Assembly (NCBI GenBank): GCA_965205265.1
Contig: CBDBGH010000003.1
Coordinates: 4,832,001-4,896,000 of the forward strand
Reading direction: 5' to 3'
DNA from: Alphaproteobacteria bacterium
GTDB taxonomy: Bacteria; Pseudomonadota; Alphaproteobacteria; Bin95
DNA: 64,000 bases
This document shows positions 1 to 64,000 of this stretch, piece after piece. A model generated the notes under the pieces. The model had not been told where the DNA came from and did not search any database. It saw only the letters and a list, made by a program, of their open reading frames with translations. How positions within the stretch are numbered: position 1 is the stretch's first letter; each line of letters starts with the position of its first letter. The translations under genes and the position numbers were made by a program.

Positions 1-10
1 TTTATCCGAC

Positions 11-1237
11 ATGTTTCAGACCTGCGCGGTGCTTGCGCCGGCGGCAGCGGGATTCCGGGACGGCTGCGTCCTGGGATCCAGGGCATCGGCGCGGAAACAG
101 GGCGCGGCGGTTGACCATCGGGACGCGGTATATGTGCGGATGATGCTGCTGGGCGGGTGGGGCCTGTTCGGGGCGGGCTATGCGTTCAGTGGACTGTCGG
201 GTTGGTCATTGTTGCTCATGACAGGCGCCGCCCACCTGTCGGGCTTCCTGATGTGTCGCCTGGTTCTGCAGAAGGCATGGCCGGGTCCCTGGGTAGAGCC
301 GGGGGGGGCAGGCAGCAGGCGTTGGGAGGTGCTGGGCCTTCTGGGTGCCGTGGCAGGGCTGTTGCTGGCCGCTGCGACGGTGCTTCTGGAGCCAGGGAGC
401 GTTGTGGGGCGGTCAATGGCAGAGGCGTTCGATCAGCGGGGGATCGGTCTTCCGGGCCTGGAGGGGTTCACGGGGGTCCCGGGCGGGATGAGTGTCGCAT
501 TGGCCGGTGGCGGCCTGCTCGCTCTCGGCGTGAAGGACGGCTGCATGGCCTGTGTCCGCTCGCCGCAGGATCCCGCGTTCGGGATTCTGGTGCTTCCAGC
601 GAGCCGGAAGGAAGCGTGCGGGGCCGCGCTGGCGCGATGCCTCTCGGTAGCGCTCGTGCTCGTGGCTGCGGGCGCAGGGTCGTCGGGAATGGGGGCTCTC
701 TCGACTGCGCTTGTCGTTGCGGGGTTCGGTATCTCGATGTGGCTGATTGCCCATCCGGGGAATTGGATAAGAGGCGTTCTGGGGTTCGGCTACTGGCTGG
801 TGACCGCGGTCACCGCGGCAATGACGCTTGTGCTGGCCGTGTGCATCAGGGGGCAGGCCAGCCCGGAAATCTCCTTCGCCGCAACGGCAGCGGCCGTCTT
901 CGCGGCGTATCTGGGGATAGCGTGCGCAGGCGCGCTTGCGGGCCTGTGCATGCGCAGGGCAGGAGTGCCGGTCTCCGCATCCGTGTGGCGCGGCTATGCC
1001 CGGCTTCCGGCGGCGGCGCTCCTGGCAGTGCTGTTGTATTTCGGGCTGCTTGTCGCGAGCGGGGAGTCGGGAATGCAGCTATCCGGTGAGTGGTGGTGGC
1101 CTGCCATCGCGATGTTTGTCCTGGCGCCGGCATTTCTGGCGGTGACGGCCTTTTGCGACGGGTTGTGGCTGGCGGCCCGGGACGGCGGTGGCTGTCCCGC
1201 CTATACCGGCCTGGCCGGGTCGGGAAGCCGCGCATGA
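11..1237 (+). CDS. Hypothetical multi-pass membrane protein
   Basis: 408-aa ORF with many hydrophobic segments; stop overlaps next start (ATGA 1234-1237). Start uncertain near window edge. Confidence 0.6.
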   Translation: MFQTCAVLAPAAAGFRDGCVLGSRASARKQGAAVDHRDAVYVRMMLLGGWGLFGAGYAFSGLSGWSLLLMTGAAHLSGFLMCRLVLQKAWPGPWVEPGGAGSRRWEVLGLLGAVAGLLLAAATVLLEPGSVVGRSMAEAFDQRGIGLPGLEGFTGVPGGMSVALAGGGLLALGVKDGCMACVRSPQDPAFGILVLPASRKEACGAALARCLSVALVLVAAGAGSSGMGALSTALVVAGFGISMWLIAHPGNWIRGVLGFGYWLVTAVTAAMTLVLAVCIRGQASPEISFAATAAAVFAAYLGIACAGALAGLCMRRAGVPVSASVWRGYARLPAAALLAVLLYFGLLVASGESGMQLSGEWWWPAIAMFVLAPAFLAVTAFCDGLWLAARDGGGCPAYTGLAGSGSRA

Positions 1238-2436
1238 CTGTCCCGGGAGGCAGGGCCGCGCGGGTCGTGCTGCTGGCGGCCGCGATCGGGTCGCCGGCTG
1301 CGGTCGGGACCGCCCCGGCGCAGGAGGGCGGCTGGTCGCCCGGCTTCCTCAGATATGTGGACGGCGGGCCGAACAGCCAGGCCCTGGCCTCGGGACACGG
1401 GGCTGTGTTGCGGGGCATCTACGGGGATGCCCCGCTTGAGGTGGCGGTGCAGGATTTCGATCAGGATGGGGATCCCGAATATATCGTTCGGCACCTCAGC
1501 AACTGCGAGACGCTGACCGGCCATGCGAGCCGCGGCCTGATCGCGGTATGTCCCTGGACCGTGATTGACCGGCGCGGCGGACGCATGGCGGAGGTGCTGC
1601 GCGAAAGCGGCTGGCGTTCGCGCAGCCTGGTGCGGGATGGCCATACGGTCGGTTTCAGCCTGGACGGCCTCAATTGGATCGGGAGCCCGGACCATCCCGG
1701 GCATATGCTTGGTGTCGTGGATCCGGTGATTTGGGGGGGCCGGATCGAGGAGCATGCGCTGGAGCTGCTGGAGAGCCAATTCGGGACCGTGCATGAGTTC
1801 AGGGTCGCCGAATTGGAGGTCGCGTCGCGCAAGGTCCTGCTTGCCCATGACCGCGGCGGCGGCGCGAGCGCGGTCTGGGCGCTGTTCCACAACGGGCGGC
1901 TGCTGCAGGCCGGCCGCGCGAGGGGAGAGCCCCTGCCGGCCATTTCCCGGTTGGGGATGCTGCGGTTGAACGACAGTGCGACCGGCAAGGAGTTGTCGCG
2001 GATCATGTTTCCATTGACCGAAGGCACCTGGTGGTTTCTCTGGGAGCGGCCCGTGATGCCGGCAGGCTGGAGGCCTTTGAGGGCGAAGGAACAGCGTAAT
2101 GTCGTGGACGACCCCGACGGCCTTTGGTTGCCGGGGGAACTGCGCGACACGGGCGAGGCGTCCGCGATCTGGCGCAGCGCGACGGTTCTCGAGGACGGGA
2201 GGCGCCTGGTGCTCTCCTGGCTGTCGGGACGATGCGGCACCCTGGCCTGTTCGGTGCGCGGACGTCTCGAGTCACGCGCGGGAAACCGCCGGGTGCTGTT
2301 CGACGGGGAGAGGACCGGGCGCGCCTGTGTGGCCGATCCGCATTCCCTGGCCCTGTCATTTGCAGGAGGCGCCTTGCGCCTTTGGGCGTGCGATCGGGCC
2401 CTTTTGCTGGCTGCGGAGAAGGGAGGAGGCGCATGA
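1234..2436 (+). CDS. Hypothetical secreted protein
   Basis: ATGA-coupled start; signal-peptide-like N-terminus; DFDQDGDPEY Ca-binding/FG-GAP-like motif; several Cys. Confidence 0.6.
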   Translation: MTVPGGRAARVVLLAAAIGSPAAVGTAPAQEGGWSPGFLRYVDGGPNSQALASGHGAVLRGIYGDAPLEVAVQDFDQDGDPEYIVRHLSNCETLTGHASRGLIAVCPWTVIDRRGGRMAEVLRESGWRSRSLVRDGHTVGFSLDGLNWIGSPDHPGHMLGVVDPVIWGGRIEEHALELLESQFGTVHEFRVAELEVASRKVLLAHDRGGGASAVWALFHNGRLLQAGRARGEPLPAISRLGMLRLNDSATGKELSRIMFPLTEGTWWFLWERPVMPAGWRPLRAKEQRNVVDDPDGLWLPGELRDTGEASAIWRSATVLEDGRRLVLSWLSGRCGTLACSVRGRLESRAGNRRVLFDGERTGRACVADPHSLALSFAGGALRLWACDRALLLAAEKGGGA

Positions 2437-2975
2437 CGGTGTTCCGCGCCATGGTCCTGGCGGCGGCTCTGCTGTGGCCGGGGTCCGGAGGCGCCATCGA
2501 GGCCGTTGACCTGGAGCGGGCCGGCCTGTCACCGGAGATGGCGGCCTGGGCGATGACGTCGGTGCGCGGCGAATGGACTTCGGTAGGCGCCTATGGGCAG
2601 CTGGGGGCCTTTGGTATCCCGCTTGCCGGCATCGGGGGATACCGGATCGGTCCCGGAAGGTTTCTGGAAGACCGCAATGCGCAGGTGAGGCTTTGGCTTG
2701 GCCGTGAGCGCAGGATCTGGGATGTCGTGGTGCGTACGGGCCTCGATGAGGTGCTGGTGGGGAGGGAACTGTGCCACGAGGGCCGGTGCGCCACCATGAC
2801 GGCATCGTCCCTGATTGCGGTATGCCGGGATGGATGTGCGGGCCCGGAAAGTCCGGCGCGGCGATGGATGAGGGCTGTCGAATGCGACGGGCCGGAGATG
2901 GGAAGGATTTGCCGTGTGGCGATCGCCACTGCGGGCCGCGCAGTCGGTGAAATCACGGGGGGAGCCCGCAGATGA
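2433..2975 (+). CDS. Hypothetical secreted Cys-containing protein
   Basis: ATGA overlap at 2433-2436; MTVFRAMVLAAALLWPG signal peptide. Confidence 0.55.
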   Translation: MTVFRAMVLAAALLWPGSGGAIEAVDLERAGLSPEMAAWAMTSVRGEWTSVGAYGQLGAFGIPLAGIGGYRIGPGRFLEDRNAQVRLWLGRERRIWDVVVRTGLDEVLVGRELCHEGRCATMTASSLIAVCRDGCAGPESPARRWMRAVECDGPEMGRICRVAIATAGRAVGEITGGARR

Positions 2976-3622
2976 GGCGGATGGTCTGGTGCGTGGCTGC
3001 CGCGGTCGTCGCGCTCGGCGGGCCGGCCGGGGCGGAACAGGAAAGGGTTTCTTCCGAACGCGAACGCCCGCCGGCGACCGGCAGCGGGTTGCGTTACGAA
3101 TATCATGGCGCGGTCGGCGTGTACCGTTTCGTGCCGGTCTGCCCGACCTGCAGTGCGGGACGGTACAAACCGGTCGATCATCGGCCCGGGGCCGGCCTGG
3201 AGGAGGGACGTATTCCACGGGCGGCGGAAGCGGTCGGAGCGCCGATGGCGACTTCATTGACCCCGTTGGCGTCTCCGGAAGGCGCCCTGACGGCGGGCGC
3301 CCCCAGGGGAGCGGGAGAGGAGCGCGAGGGCCGCGGGCCGCCGCCGCGGAATGTGTTGCATGAGCCGGAGAGGGTTGCAGGCAGCCCATCGGGAATCGGG
3401 CCGGCGGCTCGTCCTGGCACGACGGTTCCGGGTGATCGGAGCAGGAAGGTGCCGCCGCCCGGCCTGCGCGTTCACTCCGGAGACCGGGTTGAAGGCCCGG
3501 TCGGGGACGGCGGCGTGATCCGTTACAGGAGGAAGCCGGTCATCCGTTATGAAGGCCCGGCGCGGGCTCCGGATCCGCCCCGTGTCTGGCGTGTGGGCCC
3601 CGGGTTTCTGATCGAGGGATGA
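2972..3622 (+). CDS. Hypothetical secreted protein
   Basis: ATGA overlap at 2972-2975; signal peptide MRRMVWCVAAAVVALGG; CPTC motif. Confidence 0.5.
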   Translation: MRRMVWCVAAAVVALGGPAGAEQERVSSERERPPATGSGLRYEYHGAVGVYRFVPVCPTCSAGRYKPVDHRPGAGLEEGRIPRAAEAVGAPMATSLTPLASPEGALTAGAPRGAGEEREGRGPPPRNVLHEPERVAGSPSGIGPAARPGTTVPGDRSRKVPPPGLRVHSGDRVEGPVGDGGVIRYRRKPVIRYEGPARAPDPPRVWRVGPGFLIEG

Positions 3623-3764
3623 GCCCCTCGGCCGCCGGCCGGAGAGCGAATGCCGCAATGCCGGGATTGGCAAGGGATTCGACGCCGCCGCCGGAAGGCT
3701 GGCGGGCGAGACCCGCGGAAGGGAAGGCCGGTATCCGGGCCACGCAAAAAAAATCCGGGCGGGC

Positions 3765-3773
3765 TGTGGATTA
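3765..3773 (-). promoter_or_regulatory. Possible DnaA box upstream of dnaA
   Basis: TGTGGATTA = reverse complement TAATCCACA, one mismatch to TTATCCACA, ~150 bp upstream of dnaA. Confidence 0.35.
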
Positions 3774-3920
3774 TAGGAAATGCCATAGGCTTCAAGAGTA
3801 TGCATGGAGTTGTTGCGAGCGGGGATCAGGCAGTACGCGGCGCGTCAGGATTCATTTGGACCGGGGCGCGGGGTAGAGTGGCCGTCTTCCCGATGAGAAT
3901 GACCCGGGTGGAGAGGCAGG

Positions 3921-5315
3921 ATGCAGGTGCAGGCAGGGCTCGCGGTTCAGGAAGTCTATACACCCGCATCGCGTGACGGGATCTGGGTCAAGGTTCTGGG
4001 GCGCCTTCGTTCGGAGTACGGGGAGGGGATCTACCGCTCCTGGTTCTGCCGGATGAACTGTGAGTGCCGCGGTGAATCGGGTGTGGCGATCATCCTGCCG
4101 ACCAGGTTCATGCGCGACCGGATCGAAAAGCAGTATGGCGACCGGATCCGGGAGCTGTGGATCGAAGAGGATCCTTCGGTCACCGAGATCCGCTATGTCG
4201 CGCGGTCTGTCATGCGCATGGCCGCGCCTCGGCCCGCGGCGGCGGCATTCAGGCCGCCGGGTGCGGAAAACGGGATGGGCACGATCCCGTTGCGCGGCAC
4301 GATGACGTTCGGGAACTTCGTGCGGGCGCCATCGAACGACATGGCGTTCCGGGCCTGCCTGCGCGCTGCGGAAGCCGGCGGTCCGGCGGAAGGCGCCAAT
4401 CCCATCTATCTGTGCGGCCTGCAGGGCATGGGGAAGACCCATCTCCTGCATGCCGCGGCACAGGAAGTGGGGGGGCGGTTCCCCGGGAAAAAGGTGCTGT
4501 TCCTCGATATCGACTGCTTCATGACGGCGTTCGTGGCATCCCTGAAAGCGAAGACGACGGACGGATTCAAGGCCTGGCTGCGCTCGGCGGACTGGCTGAT
4601 ATTCGACGATCTGCAATTTCTCGCGACCCGCGGCGAGCGCACGCGCGAGGAATTCTTCTCGATGCTCAATGCCCTGGTCATGCACGGAAGCCAGGTTCTG
4701 TTGGCGGCCGATACGCTGCCCAGCGATCTCAATGGCGTGGAGGCGAGGTTGCGCTCGCGCCTGGGGGCCGGGCTGGTCGTCAGGATCATGCCGGCGGAAG
4801 CGGAACTGCGCGCGGAATTCGTGCGGCGCCGCTCACGGGGCGTCCTTCCGCGGGAGGTGCTCGACTTCGTGTCCAGGCGGGTGACGCGCAGCGTGCGCGA
4901 GCTGGGGGGAGCGCTGAACCGCCTGGAGCACCATGTCATGCTGCTCAGGGAAGGCATGGACGTGGACAAGGCGAAACAGGTACTCGAGGACCTGATCTGC
5001 GACGAGGGCGATATGGTCGACGTCAGGGCGCTCCAGGAGCTGGTGTGCGGGCATTACGGCATCTCCATGGAGGAGATGGCCGAGAAGACGCGCACCCGGC
5101 GTGTCGCGAGACCCCGGCAGATTGCAATGTTCCTGGCGAAGCGCCACACCTCGCTGTCGCTGCCGGAGATCGGGCGCCGCTTCGGGCGCGACCATACGAC
5201 GGTGATGCACGGCTGCCGCATCATTGAGCAGCTGATCGAGCAGGACATCGCCATCGCGGACGATGTGGAGCGGCTCGACGCGATGATCGCGTCGGGGCAG
5301 GGGGTGGCGGCGTAA
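3921..5315 (+). CDS. dnaA: Chromosomal replication initiator DnaA homolog
   Basis: Domain I (IYRSWF...LPTRFMRDRI), Walker A GLQGMGKTHLL, Walker B IFDDLQFL, RLRSRL, RELGGALNRL, domain IV RQIAMFLA...SLPEIGRRFGRDHTTVMHG. Confidence 0.95.
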   Translation: MQVQAGLAVQEVYTPASRDGIWVKVLGRLRSEYGEGIYRSWFCRMNCECRGESGVAIILPTRFMRDRIEKQYGDRIRELWIEEDPSVTEIRYVARSVMRMAAPRPAAAAFRPPGAENGMGTIPLRGTMTFGNFVRAPSNDMAFRACLRAAEAGGPAEGANPIYLCGLQGMGKTHLLHAAAQEVGGRFPGKKVLFLDIDCFMTAFVASLKAKTTDGFKAWLRSADWLIFDDLQFLATRGERTREEFFSMLNALVMHGSQVLLAADTLPSDLNGVEARLRSRLGAGLVVRIMPAEAELRAEFVRRRSRGVLPREVLDFVSRRVTRSVRELGGALNRLEHHVMLLREGMDVDKAKQVLEDLICDEGDMVDVRALQELVCGHYGISMEEMAEKTRTRRVARPRQIAMFLAKRHTSLSLPEIGRRFGRDHTTVMHGCRIIEQLIEQDIAIADDVERLDAMIASGQGVAA

Positions 5316-5450
5316 ACGCCGGACGGGGCGCTTCCCGGCTCTCCCTGTTTCTTCGGAAATTGGATCCTGCAGCGGGCTCGGAGCCCGCGGCTGGCGGAAT
5401 CCGCGGTATCGGTCCGGCCTCCGGAAGCGCCCGACAGGCGCCTTGCCCGA

Positions 5451-5480
5451 ACAATCCGCTTTACAAGATAATCGGATTAT
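5451..5480. promoter_or_regulatory. Tandem ACAATCNGATTGT-like boxes (17-bp period), site 1
   Basis: ACAATCCGCTTTA at 5451 and ATAATCGGATTAT at 5468, upstream of the lipoprotein operon. Confidence 0.65.
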
Positions 5481-5742
5481 TGTAATTATCAAGTTGGCAT
5501 ATACCCGGGCGGCGGCTGGAAGCGGGCGCCCGGGGGAAATCCAGAGGAGGAGACTGTATGGGTATTCCGGTCCGCGCTGTAAGACGGTGCGGTATTCCGG
5601 CGCTGATGCTCTGCATGCTGGCGCTGGGAGCGTGCGGGGAGACGATGTCGGACGTTGCTGCACGCGAACATGCCCGTATAGGGCAGAAGATCGAGGCGCT
5701 TGCCACGGCCATTCGCGAGGGTGCACGTCGTATTTGTGAGAT

Positions 5743-7125
5743 TCATGGTATTGCGCCGGCTCGTCGTTCCCAGAAGTCGTCGAAGCGATTGCTCTCGACG
5801 GCGCAGCGCAGGGCGATGATGGCGTTGGCGCCGTTGACGGTCCAGCGCATACCTCCCTGCTTGAGGCGGGCGCCGACGATGTTCTTGCAGCCGCCCTCGA
5901 CCACGCCGCTGGCCACGCACAAGCCCATCGCGCGGAACTTCGGGTAGTTCATGCGCTCGCGGTTGTTGGAGAAGTACTCGGCGTTCTTCCGGGCGTTCTC
6001 GCAAGTTTCGGCATGGCCCTTGAGGGCGGCGATCACCTCGTCGACGCGGCCCTCGTCGAGTTCCTCGCGCCGCTTCCCGGCCCATCGCTCACCGATCTCG
6101 CTGCCGATCCCGTAGATCGCCTTGGCTGCGTCGAACAGGTGGCCCTTGGCATGGAAGATGTCGACGATCTGGATGGCGTCGGGGAAGTGCTCATCGGCGA
6201 AGTTCCAGATCCACGGCGCGCCGTCGCCGAGGATGACCCGGCGCTCGGCCGTGTCGAAGCCGCGGCGTTCGGCCTCGCGGATGACACGCCGGGCGAAGGG
6301 CGCGGGCTCGGGGTCGAACTCGCGGGTGGCGATGGATTCGATGGCGGCGTTGTAGGTGGCGGAGCCGGGATCGCGCACCGGACGCCCCTCCCTGTCGACG
6401 GTCTCCGCCGACCACACGACGGCGAGCTTGGCCTCGCGGGTGCTGGCGGAGCCGTCGGGCTGCTTGCCCGCGCGGCCCTCGACCTCGGTCTTGCGCGCCG
6501 GCACGCCGGTGCCGTCGAGGCCGAGATAGAGGGTGGGGGCGTCGGACGGCTCGGGTTCGATCACGCGGCATTCGTCGCCTGCGATCTCTCGCCCGAGCGC
6601 CTCGGCATGGCGTTCGACCGTCTTCGGCGCGACAGCCAGGCCTGCCAGTTCGCGCAACAGGGCGCTGGAGCCCTCGAAGCTGGTACGGGCAGCAGCAACG
6701 CCGATCATGCGCAGCGCCGCCGGTGAGAGGAAAGTATCTTCCATGCCGAGGGTTCGATCACGCGGGCTGAAGCCGCGGTGGCAACGGTCGCAGTGATACC
6801 AGGCGCGCTCCAGCGTCAGAGGGCCGAGAGCGGTGGTGAAGGTCTTGGGCCGGCGGCCGGCGAAGCGCGCCTCGCCGCCGCACGCACACGACAGCCACGG
6901 TCCCCGGTTGTCGGAACGGTCGGCATTGAGCCTGTGGGCGACGGCCTGCCCCATGATCTGCAACGCAACCCGCCGCGCTTCGATCTCGATCGCCTGGAAG
7001 TCATCGACGACGCCCGCGCCGATCAGCCACTCGACCTCGGCCTCGACCTCCTCCGCGATCGCTGCGTCGAGACCCCCCTTTTTCCCGGCGCGGCCGGCTT
7101 GTCCGCGTCCAGCCTGGCATCGCAT
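5743..7125 (-). CDS. ISKra4/ISLre2-type DDE transposase, catalytic ORF
   Basis: LGLDGTGVP, ILGDGAPWIWN, IVDIFHA, SGVVEGGCKNIVGARLKQGGMRW; CxC and CxxC zinc motifs. Confidence 0.9.
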   Translation of the reverse strand: MRCQAGRGQAGRAGKKGGLDAAIAEEVEAEVEWLIGAGVVDDFQAIEIEARRVALQIMGQAVAHRLNADRSDNRGPWLSCACGGEARFAGRRPKTFTTALGPLTLERAWYHCDRCHRGFSPRDRTLGMEDTFLSPAALRMIGVAAARTSFEGSSALLRELAGLAVAPKTVERHAEALGREIAGDECRVIEPEPSDAPTLYLGLDGTGVPARKTEVEGRAGKQPDGSASTREAKLAVVWSAETVDREGRPVRDPGSATYNAAIESIATREFDPEPAPFARRVIREAERRGFDTAERRVILGDGAPWIWNFADEHFPDAIQIVDIFHAKGHLFDAAKAIYGIGSEIGERWAGKRREELDEGRVDEVIAALKGHAETCENARKNAEYFSNNRERMNYPKFRAMGLCVASGVVEGGCKNIVGARLKQGGMRWTVNGANAIIALRCAVESNRFDDFWERRAGAIP

Positions 7126-7442
7126 ATCCGGCCGCTGACCTCGACAAGCGCGCGCACCAGACCGCGAAGCCGCTGGTATTCCGCGATCTGCGCCCGCGTT
7201 CCCTCAATGGCGTCGGCGGGAACGGTGCGGCCGCGGGACTTCCCCGTCTCCCTGTCCGGCCAGGTCAACAACCAGTAGGGGCCATGCCCCTGCGCCCCCT
7301 CGACCGCGCAATGGCAGTTCGGTTTGCCGCACTTGCGGTACTGTGCCCTGAGCGAACCCTGACGGAGGTCGCCGATGCCCGCAATCTCCCGCAGCAGCTC
7401 GCCACGCTGTTCGACGAGGCCGTCGTGATCGGTCCTGGCCAT
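7023..7442 (-). CDS. Transposase upstream ORF (DUF6788-like), probably fused by frameshift
   Basis: GSL...RKCGKPNCHC...GHGPYW motif; overlaps the next ORF across a GAAAAAGGGGGG slippery run (~7073-7086). Confidence 0.75.
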   Translation of the reverse strand: MARTDHDGLVEQRGELLREIAGIGDLRQGSLRAQYRKCGKPNCHCAVEGAQGHGPYWLLTWPDRETGKSRGRTVPADAIEGTRAQIAEYQRLRGLVRALVEVSGRICDARLDADKPAAPGKRGVSTQRSRRRSRPRSSG

Positions 7443-8343
7443 GTCCGCCTCCATCTGCCCCCCGAATATAAGAAACAGATATCGTGGCGGAACCATGGCA
7501 TTTCTCAACCTCGCAAAATCAGGACGTGCACCCCATTCGCGACGGTCACTTGACAAAGGGCCGGATGATCGGCCACTATGCCGACAGGCTCGACAAGGAG
7601 AAGCCGGAGCACAAGTCCTTGGTCGCGGAACTCCGCAAGGAGGCGACTGTCGAGGGGCTGGCGTTCACGAACCTGAAGAAGCGTTTCGAAGGGGTGCCGA
7701 GGAAACCGGCGAATGACGCTGAGGCGAAACAGGCGCTCGACAGTCTCGCCCGTCTCGAAGTTGCGGCCGACCCGGGCGTGTTCGATGACGGCCTCGCCGA
7801 CATCGTGAATGTCCTTGCCGGTCTGTCCGGCGGGACCTTGCCCAGAATCGAGGGGGCGGTGCACGAGAAGACGCCGGAGGCCGGCGCCGGGAGCTATCTG
7901 GTCGGCAATCCCGCCTATGGCCAGTGGAGACAGAGCTCTTCCGGAACGAGCTTCTGGGAGTTCTACGGCCAGTATGCGCTGTTCCGCGACGTTTTGTGGG
8001 GCGGGCCGTCCTGGACACAGGACCGCTGGTACCGCGACCGCGGCTGGAGCTTTTACGGCGACCGTGGCCGGCACTATTACGGTTCGCGGGCGAGCCAGAA
8101 CCAGTGGTCGACAGTCGAAAGGCGCAATCCGCAAGTGCCGAAAAAGACCTTCCGGTCGACGGCGTCCGAAAGGCGCGTCTCGACCTATGGGAAAACCGCC
8201 GACAGGAAAGCCGGCACGGTGACGAGGCGGGCGAACGCGCATTCCGGGTACGGGGCCTCGGTCCGCGGCACGACGATACGCCGGACCAGCAGCTGGGGCG
8301 GCCGGAGCGGCAAGTAAGGGTTCAGGGGAAAGGAACTGGAACG

Positions 8344-11164
8344 ATGGAATGGTTCAACGGGGACCTCGCGGTCCTGCTGGCTATCAACGCAGTCATCCTG
8401 ATGGCGGTGCTGTTCGCCGTGAGGTGGCTGTCCGGTGTGTCTCTCGGCAAGGGAACGGTGGCCGAGCTGGCACAGAAGGACAATGTGGCCTTCGGCATCT
8501 TCCTTGCCGCCTCGGTGCTGGCCATGGGCATCATGCTGAGCGGCGTGGCGGGCGGAGGCTTCGCCTCGACGCCCGGCGAGGAAGCGGCGGTGGTGGCCTC
8601 CTATGTGGCGGCGGGTCTGGCGATGATGGGGCTTACCCGGTTCATCTTCGACCGGGTGGCGCTTTCGAACGTGTCGATCGGGTCCGAGGTGATCGGCGGG
8701 AACCGGGCGGTCGCCATTGTCGACGGCGGCAACCTCGTGGCCACTGCCGTGATGGTGCGGGCTGTCATGGACTGGACCGGGGGCTCGCTGGTCGCCGGGC
8801 TGATCGGACTGGCCGTCGGCTATGTCGGGATCCAAGTGCTGCTGACGGCGGTGATGTCCTACCGGGTGCACCTGTTCGCCCGGCGCAATGAGGGGAAGTG
8901 CGCCAGGCTAACTGGTGCCAGTGTAGCCGGTGAAAGTCCGGCAGGAAGGAGAAGGTGAGCCACCACTTCCACCCCGAGTCATGGGCCGTCGCTCGCGAGG
9001 GCGGGGGTCAAGCGTTGACAGGGGCGCGTGCGGACAGGGCTATCGAGCACCGAAAGATCCTTAGTCCGGGATGCCGAGACCTTTTCCTCGGTCGAAGGCA
9101 GCATCCGACCCACCGTTATGGCGAGGGGGGTCGGAGTCCCGCGGTGTCCAAGAACCCATGCACGTACGTAAGCACTGCACCGGGACCTGGGAGGTCTCCA
9201 TGCCATCCCGCTGTCGTGGCAGGATCGCAAAGGAAAGGAGTAGTCCGTAACCGATGATGAACGGCATGGAGAAGTCAGACTCGGCCATAGTAGCCGTGAA
9301 GCCGGCGAACAAAGGGGCGTCAGCCTCGGCGGAGCCGGTGGAGCCAAGGGCCGAGCCCAAGGGGAATCCGGAAGGCCAAAGCACGCGCCGGACGCAGAAC
9401 CGGGAAAGCGTGTCACAGGCGGCCGACCGGATACGGCAGTTTGTACAAAGGGAACGCAAGGTGCGTCTCACGACGCTCCTTCACCATGTCACGGTCGATG
9501 CGCTTCGCTGGGCGTTCTTCGAGCTAAAGAAGAACGCGGCGGCGGGCGCGGATGGCATGACGTGGCGGATGTACGGGAAGGAACTGGAAGGCCGCTTGGC
9601 CGACCTGCACGACCGCGTGCATTCGGGAGCGTACCGGGCGACGCCATCGCGACGGGTGAACATCCCGAAGCCGGATGGCGGTACACGACCGCTCGGCGTC
9701 GCGGCCATCGAGGACAAGATCGTCCAGAAGGTCGTGGCGGAGATAATCCTGACGCCGATCTACGAGGCGGAGTTCCTGGGGTTCAGCTACGGGTTCCGGC
9801 CCGGTCGTGGGGCGCACAATGCGCTCGATGCGATCGCGGTCGGCATCGACAAGTTCAAGATCAACTGGGTGGTCGATTGCGACATCCGCAAATTCTTCGA
9901 CACGGTGTCGAGGGACTGGCTGGTCCGGTTCCTTGAACACCGCATCGCGGACAAGCGGGTCATCAGGCTGATCATCAAGTGGCTGAACGCCGGCGTCATG
10001 GAAGATGGAGAGAGGCGGGACGACCTGCGGGGGACCCCGCAGGGATCGGTGATTTCGCCGATCCTGGCGAACGTCTACCTGCATTACGTCCTCGATCTCT
10101 GGTTCCATAAGAAGTGGCGCAGCCACGAGGTCTACGGCGACGCGATCATCGTGCGGTACGCCGACGACTTCGTGGTTGGTTTCCAGCACAAGCAGGACGC
10201 GGAGCGATTTCTGGATGCCCTGAAGGAGCGGTTCGGAAGCTTCGAACTGGAACTGCATCCCGACAAGACCCGGCTCATCGAGTTCGGGCGATTTGCCCCT
10301 AGAAACCGTCGGCGACGAGGGCAGGGCAAACCGGAGACTTTCGACTTTCTGGGCTTCACGCACTACTGCACGGAGACCAGAGGCGGGCGTTTCCAGTTGG
10401 GGCGCAAGCCGGTTGCGGAGCGGATGGCCCGCACACTGAAGCGGATAAAGGAAGCGCTATGCAGCCGAATGCATGACAACGCCGAAGAAACGGCGAGGTG
10501 GCTGGGCAAGGTGCTTGACGGATGGCTGAACTACTTTGCCGTCCCGATGAGCCACCGATACCTGAGCCGCTTCGCCTCGCGCCTGAAGCGGATGTGGATC
10601 GCGATCACGCGCCGCAGATCGCAACGGGACCGCTTCGGCTGGGCACAGGTCGACAAGTTGACGACCAAGTACTGGCCCAAGGTGGAAATCCGGCACCCGT
10701 GGCCGAACCGACGACTTGCCGTCAGCGTGTATGGGAACAGCGCAACCCGAGGGAGGAGCCGGATGCCTTAGCGGGCACGTCCGGATCTGTGCGGGGGGCG
10801 CCGGGCAACCGGCGTCCCTACCGCGATGAGCTTCCGCGAGGCGGTGGCCGACGGCAATACGGCGCTTGCGGTGCGCTTTGCCGGGTTCCTGCTCGGCATG
10901 GCGCTGGCGGCGACGGCGGCTTCCGGCATCCAGGCCTACGACCCGGCCGGGAGTCCCGTGCTCCAGGCCCTGGACTGGACCTTCTATGCCGCGCTCGCGA
11001 TGATCGGCGCAGGAGTCCTGACGTGGGTAGCCGAGAAGGCGGTGCTGCGCGGGATCGACGTCTCGCGGGAGGTCGACCGGGAGCGCAATGTGGGAGTCGG
11101 CCTTGTCGAGGCCGCCATCTATGCCGCGATCGGCCTCATGGCGACGGCCCTGATCGGGAGCTGA
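8344..11164 (+). CDS. DUF350 (YjfL-like) membrane protein split by a group II intron (exons 8344-8897, 10828-11164)
   Basis: Repeated ELAQKDNVAFGI / EVIGGNRAVAI / AVADGNTALAV / EVDRERNVGVGL motifs; splicing restores frame ...NEGK-SFREAV... Confidence 0.85.
8898..10827 (+). mobile_element. Group II intron
   Basis: 5' GTGCG at 8898; domain V GAGCCGGATGC...CACGTCCGGATCTG (~10756-10790); domain VI ending CCCTACCGCGAT at 10827; encodes RT. Confidence 0.95.
9254..10771 (+). CDS. ltrA: Group II intron reverse transcriptase/maturase, no endonuclease domain seen
   Basis: IPKPDGGTRPLG, SYGFRPGRGAHNAL, DIRKFFD, GTPQGSVISPILAN, RYADD, FDFLGFTH, X domain. Confidence 0.95.
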   Translation: MMNGMEKSDSAIVAVKPANKGASASAEPVEPRAEPKGNPEGQSTRRTQNRESVSQAADRIRQFVQRERKVRLTTLLHHVTVDALRWAFFELKKNAAAGADGMTWRMYGKELEGRLADLHDRVHSGAYRATPSRRVNIPKPDGGTRPLGVAAIEDKIVQKVVAEIILTPIYEAEFLGFSYGFRPGRGAHNALDAIAVGIDKFKINWVVDCDIRKFFDTVSRDWLVRFLEHRIADKRVIRLIIKWLNAGVMEDGERRDDLRGTPQGSVISPILANVYLHYVLDLWFHKKWRSHEVYGDAIIVRYADDFVVGFQHKQDAERFLDALKERFGSFELELHPDKTRLIEFGRFAPRNRRRRGQGKPETFDFLGFTHYCTETRGGRFQLGRKPVAERMARTLKRIKEALCSRMHDNAEETARWLGKVLDGWLNYFAVPMSHRYLSRFASRLKRMWIAITRRRSQRDRFGWAQVDKLTTKYWPKVEIRHPWPNRRLAVSVYGNSATRGRSRMP

Positions 11165-11168
11165 CCGG

Positions 11169-12905
11169 GTGGAGGCGGTCCTGTTGGCGGGGCGGACCGG
11201 CGCAAAAAGGCGCTGGGTCGACGACGCCTGGGTGATCGTGATGACCGGCACGCTGGCCGGCTGCGGACTGGTTTACGAGTATCTGCTGGCCAGTGCCGCC
11301 GGCCGGATGCTGGGAGCTATCGAGACGGTCATCTACGCCATGATCGGCGTGATGATCGTCTCGATGGGGGCGGGGGCATTCTGCGCCCGCCTCGTGCGGC
11401 GCCCCTTCACCGGCTTTGCCTGGCTCGAGGGAAGCATCGCCGTGCTCGGCGGGGCCTCCGTGCTCCTGATGGGAGCGATTACGGCCGGGGTGAGCGTGTT
11501 GCCGCAGGCCATCGCGACGGCGTACGGGCTGCCGCCGGATCTGGCGCCGACAGGGGCGGTGGTGGCCGGATTGCAGGGCGCGGCGGAATTCGCGCCCTAT
11601 GTCCTCGGGGCACTGCTGGGATTCCTGGTCGGCATGGAAATCCCGCTTCTGGCCAGGGTTCGCCAGAGCTTCCATGCGGGCACGCTCGAGCATAATACCG
11701 GAACCATCTACGGGGCGGACTATGTCGGGGCCGGCGTGGGGGCCGCGCTGTGGATCGCGGTCATGCTTTCCATGGACCCCGTAGAGGCGGCGTGGATGAC
11801 GGCCGCCGTCAATCTCGGTGTCGGAACCATGTTCCTGCTGCGCTTCCGGACGTGGATGGGACGGGCATTCCCGGCCTTGCTGGGGCTTCACCTGATCGCG
11901 GCGCTCGGGCTCGCCGGCGTGGCCCGGGAGGGACCCGGCTGGGCGCGGGCGATGGAGGACATGCTCTACGCGGACCGTGTCGTGCATGCCTTCAACACCG
12001 AGCACCAGCGCGTGGCGGTTACCCGCCGGGCGGTGCATGCCGAGGCCCCGCCCGTGCATACGCTCTATCTGAACGGACGCCTGCAGTTCTCGTCGGACGA
12101 CGAGTATATCTACCACTCCTTCCTGACCTTCCCGGTACTGGCGGCGGCGCCCCGGCGCGAGCATGTGCTGGTCGTCGGCGGCGGCGACGGTCTCGCCGTG
12201 CGCGATATCCTGCGGTGGGATCCGCAATCGGTGACGCTGCTCGAGCTGGATCCCGAGGTCGTCGGGTTTTTCTCGGAGCCCCGGCTTGTCGGCGACAGGT
12301 TCGTGAACCGGGACCTGCTCGACCTGAACGGGCTGGCGTTCGCGGACCCGCGGGTGGAGGTGCGGTTCGGCGACGCCTACCTGGCGGCCGACGACCTGCT
12401 GCGCGAGGGACGCCGGTTCGATGCCGTGATCGTCGACCTGCCGGATCCGGGGCATCCCGACATCGCCCGCCTCTACAGCGTGCGGTTCTACACGAAGCTG
12501 CGCCTGCTGCTTTCGGCGGACGGGGTTCTGGGCGTGCAGTCAACCTCGCCCTACATGGCGCGGGAGGCCTTTCTGACGATCGGACAGACGGTCCGGGCCG
12601 CGGGCTTTGCCGGGGTGGACCAGTACATGGCGAACGTCCCGAGCATGGGACAGTGGGGCTGGACGGCGGCGGTGCTGGCCGGGCCGTCGGCGCGTGAGCG
12701 CCTGGGGCGCCTGGAAGTCCTGCCGCATGATGACGGTTTCATGACCCGTGGCCTGCTGCTTGGGGCCTTTGCGTTTCCGAAGGGGTTTTTCCGGGACCGC
12801 GAGGCGCTGCGGGCGAGCCGCCTCCATGACCCCTCGGTCTATACGCATTATCGTCGGGCCTGGCGCGAGGTGGCCGGGATCGCCGGTGCTGCCGGGGGAC
12901 GATAG
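11169..12905 (+). CDS. speE: Membrane-fused polyamine aminopropyltransferase (spermidine synthase-like)
   Basis: N-terminal TM region (GCGLVYEYLL), LYLNGRLQFSSDDEYIYH, VLVVGGGDGLAVRDIL, IVDLPDP, LYSVRFY. Confidence 0.9.
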   Translation: MEAVLLAGRTGAKRRWVDDAWVIVMTGTLAGCGLVYEYLLASAAGRMLGAIETVIYAMIGVMIVSMGAGAFCARLVRRPFTGFAWLEGSIAVLGGASVLLMGAITAGVSVLPQAIATAYGLPPDLAPTGAVVAGLQGAAEFAPYVLGALLGFLVGMEIPLLARVRQSFHAGTLEHNTGTIYGADYVGAGVGAALWIAVMLSMDPVEAAWMTAAVNLGVGTMFLLRFRTWMGRAFPALLGLHLIAALGLAGVAREGPGWARAMEDMLYADRVVHAFNTEHQRVAVTRRAVHAEAPPVHTLYLNGRLQFSSDDEYIYHSFLTFPVLAAAPRREHVLVVGGGDGLAVRDILRWDPQSVTLLELDPEVVGFFSEPRLVGDRFVNRDLLDLNGLAFADPRVEVRFGDAYLAADDLLREGRRFDAVIVDLPDPGHPDIARLYSVRFYTKLRLLLSADGVLGVQSTSPYMAREAFLTIGQTVRAAGFAGVDQYMANVPSMGQWGWTAAVLAGPSARERLGRLEVLPHDDGFMTRGLLLGAFAFPKGFFRDREALRASRLHDPSVYTHYRRAWREVAGIAGAAGGR

Positions 12906-13322
12906 GGGAACCGGGACAGGGAGAGTAAGGGGAAGTCGGCCATGGTGGCGTTCGCGTATTTGTCGGCCGCGCTGTTGCTGGCGGCCTTGTTTGCGGTGGC
13001 GCAGAACGATTCCGGTTCGCCGGAAGCGGATTTCGCGACGGCCCTGATGAAATTGACGCCGATTCTGTCGGTAGTCGTGTTTCTGGCCGGGCTGGGCGCG
13101 GCTCGGCTGTGGCGAGAAAAGCTATGGGTGGCATGCGTCGGAATTGGCGGAGGTTCGCTCGTCGCGCTCCTGCTGGTCCTGGCTCCTTGTGCAGCCCCCT
13201 GTGCAACCAGGGACCGATGTGCCCGAACAGTCAGGCGGAGAGCGCAAGAACGAGTGGCGCTGAAGGTCATGAGTGGTGGAAAGTCGCCATCCAACACGCT
13301 TGCAGGGAGAGAGGAAACACGC

Positions 13323-14802
13323 ATGCGCACCACAGGAATTGCCGCCACACTGGCGGCCGCGCTCGGTCTTGCGCTGTACGGCTGCGGCGGGGGCGGCGGT
13401 TCGCCTTCAGGCCCCGGACCGCAGCCGCCGCAGGGCACGGGCAGCGGGCCGACAACCCCGCCCCCCTTGTCGGCGGAACGCCTGCCGTTCCCGTTCGAAC
13501 TGGAGGCGTGCGACGGTTTCGTCGACGCCGACTGCACCTACGATCCGCGGGAGCCGCATTTCCTGATTCGGGACCTGCCGGACGCTGATATTGCCGACGC
13601 CCGGCGAAGCCCCGTCACATATGACTGGGCCCGCATTTTCGTCGGGGTCGACCAAGGCACGGAGCATGTCGCCGCGCTGCCCGTGGCGGCGCAGCGCGGC
13701 GACACCGAGATTCGCTTCGGCGACCTCGGCGACGGCATCGGGGCCGCAAGAGTCGGGGAGTACCTGTCTTATGTCGCCCCGGTGCATCATTCCCGACGTC
13801 CGCAGGGTGCGGGTCATCGGCCCGTCCACGCAGGAGGAGCGCAACCGGGTAGTTGCAGCCGTGCGCATGGTTAATGCGGCCCTCCCGGAAGCCGCGAAAC
13901 TGGATATCGATCCGGCGCTGCCCGGACTCAGCCTGCAGTCCGGGTCGACGGGCCAGTACGGGTCGTACAGTCCCACCGGCAGAGAATTGCCGAACACGAT
14001 CCATATCGAATTTCTCGATGGCGGCAGTCCGGGAGGCGAAGCCGCGTGGACCCTGGATTTCGGCTATGTGACGATCTTCAACCGGGCAGGTCTGCGTGAG
14101 CGTGAAATGGTCCTCATCCTCGTGCATGAGATCATGCACACACGAGGATTCGACGGGCATGTCCCCGACACCTTCCGGTCGAACATGACATCGGTGCTGA
14201 AGCCGGTCCTGCCGGAAGACCGCCCCTGGCCGCCGATGTCCGGGCTCTGGCCGGCTGACCGGGAAGCGCTCAGGGTGCTCTACGGCTCCGACCCGGTGGA
14301 TTTCGGTCCCTGGTCTTCCACGTCGCTTCATATCCACGGCAATGCGCCGCATACAGGCTTCGGGGTGGCGTTTCGGAACGGCTATGCCGAGCCCTGGGCC
14401 TACGGGCGCCGCCCGTCCGGCGGCCTCGAGAGCAATGACGCGCTCGGTGGCAGCGCGACGTGGACCGGCCATCTGGTCGGCTTCACGCCGGACGCCGAAG
14501 CCGTCATGGGCGATGCGGCGCTGACCGTCGATATCGCGGTGCTGACCGGCACGGCGGCCTTCACCGGCCTGGAGCATTGGGACGCCCGGCAGAAGCCCGG
14601 AGAGGCGGGGTCAGGAACCGTATGGGGAGACGGCGACCTGCGCTATGCGATCGAGGCCATCGGGCAGACCTTCCGTGAGACGGGCGCGAGCGAGGACGCC
14701 GGGCGGCTGACGGGAGTGTTTACCGGTCCGGCGCATGAAGGGGCGGCCGGGACCCTGGAGCGGCCCGATCTCACTGCGGCGTTCGGCGCTGCCCGGCAAT
14801 AG
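13323..14802 (+). pseudogene. Surface lipoprotein with HExxH zincin motif and TbpB-like C-terminal barrel; frameshifted near 13790-13805
   Basis: Lipobox LYGC + GGGGGS linker; second frame has VHEIMH and GSATWTG...GRLTGVFTGPAHEGAAGTL...AAFGAARQ. Confidence 0.65.
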
Positions 14803-14994
14803 GCGCTATGCCCATGCTGTAACCGATGACGATCTCTTGAAACCTGCGGCCCGGTGGCAGTGCTTGCCGCCGGGCCTTTTGCGTCGGCGCAAAGCGCCCC
14901 GGCACCACAACGCAAATATCCGGGAATCCCCATTTTTCACGTTTCCGGCGGATTCATGTGAGGGCAGCATCTCTATCATGGTGAGCCTCTGCTG

Positions 14995-16404
14995 TTGCGG
15001 TCGGAGGCCTTCAGCATGTCTTTGGAGGGACTGAGTCGCAGGACTGCCGCGCCGCCTGTCTGGGCGGGACGGTTTCTTGGGCTGTTGGCAGGCGCTATGC
15101 TGTCGGGACGGTTTTCAGGGGAAGGCCGGCCTGATCGATGTTCCGGATATTCCTGGTATCCTGCGGCGCGGGGAGGCTCAAGCGTCTGTGTCCGGAGGAC
15201 CGCGTCGGCGGTCGTCGAACTGGCAAGACGAGGGCCGCGAGGGGCGGCAGGACTGCTCGGGGTGATGCTGCTTTCTCTCGTCGCCCTTATGATTGCTTCA
15301 TCTGTCGTCGTGTTCAAGGAACATAAGCTCGGTTGGGATCGGTACCGCGCGGCGGGACAGATCTGGGGAGAATGGGTGCTGGCGCTTCCGAGGGCGCCCA
15401 ACGCCATTCCCGCGGCGTGGGCCGGGGGAGACACGTCGGCAGTTCAGGCCGATCTTTATGGCGGGATCGCCGATACCCTGCCGGTCTCGGGTCTCGGGGC
15501 CGACACCGGACTTGTTTACGGTATTCCCGTGGCCGATGAGGCAATGCATTTCACCTATGTCGACGTGCCGTCCATTCCCGGCGAGACCTGCCCGCCGCCG
15601 GCGGGTTCCACGTATATCTGCGAACGGGTGGCGGCCGCGATGCTGAGGCCGGAATCGCGGTCCCGGCTGGATGCTGTCCGGCGCGGCGTGGTGGACAGCG
15701 GCCTTTCCACTGTCGCGATTTTCGACGGAACCCTGGGAACGCTGGTGGGGGCGGACGGGATTACCGCGTTCGAGACGGAGATGGCGGGTCGTCTGCCGGC
15801 TTCCTGGGCAGGATTCCGGGACGGAGATCTGGTCGCGGTTGCCCATGTCTCGGTGCCGCGGAATGAGCGGGCGCTGCACCATACGCCACCGCCCGGCCGT
15901 CCGGACCTGGCCAGGATGCGGACCGATCTGGACATGGGAACCCAGGAGCTGGTCGTCGAGGGAGACCGGGTGGAGGCGGTCGGGGCCCGTCTGGGTAATG
16001 TCGGTGTGACGTTCGAGCCGTCGTCATCGTCGACTGCCGACGATCCCGAGGCTGCCGTGAGGGCGGATCTCGTTGTCGCGGGGAGCCTGAGCCTGACGGC
16101 TCCCGGTCTGGCCCGCGCTCATGAAGTCGGGAGGCGGGACGGCATTTTCGTGCCCGGGAACGAGGGACTGCGGATTACCGGAAACGGCACCTTCGCCACT
16201 GCCGAGACCCAGTGCCTTCTGGTGGAAGCCGGCGAGCGTTGTGTGACGACGGGTCATGTCGATGTGCAGAGTATTGAAATAGACCGGGATCTGACGGTGC
16301 TGCAGGAACCGGTGGGGAGTGGAGGATCGGGTGTTCACGCGGGGTCGTTGCACGCAACGACGCTCACGATCACGGGCCGTTGCAATGGCTGCGACAACTG
16401 GTAA
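14995..16404 (+). CDS. PilV-like type IVb minor pilin/adhesin
   Basis: Hydrophobic pilin-like N-segment (GAAGLLGVMLLSLVALM); ARMRTDLDMG resembles the conserved shufflon PilV N-domain end; Cys-rich C-terminus. True start likely downstream. Confidence 0.55.
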   Translation: MRSEAFSMSLEGLSRRTAAPPVWAGRFLGLLAGAMLSGRFSGEGRPDRCSGYSWYPAARGGSSVCVRRTASAVVELARRGPRGAAGLLGVMLLSLVALMIASSVVVFKEHKLGWDRYRAAGQIWGEWVLALPRAPNAIPAAWAGGDTSAVQADLYGGIADTLPVSGLGADTGLVYGIPVADEAMHFTYVDVPSIPGETCPPPAGSTYICERVAAAMLRPESRSRLDAVRRGVVDSGLSTVAIFDGTLGTLVGADGITAFETEMAGRLPASWAGFRDGDLVAVAHVSVPRNERALHHTPPPGRPDLARMRTDLDMGTQELVVEGDRVEAVGARLGNVGVTFEPSSSSTADDPEAAVRADLVVAGSLSLTAPGLARAHEVGRRDGIFVPGNEGLRITGNGTFATAETQCLLVEAGERCVTTGHVDVQSIEIDRDLTVLQEPVGSGGSGVHAGSLHATTLTITGRCNGCDNW

Positions 16405-17530
16405 TTCGGCGAACCGGCGTCTCGGCCAGCGTCTGCGATGCCGGACGCGGCGAGGGTCCGCCCTCCTGGAGACGGCGCTCACCCTAGTGCTTCTGGGCCT
16501 CGCGGCAATGGGTGTCTCGGTCTGGCTCGATGCGGAGCGGACCGAAGGGCGCGCGCGGGATTCCGGGAGGGCGATAGCGGTGTTGGCCAATGCAGCCCGG
16601 CACCATGTGCAGGCCGACTACGAGGGGCTCATCGCCTCGGCGACCCCGGAGACTCTCGACGCCCGCGGGGACTTCACGGACGAGGATATCCTGCCGGAGA
16701 ACTTCGTGTTCTCGGACGGCATGAAGCGGGACCTCAAGGTGCTGGTGCTGCCGTCGTCGAACGGTGTCCGGGTGCTGTCGGGGCAGTTCCCGGACTCAGG
16801 CGACGGACGACCGGCCCATGCCGGCATTACGCAGGGCATGGGAGGGCAGCACATGGGGATTGTCGAGAGCGCGCGCTGTCCGTCGGGAGTGACGGCTCCC
16901 TGCCTGATGGGGCCGGGGGTTGCGGAGAGCCTCTCGGATTTCGACAGCGCCCCGGCGTTTGCCGCATCGAGACCGACCGCCGGGGCGCTGATGGTGCTGT
17001 ACGAGTTCAGCCACGATGACTGGTGCGGCGACTTCCTTCACCGAACCGAAACCGCGATCTGCGCCGATGCGAACAGGATGGAACAGACGGTCACGGTCGC
17101 CGGGGCGATTACGAATGTCTCGGTGATCGAGGGTTTCGGGACTGTCACGCTGCATGGCCCGCTGGCTGTCGGGCGAGAGCTTTCCGTGACGGGAACGGTC
17201 TCGAGCGCAACGGCCCGGATGACAGCGGGCAGCGGCCTGGAGGCGGGTACCGCCACTGTTTCCGGATCGTATGGCGCGGGGGCGCTGAATCGGGCATGCC
17301 TGACCCCGGCGACTCACTCCGCCGTCTGCAGCGACAACAGGGTCATTGTCGACCAGACGGTCCTTGGAGGGACCATCAATGTGGATGGCAGGACGACGGC
17401 CCCGTTGCGGGATGCCGATGCGGACATCGGCGATCTCAATGCCGGCTGTATCCAGGTGGACGGCACGGCCAGCGTCGAGGGCCGGGTCCGGGTCGTCAGG
17501 CAGAACATGGCTGCGAAGGGAAGCTGCTAG
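16385..17530 (+). CDS. PilV-like prepilin-type protein
   Basis: Class III signal RRG-SALLETALTLVLLGL; FLHRT...ANRMEQTV motif; beta-rich C-terminus. Confidence 0.65.
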   Translation: MAATTGNSANRRLGQRLRCRTRRGSALLETALTLVLLGLAAMGVSVWLDAERTEGRARDSGRAIAVLANAARHHVQADYEGLIASATPETLDARGDFTDEDILPENFVFSDGMKRDLKVLVLPSSNGVRVLSGQFPDSGDGRPAHAGITQGMGGQHMGIVESARCPSGVTAPCLMGPGVAESLSDFDSAPAFAASRPTAGALMVLYEFSHDDWCGDFLHRTETAICADANRMEQTVTVAGAITNVSVIEGFGTVTLHGPLAVGRELSVTGTVSSATARMTAGSGLEAGTATVSGSYGAGALNRACLTPATHSAVCSDNRVIVDQTVLGGTINVDGRTTAPLRDADADIGDLNAGCIQVDGTASVEGRVRVVRQNMAAKGSC

Positions 17531-17562
17531 TCCCGCCTGTGCGAAGACGCGACGGGGCCTTA

Positions 17563-18072
17563 CAAAGGTAAGTTGACATTGCCGTGTATCGTATCCAGTT
17601 CGGCCGCATGAGCGAGGTCTTCACGCACCGTCAGGTGGTATTCCGGCTTCTGCCGGGCCGCCGGTCCGTTTGGCGGCGTCTGGAGCGGGTTCTGGAGGCG
17701 CAGCGGCAGTTGTACAACGCCGCCCTTCAGGAACGCTGCGACGCCTGGCGTCTGGCCGGGCGGTCGCTCTCCTATATCGACCAGGCGAAGAGCCTGACGG
17801 TGTGCCGCCGGGAGGACCCCGAGATGGCGGCCGTTCCGGTCGCCGTGCAGCGCGGGACGCTGAAGCGCCTGGACGAGGCGATGAAGGGCTTCTTCCGGCG
17901 GGTGAAGGCGGGCCAGAAGCCGGGTTTTCCCCGGTTCCGGTCCCGCCGGCGGTTCGACAGCCTCTCCTTCGTCTCGGGGGTGAGGCTGGAGGACCGGGCC
18001 CGGCCCGGCGCGGACTGCGGGTCCGGCGCGGCCTGCCTGCGCCTTCCGGGTTTCGGCCCGCTTGCGGTCCGC
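17563..18072 (+). pseudogene. tnpB: Truncated copy of the TnpB element (left end and 5' third of tnpB)
   Basis: 510 bp apparently identical to 23752-24261; preceded by TA; lacks RuvC and right end. Confidence 0.9.
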
Positions 18073-18077
18073 AGTGA

Positions 18078-19205
18078 ATGATCGTGAAGACCGGCAGAAG
18101 TCCATGCGAGACGGCGGCGGCCGGCCTGGTCGGGCTGGCAATGCTGGTTGCCGGGCCCGCCGGGGCCGGGAACGCGCCGGAGGCCGTGGACTGGCCTCCG
18201 CGCCCGATGAACTATACCTCGCACAGCGAGGCATTCCTGCGCTCCCTGCTGGCGGGCCGGGTCTGGGTGTTCCGGCAGGGGATCGTGAGGCCGGAATACC
18301 GGTCGGTCGCCGCCTATGTCTTCTTCCCGGACGGGCGGCTGTCGAAATGTCTCGGGAAGAAGACGACAACCGGCGTGGAAGGGTGGCGTCCGGTCCGCGG
18401 GGGCCGTTGGTGGGTGGAGCGTCAGTCGATCGGGACCATGTTCGGCCAGGAAGACCGCTCGACGAAGCCGCGGCCCTATACCACGCCGATGTTCTATTTC
18501 CCGGAGACGGGAGCGCTCAATACCGAGACGAATTCCAGGAAGGTGAACGCGGTGGAGAAGCCGACCTGGGTTGTTCTTGCCCAGGGCTGGGTCCAGGAGG
18601 GCTGGCCAGCGGCGTTCACGGGCCCTTGCGCCGGACTGCCCCTGCCGGAGGGCATGGCTGTCGAGGAGCGCCAGACATCGCTCGACTGGGAGGCCATGCG
18701 CAGACAGGCTCCGGACGCCATTGTCCGGCACTTCCCGGGATCGGAACGCACGTCTCCGGGAAGGACGGGCATCGGCCGCAGCGGCGGCGCCCCGGCAGAT
18801 CCGGAGGATATCGAGAGGTGGCTGACCTCCTTGGAGGGGGCGCCCCTCGAGCATGTGTCCGGGCGGACCGTGACAGTCGGGCCGCGCGTGGACGGTGCGC
18901 GCGCCGTCCATCTCCTTGATGAAGGGGGAGAGGCGTACCGGGAAGGCCGGATGTCGTATCTGGCAAGCGGCGATATCGTGATCGAGGTTCCCGGCGCCCG
19001 ATCTGAGCGGATCCCGGCCGGCTATCCGCTTCCCTTCCTGCCGCTGGCCGATCCGGGTGGACGGCAATCATCGGGGATATCCAACGGACAGACCTCCGGA
19101 TCGGCCAGATGCGTCGGGGATTACCAGGGCGTCGCAACCTGGACGACGAGCGCTGACGGCAAGCGGGTATGGGACATCTCCGGCTGCAGGCCGGTCGCCA
19201 ACTGA
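18078..19205 (+). CDS. Hypothetical secreted protein
   Basis: 375-aa ORF with signal-peptide-like segment and paired Cys. Confidence 0.6.
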   Translation: MIVKTGRSPCETAAAGLVGLAMLVAGPAGAGNAPEAVDWPPRPMNYTSHSEAFLRSLLAGRVWVFRQGIVRPEYRSVAAYVFFPDGRLSKCLGKKTTTGVEGWRPVRGGRWWVERQSIGTMFGQEDRSTKPRPYTTPMFYFPETGALNTETNSRKVNAVEKPTWVVLAQGWVQEGWPAAFTGPCAGLPLPEGMAVEERQTSLDWEAMRRQAPDAIVRHFPGSERTSPGRTGIGRSGGAPADPEDIERWLTSLEGAPLEHVSGRTVTVGPRVDGARAVHLLDEGGEAYREGRMSYLASGDIVIEVPGARSERIPAGYPLPFLPLADPGGRQSSGISNGQTSGSARCVGDYQGVATWTTSADGKRVWDISGCRPVAN

Positions 19206-19274
19206 AAACGTGTCCCGGCCGGACCCGTCGGCAACGACCCTTGGGGTTGTGTCGGAGGGGACCGGGCCGGGGTG

Positions 19275-19343
19275 TTGACATGTGGTCCGGGCCGGGCTAG
19301 ATTGTGACATGTCACGAGTGGCATGAGACATATCGCATGTCAC
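19275..19343 (+). promoter_or_regulatory. Sigma70 promoter with overlapping palindromic operator
   Basis: TTGACA 19275-19280, 17-bp spacer, TAGATT 19298-19303; perfect palindrome GTGACATGTCAC 19304-19315; further TGACAT/ATGTCA half-sites. Confidence 0.7.
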
Positions 19344-19991
19344 GGAAGAGGTCTGGAGAGCCGGGTTTTGGCGGCCGAAACGGAAGACAGGGCCACCGAG
19401 GGCGCGACAGTGCGCAAACGCCGTCATCGCGAACGGATGATGGCCCGGGGTCTTGTTCCGGTCCAGATCTGGGTTCCGAAGGAAAGGCGGTCCCTGGTAA
19501 GGCGCCTCGGGCATCTGTTGCGCGAGGGGGCCGAAATCCCGTGGGCTGCCCTGAGTGACGTAAACCCCGAAGGAGAAACGGGAATGAAACTCGAACTGCT
19601 GAGCGAGAGCCTCCAGGATCACGTCTCGGAGGGCGGCTATCGCTTTCGCTGCGAAGCGAACGGCAAGGCGGAGGACGGCATTATCGTGACCGTCGAGGAT
19701 CGGGACGAGTTCCCGATCACGGTCACGGAGGACGGCGAGCACCTGCTCTGCCTCGTCCATCTGTGGCACAAGGACGAGGTCCCGGCGGAGAAGAGGCCGG
19801 GACTGGACGAGCGGCTCCTGACGCTCAATCCGAGCATGCCGCTTTCCGCGTTCGGGAGAGTCGGCGACGCCTATGTGATGTTCGGCTCCCTCGCGGCGGA
19901 ATCGAAGTTCAGCAACATCGTCAAGGAACTCGAAACCCTGAGCGAGAACTCGATCGAGGCGGTCGGCGCCGTCTCCGAGTATCTCGTCTGA
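19323..19991 (+). CDS. YjfI/DUF2170-like protein with basic N-terminal DNA-binding-like extension
   Basis: C-part LLTLNPSMPLSAFG...YVMFGSLAAES...ELETLSEN; N-part RKRRHRERMMARGLVPVQIWVP; alternative start 19584 with RBS. Confidence 0.75.
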   Translation: MRHIACHGRGLESRVLAAETEDRATEGATVRKRRHRERMMARGLVPVQIWVPKERRSLVRRLGHLLREGAEIPWAALSDVNPEGETGMKLELLSESLQDHVSEGGYRFRCEANGKAEDGIIVTVEDRDEFPITVTEDGEHLLCLVHLWHKDEVPAEKRPGLDERLLTLNPSMPLSAFGRVGDAYVMFGSLAAESKFSNIVKELETLSENSIEAVGAVSEYLV

Positions 19992-20012
19992 CCGGAAGGA
20001 CGGACAGGAATC

Positions 20013-20729
20013 ATGAAAGGCATCATCTCGAAGCTCTTCACGGCCGCGCGCGGCGCGGCGACCGAAGTCGGCGAGGGAATCGTCGATGCGAACGCGGAGC
20101 GCATCCTGGACCAGGAGATGCGCGAGGCCACAGAGGAACTCGACCGGGCGAAAGGCAGTCTCGCGACCCTGATGGGTGAACGGACCGGCGTTGCCCGGCA
20201 GGTCGATGCGCTCAGGGCCAACATCGCCGAGTATGAGGAAACCGCGATGTCCGCCATGGACAAGGGCAATGACGGTCTGGCCACCAGGGTCGCCGACCGC
20301 ATCGGGGAACTCGAGCAGGACCTCTCGGCGAAGGAGGATGCCCTGCGCCAATACGACGAGTCGATCAGGAATACCAGGCAGGCCATCCGGACCAGCGAAA
20401 ACAGCCTCTCGACCCTGCGCCGGCAGGTGTCGGTCGTGAAGGCGACCGAGCGGGCGCAGCAGGTCAGCGCTTCGGTGGCGGCCCGGTATTCGGGGACCTC
20501 GTCCAAGATGGGATCGGCGAAGGAGTCGCTGAAGCGGATCCAGGAACGCCAGCAGAAACGCGCCGACACGATGGCGGCCGCAGAGCAGCTGGCGGACGAG
20601 GAAAGCGGCGGCGACCTCGACCGCGAGATCCGGGAGTTCGAGCGTAAAGGCGGCGGGCGAAGCGGGTCTGCCGTCCTCGACCGCCTTCGCGCGCGGAAGG
20701 CCGCAACGGAGACCGAAGGCGCCGAATGA
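20013..20729 (+). CDS. pspA: PspA/IM30 family protein (YjfJ-like)
   Basis: SKLFTAARG...EGIVDANAERILDQEMRE; long coiled coil; SAKESLKRIQERQ; SAVLDRLRARK. Confidence 0.9.
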   Translation: MKGIISKLFTAARGAATEVGEGIVDANAERILDQEMREATEELDRAKGSLATLMGERTGVARQVDALRANIAEYEETAMSAMDKGNDGLATRVADRIGELEQDLSAKEDALRQYDESIRNTRQAIRTSENSLSTLRRQVSVVKATERAQQVSASVAARYSGTSSKMGSAKESLKRIQERQQKRADTMAAAEQLADEESGGDLDREIREFERKGGGRSGSAVLDRLRARKAATETEGAE

Positions 20730-20735
20730 CGGTCG

Positions 20736-20768
20736 GACAGGACGCGCCCGCACCGGGCGCGTCCTGTC
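20736..20768 (+). terminator. 15-bp stem-loop after pspA (terminator or mRNA stabiliser)
   Basis: GACAGGACGCGCCCG-CAC-CGGGCGCGTCCTGTC; no strong U-tract. Confidence 0.6.
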
Positions 20769-20813
20769 TGGACTTCCGCTTTCTGTTCGAGCTGAAACGG
20801 CTGGAGTGCGGCA

Positions 20814-21788
20814 ATGGCCGAGCAGGCCGCGACTGTGGAGCCGAAAGCCTGGGAACTTCATCCGGGTGATTTCCTGCGGCTTGGTTTTTCCGCCCCGGAA
20901 GGACTGCGGGACACAAATCTCCAGGTTACCGGAATCCATGGCGTGGTTCTCGGAGAGGGCATTCCGGTTCGACGCGTGGTTGAGCTGGACTCGGGCACCG
21001 TCCTGGGCTTCGAACGTTTTCTGTGGCGCGAGGCGGATGATCGATTTGCCGTTGCGCGGCAGGTGACCAGAGAGGAAGTCAGCGGCCTGTTCGGCCCGAA
21101 GCGGGCCGAACAACTGTATTCCGGCGCCCGGGACGGCGGCGACGCCGGGCCGCAGGGGATCCGGCGCAGGAAAGTGCTGGATGGCTTCGGCGGATGGACC
21201 GGGCCCTGCTACTGGCCGGACATGGAGATACAGGGGTGGCGCTTGGGCGCGGACCCGGACCGCGAGGATCTGCGGCAGGCTGTCGAGACGCTGCGTATGT
21301 CCGGCGAGACGCGCCGGAACCGGCGCCCGCAAGCGGTGTCGTTCGGTTTCCGGCGGCTGCTGTCGGGCGATGGCGCTCGTGCCCTGGAGGTTTATCTGCA
21401 TGAGGGCGGCCGGACGGAAATGTGCGTCGTTTCCTTTCTGCATCCGCGTCATATCGAGGAAATCGTCAGGCGGGAGCCCGTCGCGGCGCCGAAGTCGGAG
21501 AATCCGGGCCCTCATGGAAACATCCACGCCGGACAGAGGTCGTCCGCGTCGACATACAGCCGCCCGCCGGTGATGGACCGCGGCCGTTTCACCCTGATGG
21601 AGGTGCTTCTGGCACTCGGCATTGTCGGACTGATCGTCGGCGGCGGTATTTTGCTGTATTCGGCGGCGAAGGAGCGGCATGAGGCCCGACTGATCGAAAG
21701 GGAGAGGGAACGGGCCGGGCAGATCGCGCTCCCGCCTCCGCCGTCGATCAAGTCCTCTCCTCTGCACCTGGTGCCGAGCGGAGATTGA
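20814..21788 (+). CDS. YjfK/DUF2491-like protein with C-terminal pilin-like TM segment
   Basis: Paralog of next gene (AWELHPGDFLRLG...PEGL; ALEVYLHEGGRTE); C-term RGRFTLMEVLLALGIVGLIVGG. Family name partly from operon context. Confidence 0.6.
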   Translation: MAEQAATVEPKAWELHPGDFLRLGFSAPEGLRDTNLQVTGIHGVVLGEGIPVRRVVELDSGTVLGFERFLWREADDRFAVARQVTREEVSGLFGPKRAEQLYSGARDGGDAGPQGIRRRKVLDGFGGWTGPCYWPDMEIQGWRLGADPDREDLRQAVETLRMSGETRRNRRPQAVSFGFRRLLSGDGARALEVYLHEGGRTEMCVVSFLHPRHIEEIVRREPVAAPKSENPGPHGNIHAGQRSSASTYSRPPVMDRGRFTLMEVLLALGIVGLIVGGGILLYSAAKERHEARLIERERERAGQIALPPPPSIKSSPLHLVPSGD

Positions 21789-22456
21789 GCGCCGAAGCGC
21801 TGAATGAGGAGCGGAAGGGGTTTCGAATGTTGAGACGGTTTTTCGGCAAAGGACGCGACGAAAGACCCCGTCGTTCGCCCGCGGAACATGCCTGGGAAAT
21901 CGGCGTGGGCGGCTTCATGAAATTCGGGCTCTTGGCGCCACCCGAGGGTCTTGCCGAGGCGGACGTCGTTGTGAAGGCCGTGCATGCCCTGCATTTGGAT
22001 GAGGGCCATATTCGCCGGGTTCTCGAGGCGGAGGTCGTGGGCCTGGGTCCGCTGGCGATATGGAAGGGCGATGGCGGGCGGTTGGCCGTTGCCCGGCCGG
22101 CGCTGGTCACGGTGATGGAGCAGGCTTTCGGCAGGAAGAAGCTCAGGAAGCTCGTCGAGGGTGACGGTTTTTCCCTGGCCGCGAAGAGGACTCCGCCCGG
22201 ATTCGGCGGCTGGTTGTCGGGGAAGACCTACCGGCAGGAGGCCGCCCGCGAGGCGTACCGTCACGAGTGCGACCCGGAAGAGACGGAGATCGGAAGCGGC
22301 CTGGAAGGCGCGACGGCATTCGACTTCTACCGCCTTGTATCGGACGAACGAAGCCATGCGGTGGAGATCCAGGTCCATGACGGCGGGCGGACGGAAGCAA
22401 GGCTTGTGGCGCTGCTCGAGGAGCGGCATGTAGAGGAATTCCTGCCCGGAAGCTGA
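21785..22456 (+). CDS. YjfK/DUF2491-like protein
   Basis: MLRRFFGK start; FDFYRLVSDERSHAVEIQVHDGGRTE; position after pspA. Confidence 0.65.
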   Translation: MSAEALNEERKGFRMLRRFFGKGRDERPRRSPAEHAWEIGVGGFMKFGLLAPPEGLAEADVVVKAVHALHLDEGHIRRVLEAEVVGLGPLAIWKGDGGRLAVARPALVTVMEQAFGRKKLRKLVEGDGFSLAAKRTPPGFGGWLSGKTYRQEAAREAYRHECDPEETEIGSGLEGATAFDFYRLVSDERSHAVEIQVHDGGRTEARLVALLEERHVEEFLPGS

Positions 22457-22690
22457 GGGCGGACAGAGGAAGGGTGAGGCGATATGGTCGGAAGTGCAGG
22501 TAGGCCGGGCAGGCATCCAGTCGTCCCGGGCTGGCCGTCCGATGGCGGCCGTATTGTGCCGCGGGACATCGTTGACGATCTGCGGGGAGACAGAAGGCCC
22601 CGGCCGTCGCCGGAGGAGGCCGCGGAAGAGGCGGCCGCCCGGATAATCCAGGCGGTCCGGGAAGGCGCGGATCGGTAACGGCGTTTCTGC

Positions 22691-22780
22691 GGGCAGGTGG
22701 CAGAGCGGTCGAATGCACCGGCCCGGAAAGCCGGCGTGGGCTGAGGTCCACCGAGGGTTCGAATCCCTCCCTGCCCGCCA
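22691..22780 (+). tRNA. tRNA-Ser(GGA)
   Basis: Acceptor GGGCAGG/CCTGCCC, G73, encoded CCA; anticodon arm CCGGC-CCGGAAA-GCCGG; long variable arm; GGTTCGAATCC. Confidence 0.92.
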
Positions 22781-22821
22781 GGAAACGCCATTTTCGCATC
22801 GGCATCGTGCGGCCAGTCCGT

Positions 22822-23535
22822 TTACGGCTGCGGGGTCTCGTCTGTCCCCGCTTCGGCCTCCCGGCGCGCTTCGTCGATCAGAATGCCGAGTTCGTCGCCC
22901 CGGGCGCGGTAGGCGAGTTCGACGGCGTCGCGGATGAACTCCGGCGTGCAGAGTGGCAGGACGGCGGAGGCGTCCCGGCGCGTTTCGGGTCCGTCGGAGT
23001 GCTGGAGGTCGAGGATCTCGGCGTGGAGCGTCCTGTCCCGGCCGACGTCGAGACGCCACATCTCGGTTGCGCCGATCTCGCGGTAGATGATCGGCTTGTC
23101 CGGGTTGTCGCTGTTTCTCTCGACCTCGATAACAAGGTCGGGCGGGGTTGCGGCCTCGAAGGCGTCCTGCGCTTCGGGTCCGTCGTCGCAGGCGCGGGTC
23201 CAAGCGTCGGCGCTGGGCCCGATCCAGAAGCAGGCGTCGGGCTCGCTGCCGGAGTTCGGGGGATCGTCGGGCCGACGCTTCCAGCGCGTCGCGCCACGCG
23301 CAGCATACCGGATACCGAAGGCGTCGCCGATCTTGCCGACGGCGATATTCGTGCCGTGGGCGTAGCCTTCATGAAGGCCCGAGGGGGACATGAGTTCGAT
23401 AAGCCCGGTGACAGGATCGACAAGGACGCGCCTTGCGATGGTGTTCCAGTCGATGCCGGCCATGAACGGGATTTCCGAGGGCGGGACCCGGAGGGTGCGG
23501 AAAACAGACCCCATGCTGCCGGTCGTGACGTCCAT
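22822..23535 (-). CDS. Uma2 family (DUF820) PD-(D/E)XK endonuclease
   Basis: LIELMSPSGLHE, SEPDACFWIG, PPDLVIEVE, IYREIGATEMWRLD. Confidence 0.85.
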   Translation of the reverse strand: MDVTTGSMGSVFRTLRVPPSEIPFMAGIDWNTIARRVLVDPVTGLIELMSPSGLHEGYAHGTNIAVGKIGDAFGIRYAARGATRWKRRPDDPPNSGSEPDACFWIGPSADAWTRACDDGPEAQDAFEAATPPDLVIEVERNSDNPDKPIIYREIGATEMWRLDVGRDRTLHAEILDLQHSDGPETRRDASAVLPLCTPEFIRDAVELAYRARGDELGILIDEARREAEAGTDETPQP

Positions 23536-23751
23536 GGCGTGTCTCCCCAGCGATGAGCAGGTGCATTGTAGCACGGCGGGCCGGCGGCGGGATCGCGGGC
23601 ATGATGCAGCGCTTCCGCATGACGACAGCGGGACAGTCGAGAGCCTGAGCGATGCGGTAGAAGCGGGACGACATCGCAGATCCCGTTCGGCTGGACACAA
23701 GCCGGTGAGTGACACAGTTTATGGAGAAGGATATGAACACGTTGGGGCTTA

Positions 23752-25072
23752 CAAAGGTAAGTTGACATTGCCGTGTATCGTATCCAGTTCGGCCGCATGA
23801 GCGAGGTCTTCACGCACCGTCAGGTGGTATTCCGGCTTCTGCCGGGCCGCCGGTCCGTTTGGCGGCGTCTGGAGCGGGTTCTGGAGGCGCAGCGGCAGTT
23901 GTACAACGCCGCCCTTCAGGAACGCTGCGACGCCTGGCGTCTGGCCGGGCGGTCGCTCTCCTATATCGACCAGGCGAAGAGCCTGACGGTGTGCCGCCGG
24001 GAGGACCCCGAGATGGCGGCCGTTCCGGTCGCCGTGCAGCGCGGGACGCTGAAGCGCCTGGACGAGGCGATGAAGGGCTTCTTCCGGCGGGTGAAGGCGG
24101 GCCAGAAGCCGGGTTTTCCCCGGTTCCGGTCCCGCCGGCGGTTCGACAGCCTCTCCTTCGTCTCGGGGGTGAGGCTGGAGGACCGGGCCCGGCCCGGCGC
24201 GGACTGCGGGTCCGGCGCGGCCTGCCTGCGCCTTCCGGGTTTCGGCCCGCTTGCGGTCCGCCGGCGGGGCGGCAACCCGCATGGGGATGGCGAGCCGGTC
24301 TCGGCGGTGCTGAAGCGCGAGGCCGGCAAGTGGTACGCCGTGGTCTGCTACCGGGTCCCGGCGCCGGCGGTCCACGAGGATGACGACAGCGTCATCGGGG
24401 TGGACATGAACGCTGGCCAGGTGGCGGCGAGCGGTCCGGGGCCGGAAGCCCGCCTGTTCCATGCCCCGGATACGCGGCGGCTGGAGGCGAGGGCGAAGCG
24501 CCTTGCCCGGCGTCTGGCGCGCCAGAAGCGCGGCTCCGGGCGCCGGGAGCGCACCCGCGCCCGTCTGGCGAAGACGAGGCGGCGCCTTTCCGGGATGCGG
24601 TGCGACTGGCGCCACCATGTCTCGCGGACAGTCGCCGACGCCGCCCATACCGTCGCCGTCGAGGACCTCCGGGTCCGGAACATGACGCGCAGCGCCCGGG
24701 GCACGACAGAGGAGCCGGGCGCCCGGGTCCGGCAGAAGGCCGGGCTCAACCGCGTCATCCTGGCCACGGGATGGGCGGAACTGCGCTTCATGTTCGGCTA
24801 CAAGGCGGGACGGCTGCTCGCGGTCGACCCGGCCCATACCAGCCGGACCTGCGCCGCCTGCGGCCATGTCGATGCCGGCTCGCGGCGTTCGCGGGCCGAA
24901 TTCCAGTGCACGGCCTGCGGCCATGCGGACCATGCCGACGCGAATGCCGGCAGCAACATCCGGCGTCGGGGACTGGCGCTGCTGCACGGGGAGGGGCGTT
25001 CCGGCTTGCGGACCCCTGCGATCCGTGAAAACGCAGGGATGCTGGCGGCATGACGCCGTCAACTCATCTTTG
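23752..25072 (+). mobile_element. Non-autonomous TIR-bounded element carrying only tnpB
   Basis: TIR CAAAGGTAAGTTGAC (23752-23766) vs GTCAACTCATCTTTG (25058-25072), 13/15 match; TA on both sides (23750-51, 25073-74). Confidence 0.75.
23773..25053 (+). CDS. tnpB: RNA-guided endonuclease TnpB
   Basis: RQLYNAAL, KPGFPRFRS, RuvC-I GVDMN, RuvC-II AVEDL, zinc finger CAACGH...CTACGH, RuvC-III HADANAGSNI. Confidence 0.95.
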   Translation: MYRIQFGRMSEVFTHRQVVFRLLPGRRSVWRRLERVLEAQRQLYNAALQERCDAWRLAGRSLSYIDQAKSLTVCRREDPEMAAVPVAVQRGTLKRLDEAMKGFFRRVKAGQKPGFPRFRSRRRFDSLSFVSGVRLEDRARPGADCGSGAACLRLPGFGPLAVRRRGGNPHGDGEPVSAVLKREAGKWYAVVCYRVPAPAVHEDDDSVIGVDMNAGQVAASGPGPEARLFHAPDTRRLEARAKRLARRLARQKRGSGRRERTRARLAKTRRRLSGMRCDWRHHVSRTVADAAHTVAVEDLRVRNMTRSARGTTEEPGARVRQKAGLNRVILATGWAELRFMFGYKAGRLLAVDPAHTSRTCAACGHVDAGSRRSRAEFQCTACGHADHADANAGSNIRRRGLALLHGEGRSGLRTPAIRENAGMLAA

Positions 25073-25207
25073 TAAGGCCCAATGCGTACGACGGATCGAG
25101 GACGCTGGCAGCACCGTCGACAGCATTCGTGCCATCTGCCGGGATGCCCTTGCCGGCTGGGACGACAGGACCGCCATACGTCACTGACACCCGCGAAAGG
25201 ACAACCC

Positions 25208-25420
25208 ATGCCGACCTGGCGCTGCATCGCCTCCTACGCGATCTACTACATCGCCTGCGCTCTCGAGCCGGTCTTTCTTTCCCCGCCGGTCCTCATGATC
25301 GGCGGCTACCGGGCCTGGAACGCCCTGATGGGCTGGTCAGCCGATATGCAGGGACCGAACGACGCCCCGGGCCCCTGGGGGGTGCCCGATACCGAAACTC
25401 CGCAAGGAGACCCGTGTTGA
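25208..25420 (+). CDS. Small hypothetical membrane protein
   Basis: RBS AAAGGA before ATG; hydrophobic stretch. Confidence 0.35.
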   Translation: MPTWRCIASYAIYYIACALEPVFLSPPVLMIGGYRAWNALMGWSADMQGPNDAPGPWGVPDTETPQGDPC

Positions 25421-25508
25421 TCCCCGCAACAACCATATTATGGCTTTACTACGGTGGCCTGAACGGCGCCCTGCTGTACCTGGCCTGGGTGAAGAAGGAC
25501 CCCGGCGC

Positions 25509-26159
25509 ATGACAAATGCCTCCGAGCACGCCCCACATCTCCCGCTGCTGGCTCCCCACCCCGACAGCCCGGACGGCCCCGAGGCCTTGCATCTCATCGA
25601 CAGGCGGACCGGCAAGACCGTCATCCGCTGCACCGATGCCGCTATCCGCGACTGGCTCCTCGAGGCGCCGTCCCTCCTGGCCCGTCTGCATGCACATAAC
25701 CGCATTCTGACCGAGGCGCTCCGCGGCGCCGAGCAGCTGCTGGAACTATACGGCCGCAGCCCCGGCGGTGACCGCGCCCAGGGGACACAAACTGCCGCCG
25801 CCGATCCGGCCAACTCCGGAAACCTCTTGCAGACGCTCAGGGCTGCGAGCCTGCCCTTCCAGGTCGTCTCGCTGGAAGAACCCGATCTGGTCGCCGACGG
25901 CCGCTGGTTCGCCTGTTCGGACGGCCGTTTCGAGGTCACGGTGATGTCCGCCACCGATGTCGGCGTAGCCGCCCGGACAATGCGCAAGATGCTCGCCTCC
26001 GACAGGCTCGCCCAAGCTCTCCGGGAGGCGGAAACGGCCTTCATGGTCGATCTCGACCGCGACGTGCCGTTCCCCGACGAAAAACAATTCGCGGTCGCAG
26101 ACACCGTCCATGCCCTGCTCGCCGAATACGAGCAGCAGACCGGCGCCCAGCAGCCATGA
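25509..26159 (+). CDS. Hypothetical protein
   Basis: ATGA overlaps at both ends; coupled to dgt. Confidence 0.6.
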   Translation: MTNASEHAPHLPLLAPHPDSPDGPEALHLIDRRTGKTVIRCTDAAIRDWLLEAPSLLARLHAHNRILTEALRGAEQLLELYGRSPGGDRAQGTQTAAADPANSGNLLQTLRAASLPFQVVSLEEPDLVADGRWFACSDGRFEVTVMSATDVGVAARTMRKMLASDRLAQALREAETAFMVDLDRDVPFPDEKQFAVADTVHALLAEYEQQTGAQQP

Positions 26160-27319
26160 ACGCTCCGCTCGCGCCCTATGCCTCCCTGCCCCCCGACAGC
26201 CGGGGGCGACGCTGGCCGGAGCCTGAAGCCGGCGACCGCTCCCCGTTCCAGCGCGACCGCGACCGCATCCTCCATTCCGCCGCCTTCCGACGGCTCCAGT
26301 ACAAGACCCAGGTCTTCATATGCGTCGAGGGCGATCACTACCGCAGCCGTCTGACGCATTCGCTTGAGGTCGGCCAGATCGCGCGCGGCATCTGCCGGAG
26401 CCTTTCGCTCGATGAAACGCTGGCGGAAACCCTGGCGCTCGCGCACGACCTCGGACATACCCCCTTCGGCCATGCCGGCGAAAGGGCGCTCAATGCCGCG
26501 CTCGGAGGCTTCGGAGGCTTCGATCACAATGTGCAGACCCTGCGCATTGTCACCCGGCTGGAAGCCCGCTACGCCGCCTTCAACGGCCTCAACCTGACCT
26601 GGGAGACGCTGGAAGGACTTGCCAAACACAACGGGCCGTTCGCACCCGGTGCCGTTCCCGCACCCGTTGCGAACCTGGACCGGGAAATGGAACTCCGGCT
26701 TGAGGAGTGGCCGGGCCTGGAAGCGCAAGCGGCGGCGCTGGCCGACGACATCGCCTACAACAACCACGATATCGACGATGGCGTGCGCGCCGGCCTGATA
26801 GGCCTCGACGACCTGCGCGAGCTGCCGCTCTTCGGCCCGGCGCTGGGCGAAGTCGAGGCGTGCTACGGACCATTGCCGCCGGCGCGCCTTATCCACGAAA
26901 CCGTGCGCCGGGGCGTGCGGGCCATGGTGGCGGACGCGGTTGACGAAACCAGACGGCGGCTCGCCGAAGAGCGCCCGAACACCGCCGACGATGTGCGCCG
27001 GGCAGGCCGGCCGCTGGTCGCCTTCTCCGACGCCATGGCGAACACGGAACACGCGATCAAGACCTTCCTGCACAAGCATCTCTACCGCCATCCGAGCGTG
27101 GAGGCGGAAGCCGGTCCGGCGCGTGGCGCGGTCACGGACCTGTTCGCAACGCTCTCCGGCCGCCCCTCGGCACTGCCCCCGGCGTGGCGGGGCTGCACGG
27201 ACGGCGCCAATACCTGCCGGACCGCGCGCGTCGTCGCGGACTATATCGCCGGCATGACCGACCGATACGCCTTCCGCGAGCATGCCCGCCTGTGCAATGG
27301 AGATCCTCGACAACGATGA
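26156..27319 (+). CDS. dgt: dGTP triphosphohydrolase-like HD protein
   Basis: RSPFQRDRDRILHSAAFRRLQYKTQV, RSRLTHSLEV, LAHDLGHTPFGHAGE, DDIAYNNHDIDDG, DYIAGMTDRYA. Confidence 0.95.
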   Translation: MNAPLAPYASLPPDSRGRRWPEPEAGDRSPFQRDRDRILHSAAFRRLQYKTQVFICVEGDHYRSRLTHSLEVGQIARGICRSLSLDETLAETLALAHDLGHTPFGHAGERALNAALGGFGGFDHNVQTLRIVTRLEARYAAFNGLNLTWETLEGLAKHNGPFAPGAVPAPVANLDREMELRLEEWPGLEAQAAALADDIAYNNHDIDDGVRAGLIGLDDLRELPLFGPALGEVEACYGPLPPARLIHETVRRGVRAMVADAVDETRRRLAEERPNTADDVRRAGRPLVAFSDAMANTEHAIKTFLHKHLYRHPSVEAEAGPARGAVTDLFATLSGRPSALPPAWRGCTDGANTCRTARVVADYIAGMTDRYAFREHARLCNGDPRQR

Positions 27320-27530
27320 ATGTCCGGATGTGCGCCGGACGGAAGCCGATACAGGTCCCAGGACAGGCACGAGGAAAAATGAGGTGAAGTTTCAAATTCA
27401 GCCATTCATGCTCGCACTCGGTGCAGTCGTCGGGCATTGGGGCGGCACGCACGGCGTCGCAATATGCCTTTTCGTCTGGATTTTCCTTTCAGCGCTTCTT
27501 CTGGCGCGCCGCTGGCGCTGGTTCTGAAGG

Positions 27531-27827
27531 ATGGTCACTCAAGTGGAACCCAGGTTCCCCCACATGGCAGGCCCGCCGGACCGCCTCTACGCCCATCCGA
27601 CAAAGGCAGGGGCCGGCACCGTGGTCTGGCACTATAACGACCGCCCGAGCGAAGGGGCGGTCGCCTTCATCCCCGAAACCCATTATCTGAAGGTCGCCCA
27701 AGCCGCCCGTGAGGCCCTCTCGCTCATGGAACAATGCACCTGGAGCCCCACAGTGTCCGGAACGCGCCAGAAGGCTCTGCATGCTCGCCTGAAGGCTCTT
27801 TCCGCCGATCTGGACACCCCCGCATGA
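27531..27827 (+). CDS. Hypothetical protein
   Basis: 98-aa ORF in a run of tightly packed same-strand small ORFs. Confidence 0.45.
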   Translation: MVTQVEPRFPHMAGPPDRLYAHPTKAGAGTVVWHYNDRPSEGAVAFIPETHYLKVAQAAREALSLMEQCTWSPTVSGTRQKALHARLKALSADLDTPA

Positions 27828-27907
27828 CGACCCCCGTCTGCACACCAACGGGAAAAACCGTCCACAAGAAGCGGATCGACGATGGCCGGTAAATCGATCA
27901 GGGGGAC

Positions 27908-28141
27908 ATGTCTGGGATGACACGCGAATTGAGAGCCTTCGGAACCCATGTGCTCCTGTTCCAGTTCCTCTGTCTGGCCGGGATGCTCCTGGCGCTTGTC
28001 GCGTTCCTTGCGCCGCAGGAGCTGACCGAACAGTTCCTCATGTGGGTGGCCGTCCTCCTCTGCGCCGAAGCCGCCATCCGCCTGCTCGGCCGCATTGAGC
28101 GGAAATGGCCGCGTCGCGCACCCGACGGCATCGACGAATGA
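27908..28141 (+). CDS. Small membrane protein
   Basis: Two TM-like segments; ATGA-coupled to next ORF. Confidence 0.5.
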   Translation: MSGMTRELRAFGTHVLLFQFLCLAGMLLALVAFLAPQELTEQFLMWVAVLLCAEAAIRLLGRIERKWPRRAPDGIDE

Positions 28142-28359
28142 ATCCCGCCGAGTGGATTACCCTTTTCATCGGGATCCCGGTCATAACCGCGGCCTCGCTC
28201 GGCGCCGGACTGCTGTTCTACGCTTCCGTGCGCCCCTGGCTGACGAACCCCCCTCTCCCGGTTCCGGCCCCCTGGATCAAGGCGGGAGCCGTTGCCAGCG
28301 CCGTTGCTTTTGCCGGGCTGTGCCTTGCCATTGGCCTGGACATCTGGCCGCGGCCCTGA
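28138..28359 (+). CDS. Small membrane protein
   Basis: Two TM-like segments; ATGA-coupled start. Confidence 0.5.
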   Translation: MNPAEWITLFIGIPVITAASLGAGLLFYASVRPWLTNPPLPVPAPWIKAGAVASAVAFAGLCLAIGLDIWPRP

Positions 28360-28405
28360 TTCCGGAATCGCCCTTTCTCCTTTCGGACACGCAACCAGCA
28401 GAGCC

Positions 28406-28657
28406 ATGAGACACGACAGGATCGACCGCACCTGGCAGCAACAGGCGCGAACCCGCAGCCGCCGGTCTGCGGGTGAATCCGAGTTCATTCAGCCGCCGGA
28501 CGGCGCGCAGGTCCGCTGCGCCGCCTGCAACCGCGTGGTTCCGATCGAACAGGCGGACATGACCCGCCACACAGCGAGCAGCCGACGGTCACTGCGCAGC
28601 CCGACATCGGCATGGATTTGCCGCTTCTGCCAGCCGCCGCGAAAGCAACCGCTATAG
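28406..28657 (+). CDS. Small zinc-finger-like protein
   Basis: CAAC...CRFC pair. Confidence 0.4.
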   Translation: MRHDRIDRTWQQQARTRSRRSAGESEFIQPPDGAQVRCAACNRVVPIEQADMTRHTASSRRSLRSPTSAWICRFCQPPRKQPL

Positions 28658-28843
28658 TCCTCCGGAACCCACTGCCTGCTGCGCCGCCAGTGGCTGCGCT
28701 ACGCGATGCTTTACGAACGCAGGCGCAGGCGCGTAAACGGGGACGACCGTGAATGACTGTCGATTGCGCCAAGAGTTGACACCCATGGCACAAGCCTTCC
28801 ACGCCGCTACTCGGAGTGTCCTGGAAGAGGGATGCCCTCGAAT

Positions 28844-28881
28844 ACAATCCGCTTTCCATGATAATCCGATTGTGCTATAAA
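28844..28881 (+). promoter_or_regulatory. Tandem boxes site 2, overlapping a putative promoter
   Basis: ACAATCCGCTTTC 28844 and ATAATCCGATTGT 28861; TTTCCA-17bp-TATAAA with extended TG. Confidence 0.65.
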
Positions 28882-29039
28882 TTTAGCCTGTCACGACAGG
28901 GAGGACATCGCATTGATGACCGAACGGAGCAGTCCGGCCCGGGCGGCGGACCGCCCTTCTTCCGCCTTTCCGCCTCTCTGGCCGGTGCATGTCGGTGCCG
29001 CACCGCTGTTCTCCTTCGCTATGCCCGGGTTCCTCACCG

Positions 29040-29405
29040 ATGAGCGCCGATAACTCCCGCTCCCCCGGCGGCAGCCTTCCGGAAAACCTCTGGGCCGTCT
29101 CCTGCACCGGAGACTGGTTCGCGGACGAGACCGCGGCCCGCAACAGCGCCATCAGCCAAAAGGCCATCTGTGCCGAATTCATTCGCATGGATATCCATCG
29201 GCACCGGGTCCGTGACAAGACAGAGCGGCGCGACAGCGAACTGCACCAGCTGCGCGCCGCCGCCCGGGCCGCAGCCACCGCATTGCGTGAACATCTCGAT
29301 GACCGCGAAGATGCCCTGCTCGGAATCGGCAATTCGCCCGGCCAGGCCGCGATGGCGGTCGAGGAGGGCCGCGATATCCTCGAGCGCCTGGAGGAATTGC
29401 TCTGA
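29040..29405 (+). CDS. Hypothetical protein
   Basis: Helical ORF downstream of the boxed promoter. Confidence 0.45.
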   Translation: MSADNSRSPGGSLPENLWAVSCTGDWFADETAARNSAISQKAICAEFIRMDIHRHRVRDKTERRDSELHQLRAAARAAATALREHLDDREDALLGIGNSPGQAAMAVEEGRDILERLEELL

Positions 29406-29467
29406 GCAACGAAGGGGCCCGCACCCGGGCCGGCGTTCTGGTCATCATCACCGATGAAACCGGCCGC

Positions 29468-29848
29468 GTGCAGGCCGCCAGCACGGACTTCGAACCGTCC
29501 TATGCCGCCGGATTCAAGGACCGGGAACGCCAGGAAAGCCGGGCGCGCGATGCCGCCTGGAACCAGGCCATCCATGCACATGCCTCGCAGGCACTTGCCA
29601 ACGCTCTCACGGATAACGGCACCTTCGGCATGGACCTCTCCCGGACCGTCCAGAACCTGCTCTCCAGGGGCTGGCACGTCGAGGTCCGCGATATCGAGGC
29701 GCCCGGCGAGGACAGCTCTGTCAGGGATGCCGCCACAGTCATGCTGAATGCCCTCAGGCATGCGCGCCTGGAACACCTCCCGGAGCCTGTCCCGCTTGTC
29801 GACGAGGCCATCGCCCACGGCGAGAGAGTCCTGCGGGGCGACCTGTAG
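29468..29848 (+). CDS. Hypothetical protein
   Basis: 126-aa ORF; start uncertain. Confidence 0.45.
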   Translation: MQAASTDFEPSYAAGFKDRERQESRARDAAWNQAIHAHASQALANALTDNGTFGMDLSRTVQNLLSRGWHVEVRDIEAPGEDSSVRDAATVMLNALRHARLEHLPEPVPLVDEAIAHGERVLRGDL

Positions 29849-30157
29849 CTGACTCCAACGCCGGGTCCGGGCCGTGGAGACATCCAGAGGCGTTCGGAAT
29901 TTCTGTGGGAATCCCGGTCCGGGGGGGCGGCTCCCAGCCGCGCCCCGGAAATACCGTAATGTCAGGGGGTTGCGTTCTTCATCGCGGCCCGTCTGCGCCG
30001 CCTGCCAACGCTTGGCCGGCCAGTGCCGGCGCCGTCCACGGCCGTCAAACCGCCCTTCCAGCGGCTTGCTCGAAACCGAACTGCCGAATGTCGCACCGTG
30101 TCCCGGTTCCTGCCGGTGTGAAGGCCGGAGATGCCCTATACACCCCCAACTGTAGTG

Positions 30158-30685
30158 CTAATGCAGCCCGCTCTCGGTTGGCGTGTCCGGCTCTCCGGGA
30201 TCCGGGCCTGTCAGCACCGTTTCCAGATACTCCAGCCGGACTGTCAGAGCCGGCACGATCACATCCCTGAGGCTCCCGAATTTTTCGAGCACTTCGGCAG
30301 ATCTGAGATCCATGCCGTAGGATTCCCGGAAAACATGGCGAAAGCTGCGAACGTCCGAGAGCGGACCGGTCATGTCCGGAAGAACGATCGCAGGCCGCAC
30401 CGGTGTCTCCGCCGCCATCTGCGCAAGCAGCTTCATGTGCCAGCTTTCGCCCGTTGGCTTGCCTCCGTCCACTTCCTCCGCGATGTCCTCGAAAATCCGC
30501 TCAAGGCCGGAATAGATGTCGTGAACCGCCTTCCCCACACCGCTCTCGATTCGCAGTTCCCTGTCTTCCCATTCGGGTTCGGCGTCTGCCGCAAGCCGAT
30601 GCCGTTCGCCCTTGGCCAGCGTGCGGTCGATCCGGGACAGATAGACCTGGATCCTGGCGAACAGCGGATGAGAGGCGGTCAGCAT
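30158..30685 (-). CDS. HEPN-domain (HepT-like) toxin
   Basis: VHDIYSGLERIFEDIAEEVDGGKPTGESWHMKLLAQM...RSFRHVFRESYG. Confidence 0.85.
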   Translation of the reverse strand: MLTASHPLFARIQVYLSRIDRTLAKGERHRLAADAEPEWEDRELRIESGVGKAVHDIYSGLERIFEDIAEEVDGGKPTGESWHMKLLAQMAAETPVRPAIVLPDMTGPLSDVRSFRHVFRESYGMDLRSAEVLEKFGSLRDVIVPALTVRLEYLETVLTGPDPGEPDTPTESGLH

Positions 30686-31152
30686 GATTCAATGACACGT
30701 ACGCCGCGAAGCGCCTCGGCGCAGGAGATCGAGCCGCTCATGAGGTGGGAGGCCATATCCAGAAAGGCAACGTCCACGCGGATATCGCTTTCGGCGCCTC
30801 TTTCTTGCATCCAGGACATGACGCGGAAGCGGTTTTCGGAGACAATGCCGGCCGTGACCAGAATGTCGAGATCGGCTTCTGGACCTGCCGTTCCGCGTGC
30901 GACGGACCCGAACACACGGATATCGACGCCTTCCGAAGCGGCCCGGGCCGCAATGTCCGCCAGAAGCCTGTGCAGCGCCTCGCGCCGTCGGCGGGTCCGC
31001 TGGCGGACGGCGCTGTAGAAAGGTCGTCCGCCGAAAGCGCGGGTCCGCACGGGGCTGTCGTCCGGGAACGGACGTGGTGCGCTGTTTTGTGCCCGTCCGA
31101 GCTGCGTTACTCGTTCATCCATCGCCCGTATCCTTCGCAACTGAAGGAGCAT
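30679..31152 (-). CDS. Minimal nucleotidyltransferase (MNT) antitoxin
   Basis: VFGSVARG...ADLDILV...RVDVA; directly upstream of HEPN gene. Confidence 0.85.
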   Translation of the reverse strand: MLLQLRRIRAMDERVTQLGRAQNSAPRPFPDDSPVRTRAFGGRPFYSAVRQRTRRRREALHRLLADIAARAASEGVDIRVFGSVARGTAGPEADLDILVTAGIVSENRFRVMSWMQERGAESDIRVDVAFLDMASHLMSGSISCAEALRGVRVIESC

Positions 31153-31449
31153 CCATCATAGCATGAGCACGGGAAGTGTAGCGCTGCCTATAGCGCGACA
31201 ATCTGGGTGAGAGCCGCGCGTCAATCAGGATGAGATTCCCCGGCGGCATCGGCGAGTTGATGATTGTCGCGCGGGGCGCGGATTGCAAGCGGTTTCGGAT
31301 TTTGATTGTCGCGGCGCGACAAACAAGGTTTTCGGAGAGCGTTTTGATTGTCGCGGGGGGGCCGTCGGGTCGGAGAAGAGACGGCCCGCGGAGGCGATTC
31401 CCGCGGGCCGTGAGTGTTGTGGCCGCTGGGCCGATCTGGCGGCAGCGGT

Positions 31450-33797
<2,348 letters not shown>

Positions 33798-34166
33798 CTA
33801 CTCGGAAAAACGTCACCGTTCGCCCAGCCGACCGACCCCGCCAGAAGGTCCAGGAAAAATTTTTTGAGGCGGCGGCCCGGAACTCCGGTCGGGCTACGCC
33901 CTCCCTCCGTTCCGGGCCGCCGCCTTCCCCCGTCTCATCCTGATTGTCGCCAGCGTCTCAAGCTGATTGTCGCGCCGCAGCTGCCGGCTTTCGGGATACG
34001 CGCGCGGCGCGGCGTGCCACTTTAAGTCAGGCGCAGGGCGCGCGATTGGTCCATCGATTCACCGGCTTGCACGAAGCGCCTCTCGATTTCCCACAGAAAT
34101 TCCGAACGCCTCTGAGACATCCCCCTATCTCCTTCGCGCGCGCCCCAGCCTGCACCCGCCGCGTCT

Positions 34167-34811
34167 TCAGCGCTGCCCTTTCCGCCATTCCCATGGCGGG
34201 ACAACCTCACCGCGCCAGATTCCGCGCCGGGCGGCGCGCGCCCCGCGCTCGTCGCCAACATACCGCTCGGAATACCGTCGGTAAGCGAAGGCGTGCCCCT
34301 GGCGGACCATCCAGCGGCTAATGTCTATCCCGCCGCTCCGGCATACCGCCACAATGCGTCCGTAACGGTCACGGTCCTGTTCCCGGCAGGACGCCCATCG
34401 GCCGCCAACCCGCCCGGCAAGAGCTTTCGTGGCGGCGCGCCCGCAGGGATTCCCGATACCACCGACCCGGCAGTCCTGTCCCTGCTCCGGCGCATCTATC
34501 CCGAACAGCCTCACCCTTTGGCCGGAAACCTCTATCGTGTCTCCGTCGATAACCCTGACCCGGCCCTCCAGCAGCCGACCTCCTGCCGGCGTCGATCCGG
34601 CCCCCCTGCCTATCTGAACCCCGACCGGCTTGAGATATTGTCCGGTCCCTGCCGCCAGGGCCTGGATATCCCGGTACGCCTCCCGCAGCACAGAGGACGG
34701 CGGGAGGCGCGCCGTCATGGCCGCCACTCCGACGGCCACACACAGGACAATCATCACCCGGACCCGGCGCCGGCGCGCCGAAAAACGGCGGAACCTACGC
34801 CGCCTCCTCAC
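34167..34811 (-). CDS. Thermonuclease (SNase-like) family protein
   Basis: RVIDGDTIEV...VRLFGIDAPE...DRYGRIVAVC...MVRQGHAFAYRRYS...PPWEWR. Confidence 0.9.
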   Translation of the reverse strand: MRRRRRFRRFSARRRRVRVMIVLCVAVGVAAMTARLPPSSVLREAYRDIQALAAGTGQYLKPVGVQIGRGAGSTPAGGRLLEGRVRVIDGDTIEVSGQRVRLFGIDAPEQGQDCRVGGIGNPCGRAATKALAGRVGGRWASCREQDRDRYGRIVAVCRSGGIDISRWMVRQGHAFAYRRYSERYVGDERGARAARRGIWRGEVVPPWEWRKGQR

Positions 34812-35850
34812 AGGGGTCCTTCAGATTCCGGTTGTAATTGGCGGCCACATTCGTCGCCCATTCCTCAAGGCCGACGCGGTCGCATTCCCGGGCCAGGGCC
34901 TCAATGCCGGCGCGCAGTTCGCGGTCGCCCTTCAGCATGTTGAACGCCTTGCTCTCGGCATATCCCACCGTCGTGTGGTCGCGTCCGAAAAACCGTGCGA
35001 TCTGTGTCTGTGTCTGATGCGTGACCCGGCGCAGGAGATGAAACGTCGTTATGCGGGAAAAGACCACCACGCTTTGCCGTGACTGGCTCATCATTTCCTC
35101 GACCGAAACCCCATGCCACTTGGAAGACACCCGCAATACCATGGCCGAAGACGGAACCGTGCCATACGGCTTGGTCCTCAGCCGTCCCCGGCGCACCGCC
35201 GCCGGAATGCCCCTCAGCGACTTGACCGTCTCGTGGAGCACCTGCCGGTCCACCAGACCCGGCGGCGGTGTCCTGAAACGGCGATCCAGAACCTCAGTGA
35301 CATGACGGCGCTCCGACGTCGTGAACTGACAGTAAAGGCACTCCAGAAGCCCCTTGCAGGGATCGTAGATCTCGAGCACCCGTCTGGCCGACATCCTCTC
35401 TCCGGCCTCGCGCCGTTGGTCCAGCTCGGAATAGAACCGGAGCAGGGGATTGTCTCTGGCGATCAATTCCACACCGTCCAGGTCGGGCCAGCGGCGAATC
35501 CCGTCAAGCTCCGGAGATGACGGACCCGAACGCCTGAACGTGTCCCCGCGCGGCGCCGCCGTCAGTATGACCCGGATATCGCCATGCTCGACGCCGAGCG
35601 CCCTGGCAACCATCTTCTCGAGGGTGGGCAGCCAGTAGGCGCGGATCCACGCGGCATGGGGCGCGGGCGCCCTTACCGTGACCACGCTCCGACGCCCGGA
35701 GGGTTCTATCGAAAGGGAGTTCCGTCCCAGGCGCGCGAACCACTCGTCCATTCCGCCCTGTTCGGCGGACAGACGCCCGCGCAGACGCGCGGCAATCTCA
35801 TCGACGCACGCGCTGACGCGTTCCGGATCCCATGCCAAAGACGACGCCAT
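34795..35850 (-). CDS. DnaA-like protein: domain I-like N-terminus and domain IV HTH, no AAA+
   Basis: N-term MDEWFARL...VTVRAPAPHAAWIRAYW; C-term GVSVEEMMSQSRQSVVVFSR...QIARFFGRDHTTVGYA; no Walker motifs. Confidence 0.75.
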   Translation of the reverse strand: MASSLAWDPERVSACVDEIAARLRGRLSAEQGGMDEWFARLGRNSLSIEPSGRRSVVTVRAPAPHAAWIRAYWLPTLEKMVARALGVEHGDIRVILTAAPRGDTFRRSGPSSPELDGIRRWPDLDGVELIARDNPLLRFYSELDQRREAGERMSARRVLEIYDPCKGLLECLYCQFTTSERRHVTEVLDRRFRTPPPGLVDRQVLHETVKSLRGIPAAVRRGRLRTKPYGTVPSSAMVLRVSSKWHGVSVEEMMSQSRQSVVVFSRITTFHLLRRVTHQTQTQIARFFGRDHTTVGYAESKAFNMLKGDRELRAGIEALARECDRVGLEEWATNVAANYNRNLKDPCEEAA

Positions 35851-36657
35851 CGAGATCTGATTCTATCCACAATCACGCCCGGCGTCACTATACGCGAGAC
35901 GTTTCGTTTTGCCACGCATAGATATGCGGCGCGGCAATAGCGTCGCCGCGTTTCGTTTTTTCAGAAATCCCGGCTACCTGTAGCCTTCCGCCTGTTGCCC
36001 GCTTCGAGGCCGCCATGCCCCGACCCGATGCCGATGCCTATCGGCGGTTCGACCGCCAGCTCCGCGCCGCCGGACGTGCCGATCTCGACGGGCCCGCCGA
36101 CATCCGGGGTCTCTCCAGCGCCATTCTCGAAACCATCGCGGCCTTGCCGCAGGCCGACCTCATCCCCGAACACCGGCGCATCGACTGGATGGAACGAACC
36201 GCCAGCGCCGAACTGCAACGTCACTCCGAGGTCACCGGCAAGCGCCTCGATCTTCCGGATCTGCTTCCCATCATGCTCTGGCACGTCCGGCGGCTGTCGG
36301 GCATAGGCGGCTCCGACGCCGGAACGATCCTTCTGGGCAGCCGGGGCCTGCCGGGCTCGTTTACGACAGCGCGGAATATAGCCGCGCAGAAACTGCTCAT
36401 CGCCGCTCCCGACCCCGGCAACGAGTTCACGCAGCGCGGGGCCCGCGCCGAACCCTGGCTCCGACGCATACTCATGGAACAGACCGGCGCAGACACATCC
36501 GCCGACAGCCTCGAGACGCTGCGCGATTTTCGCGACGACAGCACACCCTGGCGGATCGGAACGCCTGACGACTTTCTGCTCTCATCCGGCCCGCTGCCGG
36601 GATTCGCCCCGGCCGCCCGGCATATCATGATCGACTACAAATCCCCCTCCGAAGAAG

Positions 36658-36749
36658 AATTCAGGAAGCTCGCCACCCACGGGATCGGCCTCGAATACGC
36701 CTCGCAGCTCAGCCATTACGAGGCGATCGCCCGGGATGCCGGCGTGACC
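36658..36749 (+). repeat. 92-bp direct repeat (IS1634 target duplication); second copy 38666-38757
   Basis: AATTCAGGAAGCTC...GGCGTGACC present on both sides of the IS. Confidence 0.93.
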
Positions 36750-38665
36750 CCTGACTTCGACGGTTGGGCTGACTTCTGACCGATCTCGCGTCTGGAGTTT
36801 TCAGTAAAGCCAATGAGTTGGCAGTTGCGGTGCGGTCAAGCTGCGTTGTAGTGCCTAGTAAATCTTTGAGACTGTCAATGCCTCCGCCACGCGCTACACT
36901 CCCCCCATGTTCGTGCGCATCAAGACCTCCCCCAACAGCCCGCGACGCTCGGTCCAGATCGTCGAGGCCGTGCGCGACGGCGGCAAGGTCCGACAGCGCA
37001 TCGTCCGCCATGTCGGCGTGGCCATGGACGAGGACGAGCTCGAGCGCCTGAGGCAGCTCGGCGAGTACGTCAAGGCGAAGCTGGAGGACGAGCGTCAGCC
37101 GGCATTGTTTGCGCCCGAGAAGATCGCTGAGCAGGCGATCCGTGTCGGCCGCCGGGGGGACGGCAAGGAGGAACTCCCGGTCGACCTCAAGCAGCTTGAA
37201 GAGGAGCAGCGCCTGATCACAGGCATCCACGAGGTCTATGGCGAGATCTACCGGCTGCTGGGCCTCGACGCGCTGCTGCCGCGCTCGCGCTACCGGGCCT
37301 CCCATGACGCGCTGTTCCATGTGGTGATGGCGCGGGTAGCCAACCCCGACAGCAAGCGGGGCAGCGTGCGCCGGCTCGAGGAGGACTTCGGCGTGAGTCT
37401 TCCGCTCGAGAAGGTCTACCGGATGATGGATCAGCTCGACGCGACGGTGATCGAGCGACTGCGCACGCGCGTCGGCGAGGCGAGCCGGTCGCTGCTGCCG
37501 GAGCCGGTCGCGATCCTCTTCTTCGATTGCACCACGCTCTACTTCGAGACGGCCGCCGAGGACGAGCTTCGCCAGCACGGCTTCAGCAAGGACGGCAAAC
37601 ACAAGGACTCGCAGGTTCTGCTGGCGCTGATGGTGACGCGCGAAGGGCTGCCGATCAGCTACGAGGTCTTCCCCGGCGCCACCTACGAGGGACACAGCAT
37701 GGTCCCGGTCCTGCAGGACATGCAGCGCCGCCACCAGGTGGAGCGCACGGTATGCGTGGCCGACCGGGGCATGCTGAGCGCCGACAACCTCGACGCCATG
37801 GACGCCATCGGCGGCGAGTATGTCGTCGGCGCGCGGCTGCGCAAGCTGCCGCTCGCGCTGCTGGGGCAGGTTCTCGACCCCGGGACCTATGCCCCGCTGG
37901 AGGGCTCACAGGACCGCCGGGTCGGCGAGTGGGAGTACAAGGGCCGTCGCCTGATCGTCGTCTTCTGCCCCCAGCGCGCACGCAAGGACGCGCACGAGCG
38001 CCGCCATCAGGTGGAACGCCTGCTCGACAGGCTGGCCCGCAGCGACAATCCCAGGGAACTGCTCTCCAATCACGGGGCGAAGCGCTTCATCGCCGTCGAG
38101 GGCGACGCACGGCTCACGGTGAACCCGGAGAAGATCGCCGAGGCCGCACGATGGGACGGGCTCACCGGCGTCATCACCAATCTGCGCGACGCGCGCGTCA
38201 CCGAAGTGATGGCTCACTACCAGGGGCTCTGGCAGGTCGAGGAGAGCTTCCGGATCACCAAACACGACCTGAAGATACGTCCCATCTGGCACTGGAACCC
38301 GGACCGGATCCGCGCTCACATCGCCATCGCCTTCCTGGCCTTCGCCTGCGTTCGACACCTTGCGTACCGCGTCGCCATCCAGAAGCGGCGGATGTCCCCG
38401 GAGGTCATCCGCTCCGCCCTCGTCCACCGCCAGTGCTCCCTGCTGCGCTGTCGGCAATCGGGCAACCGCTACGTCATCCCCTCGAAGCCGACACCGGCGG
38501 CGGAGCAGATTTACGCAACCATGGGGCTGCCCCTGACGATCACCCCGTATCAACTCGCCTGACCGTCGACGAAGCACGGCTCGAAGAAATGCCGGATGTA
38601 GTGCCTAGCCGAAATGAGAACCAGGCAATATCAACTACTTATGCGAATCAACCGTCGAAGTCAGG
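36750..38665 (+). mobile_element. IS1634 family element, copy 1 (1916 bp)
   Basis: 17-bp TIR CCTGACTTCGACGGTTG / CAACCGTCGAAGTCAGG; long DR. Confidence 0.93.
36907..38562 (+). CDS. IS1634 family transposase
   Basis: FFDCTTLYFE, GFSKDGK, VADRGMLSADNL, YQGLWQVEESFRITKHDL, IRAHIAIAFLA. Confidence 0.93.
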   Translation: MFVRIKTSPNSPRRSVQIVEAVRDGGKVRQRIVRHVGVAMDEDELERLRQLGEYVKAKLEDERQPALFAPEKIAEQAIRVGRRGDGKEELPVDLKQLEEEQRLITGIHEVYGEIYRLLGLDALLPRSRYRASHDALFHVVMARVANPDSKRGSVRRLEEDFGVSLPLEKVYRMMDQLDATVIERLRTRVGEASRSLLPEPVAILFFDCTTLYFETAAEDELRQHGFSKDGKHKDSQVLLALMVTREGLPISYEVFPGATYEGHSMVPVLQDMQRRHQVERTVCVADRGMLSADNLDAMDAIGGEYVVGARLRKLPLALLGQVLDPGTYAPLEGSQDRRVGEWEYKGRRLIVVFCPQRARKDAHERRHQVERLLDRLARSDNPRELLSNHGAKRFIAVEGDARLTVNPEKIAEAARWDGLTGVITNLRDARVTEVMAHYQGLWQVEESFRITKHDLKIRPIWHWNPDRIRAHIAIAFLAFACVRHLAYRVAIQKRRMSPEVIRSALVHRQCSLLRCRQSGNRYVIPSKPTPAAEQIYATMGLPLTITPYQLA

Positions 38666-39585
38666 AATTCAGGAAGCTCGCCACCCACGGGATCGGCCTC
38701 GAATACGCCTCGCAGCTCAGCCATTACGAGGCGATCGCCCGGGATGCCGGCGTGACCGTCCACGCCGTTGCCCTCGCCGCTTTCGACTCCCGGTCCTTTC
38801 GCGTCGAACTCATCCCCCACGAAGAGGAGCCGACGCTGGCTGAGGAGTTGCGGAAGGCGTGCGCCTCCTTCTGGGACGATTTCGTCCTCAAGGGCCGCCT
38901 GCCGCCGCGCCTGCCCGAGGACCTCCCCCTCGAACCGACGCCAATGGCAGAAGCCACGGTGTTCCGTCTGGCGGCCCTGAAAGCCGTCATGGACGCCCTG
39001 GAAAACGCACGGCAAGCCATGACCGAGGACCTGCAGGACCTTTATGCAGGAACCACGGGCGCACTCGCCACCGGGCTCGCCACCTACTCGCGCAAACGCT
39101 CCTGGGACGCCGACACCCTTCGGGCGCTGGCAGGAACGGCCAGCATCGACATCGGTGAACACACCGTGCTCTCCGGCAGTCCCGACCAGGCCCAGTCCAC
39201 CGCCTTCCTCGAGCGGATCGCGGGAACCTTGCGCCGCGGGGACCGCGATGGTCTGAGAGCCCTCCTGACCACCCTCCGCAACGACGGGATGCCCGAAGCC
39301 CGGTCGCTCGACACCGACTCCCTCGCCAGGGCCTTGCATGAAGCCGGCATAGAAACCTCTCCCGCCGAAAGAGAGAGCGTCCGTTTCGCGCTCTCCCGGC
39401 GCCGGGTCCATAGCGAGGCACTCGGCGAATTGCGGCTTGACGCCGAACGGGTGCGCGAGGGTGTCTGCGAGTATCTGGACGAGATGGCCGAGGGCGCGCT
39501 CGCGCCGGCCGAAGAGGCCGAGAACCATCTCGCGCCGACCTGACCCCCCTTCCACGCCAACCGTCCCCAAGGAGTCTCGACAGAC

Positions 39586-40437
39586 ATGCTTCCCAAAGCC
39601 ACAGCGGAACAGGTGGTGGACCAGTACGAAAGGGGGCGCCGTAATTTCAGGCGTCTGGACTTCTCCGGAGAGGATTTCACGCGGGATTACCTGGAAGGCG
39701 TCGATTTCAGCGAATGCCGACTGGACGGCGCAACCTTGATAGGGGCCCATCTCGTTGGCTGCCGGTTTACCGGGGCGAGGGCCTTGCGTGCGGACTTCAC
39801 CGGCGCCCGCCTGACGAGTTCCAATCTCGACCGGCTCGTTGCCGGAGGCGCGGACTTCTCGACAGCCGATCTGAACGGCTGCTCTATCAATGACGCCTCC
39901 CTGCGCCGTGCCGACTTTCTCGGCGCCCAACTGCAGGACGCCTCGCTCCGCTCGCTCAACGCCCCCGGCGCCGACTTTACCGGCGCCCGCCTCGAACGGG
40001 CCGATCTGACCGATGCAATGCTGCACCGGTGCCTCTTCCGGGAGGTCCTTCTCTACGAAACGAAAATGCTGGCCGTCGAGGCGAACGGGGCGGATTTCAG
40101 CGGCGCGTCGGTCTGGAGGACGGATTTCGGCATGGCGCAGCTCGTGCGCTGCGATTTCCAGGACGCAACAAGCTGGAAAGCCCATTTCCGGGATGCCCAG
40201 ACGGCCAACCACGGAGCCCCGAATTTCCGCGGCACCTTCATCAACCACAGCATTCTGAGCAACGCGGTCTTCCGCGACGCGGATTTCTCGGAGGCCGTCA
40301 TCCTGCATTCGGATTTCTCCGGGGCCGACCTGCGCGGGGCCCTGTTCGACGATGTCACCATCGAACATGCCGGCATGGAGGGAAGCCTGCGTGGGCCTTC
40401 GGAGCCTCATGAAGCGGGCGTGCCCGATCCCGGCTGA
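39586..40437 (+). CDS. Pentapeptide repeat protein 1
   Basis: A(D/N)(L/F)xx repeats; N-cap QVVDQYERGRRNF; ends VPDPG. Confidence 0.9.
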   Translation: MLPKATAEQVVDQYERGRRNFRRLDFSGEDFTRDYLEGVDFSECRLDGATLIGAHLVGCRFTGARALRADFTGARLTSSNLDRLVAGGADFSTADLNGCSINDASLRRADFLGAQLQDASLRSLNAPGADFTGARLERADLTDAMLHRCLFREVLLYETKMLAVEANGADFSGASVWRTDFGMAQLVRCDFQDATSWKAHFRDAQTANHGAPNFRGTFINHSILSNAVFRDADFSEAVILHSDFSGADLRGALFDDVTIEHAGMEGSLRGPSEPHEAGVPDPG

Positions 40438-40822
40438 CCGCCGGGCGCCCGGGCTCCGGTTCTGGCCGCTTGCGCTTCTGTGGCTGCCGGCCGGGGTGGC
40501 GGCAACGGCGCTGGTCCGCTTCGGAGCGGACGGCCGGGCAGAGGGAGATCCCGGGACGGGACTTGCGGCAATACCGGTGATGCTGGGGTCCCTGCTGCCG
40601 CTCGCGCCTTGCGGCCTGCCGCTGGCGCTCGGGTGCCGCCAGCTTTGGCGGCTCGGCTATCGAGCCGCCGCCTGGGTAGCCGGCTTCGGGCTCGGCGCGG
40701 TCACCGTTGCGGCCGCGCTGCCGGCAGGACTGCTCGGGCCCGTCATGATCGCGGTCCATGCGGCGACGCTCAGTGTGCCGGTGTGGATCGCCTGCGTCTG
40801 GATCATCGTCCGCCGGAAGTGA
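40352..40822 (+). CDS. Hypothetical membrane protein
   Basis: About four TM segments; start uncertain. Confidence 0.5.
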   Translation: MSPSNMPAWREACVGLRSLMKRACPIPADRRAPGLRFWPLALLWLPAGVAATALVRFGADGRAEGDPGTGLAAIPVMLGSLLPLAPCGLPLALGCRQLWRLGYRAAAWVAGFGLGAVTVAAALPAGLLGPVMIAVHAATLSVPVWIACVWIIVRRK

Positions 40823-40898
40823 GCCCGAGCCCGGGGCCCGCTTCGGCCGGGAACAATATCCGCCCCGAGCGCACCGACCGATTTCTCTCCGCCTTCCG

Positions 40899-40945
40899 GT
40901 TATCCGATTGCCGCCAAAAGCGGATTGTCAGGACAATCCGGCTGG
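40899..40945. promoter_or_regulatory. Tandem boxes site 3 (three boxes)
   Basis: GTTATCCGATTGC 40899, AAAAGCGGATTGT 40916, ACAATCCGGCTGG 40933. Confidence 0.6.
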
Positions 40946-41025
40946 GGCTGTTTCCCGATTTCACGGCCTCCCTCCATACTTCCGGCGACCACGGGACATC
41001 CGACAACCGGAAGGCCGCAAAGGCG

Positions 41026-41880
41026 ATGCACGCACCAGCCTCCAGAGTGGACGAAATACTCGACCGCCTGAACCGTCAGGCCCACCGTTCATTCCGGGGT
41101 TTCGACCTCACTGGCCTGGATTTCGGCGACGCGCATCTCGCCGGCATAGACCTGACCGACGCCAGGCTCGACGGCGCGGACTTCTCGGGCGCCGATCTCA
41201 CCGGGGCCACCCTGGCCAACGCCTCGGCAGCCGACGCCCGCTTTATCGGCGCCAGGATGGAAGGGGGCGACCTGAGCGGCATCAACGCTTGCGGCTCAAA
41301 TTTCAGGGAGGCAGTCCTGACTGCCGCAAACCTCTTTCAGGCTCGACTGAAGCGGGCCTGCTTCGAGAACGCCCGGCTGGACCAGGCCTCGCTCGTCTGT
41401 GCCGATGCCGCGGGCGCGGACTTCTCCTTTGCCCATCTCAGGGGGGCCGTTCTGGCCGAAGCCGGGTTGGACCGCTGCTCCTTCAACACCGCCGACCTCA
41501 GGGAGGCCCGGCTTACGGCAATCCAGGCCAGGGGCGCGGATTTTCACGCCGCCTCGATCTGGAGGGCCGATTTCGCTCTCGCGCAGCTCGTACAGTGTTC
41601 ATTCACATCCGCAACGACCCGGAACGAGGATATCCTCCCCTCCGGTCCCCAGGCCCACGGCGCGGACTTCCGGGGGACGGTCATCAACCACTCCACATTG
41701 ATAAACGCGGACCTGCGCGGCGCGGGCTTCGTCGAGAGCTTCATCCTCCATTCGAGCCTGGTGGCCGCCGACCTGCGCGGCGCCGTGTTCGACGACACGA
41801 CGATCGAGAACACGGACATGGAACACGCCCTGAAGGGCCCGTTCGGGACAGAGCCTGCGGACGTGCCGGACCTCGGATGA
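41026..41880 (+). CDS. Pentapeptide repeat protein 2 (close paralog of PRP1)
   Basis: Repeats; shares SIWRADF...AQLV...FRGTVINHS block with PRP1; ends VPDLG. Confidence 0.9.
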   Translation: MHAPASRVDEILDRLNRQAHRSFRGFDLTGLDFGDAHLAGIDLTDARLDGADFSGADLTGATLANASAADARFIGARMEGGDLSGINACGSNFREAVLTAANLFQARLKRACFENARLDQASLVCADAAGADFSFAHLRGAVLAEAGLDRCSFNTADLREARLTAIQARGADFHAASIWRADFALAQLVQCSFTSATTRNEDILPSGPQAHGADFRGTVINHSTLINADLRGAGFVESFILHSSLVAADLRGAVFDDTTIENTDMEHALKGPFGTEPADVPDLG

Positions 41881-41953
41881 TCCCCTTCATACGGGCTACC
41901 CAAGAACGGAAGGGAAGGGCACGCCCACATTGGCTACCACAATGATTGCCAAT

Positions 41954-41983
41954 ACAATCCGATTGTATAGACAATCGAATTGT
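41954..41983. promoter_or_regulatory. Tandem boxes site 4
   Basis: ACAATCCGATTGT 41954 (perfect), ACAATCGAATTGT 41971. Confidence 0.7.
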
Positions 41984-42053
41984 GCCAGAGAGGCACAATG
42001 AGCGCCCACGACAACATGACGCGCGAGCAACCGGAACAGGTGAACCTAACCCC

Positions 42054-42629
42054 ATGAATAACCCGGACAATATCCCGACGGTCATCGCGCCCGCGCGCAT
42101 CTGGGCTGCGATGCATGTGCTGGTGGCACAGATATGCGAGGAATCGGAAAAGGTGCCCCCCGAGATGCATGACAGGGCCCGCGACATCCTCGACGAACTT
42201 CTTGACGATCACGTCCCCGACCCCCTCTGCCCGGGTTGGATATGGACCGACCGGCTTCGCCGCGCCGAACGGTTTACCCACTGGGACGACGCCGATGAGG
42301 CTCGCGACAGCATGCCGAACGCAACCTACGAGCCCCCGGTGCCGCATATCGACGAGACGCCGGAAGGCGAGTGGCTGGTGTGGACCTTCGTCCACGGGCG
42401 GCGCGTCTGGATTGCGCCGGACCTGAACCGGAAGCTCGAGTTGCTCCAGGCCACCATGGAGAAAGCCGGAGCCGATGTTGCCCAGGCCCGGCGCCTTCTT
42501 CAGGACTCGGAAAACCGTTACCGCCATGCCTGCGACGCTGTCGCCGTGCAAACGGCTGCGAACGCGAGACTGGCGGCCGAAGAAACCGCTGTGGGGGACA
42601 ATCCTGACGACGACCTGCCGGCGCCGTGA
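42054..42629 (+). CDS. Hypothetical protein
   Basis: ORF downstream of boxes; coiled-coil C-terminus; ends DDDLPAP. Confidence 0.55.
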   Translation: MNNPDNIPTVIAPARIWAAMHVLVAQICEESEKVPPEMHDRARDILDELLDDHVPDPLCPGWIWTDRLRRAERFTHWDDADEARDSMPNATYEPPVPHIDETPEGEWLVWTFVHGRRVWIAPDLNRKLELLQATMEKAGADVAQARRLLQDSENRYRHACDAVAVQTAANARLAAEETAVGDNPDDDLPAP

Positions 42630-42642
42630 ATTCTCCCCGGAG

Positions 42643-44517
42643 CTAGTCCATGTAGCTGCGGAGCTTCCGCGACCTGGACGGGTGCTTGAGCTTCCGGAGC
42701 GCCTTTGCCTCGATCTGCCGGATGCGCTCGCGGGTGACGCCGAAGGTCTGTCCGACTTCCTCCAGCGTGTGATCGCTCTGCATGCCGATCCCGAAACGCA
42801 TCCGGACAATACGCTCCTCCCGGGCCGTCAAGGTCGCCAGCGCCCCGGTCGTGCTGACCCGCAGGGAGCTCTGGATGGCTACATCGACAGGCTGGACCGC
42901 GTTGACGTCCTCGATCATGTCGCCGAGCATGCCACCGTCGTTTTCGGCGCCGATCGGCATCTCCAGGCTCACGGGTTCCTTCGCCACCTTCATCGCCTTG
43001 CGGACCCGGTCGACCGGCATCTGAAGGCGCTCCGCCAGCTCCTCGTAGCTCGGCTCCCGGCCGAGTTCGTGAACCATCTGCTGGCTGACGCGCCTCACCT
43101 TGGTGATGGACTCCACCATGTGGACCGGCACCCGGATGGTGCGGGCCTGGTCGGCGATCGACCGCGTGATGGCCTGACGGATCCACCAGGTGGCGTAGGT
43201 CGAGAACTTGTAGCCGCGGCGGTACTCGAACTTGTCCACCGCCTTCATCAGTCCGATATTGCCTTCCTGGATCAGGTCCAGGAATTGCAGGCCGCGATTG
43301 GTGTATTTCTTCGCGATCGAGATCACCAGCCTGAGATTGGCCTCGACCATCTCCTTCTTCGCCCGGGCCGCGTCACGGTCGCCTGCCTTGACCAGGACAA
43401 GAACCTCCCGGAACTCGTCGGGCAGCATGCCGGTTTCCTGGCACAGCTCGCCGAAACGCTGGCGGGCCGCACGGATGTCCTCGCGGAAACGGCTCGAGAA
43501 CGCCTTCCAGTCTTTCCGCTGACAGATGCTGCGCATCCAGCCACGGTCGAGTTCACGTCCCCGCCAGCCCTCGAGGAAGACCTCTCGCGGCATCTTCGCG
43601 CGCCGCGCGCAGCGCAGAAGGCGACTTTCCAGGCCGACGATCTCGCGCTGCGCATCGTACAGCGCGTCGCGCATCTCCTCGACGCGAACATCGAGCAGCC
43701 TGAGTTCCCGCATGGCCAGCGCCATTTCCTGCGTGATCTCACGCCAGGTGCGCAACTGGCGCGAGGAAGGCCCTTCGCCGCCGCACGCCTTCTCGAAGCG
43801 CATGGCGCGGATCCTGGCGAGCCTCGCCTCGAGGCGCGCAATCCGGTCCATGACCTCCAGGACGTGCGGTTTCAATTCCGTTTCGGTAGCCGCCAGGGAA
43901 CGGACCGCGTTGTCGTTCGCCCCATCCCCGTCCGGCATGTCGTCCGACATGTCGTCATCGTCGGCGGCGTCCGCGGATTTCCCGAAAACCTGGACCCAGG
44001 TGGCATCGAGACTCACCACCTCGCGCAGCAGCATCTCGTTGGCGTTCAGACGGTCCCTGAACCGGAGAATCCCGGCAATCGCCAGCGGGGTCGCGCAAAT
44101 CGCGCGGACCATCTTGGTCCGCCCGGCCTCGATCCGCTTGGCGACAGCGATCTCTCCCTCACGGGAGAGCAGTTCGACTTCGCCCATTTCTCGCATATAG
44201 AGGCGGACCGGGTCATCCGTCCGTGACGCCGTCTCGTCATCGACGTTTCCGGACCGCTTGACTTCCGCCAGACCTGACTCCGAAGAGGTCCCGGATATGC
44301 CGTCCTCGTCCTCGACAACCTCGATCCCCAGCTCGGCCAGGGCGGTCATCATGTCCTCGATCTGGTCGGACGATACGCGGTCCGAGGGCAGGGCGGCATT
44401 CAATTCCCCATAGGAGACCTGACCGGTCTCCCTGCCTTTCTCCACCAAGGCTTTCATGGCCTCTTCCGGAGACACGCCAGGCTCCCGATCCTGTACGCGT
44501 TCCGTTGCATTCGCCAT
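42643..44517 (-). CDS. rpoD: RNA polymerase primary-type sigma factor RpoD
   Basis: Region 1.1, [81 protein letters not shown]. Confidence 0.97.
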
Positions 44518-44646
44518 TCGCGCGTCTCCCGTGATCTCCCGATTGTCCCCGGTTATCGAAAATGGTCACCGGCGGCTGCCGGGTCAACGCATCCTTCCTA
44601 TTTTCACGGCCAGCCTGCATTCTGGGGCTCCAGGAAGGAGGGAACA

Positions 44647-45345
44647 ATGAGCGAGCCGCACACCGACATGGAGGGAACCCCGGCACCCCGGGAAAACCTG
44701 AGCGCAGAGCGCGTCATTGAACTCTACAAGGAGGGACGACGCGATTTCAGCGGACTTGACCTTTCCTTCCGGTCCTTCGGCGAGGCCGTGCTGCCGGGCA
44801 TAGACCTGAGCGACACCAACCTCCAGAATTCCAGTTTCCGCGGAGCGTACCTCCGCCGGGCCGATTTCACCGAGGCATGGACGATCGGGGCGGATTTTTC
44901 GTTCGCCGACCTGCGGGAGGCCGATTTCACCGATTCCGGCGCCAACGCCCTGGACGGGGCACAATGCGAGGGGGCCCGCTTCTTCGGCTGCCATCTCTGC
45001 GATACGACGGTAGCCGGAGCCACCTTCGCCGGCGCGACTTTCCGCGGCGCCACCATCGAGGGAGTGTCCTTCGACGGACACGACCTGTCGGGTATCGACT
45101 TCTCCCGTGGCCATATCGTCAACACCCGCTTCACAAGAGCCAATCTTCACAAGGCGAAATTCCACGACACCCGGATCATCCAGTGCGGTTTCGACGATGC
45201 GGACATGGGGCTCGCCAACATGCGGGGAAGCTCGCTGGAAGACTGCGCCCTGACGCCCGGGCAGATCGATCAGCTCGCCGAAGGACCGGAGGTGGTGAGG
45301 ACCGGTCAGGACAGCCGGTTACCGGAACCGCCGCCCGAACAGTGA
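44647..45345 (+). CDS. Pentapeptide repeat protein 3
   Basis: N-cap RVIELYKEGRRDF; ends PEPPPEQ. Confidence 0.9.
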   Translation: MSEPHTDMEGTPAPRENLSAERVIELYKEGRRDFSGLDLSFRSFGEAVLPGIDLSDTNLQNSSFRGAYLRRADFTEAWTIGADFSFADLREADFTDSGANALDGAQCEGARFFGCHLCDTTVAGATFAGATFRGATIEGVSFDGHDLSGIDFSRGHIVNTRFTRANLHKAKFHDTRIIQCGFDDADMGLANMRGSSLEDCALTPGQIDQLAEGPEVVRTGQDSRLPEPPPEQ

Positions 45346-45359
45346 CCGGAGCAAGGCGC

Positions 45360-46463
45360 ATGTCCCGCGATGAACTGCTCCGGCTCTATGCCGCCGGAGA
45401 GCGGGATTTCCGCAATGCCGACTTCTCGGGCGAAGATCTCTCGGACCTGGACCTCGGCGAAGCCCGGTTCCGGTTTGCAAAATTCCGAGGAACCACCCTT
45501 ATCAGCACAATACTTCGTCGAACCGACATAAGAGGGGCGGATTTCACCGGCGCGCTCATCGTTGGCATCGTGTTTGCGAGAGCCAATCTCGGTCAGGCGC
45601 GTTTCAACGACGCTCGAATAGCTGGCTGCGACTTCCATGGCGCCCTAATGGAACAAACAGACCTGCAAGGGGTGCGCCTCGAGAGCTGCGGGTTCCTTGG
45701 CGCCGGGATGGAACTGGTCAACATGAAAGGGGCCAACCTCGACCGCTGCGCGATCTTGGAAGAACAGCTGGCGGGTCTGACGGGCCAGCCTGACACCATC
45801 ATCCCGGATAAGGGCCTCCCGAAACGCTCTGCGTGCAGGAAGCCCCGCTTCTCTGACGTAGAACATATGGCCCGCGGCGAGCTCGCCTGCCGCTATGCGG
45901 CCGGGGAGCGCCGTTTCGAGGGTCTCGATTTCTCGGACGAGGACCTCTCGGGCCTGGACCTCAGCCATGCTTATTTCGATTTCTCGATCTTCCGCGGAAG
46001 CTCTCTCAGGAAGACGCGACTGCACCGGGCGCGTCTTGCAGACGCGGACTTGGCCGAATCCGACCTCCGGGAAGCGGACCTTTCGGAAGCAGGCATGGAA
46101 TGGGTCATGCTTGACGGTGCCGATCTCCGGCAGGCAATTCTCGATCGCACCAACCCGCGCTATGCCTCCATGGCCCGGGCGCGCTTGGCCGGGGCATCGC
46201 TGCGATATGCGGATATGACGGGGGCCCTCTGTTTCGGGGCGGATTTCACCGGCGCCGATCTCTCCCATACCTTCATCCATGAAGCGGACTTCCGCGAAAC
46301 CCACATCGCCGCCACCCTGTTCGACGGCGCCGATATCCGGAAGAGCCGTTTTCACGGCGCCGCTCCGGCAAAGGCCGGCATGCCCGGCGCCGGGGTCGAC
46401 GACGAAAGCAAGTCCACGATGAACCCGGCCGCGAGTGAGCCGGACGTCCCGGCCCCTGGGTAA
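45360..46463 (+). CDS. Pentapeptide repeat protein 4 (two tandem modules)
   Basis: ELLRLYAAGERDF, then a second ELACRYAAGERRF module; ends DVPAPG. Confidence 0.9.
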   Translation: MSRDELLRLYAAGERDFRNADFSGEDLSDLDLGEARFRFAKFRGTTLISTILRRTDIRGADFTGALIVGIVFARANLGQARFNDARIAGCDFHGALMEQTDLQGVRLESCGFLGAGMELVNMKGANLDRCAILEEQLAGLTGQPDTIIPDKGLPKRSACRKPRFSDVEHMARGELACRYAAGERRFEGLDFSDEDLSGLDLSHAYFDFSIFRGSSLRKTRLHRARLADADLAESDLREADLSEAGMEWVMLDGADLRQAILDRTNPRYASMARARLAGASLRYADMTGALCFGADFTGADLSHTFIHEADFRETHIAATLFDGADIRKSRFHGAAPAKAGMPGAGVDDESKSTMNPAASEPDVPAPG

Positions 46464-46662
46464 CCGGGCACAGGAGAGAGCAATGACGCAAGATCCCAGG
46501 GACGACGACACGCCTTCCCTACAGCCGTCACGGGCCGCCCGGCTGCGCGCGGGGCGCAGCGGCTTTGTATCCGGTAACGACGGGGAACCTCGATTTTGCG
46601 GATTCAATCATCGGGTCAGGGAAGGCCTCCAGCACAAAGCCCTCACAGCCCGGGAGACTCGT

Positions 46663-47478
46663 ATGCCTCAAGCCGCCAGAGAGGCCCGCAAGCTGACGGC
46701 CGTCGACGTCCTGGCCCGTTACAGGAACGGGGAGCGTGACTTTTCGGAGTGTGCCCTGGCCGGCGCCGATTTCGCCGGCGCAGATCTTCGCGGCATCGAC
46801 TTCACGGAGGCAGATCTGCGCGGGGCGTCCTTCACGGGAGCCCGGCTCGACAATGCAAAGTTCAACAACGCCGCCCTGTTTCATGCCAAATTCTACGGAG
46901 CCCGGCTCGAAGGGGCGGAATTCATCTTCGCCTCGATGCATGAAGCGGACATGAGCCACGCGGAGTGTCCGCATGCGCGGTTCGACAGGGCCGACATGAC
47001 CAAGGTTCAGGCCGGACATGCCGATTTCACGGAGGCGTCCTTCCTGCGCGCCAATCTCGTGCGGGCCGCCATGAGTCAGGCGATCCTGGTGCGCGCCAAT
47101 CTCCACGGCGCGAAATTGGCGGGAGCCGACTTCTCGCAAGCAAACATGCAGGAGGCATGTATCGACAGGGCCGTCGCCAACGGCGCGGACTGCATCGGGG
47201 CCGACATGACCGGAGCCAGTCTCCGCATGGCGAACTTCGACGATTCCGGCCTGTCCGGAGTTAATCTCACCGGCGCGGACTGCAGGGACGCCTCCTTCGA
47301 CAATGCCGGCATGGAAGGGGCCATACTCGATCATGGCCTCTTCGACGGCGCCGAATTCACCTGGACGCAGATGGACGGGGTTTCCGCGAGAGGGGCCGAC
47401 CTCTCGGGCGCCGACACCAGCGACGCCACCCTGGACCTGTCGGCAACGGCCGGCACGACCGGCACGCCGGCTCCCTGA
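46663..47478 (+). CDS. Pentapeptide repeat protein 5
   Basis: DVLARYRNGERDF; ends GTPAP. Start chosen by RBS; ORF open from 46435. Confidence 0.9.
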   Translation: MPQAAREARKLTAVDVLARYRNGERDFSECALAGADFAGADLRGIDFTEADLRGASFTGARLDNAKFNNAALFHAKFYGARLEGAEFIFASMHEADMSHAECPHARFDRADMTKVQAGHADFTEASFLRANLVRAAMSQAILVRANLHGAKLAGADFSQANMQEACIDRAVANGADCIGADMTGASLRMANFDDSGLSGVNLTGADCRDASFDNAGMEGAILDHGLFDGAEFTWTQMDGVSARGADLSGADTSDATLDLSATAGTTGTPAP

Positions 47479-47483
47479 ACCGG

Positions 47484-48416
47484 ATGTCCAGACACGCAAC
47501 GGCACCAGGATCGCGAATGCGCCGCATCCCGCTCGTCAAGGCGTCTGAAATCCGGAAGGACCATGCTGCCGGCCGTCGCGATTTCCGGTGTATCGCGATC
47601 CATCCGGACGATACGGACCTCTCCGGCGCGGACCTGCGCGGCACCGACTTTTCGGGGGCCCTGCTGGCCAATGCAAACATGACCGACGCGAACCTCCGGA
47701 AGGCCAGGTTCACGGGTGCGGACCTGCGCGGGGCGCTGCTCATCCGCGCCAACCTGTCGCGTCATCCTCTGGACGACGCGAATTTCAGGCGGGCGGACCT
47801 GACGCGCGCGGACCTGACCGACGCCCGGTGCGCCGGGGCGGACCTCATCGGCGCCATCCTTGCCGAGGCCGACATGAAAGGGGCCAATCTCTCGAAAGCG
47901 GTCGCGTTGTGGGGGGACTTTACCGAGGCCCGGATGGACGCCATCGACTTCACGGGCGCGCGCCTGAACCACGCGCGCTTTCTCAAGGCCCTCGCTCCCA
48001 GACAACGTCCGGCGCTCTTCCGCGGGGCGGACCTCTCGGACGCCACACTTCGCGGGGCGAGTTTCGCCTGTGCCGATTTTGGCGAAACCGACTTGCGGCG
48101 CGCCGTAATGAGCTTCGGGATATTTTCCGGAGCATCCTTCCATGGAAGCAGGTTGCGCAACAGCGAACTCTCCTCGGCCAGCATGCGCGAGACCGATATG
48201 ACCGAAGCGGATCTCGCGTCGGCCGACTGCTTCGAGGCCGATTTTACGGGCTCCAAATTTGTGAACACGGGGGTTAAGGGGACGAAATTCGCTTACACGA
48301 AGCTCAGTCTGGTCGACTTCACCGGGACCGAGTTCGATCCGGCGAAAGCCTCTTCATGCGATCTTCAGGACGCCGTTTTCCCGGGACTCGCCGGCTCCGT
48401 CCCGGGTCCTGGCTGA
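47484..48416 (+). CDS. Pentapeptide repeat protein 6
   Basis: EIRKDHAAGRRDF; ends VPGPG. Confidence 0.9.
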   Translation: MSRHATAPGSRMRRIPLVKASEIRKDHAAGRRDFRCIAIHPDDTDLSGADLRGTDFSGALLANANMTDANLRKARFTGADLRGALLIRANLSRHPLDDANFRRADLTRADLTDARCAGADLIGAILAEADMKGANLSKAVALWGDFTEARMDAIDFTGARLNHARFLKALAPRQRPALFRGADLSDATLRGASFACADFGETDLRRAVMSFGIFSGASFHGSRLRNSELSSASMRETDMTEADLASADCFEADFTGSKFVNTGVKGTKFAYTKLSLVDFTGTEFDPAKASSCDLQDAVFPGLAGSVPGPG

Positions 48417-48442
48417 GAGAGCGGCCGTGACTGCACATTGAG

Positions 48443-48489
48443 ACAATTCGATTGACATAACAATCTGATTGCGACAATTATCCGATTGT
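48443..48489. promoter_or_regulatory. Tandem boxes site 5 (three boxes)
   Basis: ACAATTCGATTGA 48443, ACAATCTGATTGC 48460, ATTATCCGATTGT 48477; TTGACA at 48452. Confidence 0.7.
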
Positions 48490-48592
48490 ATGCCGAGCGG
48501 AGCTTGCGGATGCGAAAAGGCCGTTGTCTTCTGTCACGGATCCATGAGCGGGGCGGGCCACGCAAGCGGGGCCGGGCGGAAGAGGCGCCGCA

Positions 48593-49891
48593 ATGACCCC
48601 CGGGGCAGCGCCAGGCGTAACCGAAGTCCCGCTGGGGATAGACATCCTCCAGAGGGACCTTTTCCGTCGCAATCCGGCCTTCCGGACCCTCCCGGCGGGT
48701 CGGGAGCCCTGCTTCGTGAACGCGTTTGCCGGCTGCGGCGGGCTTGCCCTGGGCCTTGTGCGTGCCGGATGGACCGGCCTGCTTGCGATAGAGGAACGGC
48801 AAGCCGCATGGGAAACCCTCTCGGCCAACCTCCTGCACCTGCACGCATTCGCCTGGCCAGCGGACATCGAATGCCGCGCCTGGTCTCTGGGCAGCCTTCT
48901 CGCGACTCATCGCGGGACGCTTGCCTCCCTTGCCGGCAACGTCGATCTCCTGGCGGGCGCTGTGCCGTGCAGTCCCGGGACCGCCCCCGAAGATCCGGCC
49001 AACCGCATCTGGCAGGATTTCCTGTCGCTTGCCGACATGCTGCGGCCCGCAGCGATACTGATCGAGAGTATGCCGGCCTTCGTGCGCTCTCCGCGCAACC
49101 GCGGCTCGGGCAGGACCGGAACGAGTTTCGCCGGCCACTTCCAGGAATCGCTTCCCGGATACGATGCGGCCGCAGCGCTGCTCGATGCGGGGGCCTTCGG
49201 CGTGCCGCAGCGCCGGCGGCGTGTCTGGGTCATCGCCACCCGGAACGACCTCGATCTGCCTGTCCAGGTCGCCGGTTTCTTCGACCGGGCCGGACGCGAT
49301 GCCTCGCTTTTCCTGCATGAACGCGGGCTTCCGCCGTCGCCGACCGCCGAGGAGGCCATCGGTGACCTGGAAACAGACGGCAATTCCGTCCCGGCCTATG
49401 GCGGGCCCCGGACGGCCTTCCAGGACGTCATGCACCGCGGATGCAACGACGAACCGGCCGACCGGCGTCTGACCCGACACAGCCATGCCGTGCAGGCGCA
49501 ATACCGGAAGGCCATTTCCCGGGCGCAACGCCCGACCGGCACCAAGAAGGCCGGGAAGGAGGGACCCGGACGCCCGACGCGAGTCCTGGAGCGGTCCCGG
49601 CCGGCGCCTCCGGTGCCGGCAAGTCCCGAAGACCTGCTTCACTACGCCGAACCGCGGACATTGACGGTCCGTGAGGCGGCCCGCCTGCAGACCTTTCCGG
49701 ACGAGTTCGCTTTCCACGGCGTTCACACGGCAAGCGGCACACGCCGCAACCGGGTGATGCCGCGCTATGCCTAGGTCGGCACAGCGACGCCGCCGCTGCT
49801 TGCGGAACAGATCGGCAGGGCCCTGTCCCGGCTCCTCCAGCATGGAGACAGGGCGCGGTCCGACATCCGCGAGCCCGCTATACATCATTGA
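48593..49891 (+). pseudogene. C5 cytosine DNA methyltransferase with in-frame TAG at 49772-49774
   Basis: FAGCGG, GAVPC, ESM (for ENV), FGVPQRRRR, TVREAARLQTFPD; after the stop VGTATPPLLAEQIG (motif X). Confidence 0.85.
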
Positions 49892-50289
49892 CCCGGGCCC
49901 GGACCAGGCGAGCGAAGAGCGGCGACGGATGACGGAAAGAACCTGGCGATGTTGCCGCTGCGACGGACTGTTCCGGCGTGAGGACGTGGTGTCTGCGCCC
50001 GACGTCGCGAGGCCGTCAATCCGCCTTGGGAAATCCCCATGGATGTGCCTGGCCTGCCACGATGTCGACGCGGGTCCCGGCACGATGGCGGGTATCCGGA
50101 AGGACGGAGACACCGGCGAACCGCCGATGCCTCACCTATGGATGGACAAGACGTTCGGTCGCGGGCCTGCCCTTACCATGTGCCGGATTTGCGGCTTCCT
50201 CCAGAACGAGAACAACATCGATGCGCCGTGCCGGGGCAATCCCGGCGTGGCGTTCCGCACCGTCAGCCGGTCTTTGTAGGCAGCTCGTT

Positions 50290-51357
50290 TCAGGGCGCTG
50301 CGGCCGGCTCTTCCTCCCAGGCGTCGAACCGGGCGCCCGTGCAGAAGGATTGGGCGAAAGACGCCGGCCGGTCGATGCGGGCGCCGCGGAAATCGGCTCC
50401 CGTGAAGTCGGCGCCCCGAGGATGAATACGGGCAATCTCCGTCTCTCGCAGATCGGCGCCTGACATCCTTGTTGCATCCAGGCCCGTCATGACGAACCGG
50501 GCGCCGCGCGCACGGAAGTTTTCGCATTCCGCACCGGACAGGTCCGCATCCTGGAGATTCACCTTCTCCATGGAGACGCTGCGCAACACCGCCCGGACCG
50601 CCGTCGTTCCGACAAGCTTCGCCTCGTCGAGGATGACGCTGCCGAGTTCGGCTTGCCGCATGTGCGCCCCACCGAGATCGGTCAGGCGCATGTCGGCACC
50701 GACCAGCTTTGCTCTTGTGAACGTGCAGTTCGCGAAATCCGCACCCGCCGCCCGGATGCCGGTGATGCGGGCGTCGCTGAAATCGGCGAGCCCGGCTTTC
50801 GCCTGCTCGAGAACACAGTCCCCAATCAGGGCGTCGGCGAACATGACCCGCAGCAGGTCGGCCTTGGCCATCCTGCACTTCAGGAACCGGGCCCCCGCGC
50901 AATTGGCGCCGCGCATCTGCGCTTCTTCCATCTGGCAATCGCTGAATTCGGCCTGGTCCAGCCGGGCGCCCTCGAAAATGGTGCGATACAGGTCCGTGCC
51001 GACGAAACGGCAGCCGCGCAGGTCGGCATCGACGAAACTCGCGGCAGCGAGTTCCGTTTCGTGAAAGAAGGCCTTCTCGAAGACCGAGCCCGTGAACACG
51101 GCCTCGCTCATCCGGGCGCCTTCGAAACGGCAATCCTCGAAAACGCAGTCCGTGAAGTCCGAGGCGCCGAGTTCCACGTCGTTGAACGGCGTGGCCTCGA
51201 AAAGGCAGCCGTCGAAATTGGCGCCGGTCAAATCGAGTTCGACAAAACCCGACCCGGGCGGCTCCGACCGGATGTGGAGGTCCCGAAAGCTGCGGTCGCC
51301 TGCCTCATACCGGGCAAGCAAATCCCGGGGACCGATCATTTGCCGTTCCGTCGCCAT
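50290..51357 (-). CDS. Pentapeptide repeat protein 7
   Basis: DLLARYEAGDRSF; longest single repeat run; ends EEEPAAAP. Confidence 0.9.
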   Translation of the reverse strand: MATERQMIGPRDLLARYEAGDRSFRDLHIRSEPPGSGFVELDLTGANFDGCLFEATPFNDVELGASDFTDCVFEDCRFEGARMSEAVFTGSVFEKAFFHETELAAASFVDADLRGCRFVGTDLYRTIFEGARLDQAEFSDCQMEEAQMRGANCAGARFLKCRMAKADLLRVMFADALIGDCVLEQAKAGLADFSDARITGIRAAGADFANCTFTRAKLVGADMRLTDLGGAHMRQAELGSVILDEAKLVGTTAVRAVLRSVSMEKVNLQDADLSGAECENFRARGARFVMTGLDATRMSGADLRETEIARIHPRGADFTGADFRGARIDRPASFAQSFCTGARFDAWEEEPAAAP

Positions 51358-51511
51358 TACAGCTTTTCCCTCCCGGATTGATACCTGCGGTTTTCTGGAA
51401 AAGCATCCTGAGGCGCGGGCCTGAAAATGCCAAGGTTTTGGCAATTTCAGACGAGGCCGACACACTGCGCAGGCGCTTCTTCCCCAACCTGCTGGTCCGG
51501 AGGGCATTGCC

Positions 51512-52393
51512 TTGGCTCACACACTGAGAATGACGACGCGGGAGCTTCTTCAACGCTATGGCGATGGGGAACGCGGCTTTGCCGGCATAACCTTCATCCT
51601 GCCGATCGAGCTTGAGGGCGCGGATCTGCGCGGGGCGGACTTCTCCGGGGCGATTTTCGAAGACGCTCTCATGCCGGGGGCCGACCTGCGCGGCTGCAAT
51701 CTCGCTGGCGCCTCCTTCCGTAATGCCAAACTCCAAGATGTGCGATTCACGACCCTGCCGGACCATCCGGATGCGACGGTCAGGCGGGCCGATTTCACCG
51801 GCGCCGATCTCGCCGGCGCGGACTTCTCCGACACGAACCTGCGGGGGAGCTGTTTCCGCGGCTCCAACCTTCTCGATGCCCGGCTCGCCGGCATTAACCT
51901 GCGCGAAGCGGATCTCCGCGATGCGGACCTCTCGCATGCCGTGTTCGACGGGGCGGATCTATCGGACGCCGACTTCCGGGACACCGATCTGGCCGGGATC
52001 AATCTCCGGCGGTGCGAGATGCTGCGCGCCGACTTCAGCGGCGCGAGTCTCTATGATGCAGACCTCACGGACAGCAATCTGGCCGAAGCGGTCTTCGCGG
52101 ATGCAGACCTCACAGGAACCCGGCTTATCGGTTGCTTTCTGGCTCGGGCCAATTTCGAGCGAGCCCTGCTCGCCGACACCGATCTCTACGACGCCGAGTT
52201 GCAGAACGCCCGGTTCTGCAATGCCCAGGCGCAGGGCGCATCTTTCCGGCGGTCACGTCTCGCCGAGGCCGATTTCTCCGGGGCCCTGGTGAGGAACAGC
52301 GACTTCACGGACGCCGAAATCGCCGGAACCGTCAATCTCATAACCAGCGCCTCCCTGGTGAGAAGCGTCATGATGCGCCCGCCGACGGGCTGA
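51512..52393 (+). CDS. Pentapeptide repeat protein 8
   Basis: ELLQRYGDGERGF; very regular ADL repeats; ends RPPTG. Confidence 0.9.
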   Translation: MAHTLRMTTRELLQRYGDGERGFAGITFILPIELEGADLRGADFSGAIFEDALMPGADLRGCNLAGASFRNAKLQDVRFTTLPDHPDATVRRADFTGADLAGADFSDTNLRGSCFRGSNLLDARLAGINLREADLRDADLSHAVFDGADLSDADFRDTDLAGINLRRCEMLRADFSGASLYDADLTDSNLAEAVFADADLTGTRLIGCFLARANFERALLADTDLYDAELQNARFCNAQAQGASFRRSRLAEADFSGALVRNSDFTDAEIAGTVNLITSASLVRSVMMRPPTG

Positions 52394-53486
52394 ACCACGG
52401 GAACGACAGGGACGCCAAGTGCTCCGCGGCCTCGCGCTCCCGTTCATTCCCCCGGCTGCCCATATCCAGGAATGTGCGCAGGGCATCGGTGCAGACAATG
52501 CCCGGAGCGGGCACCGCAACATGCAGGAAGACATCGCTCCTCTCATCCGGCACCGCAACCTCGAGGGCGCCGTAGCCTTCCTGCAAGCGCACAAGCCCCG
52601 GCAGGCCATCGAGCAGCTCCAGACCCTGCCGGTCCGCATACAATGTGGCGTGCATGCCCCGCAGGAAGGGGGCAATCCACTGGGCGGCGGAATCCCGGCA
52701 ACGGACAATCCTGGGCCGCCCGGACTCCGCATTGAGAGGAATGCCGCGCAGCACGGCGGCAAGGGGTTCCCCGGGCGCCGGACTGTAGAAGGCCCTCATG
52801 CCGATTGCCGGCTCCCAGGCCACACTCCAGGCCTGCAACAGGCGGGCAGGTTCCGTAAGGACAAACCCTTCCTTCCGCCGCTCTCCCCAGGCCCGGGTTC
52901 CCAGCTCCCGACAGATCGCACTCACATGCCCGACGCTGACACCGGCCCGGTCGGCCAGCGCCACGACCCGCCAGGGGCGGCCGGGCTCCGAAAGCAATAC
53001 TCGCAGCACCATTCCGGCCCGGGCGCCGAAAAGAGACTTCAGCCTCCTCGAAGGGCTTTTCGCGGGCTGGCCGGGAACCTGTATGTCCATATGCATACCT
53101 CCGCCGGAAATATGGGCATTCCCGAGCCTGTCGATCCAGGAAATGCCCAACTCCGTGCACGCGGCCCTGGCTTTCGGCGACAGGAAGGGAGCGCAGATCA
53201 CCGGGACCGGATTGACACCACCGCCACCACCACTCGCTGCGGCGCCAACCTTGCCGAGGACGCCCATATAGCTCCGGAGCCGGTGGGCGGCCGCTTTCAC
53301 GAACCGGGGCGCGCCGTCTTCCTCGTTGCTGACGACGATCATGCAGGACTTCCCGTTCACGGTTGCCGGAATACAGCCCGAAATTCCGTAGAGAGCCAGG
53401 TCGCGGCCATCTCGGACCGCATCCCCGGTCTCGACAGCCCAGGCCTTCCCCAGGACTGCCAGAATCATCTCGACCGCGTCAGCCAT
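52368..53486 (-). CDS. AbiEi-like (type IV TA antitoxin-like) HTH protein
   Basis: APFLSPKARAAC...WIDRLGNAHI, VLRVLL...LADRAGVSVGHVS, LLQAW, TFLDM...EREREAAEHL. Confidence 0.75.
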   Translation of the reverse strand: MADAVEMILAVLGKAWAVETGDAVRDGRDLALYGISGCIPATVNGKSCMIVVSNEEDGAPRFVKAAAHRLRSYMGVLGKVGAAASGGGGGVNPVPVICAPFLSPKARAACTELGISWIDRLGNAHISGGGMHMDIQVPGQPAKSPSRRLKSLFGARAGMVLRVLLSEPGRPWRVVALADRAGVSVGHVSAICRELGTRAWGERRKEGFVLTEPARLLQAWSVAWEPAIGMRAFYSPAPGEPLAAVLRGIPLNAESGRPRIVRCRDSAAQWIAPFLRGMHATLYADRQGLELLDGLPGLVRLQEGYGALEVAVPDERSDVFLHVAVPAPGIVCTDALRTFLDMGSRGNEREREAAEHLASLSFPWFSPSAGAS

Positions 53487-53550
53487 CGCGGGGTCGTCCC
53501 GATATAGAGTGCAGTATTGCGGGCAGCTCCCGCATTCCGGCCCATATATC

Positions 53551-53580
53551 ATAATCCGATTGCCAACGCAATCTGATTGC
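53551..53580. promoter_or_regulatory. Tandem boxes site 6
   Basis: ATAATCCGATTGC 53551, GCAATCTGATTGC 53568, between divergent genes. Confidence 0.7.
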
Positions 53581-53656
53581 GTGAGCGCATCGAGTGCGCT
53601 ATACTATCCGGCATGCCCTTCGGAAGCACGCTGGAACCCTTGCCGGGAGAAGATGG

Positions 53657-54064
53657 ATGTCTGTCCCAACCGCCTTTCTGGCGGGCCTGACACTGGCGGC
53701 GTGCGCGGCTGCCGCCGCCGCCTGGTATATCACCTGCCGTTCCGGGCGCGGCCGCCTTCTTTCGACTCTCGCCAAGACAGGACTGGTCTGCGCAGGCATC
53801 TCAATTGTTGTCTGTCTGGGATTCGGAGCAGGCGAACGGGAGATGCTCCCGGCTGTCGGCAGTATAGCCAACATCGTCGGGTTTGCGCTCGTCCCGATCT
53901 GCTGTGCGGCTGCGGTGCGGACATTCGGTAAACTCCGCCGCACCACCATTGCCGCGGAACGCGAGGCTTGCCAGCGCGACCTGGCCATGACAGCGGTCGC
54001 GGCGCCCCTCTGCACCCTGGTGCTCGCAGGCCAGCTTGTGTTCCGGATCGAGTTTCTTTCTTAA
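53657..54064 (+). CDS. Hypothetical membrane protein
   Basis: About four hydrophobic segments. Confidence 0.5.
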   Translation: MSVPTAFLAGLTLAACAAAAAAWYITCRSGRGRLLSTLAKTGLVCAGISIVVCLGFGAGEREMLPAVGSIANIVGFALVPICCAAAVRTFGKLRRTTIAAEREACQRDLAMTAVAAPLCTLVLAGQLVFRIEFLS

Positions 54065-54085
54065 GCGCCGTCGGGAGCAGCCGTC

Positions 54086-54379
54086 ATGCACACCGAACAT
54101 GCGGGCGTGAGCGCCCCTATCCATGCGTGGAACCATGGAGTTGAGATCGATGCGGGGTCTTTCCGTCAGGCCCGTAATCTCTCGGCCCTGCCGTTCATCC
54201 ACCACCATGTGGCGCTCATGCCGGATTCGCATCCTGCGATCAGCTCAACGGTCGGGTCCGCAATCCCGACCCCGGGCGCCGTGATTCCGGCAGCCGTCGG
54301 TGTCGATATCGAATGCGGGACAGTGGCCGTGCGCCTGGACGGCGTCGGCGCCGGGGTAACACGAAGCCCGGCAGGCTGA
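54086..54379 (+). pseudogene. rtcB: RtcB RNA ligase N-terminal fragment
   Basis: LPFIHHHVALMPDSH...TVGSAIPT.GAVIPAAVGVDIECG; only 97 aa. Confidence 0.8.
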
Positions 54380-54402
54380 CCGGAGGGAAAAGGAGAGCAT
54401 CC

Positions 54403-55041
54403 ATGGCCTACAGTTCATACGGAGGCTATGCCTTCCGCAATGGGGAACGCTGCGTTGAGCGCAGCGATGCCGTCATTACCGACCGGGCGGAGACCGTGCC
54501 GGGCATGTGGCCCGGCTTCGCCTTCGCGGCCCAGGGCCTCTCCCCGGAAGAAGCCCACAAGGAGATATGGAAGCAGAAAAACCCGCACGGCCATGTCGTG
54601 CTCGGCGACGGCCCGCTCCATGTCGGCCTCTACAAGCAGAGCGACGTCTGGGCATGGTTCGACGGCAAGCAACTCGACCTGCTGAAGCACGGGATCGACC
54701 TGCCCGAAGAGATTATCAGGACCGAGTGGTGGAGCGGTGCGCCCTGCGAGCCGCATATCGACCCGACCGACTGGGCCGAGCGCGGAGGCTTCGAGCCCGT
54801 CCGGTTCGACTTCCCCGACGGCAGCCGACTCGATGTCGTGTGGACCGTGCAGGACAACCACTATGTCTATGCCCGTCTTGAGCACCCGGATGGCACGGTC
54901 TGGGCGGGCTGGTCGGGATATGGCGTGGGCGCCGGCCTGGAGGACTGCGGATGGGGATTCTCCACGGAGGAACGCAACCAAGGGCTCGTGCGGATCTGGC
55001 CGGACGCCATCAAGGAGCCGGTGCCAGAACCGGGCCCCTGA
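54403..55041 (+). CDS. Hypothetical protein
   Basis: RBS AGGAG; aromatic-rich globular ORF; ends EPVPEPGP. Confidence 0.7.
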   Translation: MAYSSYGGYAFRNGERCVERSDAVITDRAETVPGMWPGFAFAAQGLSPEEAHKEIWKQKNPHGHVVLGDGPLHVGLYKQSDVWAWFDGKQLDLLKHGIDLPEEIIRTEWWSGAPCEPHIDPTDWAERGGFEPVRFDFPDGSRLDVVWTVQDNHYVYARLEHPDGTVWAGWSGYGVGAGLEDCGWGFSTEERNQGLVRIWPDAIKEPVPEPGP

Positions 55042-55134
55042 CACCACATCCAGCCAATCGCGCCGGCCCGGGACTTGGACTTTTCACGGTGGCGGAGCAT
55101 CGTCTCTTGCACCCGTTCCCGCAGGAGAGCTTTC

Positions 55135-55934
55135 ATGGATTTCAGGACGGTCACCGCTCCGGCCCTGCGCGATTGGCTGGACGCGGGCGGGGACCCGGAC
55201 GTCGAAGATGGCAACGCGGGGGCGGCCATTCACCAGGCGGCCGGTGCCGGGAACGTCGCGGCCCTGCGCGTCTTGCTCGCGGCCGGGGCCAGCCCGGACT
55301 CCCGCGATGGCTCCGACTCCACGCCGTTGCACCTGGCGGCGCGCGAAGGGCATGCCGATGCCGTGAAAACGCTTCTGGCCGCCGGAGCCGACGTTGAATC
55401 CCAGGACAGGGGGATTACCAGACGCCCTTGCATTGGGCCGCGTTGCACGACCCAAACGCGGAATCCCTGGAAGCGCTGCGTGAAGCCGGCGCCGATATCG
55501 AGGCCCAGGACAGTCTGGGCCAGACGCCGCTGCACATGGCGGCAAGCAGGGGGAATGCGTCGGCTATCGGGTTTCTCCTTGCCGCCGGCGCCGATGTGAA
55601 CGCCCGGCAGAAGGGAAGCGCCTTTACGGCTCTGCACGAAGCGGCCAGCTGGGGCGACCCGGAGGCGTTGCGCGCCCTGCTCGATGCCGGCGCCGACGTG
55701 AATGCCCGGGAGGTCTGGAGCAATTCCATCCCGCTGCATTTCGCCGTCCAGAACGTCCGGGGCGCAACCGGGGTTGTAGCAGCCCTCCTGGAAGCCGGTG
55801 CCGACCTCTCGGTGCGGAACAACCTGGGCAAGACGGCGCTCGAAATGGCTGTCCTGCACGGCACGTCCGAAATCGCTGGCCTTGTCGGCGCCGCAGCAGG
55901 ACAGGACTGGACCGCCCCGGAACCGGGCGCCTGA
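55135..55934 (+). pseudogene. Ankyrin repeat protein, frameshifted at G5 tract 55409-55413
   Basis: TPLHLAAREGH, TPLHMAASRGN, TALHEAASWG, IPLHFAV, LLAAGADVN; one extra G joins the two frames. Confidence 0.85.
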
Positions 55935-55967
55935 CGGCGAGCCATTGTGAAGGACGGCGACAACACC

Positions 55968-56618
55968 ATGAAGATCGAGGACGTCATTGAGCAGTACGGG
56001 CAGGGCCGGCGCGATTTCCGTGGCATCAGCCTGTTCGAGCAAAGGGAGCACAGCCTTGTCCTGCCAGGGGCGGACTTCTCCGGGGCGGACCTCCGCCTCT
56101 GCGAATTCTGGCAAGGCGATTTCACGGGAGCCGATTTCTCCGGCGCCTGGATGGGCAATATCAACCTGGTGGGGTGTAAACTGCAGGGGGCGGTTTTCGC
56201 GAAGGCGGAACTGTTCGAAGCCTGTTTCAGCGAGGCCGATGCCACCGGCGCGAATTTCGCCGAAGCGGGGATCCACGGCATCGACGCAACGCACGGCATA
56301 TTCAGGGATGCGCTGCTGACCGATGTCGATGCCCATGGCGGCAACTTCACCGGCGCCGCCATGAATGGCGCCGACCTGTCCGGAGGACGGTTCACAAGAA
56401 CGAACCTGTCGGGAGCCGATCTATCCCGGGCGGTCGCAAGGAACGCGGATTTTTCAGACGCTCTCCTTTATGGAGCAAAGCTCCGGAATGCGGATTTCGA
56501 GGGAACGGACATGCTGCGCCTGCGCATTTCCGGCACGGATTTGGACGAGACCCGCGTCCCGCCGGCGCGGATGACCATCCGGGAGCCGGAGAGCGGTCAC
56601 GGCCCCGAAGAGCCCTGA
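55968..56618 (+). CDS. Pentapeptide repeat protein 9
   Basis: DVIEQYGQGRRDF; ends GPEEP. Confidence 0.9.
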   Translation: MKIEDVIEQYGQGRRDFRGISLFEQREHSLVLPGADFSGADLRLCEFWQGDFTGADFSGAWMGNINLVGCKLQGAVFAKAELFEACFSEADATGANFAEAGIHGIDATHGIFRDALLTDVDAHGGNFTGAAMNGADLSGGRFTRTNLSGADLSRAVARNADFSDALLYGAKLRNADFEGTDMLRLRISGTDLDETRVPPARMTIREPESGHGPEEP

Positions 56619-56689
56619 ACGCTCTTCGCGTTTTCACCACCCGCTCTTAACATCCCCGCTGGACGGGTTTCCCGAGAGCGGAGGAAGGA

Positions 56690-57529
56690 ATGGCTGAAAA
56701 GAAGGGCGGGACTGTTTCCGTGGAAGACCTTCTGCGGCGCTACGCGGCCGGCGAGCGCGATTTCAGGGAGATCAGTCTGTCGGGCGTTACAGGCGACAGT
56801 CTGGCAGGACAGACCCTCGCCGGAGCCGATTTCCGCGGCGCATTTCTGTGGCTGGTGGATTTCACCGGGGCGGATCTCACGAGCTGCTCCTTCGACGGGG
56901 CGGAACTGACCCAAGCTAAATTCACCGCCGCCCGCATGGCCGAGTGCAGTTTCTACGGCACCATCATGCGGTCAACCGACTTCACCAGGGCCCACCTGGA
57001 CGAGGCCCGGTTTTCGCTCACGGACGCCATACGGGCAGACTTCACGGAAGCCAGCCTCTTCGGCGCCCGGGCGACAAGGACGGATTTCAGGGAATGCAAA
57101 TTCTCCCGCGCGCGCCTTGTCGGGAGTGTCCTCGATCAGTGCAGTTTCGAGGAGGCCGACTTCCATTCCGCCTCGCTGGGCGATGCCGTCATGCACTGGG
57201 CCTCGATCCATCGGGCCTCGTTCGCTCACGCGGTCATGCTCGACACGGATATGCTGTATGCCTCGGCCATGGCGCCGGACGACAACGATGGGGCCTGCGA
57301 GGCGAATTTCGACCACGCCGATCTCCGGGGCGCCAATCTGAGCGAGACCACGTTGCACGGCGCGAGCTTCCGGCACGCCAATCTCTTGGACGCGCGGGTC
57401 GAGAAAGCGCTGATGGACGACTGCGACTTCACCGCCGCCTGTCTGGACGGCGTGGATTTCAGCGCCGCCCGCAGCGCCGACGGTGCAGGATTACCGGAAC
57501 CGCAGGCGGCGGACTCGCCGCAGGTCTGA
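56690..57529 (+). CDS. Pentapeptide repeat protein 10
   Basis: DLLRRYAAGERDF; acidic loop PDDNDGACE; ends DSPQV. Confidence 0.9.
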   Translation: MAEKKGGTVSVEDLLRRYAAGERDFREISLSGVTGDSLAGQTLAGADFRGAFLWLVDFTGADLTSCSFDGAELTQAKFTAARMAECSFYGTIMRSTDFTRAHLDEARFSLTDAIRADFTEASLFGARATRTDFRECKFSRARLVGSVLDQCSFEEADFHSASLGDAVMHWASIHRASFAHAVMLDTDMLYASAMAPDDNDGACEANFDHADLRGANLSETTLHGASFRHANLLDARVEKALMDDCDFTAACLDGVDFSAARSADGAGLPEPQAADSPQV

Positions 57530-57556
57530 TCCGGGGTGAAGAAGGAACGGAACGCC

Positions 57557-58425
57557 ATGGCCGAACGAAGCATCGTTTCCTCCGTCGAGGAGCTGAAGGC
57601 GCGCTACGCCGCCGGCGAGCGCGATTTCCGCGATGCGGATCTGCCCGCCGCGGATCTGCGGGGCGCCGTGCTGCCCGATGCCGACTTTACCGGTGCCGAT
57701 CTCCGGAACGCGGTGTTCGACGGGGCCGACCTCACCGGATGCCGGTTCGACGGGGCCGACATCGACGACGGTTCCTTTGTCGAGAGCCGGATGGCCGGGG
57801 CCAGTTTCACCGGGGCAAGCCTTTTCCGCGGCACCTTTGACGAGGCCGATCTCAGCCGTTCCAGAATGACGCGGTGCGAAGCGTTTTTCGCGCACTTCAC
57901 CGGGACCGACATGACCGGGGTGAAGGCCCGTTCCGCTCAATTCAGGAACGCCCGGATGCAAGGGGCGCTCCTCGACGAGGCGGACCTCACCGGATGCGAC
58001 CTGTGCAAGGCCGAAATGTCCGAGGCAGCCTGAAGCGGGCGAACCTGAAATCCTGTCGGGTCTTCAAGGCCGACTTCAGTGCGGCCAATCTGCGTCAGGC
58101 CAGGCTGGGGCTGATGTCCTCGGCCGACCCGGACCTCCCGGAAGACGAGCGGGACTACGAGGTGGATTTCTCGGGAGCCGTTCTTGAAGGCGCGGATCTC
58201 CGCGATTCGAATCTCCCCGGCAGCAACTTCCGGCAGGCAAATTTCCGGAATGCCGACATGCGCGAGGCGAATGTCGACAACGCCTGTTTCGACGGGGCCG
58301 TCCTGACCGGAGCACAGTTCGTCACCGAAGGGGCATGGACGCCGGACGCGGATTTCAGCGAGGCGATCGATGTTCCGGAAGGCCTGCTGGAGGGCGCGGA
58401 AGCCAGCGCGGCCGCCGGCCCCTGA
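57557..58425 (+). pseudogene. Pentapeptide repeat protein 11, frameshift near 58030
   Basis: ELKARYAAGERDF; stop at 58033, repeats resume in another frame to 58425; ends AAAGP. Confidence 0.85.
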
Positions 58426-58457
58426 CGCCCCGCGCCGAGCCGGAGGAGCAGAACGCC

Positions 58458-59327
58458 ATGGCCGAACGAAGCATCGTTTCCTCCGTCGAGGAGCTGAAGG
58501 CGCGCTACGCCGCCGGCGAGCGCAATTTCCGCAATGCCGAGCTGGAGGGAGCCGACCTGAGAGGCCTGGTGCTCAAGGACGCCGACTTCGGCGGCGCCAT
58601 TCTCCGGAGAACCAGGGGCGACGGATCGGACCTCACCGGCTGCCGCCTTGATGGAGCCGACCTCACCGGCGCCTCCTTTCCTGCCGCCCGGCTGGAGGAC
58701 AGCTCCCTGCATGGAGCCATGCTCAATTTCGCGACCTTCACGGAAGCCAATTTCGACCGCTGCGAGATGGTTCGGGTTTCCGCGGTCGAATGCGGTTTCG
58801 GCAAGGCGGGCATGGCCGGGATACGGGCTCCGTGCGGCGATTTCCGCCGGTCGAATTTCGCCGGGGCCAATCTGCCCGAGGCCTACCTTCCCGACAGCGA
58901 TCTCTGCGAGGCCAACTTCGCGGGATGCGGAATGGCTCGGGCCAACCTGGAATCCTGTTCGGCCTACAAGACCAACTTCTCGGCGGCCTGCCTGGACCGG
59001 GCCCGCATGTATGTTTTCACGGTTCGCGACCCGGAAAGCCCCGAAGAGGCATCGGAATACGAGGCGGATTTTTCGGACGCGACCCTTCGGGAATCCGACA
59101 TCACCAACGCGGATATCCAAGGTGCGGATTTCTCGCGCGCGGACCTGGGGGACGCCGATATGACCGGGGCATTTGTGTTCTCGTGCAATTTCACCGGCGC
59201 GAACTGCGCCGGCACCAGGTTCGACAAATCTCTGCCGCCCGACCTGTGCGATTTCACGGGCGCCCTTAACGTCCCTGACGCCGTCCTGGAGGCCAACAGG
59301 GGCACCGGCGGCCCCAACGGGCCATAG
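58458..59327 (+). CDS. Pentapeptide repeat protein 12
   Basis: ELKARYAAGERNF; loop DPESPEEASEYE; ends GPNGP. Confidence 0.9.
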   Translation: MAERSIVSSVEELKARYAAGERNFRNAELEGADLRGLVLKDADFGGAILRRTRGDGSDLTGCRLDGADLTGASFPAARLEDSSLHGAMLNFATFTEANFDRCEMVRVSAVECGFGKAGMAGIRAPCGDFRRSNFAGANLPEAYLPDSDLCEANFAGCGMARANLESCSAYKTNFSAACLDRARMYVFTVRDPESPEEASEYEADFSDATLRESDITNADIQGADFSRADLGDADMTGAFVFSCNFTGANCAGTRFDKSLPPDLCDFTGALNVPDAVLEANRGTGGPNGP

Positions 59328-59356
59328 GCGGGCAATGGAGGGGGAGGAACGGACCG

Positions 59357-59755
59357 ATGCAGATCATGCCTGCCGAGAATAGGGCCGGCGTGCCCGAGGA
59401 CGATGGCTATCCGCCGGAAGGCACGCCGGAAACCGCGCTCGTGATCGTCTGGAGCGGGGAGGATTACGCCTTCCACATCATGGCCCATACCGGCCGGTAC
59501 TTCCACGGCACGGTTGAGGTCGCCGGCTTCAATGGTGAGGAGTCCGGCATGGAGGGCGTGCCGGAAGAGCCGGGCTTCTACGTCATGGAAAACGGCCGGG
59601 TCTCGTCGCATCGCGACCGGGAAACCGGCATTGTCGAGGAGGTTCTCATCCACGGCGATTGGCGAAAGGCGCGTCTGGCGGACTTCGACCGCTTCGGCAT
59701 CGAATGTCCCCTGGACCTCTCGCCGGAAGCGGAGGAACCCGGAATCAGCCCCTGA
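59357..59755 (+). CDS. Acidic hypothetical protein
   Basis: RBS GGAGG; ends EEPGISP. Confidence 0.65.
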   Translation: MQIMPAENRAGVPEDDGYPPEGTPETALVIVWSGEDYAFHIMAHTGRYFHGTVEVAGFNGEESGMEGVPEEPGFYVMENGRVSSHRDRETGIVEEVLIHGDWRKARLADFDRFGIECPLDLSPEAEEPGISP

Positions 59756-59789
59756 TGCAAGTCGGGACTCAAATAGGGAAACCCGGAAT

Positions 59790-60638
59790 ATGAGCACACG
59801 AGAGATCGTCACGTCCGTCGAGGACCTCCGTCGCCGCTACGCCGCCGGCGAACGCGACTTCCGCGATGCCCGGCTGGAAGGGGCCGATCTGCAGTGCCTC
59901 GATCTGACCGGTTCCGACTTTTCCGGTGCCGATCTGCGCGCGGCGCAACTCGATGACGCCTGGCTGTCTGACTGCAATTTCTCGGGCGCCGACATGGAGT
60001 CCGTATCGGCCCCCCGGACGATCATGAGGGACAGCCGCTTCTATGGCGCCATCCTGAACGGGGGACATTTCGCGAGCGCACAGCTTGCGGGGGCGCAGTT
60101 CACAAGAGTGTCGGCCCAAAACTGCCATTTCACGAATGCCGATCTGAGCGGCATATCCGCAAGATGTGCTGACTTCCGGCATTGTCACTTCGTGAAGGCC
60201 AGTCTCACCAAGGCTCTCCTCGATATGGGCGAGTTCGAGAACGCCGTTTTCACCGGCGCCGATCTGGAAGGCGCCTCCCTGGCATGGGCCGCCATCTACC
60301 AGGCCCATTTCGAGGATGCCGACATGCGCGAAGTGCAGCTGCGGGGCGCCTGTTCGCGCGACCCGGAAGACGACGAGACCTTCGAGGCCTGCTTCGCCAG
60401 CGCTGACCTGCGCAAGGCCGGGCTGACGGACGTCATCCTGCACGAGTCCGATTTCCGGGGAGCCGACATGCGCGAGGCGGACCTGTGCGGTGCGCTGATG
60501 AGCGGCTCGAAATTCGAGGGGGCCGACATCACCGGAATCAGGTTCGACGACGTGTCGGGCTACGAGATCGACCTGCGCGGCGCCATCGGGATCCCGGATG
60601 AATGGCGCCCCTCCGGCGAAAGCGGGCCCGCGGCATAG
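59790..60638 (+). CDS. Pentapeptide repeat protein 13
   Basis: DLRRRYAAGERDF; loop DPEDDETFE; ends SGPAA. Confidence 0.9.
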   Translation: MSTREIVTSVEDLRRRYAAGERDFRDARLEGADLQCLDLTGSDFSGADLRAAQLDDAWLSDCNFSGADMESVSAPRTIMRDSRFYGAILNGGHFASAQLAGAQFTRVSAQNCHFTNADLSGISARCADFRHCHFVKASLTKALLDMGEFENAVFTGADLEGASLAWAAIYQAHFEDADMREVQLRGACSRDPEDDETFEACFASADLRKAGLTDVILHESDFRGADMREADLCGALMSGSKFEGADITGIRFDDVSGYEIDLRGAIGIPDEWRPSGESGPAA

Positions 60639-60659
60639 TCCGGCCCAGCGCCCAGGCGC

Positions 60660-60939
60660 CTACCGCGCGATGGTCCGGAAGGTCGCGGAAATGCGGGTGC
60701 CCGTCTCCCGGGCGCTGTCGGCCCGGTCGATCCCGTGCATCCAGCTTTGCCGCGCGGCTCCCGCGAGAACGAGAACCGATCGCCTGGGCAGGGTGACGAT
60801 CTCGTCACCCGGCAGGCCGTCGCGTACATAGCGGCCCCGGCGCGGCCTGAAACGCATCGGCCAGTCCTCCCCAAGCGAAAGGGACGCCACCACGGGACCG
60901 AAGTCCCGGTGGTCGGCATGCATTCCGATGCCCTGGCCC
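60660..60939 (-). pseudogene. AlkB-like 2OG-Fe(II) dioxygenase, C-terminal remnant truncated by IS1634
   Basis: GQGIGMHAD...VASLSLG...LPRRSVLVLAGAARQSWMHGI...RISATFR. Confidence 0.85.
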
Positions 60940-62855
60940 CCTGACTTCGACGGTTGATTCGCATAAGTAGTTGATATTGCCTGGTTCTCATTTCGGCTAG
61001 GCACTACATCCGGCATTTCTTCGAGCCGTGCTTCGTCGACGGTCAGGCGAGTTGATACGGGGTGATCGTCAGGGGCAGCCCCATGGTTGCGTAAATCTGC
61101 TCCGCCGCCGGTGTCGGCTTCGAGGGGATGACGTAGCGGTTGCCCGATTGCCGACAGCGCAGCAGGGAGCACTGGCGGTGGACGAGGGCGGAGCGGATGA
61201 CCTCCGGGGACATCCGCCGCTTCTGGATGGCGACGCGGTACGCAAGGTGTCGAACGCAGGCGAAGGCCAGGAAGGCGATGGCGATGTGAGCGCGGATCCG
61301 GTCCGGGTTCCAGTGCCAGATGGGACGTATCTTCAGGTCGTGTTTGGTGATCCGGAAGCTCTCCTCGACCTGCCAGAGCCCCTGGTAGTGAGCCATCACT
61401 TCGGTGACGCGCGCGTCGCGCAGATTGGTGATGACGCCGGTGAGCCCGTCCCATCGTGCGGCCTCGGCGATCTTCTCCGGGTTCACCGTGAGCCGTGCGT
61501 CGCCCTCGACGGCGATGAAGCGCTTCGCCCCGTGATTGGAGAGCAGTTCCCTGGGATTGTCGCTGCGGGCCAGCCTGTCGAGCAGGCGTTCCACCTGATG
61601 GCGGCGCTCGTGCGCGTCCTTGCGTGCGCGCTGGGGGCAGAAGACGACGATCAGGCGACGGCCCTTGTACTCCCACTCGCCGACCCGGCGGTCCTGTGAG
61701 CCCTCCAGCGGGGCATAGGTCCCGGGGTCGAGAACCTGCCCCAGCAGCGCGAGCGGCAGCTTGCGCAGCCGCGCGCCGACGACATACTCGCCGCCGATGG
61801 CGTCCATGGCGTCGAGGTTGTCGGCGCTCAGCATGCCCCGGTCGGCCACGCATACCGTGCGCTCCACCTGGTGGCGGCGCTGCATGTCCTGCAGGACCGG
61901 GACCATGCTGTGTCCCTCGTAGGTGGCGCCGGGGAAGACCTCGTAGCTGATCGGCAGCCCTTCGCGCGTCACCATCAGCGCCAGCAGAACCTGCGAGTCC
62001 TTGTGTTTGCCGTCCTTGCTGAAGCCGTGCTGGCGAAGCTCGTCCTCGGCGGCCGTCTCGAAGTAGAGCGTGGTGCAATCGAAGAAGAGGATCGCGACCG
62101 GCTCCGGCAGCAGCGACCGGCTCGCCTCGCCGACGCGCGTGCGCAGTCGCTCGATCACCGTCGCGTCGAGCTGATCCATCATCCGGTAGACCTTCTCGAG
62201 CGGAAGACTCACGCCGAAGTCCTCCTCGAGCCGGCGCACGCTGCCCCGCTTGCTGTCGGGGTTGGCTACCCGCGCCATCACCACATGGAACAGCGCGTCA
62301 TGGGAGGCCCGGTAGCGCGAGCGCGGCAGCAGCGCGTCGAGGCCCAGCAGCCGGTAGATCTCGCCATAGACCTCGTGGATGCCTGTGATCAGGCGCTGCT
62401 CCTCTTCAAGCTGCTTGAGGTCGACCGGGAGTTCCTCCTTGCCGTCCCCCCGGCGGCCGACACGGATCGCCTGCTCAGCGATCTTCTCGGGCGCAAACAA
62501 TGCCGGCTGACGCTCGTCCTCCAGCTTCGCCTTGACGTACTCGCCGAGCTGCCTCAGGCGCTCGAGCTCGTCCTCGTCCATGGCCACGCCGACATGGCGG
62601 ACGATGCGCTGTCGGACCTTGCCGCCGTCGCGCACGGCCTCGACGATCTGGACCGAGCGTCGCGGGCTGTTGGGGGAGGTCTTGATGCGCACGAACATGG
62701 GGGGAGTGTAGCGCGTGGCGGAGGCATTGACAGTCTCAAAGATTTACTAGGCACTACAACGCAGCTTGACCGCACCGCAACTGCCAACTCATTGGCTTTA
62801 CTGAAAACTCCAGACGCGAGATCGGTCAGAAGTCAGCCCAACCGTCGAAGTCAGG
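60940..62855 (-). mobile_element. IS1634 family element, copy 2 (inverted relative to copy 1)
   Basis: Same 17-bp TIRs, 1916 bp, identical transposase translation; no flanking DR seen. Confidence 0.93.
61043..62698 (-). CDS. IS1634 family transposase
   Basis: Same 551-aa protein as 36907-38562. Confidence 0.93.
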   Translation of the reverse strand: MFVRIKTSPNSPRRSVQIVEAVRDGGKVRQRIVRHVGVAMDEDELERLRQLGEYVKAKLEDERQPALFAPEKIAEQAIRVGRRGDGKEELPVDLKQLEEEQRLITGIHEVYGEIYRLLGLDALLPRSRYRASHDALFHVVMARVANPDSKRGSVRRLEEDFGVSLPLEKVYRMMDQLDATVIERLRTRVGEASRSLLPEPVAILFFDCTTLYFETAAEDELRQHGFSKDGKHKDSQVLLALMVTREGLPISYEVFPGATYEGHSMVPVLQDMQRRHQVERTVCVADRGMLSADNLDAMDAIGGEYVVGARLRKLPLALLGQVLDPGTYAPLEGSQDRRVGEWEYKGRRLIVVFCPQRARKDAHERRHQVERLLDRLARSDNPRELLSNHGAKRFIAVEGDARLTVNPEKIAEAARWDGLTGVITNLRDARVTEVMAHYQGLWQVEESFRITKHDLKIRPIWHWNPDRIRAHIAIAFLAFACVRHLAYRVAIQKRRMSPEVIRSALVHRQCSLLRCRQSGNRYVIPSKPTPAAEQIYATMGLPLTITPYQLA

Positions 62856-63261
62856 AACTCACTCAGGATCATCGCCAGCCGTTTTCCCTGCAAGACCGAC
62901 ACAAAGCCTACCCCGCCGACATGAAAACCCGAAACGGCCCCTCTACAGACAGCCGCAACAGATTTCCGGTCGGGACCCGGCCGGCGGGCCCGCGCCGCGG
63001 CTTGACGGCTCGTTTCGGGAATGGCCGCGTCGGGAACCGCACCGCGACCGCTGCACCGCGACCGCTGCACCGAATCGGCGGAGCGGCGCGGGCCCTCTGG
63101 TCTCGGCCAGGGACTTGATGCGGTTGCTGGATCAGGAGAGCCCGCCCAGGCTGCGATCCGGGGGCAAGCGTGATCGCCGGGCCGGTAGGGTTATTGAAGA
63201 GACAATCACGACATGATATATATAAGCTGCAATAACGCCTATAATGTAAGGTTTAGTCAAC

Positions 63262-63603
63262 ATGTCTAGATCTGCAAACATTGCCCGGACACCGCCGGCC
63301 GCCGTTGAGGACGCGTTGAGGCGGTTGGGCGGGAACATTCGCACAGCGCGGCTGCGCCGCAATCTGACCCAGGCCCAGCTGGCCGGGCGTATGGGTGTCT
63401 CCCGGTTCGTGGTGGCGGATATCGAGAGAGGCAAGCCGACGACCGGTGCGGCGGCCTGTCTGGGCGCGCTCTGGGGGCTTGGCCTGCTCGCTCACATGCG
63501 TGACGTGGCCGAACCGGACCGCGATCACGAGGGCCGGACGCTGGAGCGCGCTCGAAACCCCGCAAGGGCGCGAAGGCAGCGAGCGATGAGCGATGACTTC
63601 TGA
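63262..63603 (+). CDS. XRE/HipB-like HTH antitoxin
   Basis: LGGNIRTARLRRNLTQAQLAGRMGVSRFVVADIERGKP; upstream of a hipA-like gene. Confidence 0.85.
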   Translation: MSRSANIARTPPAAVEDALRRLGGNIRTARLRRNLTQAQLAGRMGVSRFVVADIERGKPTTGAAACLGALWGLGLLAHMRDVAEPDRDHEGRTLERARNPARARRQRAMSDDF

Positions 63604-64000
63604 GCGCGAGTGCTTCGTCCATATCGTGCTGCCGGAGACAACGGGCTTCGTACTCGCCGGCCGGTTCCGCTGGACGGATGATGGAGACCGCGGGGTCGGG
63701 CGGTTCGTCTATGGGCGCTCCTACCGGGAGCGGCCCGACGCCGTCGAACTCGACCCCGTCGAACTGCATCTCTCCGACAGCGTCTTCGAGACCGCCCGCA
63801 TGGACGGTTTCTTTGGTGCCATCCGGGACTCCATGCCGGATTTCTGGGGGCGGTGCGTGATCGAGCGCAGCGTCGGCCAAGCCGCGCTTCCGGAATTCGA
63901 CTACCTGATGCGGGGACCGCAAGACCGTCCCGGCGCTCTGGGCTTCAGTCCGGGCCTCGAACCTCCGGCTCCCGGCCCGCCCGTCGGGCGGACGCTCGAT
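63593..64000 (+). CDS. hipA: HipA family toxin, N-terminal part (runs off window)
   Basis: MTSERECFVHIVLP...GRFVYGRSY...DAVELDPVEL...FGAIRDSMPDFWGR. Confidence 0.8.
   Translation, partial: MTSERECFVHIVLPETTGFVLAGRFRWTDDGDRGVGRFVYGRSYRERPDAVELDPVELHLSDSVFETARMDGFFGAIRDSMPDFWGRCVIERSVGQAALPEFDYLMRGPQDRPGALGFSPGLEPPAPGPPVGRTLD

Follow-up and report, generated by a model that had tools for sequence, protein, structure and literature searches.

The window analyzed here, a stretch of 64,000 nucleotides from an alphaproteobacterial genome (GCA_965205265.1, contig CBDBGH010000003.1), carries a tnpB gene on its forward strand. The open reading frame (23773-25053) encodes 426 amino acids from a GTG codon at 23773; the ATG at 23797, which would yield a protein of 418 amino acids, is the likely start, because homologs align from about residue 8 to 15. 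The product matches the Pfam families OrfB_IS605 (PF01385; 6.7e-14, 52.6 bits, cutoff 30.5) and Cas12f1-like_TNB (PF07282; 9.6e-14, 51.7 bits, cutoff 26.3) and the NCBIfam model guided_TnpB (NF040570; 1.9e-53, 182 bits, cutoff 100). Two of the RuvC residues (D211 and E297) and all four cysteines of the zinc finger (C360, C363, C379, and C382) are invariant in a 24-sequence alignment of relatives sharing 50 to 100% identity, and the third RuvC residue, D389, is conserved in at least 90% of the sequences. Residues 7 to 394 align to the ISDra2 TnpB structures (PDB 8h1j and 8bf8/8ex9/8exa) with an E value of about 3e-25, and the D-E-D residues and the C4 zinc finger are in register with those of the ISDra2-type proteins. 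On these grounds tnpB looks like a real and intact gene, predicted from its sequence to encode an RNA-guided nuclease. An earlier note on this DNA had likewise described an intact TnpB with all three acidic residues and the zinc finger.

A search of the same genome retrieved seven full, near-identical copies of the element that carries this gene, and one truncated copy; the note had proposed looking for such copies. The truncated copy lies within the window, on the same strand (17555-18072), and comprises the first 518 bp, i.e., the left end with one mismatch and the 5' part of tnpB. Identity between the full copies begins at 23744 and ends at 25080, thus delimiting a 1337-bp unit bounded by 23-bp terminal inverted repeats (TIRs) at 23744-23766 (GGGGCTTACAAAGGTAAGTTGAC) and 25058-25080 (GTCAACTCATCTTTGTAAGGCCC), which match each other at 20 of 23 positions. 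Outside the TIRs, the flanks are unrelated from copy to copy. According to the listing of open reading frames, the element contains neither a tnpA gene, as had been stated before, nor any other long frame.

On either side, these boundaries extend 8 nt beyond the repeats drawn in the earlier note. The 15-bp imperfect TIRs that it reported are present (13/15; the left one at 23752-23766), but they are the inner part of the 23-bp repeats. What it took for a TA target duplication, on the left side 23750-23751, occupies positions 7 and 8 of the TIR, and the real duplication is 8 bp long and variable. The near-palindromic empty site reconstructed in the note consists of the outermost 8 nt of each TIR; the tnpB stop codon is separated from the right end by 27 bp instead of 19 bp; and the letters read as a target-adjacent motif (TAM) near CTTA, followed by a guide starting with TAAGGCCC, belong to the TIR end, which does not vary among the copies. 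At their inner edge, both TIRs carry TTGAC, a pentamer resembling target or TAM sequences of the IS605 family, such as TTGAT of ISDra2 (PMC13565253).

Directly outside the TIRs, six of the seven full copies are flanked by perfect 8-bp direct repeats, the sequence of which changes from site to site. In the window copy the flanking 8-mers agree at only 5 of 8 positions, and this copy therefore has no duplication. Since the copies are otherwise identical, we read this as the result of a later rearrangement, most simply a deletion next to the element or a recombination event involving two copies in direct orientation. In run X1, the contig depth of the element was about 8 times that of its flanks, in line with the number of copies. 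Among contigs of four DNA runs compared with window positions 16500-26500, none extended across the element or represented an empty site, and the contigs break at the repeat. For the copy at contig 3:1267771, the orthologous site is empty in the congeneric genome G016: the left flank is about 73% identical as far as the point of insertion and is followed by a single diverged 8-mer and then by the ortholog of the right flank, with no TIR remnant. No orthologs of the sequences flanking another copy (contig 3:5259608) were found in 16 congeneric genomes.

Searching the same genome for the TIR 23-mer with up to 5 mismatches allowed provided a link to a known transposase family. A 2840-bp element (contig 3:1919671-1922510), surrounded by its own 8-bp duplication, has ends matching those of the TnpB element at 19 and 20 of 23 positions. 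It encodes a transposase of 332 amino acids (DDE_Tnp_IS1595, 1.3e-41; Zn_ribbon_IS1595; NCBIfam transpos_IS1595, 1.5e-60) along with passenger open reading frames. This candidate partner is present as a single copy, with 3 to 4 of 23 terminal positions differing from the TnpB element. The same type of TIR also bounds about 12 MITEs of 214 to 248 bp, which share nothing but the TIRs with the omegaRNA region; owing to these unlike interiors, the MITEs are not omegaRNA-only derivatives. At the loci of six further IS1595-family transposase genes in this genome, no end of this TIR type was found.

Two other genomes contain related combinations of ends and transposase. In G016, a 1724-bp element (L127) carries an IS1595 transposase gene between ends of the same type and is flanked by an 8-bp duplication. 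An end of this type also lies upstream of an IS1595 transposase gene in G425 (L133), the other end being outside the locus studied. Among 13 transposases compared, those of L127 and L133 are closest to the one with such ends in the source genome, sharing 73% and 61% identity with it (27 to 57% for the 11 others). In these three genomes the type of TIR tracks the relatedness of the IS1595 transposases. G435, G436, and G437 possess IS1595 transposase genes as well, and at none of their 8 loci did the 1.5 kb searched on each side include an end with up to 7 mismatches to the TIR of the TnpB element in the respective genome. In tblastn searches, no IS1595 transposase was detected within 4 kb of tnpB at 94 loci.

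Direct repeats of 8 bp, rich in A/T, characterize the IS1595 family and have been reported for ISApl4 (PMC12561309). The repeats described here agree with the 7- to 9-bp, A/T-rich duplications of this family, with 37 sites carrying 8/8 repeats overall. DDE_Tnp_IS1595 is absent from inside the element, which we hence filed as non-autonomous rather than as an insertion sequence. We take its ends to resemble the motif of the ISNwi1 subgroup in ISfinder; a literature search on ISNwi1 returned nothing related to the TnpB element. The gene for the transposase that moves the element probably lies elsewhere in the genome: since every member examined is solo, we infer mobilization in trans, in which an IS1595-family DDE transposase would act on the ends and insertion would produce the A/T-rich 8-bp target duplications. 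The best candidate for this role in the same genome is the 332-amino-acid transposase of the 2840-bp element.

Among 8000 candidates scored, 1293 database relatives of TnpB were found at an E value of at most 1e-30. A scan of genome contigs yielded 4 loci with a single protein query and 80 loci with an alignment-based query. Sixty-five tnpB loci, consisting of 57 of these 80 (those with a full-length match), 3 from relatives, and 5 copies from the genome itself, were scanned for inverted ends of 22 nt, ungapped and with GG as the first two bases. At a threshold of at least 17/22, 36 of the 65 loci were positive, 17 of them with 8/8 and 4 with 7/8 duplications; three further loci show 8/8 duplications and weaker TIRs with a diverged left end. 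From metagenomes, 72 of 80 loci were scanned, with TIRs of this kind present at 13 and 8/8 duplications at 4. Several relatives lack a duplication (e.g., L015, L037, L052, L056, and L057). Hosts are Alphaproteobacteria (the source genus, Thalassobaculaceae, and Paracoccaceae), one gammaproteobacterial MAG, and MAGs of Rhodothermota/Bacteroidota, the TnpBs of which are 34 to 36% identical to the query. All family members examined are solo, with TIRs of the same kind and, where present, A/T-rich 8-bp duplications, and the TIR-bounded unit has been duplicated as a whole, with 8-bp repeats, in four or more genera. Two of the 36 end-positive loci were set aside: L119 represents a GC-rich chance match and does not belong to this family, and L097 has a different type of TIR and lies outside the clade described below.

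For a tree of TnpB proteins, 12 of 61 tnpB frames were broken and were dropped, leaving 49 intact proteins. In this tree, obtained by a quick search and rooted at the midpoint, 26 of 28 rows strictly positive for TIRs fall within one clade of 33 rows (SH-aLRT 99); the phylogeny that the earlier note had called for thus concentrates the TIR-bearing elements in a single clade. Of the seven TIR "negatives" in this clade, five show degenerate TIRs in a gapped comparison. The sister group of 16, from Actinomycetota and others, is devoid of such ends apart from L119 and L097, and one of its loci, L091, has a Y1_Tnp gene (3.3e-23) just upstream of tnpB and abutting it. These sequences are most simply explained if an IS1595-type element captured an IS605-type tnpB/omegaRNA module once, the direction of capture being inferred in view of the midpoint root. 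The captured module would then have diversified as a unit with these ends.

Over its last ~120 nt, the element shows far more nucleotide conservation than the C-terminal protein tail would require. The presumed omegaRNA scaffold (24960-25080, forward strand) overlaps the sequence encoding this tail as well as the right TIR, and its structure is supported by covariation. We applied RNAalifold to a MAFFT alignment of 27 right ends that had not been fitted to any structure and refined the result to five helices, namely, H1 (24963-24979), H2 (24985-25027), H3 and H4 (24993-25016), and H5 (25034-25071, with its 3' strand inside the right TIR). In these helices 94.1% of cells are paired, versus 33 to 48% when the partners are slid by 1 to 3 columns, and 73 double-change cells were observed, versus 21 +/- 3 in shuffles, none of 500 of which reached the observed number. 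All four pairs of the central hairpin covary. In H5, the segment just after a conserved CCGTGAA pairs with the right-TIR nucleotides 10 to 14 from the outer end, with 2 to 9 double changes per pair. The minimum free energy fold of the window sequence itself reproduces the helices, mapped to 24963-25071, and the 9 nt at the very end of the element, next to the flank, are left unpaired in the model. The overlap of an omegaRNA with the 3' end of the frame, as anticipated in the earlier note, is supported by this model. A sixth helix, drawn around the stop codon, was rejected, with 66% of cells paired and no double changes. In Rfam, no family matched window positions 23000-26000; the one subthreshold match, LAGLIDADG-2 inside the open reading frame, was taken as chance (29.7 bits versus a gathering threshold of 94.9).

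Because H5 pairs with TIR nucleotides, the right TIR in this model serves both the transposase and the omegaRNA. One strand of the last omegaRNA helix would have been recruited from the inner portion of the right TIR. In TnpB and Fanzor elements, the guide follows the transposon end (PMC10691335, PMC10711439). By analogy, the guide of the window element should start directly after the right end, and the first ~16 nt outside the element (25081-25096, forward strand) are the putative guide region. Transcription through the right end would let each copy make a guide from its own right flank, that is, from the duplication and the adjoining sequence. By analogy to TnpBs of IS605 and IS607 elements, for which this was shown, the nuclease would cut uninserted or excised alleles of the insertion site, thus favoring retention or homing of the element.

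We consider it highly probable that the 1337-bp segment is a copy of a non-autonomous transposon with 23-bp IS1595-type TIRs, the sole cargo of which is an intact tnpB with its presumed omegaRNA scaffold, and that this transposon is moved in trans by an IS1595-family transposase and was captured once from an IS200/IS605-type ancestor. The view of the earlier note that a DDE-type element with TIRs and target duplications carries tnpB alone and is non-autonomous is supported; its assignment to an IS630/Tc1-mariner-like type, with 15-bp TIRs and a TA duplication, has a negligible chance of being correct. TA does flank the 15-nt repeats in the window, and IS630-linked TnpBs exist (PMC10691335), but neither the TA nor the 6 nt next to it on the outside vary among the copies, both being part of the 23-bp TIRs, the variable 8-bp direct repeats sit outside these TIRs, and the empty site in G016 retains no GGGGCTTA...TAAGGCCC remnant. 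Moreover, where the note expected an IS630 transposase between ends of this kind, the one encoded there belongs to the IS1595 family. The note had also offered a classical IS200/IS605 (IS1341-type) tnpB element, delimited by TTGAC...TCAAC, inside a small hairpin repeat to which the TIRs would belong. The likeness of TTGAC to the TTGAT of ISDra2 (PMC13565253) and the IS605-type sister clade speak for this explanation, which is nevertheless very improbable. No copy of the tnpB unit without TIRs was found, and no tnpB-less 40-bp TIR-TIR hairpin was seen in the list of TIR-type matches from this genome, whereas the whole TIR-bounded unit was duplicated with its 8-bp repeats across genera, H5 pairs and covaries with TIR nucleotides, and sequences outside the TIRs are unrelated. 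In addition, the empty site in G016, a check that the note itself had named, consists of one 8-mer with no hairpin or other repeat trace; by the absence of any TIR trace from this site, both the IS630 reading and that of an IS605 element in a hairpin are ruled out for the present element. Insertion of an IS605-type element into a hairpin repeat may still have been an ancient route of capture.

It is also conceivable, albeit improbable, that a transposase outside the IS1595 family moves this TIR- and duplication-bearing transposon, or that it is no longer moved, the IS1595-like ends then reflecting shared ancestry without current cross-mobilization. This would fit the lack of a transposase in cis at any locus, of matching IS1595 ends at the 8 loci in G435 to G437, and of full identity between the ends of the element and those of the candidate partner (3 to 4 differences in 23 positions). 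However, the seven identical or near-identical copies point to recent movement in this genome, in which MITEs with the same ends have spread as well, and the sole co-resident transposase gene found between such ends is of the IS1595 family. The relation between TIR type and transposase relatedness in three genomes also argues for an IS1595-family transposase, acting in trans, as the mover.

Orienting the insertion sites by tnpB revealed an asymmetry. At 34 of 37 independent insertion sites with perfect duplications (21/22, 3/4, and 10/11 by set), a G directly precedes the left duplication; the mirror position after the right duplication is C in 14, T in 14, A in 5, and G in 4. Positions -2 to -6 of the left flank vary, both in the six sites of the source genome and across the family, and thus contain no TAM of 4 to 5 nt. 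In the co-resident MITEs, which lack tnpB and provide a small control, G occurs in 4/8 and 3/8 at the two ends. At an occupied site, the base before the right duplication is always C, the terminal base of the TIR. The variable 8-bp duplication leaves no obvious place for a classical TAM of 4 to 5 nt. The G at -1 looks like a minimal TAM or a discriminator between self and non-self, and an asymmetric target preference of the transposase is an alternative. We entertain, as a speculation with a rather low probability, that the TnpB of this clade acts as the homing nuclease of a DDE transposon with variable sites, with a minimal TAM and with the 8-bp duplication as the start of the guide; the G at -1 would then be the footprint of TnpB-dependent retention or homing under an unusually relaxed, near-PAM-less requirement. 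The near-PAM-less reading is based on the -1 base, by which alone an empty (G) and an occupied (C) site would differ.

TnpB, the ancestor of Cas12, is understood best in IS605 and IS607 elements, which are excised without scars beside a fixed TAM. IS1341-type elements of the IS200/IS605 group resemble the window element in having a single tnpB of ~400 codons, an omegaRNA overlapping its 3' end, and no transposase in cis, and the sister clade, with the Y1 tnpA of L091, is of this type. However, the hallmarks of this group, i.e., the lack of TIRs and of duplications, subterminal hairpins, and a fixed tetra- or pentanucleotide, are not those of the window element; IS200/IS605 elements are described as having neither TIRs nor duplications (PMC13565253), and the family described here has both. 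ISDra2 TnpB, from an IS605-type element with the TAM TTGAT, is a distant relative.

Associations of TnpB with DDE transposases are in print. Altae-Tran et al. (PNAS 2023, PMC10691335) described six DDE-associated branches (DDE-1 to DDE-6) bounded by inverted terminal repeats, as well as solo TnpBs that share these ends and are probably mobilized in trans. The window element shares with them a prokaryotic tnpB between DDE-type inverted repeats, the 3' end of the gene being near the transposon end, and the occurrence of solo copies with transposon ends, in multiple and apparently active copies. It differs in that the DDE type is IS1595, in that no member examined has a transposase in cis, and in having a variable 8-mer instead of a fixed TA. 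Kojima (2026, PMC13565253) lists ISL2, IS630, and IS1031 as DDE families and discusses the rarity of DDE associations. "IS1595" is named in neither main text (0 occurrences in PMC10691335), and the supplements, outside this search, may hold the clade; a literature search for TnpB and IS1595 returned no paper on such an element by title or abstract. DDE-associated, trans-mobilized solo TnpBs were hence known (PMC10691335), and the IS1595 link is absent from the main texts searched.

From the IS1595 side, insertion sequences of this family are accompanied by non-autonomous derivatives such as MITEs, transposase-less cargo cassettes, and passenger-carrying "transporter" IS. The window element resembles these in sharing its TIR type with IS1595 transposase loci in three genomes, in A/T-rich 8-bp direct repeats like those of ISApl4 (PMC12561309), and in co-residing with MITEs and a candidate autonomous element that has passenger frames. 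Its cargo sets it apart, being a predicted RNA-guided nuclease with a guide RNA scaffold that appears to have recruited nucleotides of the TIR. A further parallel is found in the eukaryotic and viral Fanzor1/Fanzor2* systems (PMC10711439), in which a nuclease of the TnpB family is likewise alone in a non-autonomous cut-and-paste transposon with TIRs and duplications. In Fanzors, the duplication is part of the scaffold and the RNAs were mapped by sequencing (PMC10711439), whereas the window element is prokaryotic, encodes a typical TnpB, has an 8-mer that varies from copy to copy, and has a scaffold known from computation.

This work adds a named candidate partner transposase, a model of an omegaRNA embedded in a TIR, and the G at -1. 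It bears on the question, raised in PMC13565253, of how a DDE transposon with random 8-mer duplications could benefit from TnpB. If the TAM is not short, the tnpB module would represent clean but fairly ordinary cargo in a non-autonomous IS derivative; if it is as short as it appears, the nuclease would be of interest for genome editing. For either outcome, the clade offers a tractable bacterial case, with an active multicopy element, a candidate partner in the same genome, and a one-base asymmetry that can be tested as a TAM.

A dispersed repeat made up of CATGAC heptads is present in the genome that carries the window, in which a 15-mer has 42 matches genome-wide at no more than two mismatches. 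Several MITEs and the 2,840-bp candidate autonomous IS1595-family element (positions 1919671 to 1922510 of contig 3, the contig carrying the window; 1001 to 3840 of locus L009) are located at the same A-rich 8-mer inside this repeat, and because they share that insertion point, the 8-mer is suggested to be a preferred target. The 2,840-bp element also contains passenger ORFs, one of which encodes a lipoprotein-like product of 277 amino acids with a weak, sub-threshold match to TbpB_B_D (E = 2.6e-4).

Approximately 12 MITEs of 214 to 248 bp were found in this genome whose TIRs are of the type seen on both the 2,840-bp IS1595 element and the tnpB element, among them those at contig 3 positions 42319-42552, 1205672-1919, and 2518416-663, all outside the window. 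Perfect 8-bp duplications accompany 8 of the 12. The interiors of these MITEs showed no relationship to the omegaRNA region.

The window copy of the tnpB element has a tRNA-Ser(gga) gene about 1 kb upstream (window positions 22691 to 22780), with a minus-strand ORF of 297 amino acids between the two, and its setting looks like an island adjoining a tRNA gene. In sequencing run X4, contig depth was ~500 to 1,600 across the element (window positions 23744 to 25082) versus 0 to 40 for flanking window DNA. The element is far more abundant in this sample than the window locus, reflecting either many copies or another host.

Among the related loci, 12 of 61 tnpB frames break off before the end of the match (L062, L070, L077, L085, L086, L092, L093, L096, L106, L110, L112, and L113), which points either to decay of many MAG copies or to assembly indels. 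Outside the IS1595-type clade, the tnpB of an Acidimicrobiaceae MAG (locus L097) is located between inverted repeats of 22 nt (21/22 matching) that are of another type, with a possible short direct repeat, and may represent an independent association of tnpB with TIRs.

Follow-up and report, generated by a model that had tools for sequence, protein, structure and literature searches.

Thirteen pentapeptide-repeat genes and a shared proline-rich C-terminal tail in an accessory region of an alphaproteobacterial genome

The window, a 64,000-nucleotide stretch of DNA, had been annotated in a first pass as carrying 13 stand-alone pentapeptide-repeat protein (PRP) genes with 14 modules, 12 of the genes on the forward strand, between positions 39586 and 60638, and Pfam bore out this count with PF00805 matches in 13 of 13 genes (E values 2e-18 to 7e-53). 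Gene 1 (39586..40437, 283 aa, pI 5.0, E 6e-35, cap QVVDQYERGRRNF, ending in GVPDPG) is 45% identical to gene 2 (41026..41880, about 284 aa, E 2e-33, degenerate cap, ending in DVPDLG); both are on the forward strand, as are gene 3 (44647..45345, 232 aa, E 3e-26, ending in RLPEPPPEQ), gene 4 (45360..46463, 367 aa, E 3e-39, ending in DVPAPG), gene 5 (46663..47478, 271 aa, E 6e-47, ending in GTPAP) and gene 6 (47517..48416, 299 aa, E 1e-49, ending in SVPGPG). The only PRP gene of the window on the reverse strand is gene 7 (50290..51357, 355 aa, E 1e-45, ending in EEEPAAAP). It is followed, again on the forward strand, by gene 8 (51530..52393, 287 aa, E 7e-53), whose end MMRPPTG fails the tail rule given below, gene 9 (55947..56618, 216-223 aa, E 3e-32, ending in GHGPEEP), gene 10 (56690..57529, 279 aa, E 2e-38, ending in GLPEPQAADSPQV), gene 11 (57536..58425), gene 12 (58458..59327, 289 aa, E 1e-38, ending in GGPNGP) and gene 13 (P13; 59790..60638, 282 aa, net charge -23, E 9e-40), whose structure was modeled. 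Full-length frames are kept by 11 of these genes. The two irregular ones are gene 4, in which two capped modules are fused in a single frame, and gene 11, which is 54% identical to gene 12 and is split by a frameshift into 57536-58033 and 58003-58425, both pieces matching PF00805; the area of this frameshift (57593-58480) is identical, with 0 differences, in contigs of two other studies. The proteins are 216-367 aa long and acidic, with a pI of 4.4-5.0 for most and a net charge down to -23.

Among the neighboring genes, the earlier naming of an rpoD, a C5 methyltransferase, an ankyrin gene and remnants of RtcB and AlkB held up, and that of an 'AbiEi-like' gene found no support: the frame at 52368..53552 (reverse strand, 372-394 aa) matched 0 Pfam and 0 PADLOC families. 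The full-length rpoD paralogue (42643..44517, reverse strand, 624 aa) encodes a divergent second primary-type sigma factor with Sigma-70 regions 1.1, 1.2, NCR, 2, 3 and 4, and is 61% identical to the copy beside dnaG (C3:3348556-3350418) and 47-55% identical to its best matches in other genomes. The C5 cytosine DNA methyltransferase (48593..49774, forward strand; PF00145 E 1e-28, PADLOC MTase_II E 3e-41) is one for which we identified no partner nuclease. Three forward-strand genes encode proteins that match no Pfam or PADLOC family and end in the shared tail: 42054..42629 (191 aa, ending in DDLPAP), 54403..55041 (212 aa, ending in EPVPEPGP), which has paralogues at two other C3 loci, one at C3:4948516-4949157 and a two-piece one at C3:4594089-4594627, and 59357..59755 (132 aa, ending in EEPGISP). 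The ankyrin-repeat gene (55075..55934, forward strand) is frame-split into 55075-55599 and 55428-55934, both of which match Ank families, and has a tail ending in TAPEPGA; the sequence around its frameshift (54987-57579) is identical, with 0 differences, in contigs from two studies. RtcB is reduced to an N-terminal remnant (54086..54379, forward strand, 97 aa) that aligns with positions 1-58 of the 426-position PF01139 profile (E 1e-15), and the AlkB-like 2OG-Fe(II) oxygenase to a C-terminal remnant cut by an insertion sequence (IS) (60660..60923, reverse strand) that aligns with positions 111-194 of the 194-position PF13532 profile (E 3e-12). The array is flanked on the left by an IS copy at 36750..38665 (forward strand) with a DDE transposase (36907-38562, PF01609) and 17-nt terminal inverted repeats, and on the right by an identical, inverted copy at 60940..62855 (reverse strand), the 1916-nt arms being 100% complementary. 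The outer flanks of the two copies have no target duplication in common and composite transposition is thus unsupported. C3 carries at least 55 full-length copies of this element, 53 of them identical, and further fragments.

The N-terminal cap had been noted at the start of almost all the genes. Its motif, [YH]xxGxRxF, is indeed present in 13 of 14 modules, gene 2 being the degenerate one, but it is a generic HetL/Alr5209-type cap that also occurs in unrelated bacteria and is no mark of this array. The absence of an obvious signal peptide from the 13 PRPs, which had likewise been noted, agrees with the hydropathy of their first 45 residues, in which the highest 12-residue Kyte-Doolittle mean was at most 0.97 in all but one protein; in the single exception (1.86) the hydrophobic stretch sits beyond the cap. 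PRPs fold as right-handed quadrilateral β-helices, and the 13 proteins are predicted to take this form, with a HetL-type cap helix, 10-15 acidic coils and a short disordered C-terminal tail. The AF2 model of P13 (pLDDT 92.7) has a cap helix at residues 10-18 and about 50 rungs, and in place of a C-terminal helix it shows a predicted disordered tail, residues 273-282 having no regular structure (block pLDDT 61 and 37, with 278-282 below 50). The top Foldseek matches of the model were HetL (3du1, first), Np275/276, QnrB1, MfpA and AlbG, the last three at a probability of 1.0, and NleL was also among the matches. In sequence, 0 of the 10 PRPs tested reached the family cut-offs for Qnr (best score 90 bits against 240), MfpA (66 against 360) or PipB2 (90.9 against 354), and NCBIfam similarity to PipB2 and PipB was below threshold. 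HetL scores among the same 10 proteins rose to 137.7 bits, below the cut-off, in an alignment that begins at profile position 1 and thus includes the cap, and the named family nearest to its cut-off was Alr5209 (gene 8, 122.8 bits against 125).

The array is real, but its unit is not the 21 kb first proposed: it is part of a family whose roughly 44 loci extend across some 0.4 Mb. A phmmer search of the 5.70-Mb genome found 50 PRP ORFs, 48 of them within C3:4.87-5.26 Mb and 2 outside; since that number predicts about 0.2 per 21 kb, we reject chance clustering. The genome holds at least 153 PF00805 matches compared with 3-10 in each of the 16 same-genus genomes searched. On this evidence the family appears to be lineage-specific and confined to an accessory chromosome region of roughly 0.45 Mb (C3:4.87-5.32 Mb). 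Identity to the best paralogue has a median of 34% and a maximum of 54%, and at most loci the frame is full-length, the cap is conserved and codon usage resembles that of the host; outside the window two PRP genes are IS-interrupted and two more abut an IS, with at least one other gene split as well. The accessory region also holds 79 of the 81 Ank_2 matches of the genome, genes for Fic, Macro-NADAR and HipA-like proteins, about 28 extra tRNAs, a second rpoD, dnaG, dnaB, parE and RNR gene, ParA, its own topoisomerase IA and Cas9. A relaxase-bearing F-type transfer cluster occupies C3:4.711-4.7335 Mb. The parE paralogue shares 78% identity with its chromosomal counterpart and lies ~770 nt downstream of one PRP gene on the same strand. 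The locus had been put forward as an undescribed system, and the literature searched holds no description of this setting.

Many proteins of the region share a proline-rich, acidic C-terminus. Under a rule of at least two prolines and no Lys or Arg in the last eight residues, tails were found in 111 of 370 region proteins (about 30%) and 186 of 4170 elsewhere (odds ratio 9.2, p 5e-50), with a region boundary that was set after the data had been seen; boundary-free 100-kb bins gave the same pattern. The motif P.P occurs in the last five residues of 80 of 370 region proteins against 70 of 4170 elsewhere, and proline, at 5.7% and 5.6% of whole proteins, makes up 18% of the last five residues in the region and 7% elsewhere. 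Asp and Glu are raised at positions -10 to -6 and Lys and Arg are depleted over the last ten residues. We found no such tail in plasmids or in two other F-type element regions, and no DNA repeat at the stop codons. Within the window the tail is carried by 9 of the 13 PRPs and by four non-PRP neighbors, and across the family 27 of 47 PRP gene models conform to the rule. Twenty tail-bearing proteins, picked by hand among the longer non-PRP proteins, comprised seven ankyrin proteins, one each of Fic, Macro+NADAR, HipA-like, nucleotidyltransferase, Uma2 and DUF3085, one AAA protein below cut-off, one weak DUF6878 match and five without a family. The tail may be an export tag.

Secretion genes of Dot/Icm type lie in and near the same region. 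It encodes homologues of DotL/IcmO (E 1e-108 to PDB 6sz9_A), of the adjoining DotM/IcmP (E 1e-11) and of DotA (E 1e-18), and IcmL, IcmK, IcmE and a VirB4-like ATPase are encoded 110-160 kb upstream of it; IcmL/DotI exceeds its NCBIfam cut-off, and DotH/IcmK and the C-terminal part of DotG were also found. IcmS, IcmW, DotN, DotB, DotC and DotD were absent from the neighboring ORFs compared with PDB and Pfam, and the type VI secretion protein VipB was not found. Homologues of DotL, DotM, DotA and IcmL/K/E also occur in I-type conjugation systems. Because of these shared homologues and the several Dot/Icm components not found, the genes do not establish an effector-translocating system. Of 400 other genomes of this class run through the same search, 28 had DotL relatives, and these 28 were all 1.1-4.1 Mb in size. 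Five alphaproteobacterial genomes with type IVB systems had 17-29 PF00805 repeat matches each, concentrated in a few long ORFs, and no expansion, and in one genome (G030) the IcmL/K/E module is present and the PRPs have no tail.

The reading that we favor, tentatively and at somewhat less than an even chance, is that the PRPs of the window are substrates of the type IVB system, with their C-terminal tails serving as tags. The Lys/Arg-free tail would be recognized by the DotL-DotM coupling complex and the PRP would then be delivered into a target cell, either a eukaryotic host or another bacterium, where its rigid acidic β-helix could bind a protein or mimic nucleic acid. The first-pass annotation had described stand-alone, diverged, acidic PRPs, as we find them, and had weighed two roles; of these, host-directed effectors is the one most strengthened, because the tail is shared, DotL, DotM and DotA are encoded in the region, and ankyrin, Fic and Macro proteins are encoded alongside. 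We counted in favor of maintenance that the paralogues are diverged yet mostly intact while IS copies are 100% identical. Counted on the other side were the richness of the tail in proline, unlike the Glu-rich E-block of Legionella, and its presence on part of the PRPs, together with the lack of a PRP expansion in the five type IVB genomes and the tail-less PRPs of G030.

The other of the two roles, a battery of intracellular DNA mimics of a giant mobile element, which would remain inside the cell or pass into recipients along with conjugating DNA, we consider unlikely. Such proteins would shield topoisomerases or modulate their activity, or serve as decoys against restriction and other defenses directed at DNA, in the manner of Qnr, MfpA and AlbG or of anti-restriction mimics. 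Their acidity and the fold matches to QnrB1, MfpA and AlbG speak for this, as do the mobile-replicon-like make-up of the region (F-type transfer with relaxase, ParA, topoisomerase IA, Cas9), the orphan C5 methylase of the window, the parE paralogue downstream of a PRP gene, and the DUF3085 and weak DUF6878 matches among tail-bearing proteins. However, the Qnr and MfpA thresholds lay beyond all PRPs tested, the PRPs match no PADLOC family, and some 44 paralogues at roughly 30% identity far exceed the need of one or two topoisomerase targets. MfpA is described as dimerizing through C-terminal helices (PMC8145042), whereas P13 is predicted to end in a disordered tail. Moreover, the tail is common to ankyrin, Fic and Macro proteins, and 'pentapeptide repeat' is absent from the anti-defense and leading-region literature searched.

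Less probable still is that the tail has nothing to do with export, serving as a stability or regulatory element, degron or solubility tail on PRPs that are intracellular scaffolds or regulators of element replication and transcription; it might shield against C-terminal proteolysis or act as a degron for an element protease such as the PDZ-M48 peptidase (C3:4752664-4753596). The short, disordered and loosely conserved character of the tail would suit this, and the gene for that peptidase adjoins the IcmL/K/E cluster; PDZ domains read C-termini. The region's own rpoD, dnaG, dnaB, parE, RNR gene and about 28 tRNAs make element-specific regulators plausible. Against this, the peptidase begins with a lipoprotein-like hydrophobic stretch (VVRSVLCLPAFLLLVSCV) and may thus not be cytoplasmic, whereas the window PRPs have no signal peptide, and the tails of ankyrin, Fic and Macro proteins are left unexplained. 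Because translation termination after a C-terminal proline is costly, the enrichment of this residue suggests that it has a specific reader.

The least probable reading sees the family as a relic in decay that now has no function, for although the region is ridden with IS copies, PRP genes are frameshifted or fused in the window and IS-interrupted or split elsewhere, and the ankyrin, RtcB and AlkB genes are damaged, 11 of 13 window genes and most loci keep frame, cap and codon usage at a median paralogue identity of 34%, the Pro- and Asp/Glu-rich, Arg-poor tail is unlike translated random GC-rich DNA, and the PRP family is old whereas the IS copies, mostly 100% identical, spread recently.

Taken as candidate type IVB substrates, the PRPs are best set beside the Dot/Icm systems of Legionella and Coxiella, with which the genome shares homologues of DotL, DotM, DotA, IcmL, IcmK and IcmE and a repertoire of many unrelated proteins, ankyrin-rich and including Fic, whose C-termini are disordered and acidic and lack basic residues. 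Legionella DotM is reported to bind acidic C-terminal effector peptides (PMC5802825). The present case differs in its alphaproteobacterial host (5.7 Mb, 68% GC), in a tail with prolines at -1 and -3, in having PRPs as the largest candidate-substrate family, and in that several components were not found and the substrates are putative. Candidate substrates and coupling proteins are here encoded together on one accessory region; the Legionella dot/icm genes are described as a single large gene cluster (PMC5802825). PipB2 and PipB of Salmonella, NleL/SopA-type proteins of E. coli and SrfD of Rickettsia likewise place β-helical pentapeptide-repeat modules in host-delivered proteins, SrfD being described as a secreted effector whose PRP domains are needed to bind host Sec61 (PMC11258249). 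These are, however, single multi-domain effectors of organisms with a type III or rvh type IV system, and differ from the stand-alone, tandem PRPs seen here, which carry a different terminal signature and score far below the PipB2 cut-off. Genomes with a Qnr/MfpA/AlbG-type gene usually carry one. With those proteins the PRPs have in common the fold, the acidic surface and, in one case, a position just upstream of a parE paralogue, but they are longer (profile lengths are 183 for MfpA and 211 for Qnr), P13 is predicted to have a disordered tail and not a helix, and the copies are many and diverged. The best sequence and fold matches are the cyanobacterial stand-alone PRPs HetL, Alr5209, Np275/276 and Rfr, from a group described as contributing 26.9% of all PRP sequences but 3.7% of PRP-carrying species (PMC8145042); unlike these, the present genes fall below the family cut-offs, come from a host that is not a cyanobacterium, and are clustered beside secretion genes in an accessory region with a shared C-terminal tail.

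The genome studied comprises 5.70 Mb in three contigs, and on its chromosome contig (CBDBGH010000003.1, hereafter C3) the window carries 13 pentapeptide-repeat protein (PRP) genes between window positions 39586 and 60638, 12 of them on the + strand. Pfam searches returned PF00805 matches for each gene that the first-pass annotation had placed in this array, with scores of 66-176 bits against a cut-off of 20.2 for all 13 genes, including both pieces of a split gene. Gene 4 (45360-46463; genes are numbered in order) encodes two capped modules in a single frame, and gene 11 is frameshift-split into 57536-58033 and 58003-58425. This frameshift is not peculiar to the present assembly, since the same sequence occurs in contigs of two other studies, in whose runs an 888-nt contig covers 57593-58480 with zero differences; the array as a whole is almost identical in other runs, with 1 SNP. 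The N-terminal cap, searched as [YH]xxGxRxF, was recovered in 13 of the 14 modules, and the reported absence of an obvious signal peptide held, with a hydrophobic N-terminus in 0 of the 13 proteins. The array PRPs are acidic (pI mostly 4.4-5.0) and share 24-54% pairwise identity. The interleaved neighbours were for the most part as first described: rpoD, a C5 methylase, an ankyrin gene (frameshift-split), an RtcB N-terminal fragment and a 2OG-Fe(II) oxygenase C-terminal fragment stood, and the assignment of an 'AbiEi-like' gene fell, with zero Pfam and zero PADLOC matches. PADLOC models gave 0 matches for nine proteins (three PRPs, five array neighbours and the HipA-N fragment at window 63593-64000), and the C5 methylase was the sole PADLOC match among the proteins submitted.

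The protein of gene 13 (window 59790-60638, 282 aa) was modelled with AF2 from aligned PRP sequences, 11 of them from the window and 2 from databases, which gave a pLDDT of 92.7, a cap helix at residues 10-18 and ~50 single-strand rungs. A right-handed quadrilateral beta-helix is thus predicted for this sole modelled member, and Foldseek returned HetL, designed solenoids, Np275/276, QnrB1, MfpA, AlbG and NleL, the top matches all being PRP structures at probability 1.0. Toward the C-terminus a 3-residue helical turn (270-272) is followed by a disordered tail: no regular structure is modelled over the last ten residues, pLDDT drops to 61 and then 37 in the closing blocks, and it is below 50 at residues 278-282; this is one model, and oligomeric state is outside its scope. 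For MfpA, sections of PMC8145042 describe a dimer mediated by a C-terminal helix, and state that only a handful of pentapeptide-repeat proteins are understood functionally. The cap proved unsuitable as a mark of the array, as ELLxRYAAGERDF also occurs in unrelated PRPs, including cyanobacterial ones, where it is internal. The top-scoring NCBIfam models were HetL and Alr5209, with alignments beginning at the first profile positions. Curated NCBIfam cut-offs for HetL, Alr5209, Qnr, MfpA, PipB2 and PipB were reached by 0 of the 10 PRPs tested, the best scores among these ten being 90.4 bits versus 240 for Qnr, 65.7 versus 360 for MfpA, 90.9 versus 354 for PipB2 and 80.7 versus 274 for PipB.

When the 13 array proteins were compared by phmmer with all stop-to-stop ORFs of at least 90 aa, 50 PRP ORFs were found genome-wide, 48 of them in C3:4.87-5.26 Mb, corresponding to ~44 loci after merging of split genes. 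PF00805 repeat matches numbered 3-10 in each of the same-genus genomes searched (16 of 16), versus at least 153 here. Best-paralogue identity within the family has a median of 34% and a maximum of 54%, and best partners often lie side by side, examples being gene 1 with gene 2, the run from gene 10 to gene 13, and six clustered genes at C3:5.237-5.244 Mb; these identity levels and neighbouring partners imply that the family is old and arose partly from local duplication. A small number of loci are broken: an insertion sequence (IS) interrupts two and lies directly against another two, and frameshifts split at least two. Outside the genome, homologues of gene 13 reached at best 37% identity and were all generic PRPs (among the 8000 candidates sharing most words, of 5.8 billion proteins), and a search with the N-terminal region gave 2 matches among 8 candidates. 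The plasmid database yielded PRP identities of at most 34% and, for the 212-aa unknown protein of the array (window 54403-55041), one match at 36%. We found no description of such PRP arrays in the literature searched. An unrelated 1.9-Mb genome of the same class (G026; GC 37%) has tandem PRP arrays of its own (loci L082, L083 and L084), with at least 12 PRP genes consecutive on one contig. The proteins of G026 share the N-terminus MGLFDKTYEIKD...ECVELAVK and the C-terminus KIANAQAMIKAAM..KQK, both unlike the ends seen here, so that its arrays look like an independent case of conserved ends around a variable beta-helix. Searches of G026, an 81% complete genome, found neither IcmL nor DotL.

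On either side of the array lies a 1916-nt IS copy, the two being identical and inverted relative to each other. C3 holds at least 55 full-length copies of this element, of which 53 are identical, as well as fragments of it; its spread is recent, the PRP family old. A composite transposon is disfavoured by the outer flanks, which have no common target duplication, by the left copy's own 93-nt perfect direct repeat (window 36657-36749 and 38665-38757), and by the at least 55 IS copies. Target duplications of IS4-type elements are ~9-12 bp, and the 93-nt repeat is much longer than these. A protein with a HipA N-terminal domain (window 63593-64000 and beyond) begins right after the right-hand IS copy. 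Other ORFs present in several copies in C3 are a pair (499+279 aa), a triple (501+261+292 aa) and two single ORFs of 426 and 505 aa.

The PRP-rich region (C3 ~4.87-5.32 Mb) has the appearance of a secondary replicon that has integrated, or of a very large mobile element. It is unusual in carrying extra tRNAs and in duplicating core genes of replication and transcription. About 28 tRNA genes lie within 6.8 kb (C3:5094894-5101696), and three further tRNAs are tRNA-Ser(GGA) at window 22691-22780, tRNA-Ile(TAT) at C3:5175977 and tRNA-Lys(CTT) at C3:5231623; the C3 total is ~87 tRNA genes, and a tmRNA lies at C3:5292698-5293015. The second copies, in C3:4874643-5256228, were compared gene by gene with their chromosomal counterparts, with identities of 61% for rpoD, 56% for dnaG, 43% for dnaB, 78% for parE, 74% for class II RNR and 47% for recQ, and a topoisomerase IA and ParA are further products of the region. 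Relatives of both rpoD genes, the window copy and the chromosomal one, come from many alphaproteobacterial groups, at identities of only 47-66%. The core-gene duplicates probably account for the 7.3% 'contamination' figure, and the mostly identical IS copies inside and outside the region suggest that it belongs to the same cell line. A prophage was set aside, with no HK97 capsid family, the one capsid family sought, anywhere in the genome. A PRP gene (C3:5105995-5106867), a 112-aa ORF and the parE paralogue are consecutive on the same strand (C3:5105995-5109631), the PRP gene lying upstream of parE; no other PRP locus has a topoisomerase gene beside it. The region also holds Cas genes (C3:5127293-5130463, 5084427-5086769 and 5045981-5052738), among them a Cas9 with RuvC_III, HNH and Cas9 alpha-helical lobe, another Cas9-like HNH protein that shares 33% identity with it, and type I Cas-like genes (GSU0054 family, Cas3-like).

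PRPs and non-PRP neighbours share like endings, such as ...VPDPG, ...LPEPPPEQ, ...VPEPGP, ...APEPGA and ...DDLPAP. We quantified this tail on 5164 genes called with an in-house gene finder that scores codon usage by log-odds (85% of the genome covered), after removal of identical proteins and of genes below 80 aa. With a region boundary chosen after inspection of the data, at least two Pro and no Lys/Arg in the last 8 residues were found in 111 of 370 proteins of C3:4.87-5.321 Mb versus 186 of 4170 elsewhere (odds ratio 9.2, p 5e-50), and P.P within the last 5 residues in 80 of 370 versus 70 of 4170 (odds ratio 16). Plain 100-kb bins across 4.8-5.3 Mb contained 20/95, 14/97, 32/96, 11/82 and 26/91 tail-bearing proteins, and other bins 0-7 each. 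The effect is confined to the C-terminus: among genes of at least 100 aa, proline makes up 5.7% of whole proteins in the region versus 5.6% elsewhere, and 18% versus 7% of the last five residues. Asp/Glu at positions -10 to -6 stand at 19.4% in the region versus 13.1% elsewhere, and Lys/Arg in the last ten residues at ~9% versus 14-15%. The plasmids lack the tail, with 5/133 proteins on one and 1/19 on the other, as do the surroundings of the two further F-type elements, with 6/114 and 6/123. A DNA repeat at gene ends was ruled out as its origin, with zero repeats at stop codons. The tail is acidic, free of basic residues and, as judged from the gene 13 model, disordered, and it is proline-rich rather than Glu-rich. 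In the window it is carried by 9 of the 13 PRPs and 4 non-PRP neighbours, and region-wide by 27 of 47 PRP gene models.

Twenty of the longer tail-bearing non-PRP genes, hand-picked rather than drawn at random, were surveyed for family membership. Seven were ankyrin-repeat proteins, and one each was assigned to Macro+NADAR, HipA-like kinase, Fic, NTP_transf_8, Uma2 and DUF3085; one more matched an AAA ATPase below cut-off, one had only a weak DUF6878 match and five had no family. A full HipA-like kinase with the tail lies at C3:5080490-5081893. Ank_2 matches show a regional distribution, with 79 of the 81 in the genome falling in C3:4.887-5.320 Mb.

Homologues of the Legionella proteins DotL, DotM and DotA, components of the type IVB (Dot/Icm) secretion system, adjoin one another inside the PRP-rich region: IcmO/DotL at C3:4924915-4928406 (E 1e-108), IcmP/DotM at C3:4928484-4930259 (E 1e-11) and DotA at C3:4933183-4935660 (E 1e-18). 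A second group at C3:4.757-4.770 Mb comprises IcmL/DotI (191 bits, cut-off 175), DotH/IcmK, the TrbI part of DotG/IcmE, which was found as its C-terminal part, and a VirB4-like ATPase. An F-type transfer cluster that looks complete is located further upstream (C3:4.711-4.7335 Mb) and comprises TraC, TraN, TraH, TraG_N, a coupling protein and a TrwC relaxase. DotB, DotC, DotD, DotN, IcmS and IcmW were absent from the neighbouring ORFs compared with PDB and Pfam; a PDB search with 7 further ORFs beside both gene groups gave no Dot/Icm match and an fn3 domain only, and two of these flanking ORFs yielded no usable lead in the ESM Atlas. The components found here (DotL, DotM, DotA, IcmL/K/E) are also common to I-type conjugation systems. 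Among 401 sampled genomes of the class, the present one and the unpublished genome G064 included, IcmL occurs in 31 and DotL relatives in 29. The other DotL holders are all genomes of 1.1-4.1 Mb, and IcmL is also present in two genomes of ~5 Mb (G030 and G214). A PRP expansion as a general companion of type IVB systems was rejected, none being seen in five genomes with such a system or in G030.

Residues 134-208 of the 1162-aa DotL/IcmO homologue match gp41-1 and DnaB-type inteins (E 9e-7), which suggests an intein inside the secretion coupling ATPase. Beside the IcmL/K/E cluster lies an M48 metallopeptidase with a PDZ domain (C3:4752664-4753596), whose hydrophobic N-terminus is read as lipoprotein-like; it is possibly a reader of protein C-termini. 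Passages of PMC5802825 describe Legionella DotM as a platform that binds acidic C-terminal effector peptides. A co-fold pairing the DotM homologue (residues 245-450) with the C-terminal 55 residues of the gene 10 PRP scored 0.00, which counts neither for nor against binding.

From sequence, the best-supported reading is that the PRPs may be part of a large type IVB substrate repertoire tagged by the acidic proline-rich tail, which we advance tentatively as falling slightly short of an even chance. It is weakened by a tail that is proline-rich and not an E-block, by its presence on part of the PRP family only, by the several Dot/Icm components not found together with the sharing of the others by I-type conjugation, and by genomes that have a type IVB system without a PRP expansion. 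Secreted PRP proteins on record include Rickettsia SrfD and cREM-4, as far as excerpts of PMC11258249 and PMC11077975 describe them. That the PRPs are instead DNA mimics or anti-defence proteins, a proposal to which the one PRP gene just upstream of the parE paralogue gives a positional lead, appears unlikely to us. Type VI secretion (VipB not found in the genome), a VirB4-type type IV system (VirB4 PF03135 not found) and a pentapeptide link to DotG, whose repeats are a different 10-residue motif in the parts of bioRxiv 10.1101/2023.03.22.533729 that treat them, were rejected.

Extending the reading of the PRPs as type IVB substrates gives a composite picture that is possible and, taken jointly, rather doubtful. 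A large-genome, high-GC alphaproteobacterium would harbour a quasi-autonomous integrated replicon of 0.45-0.63 Mb with its own sigma factor, replisome paralogues, tRNA set and Dot/Icm-like system. More than 100 substrates would bear a proline-rich acidic translocation tail of a kind not described before ('PxP-COOH'), and the largest family among them would be ~44 diversified stand-alone PRP beta-helices, each evolved to bind or mimic a different recipient-cell target. The ~44 diverged PRPs in one genome form a natural set for the study of PRP function, and position and C-terminal signature link them with ankyrin, Fic and Macro proteins as well as with coupling proteins of the Dot/Icm type. This offers a directly testable hypothesis for the whole class of stand-alone PRPs, as exported binders or mimics, and if the tail is a signal, a simple sequence rule would list the organism's whole substrate set. 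A new kind of type IVB signal outside Legionellales is thereby suggested. The type IVB signal of Legionella is reportedly the Glu-rich E-block; it and the tail described here are both acidic, whereas the latter is proline-rich.
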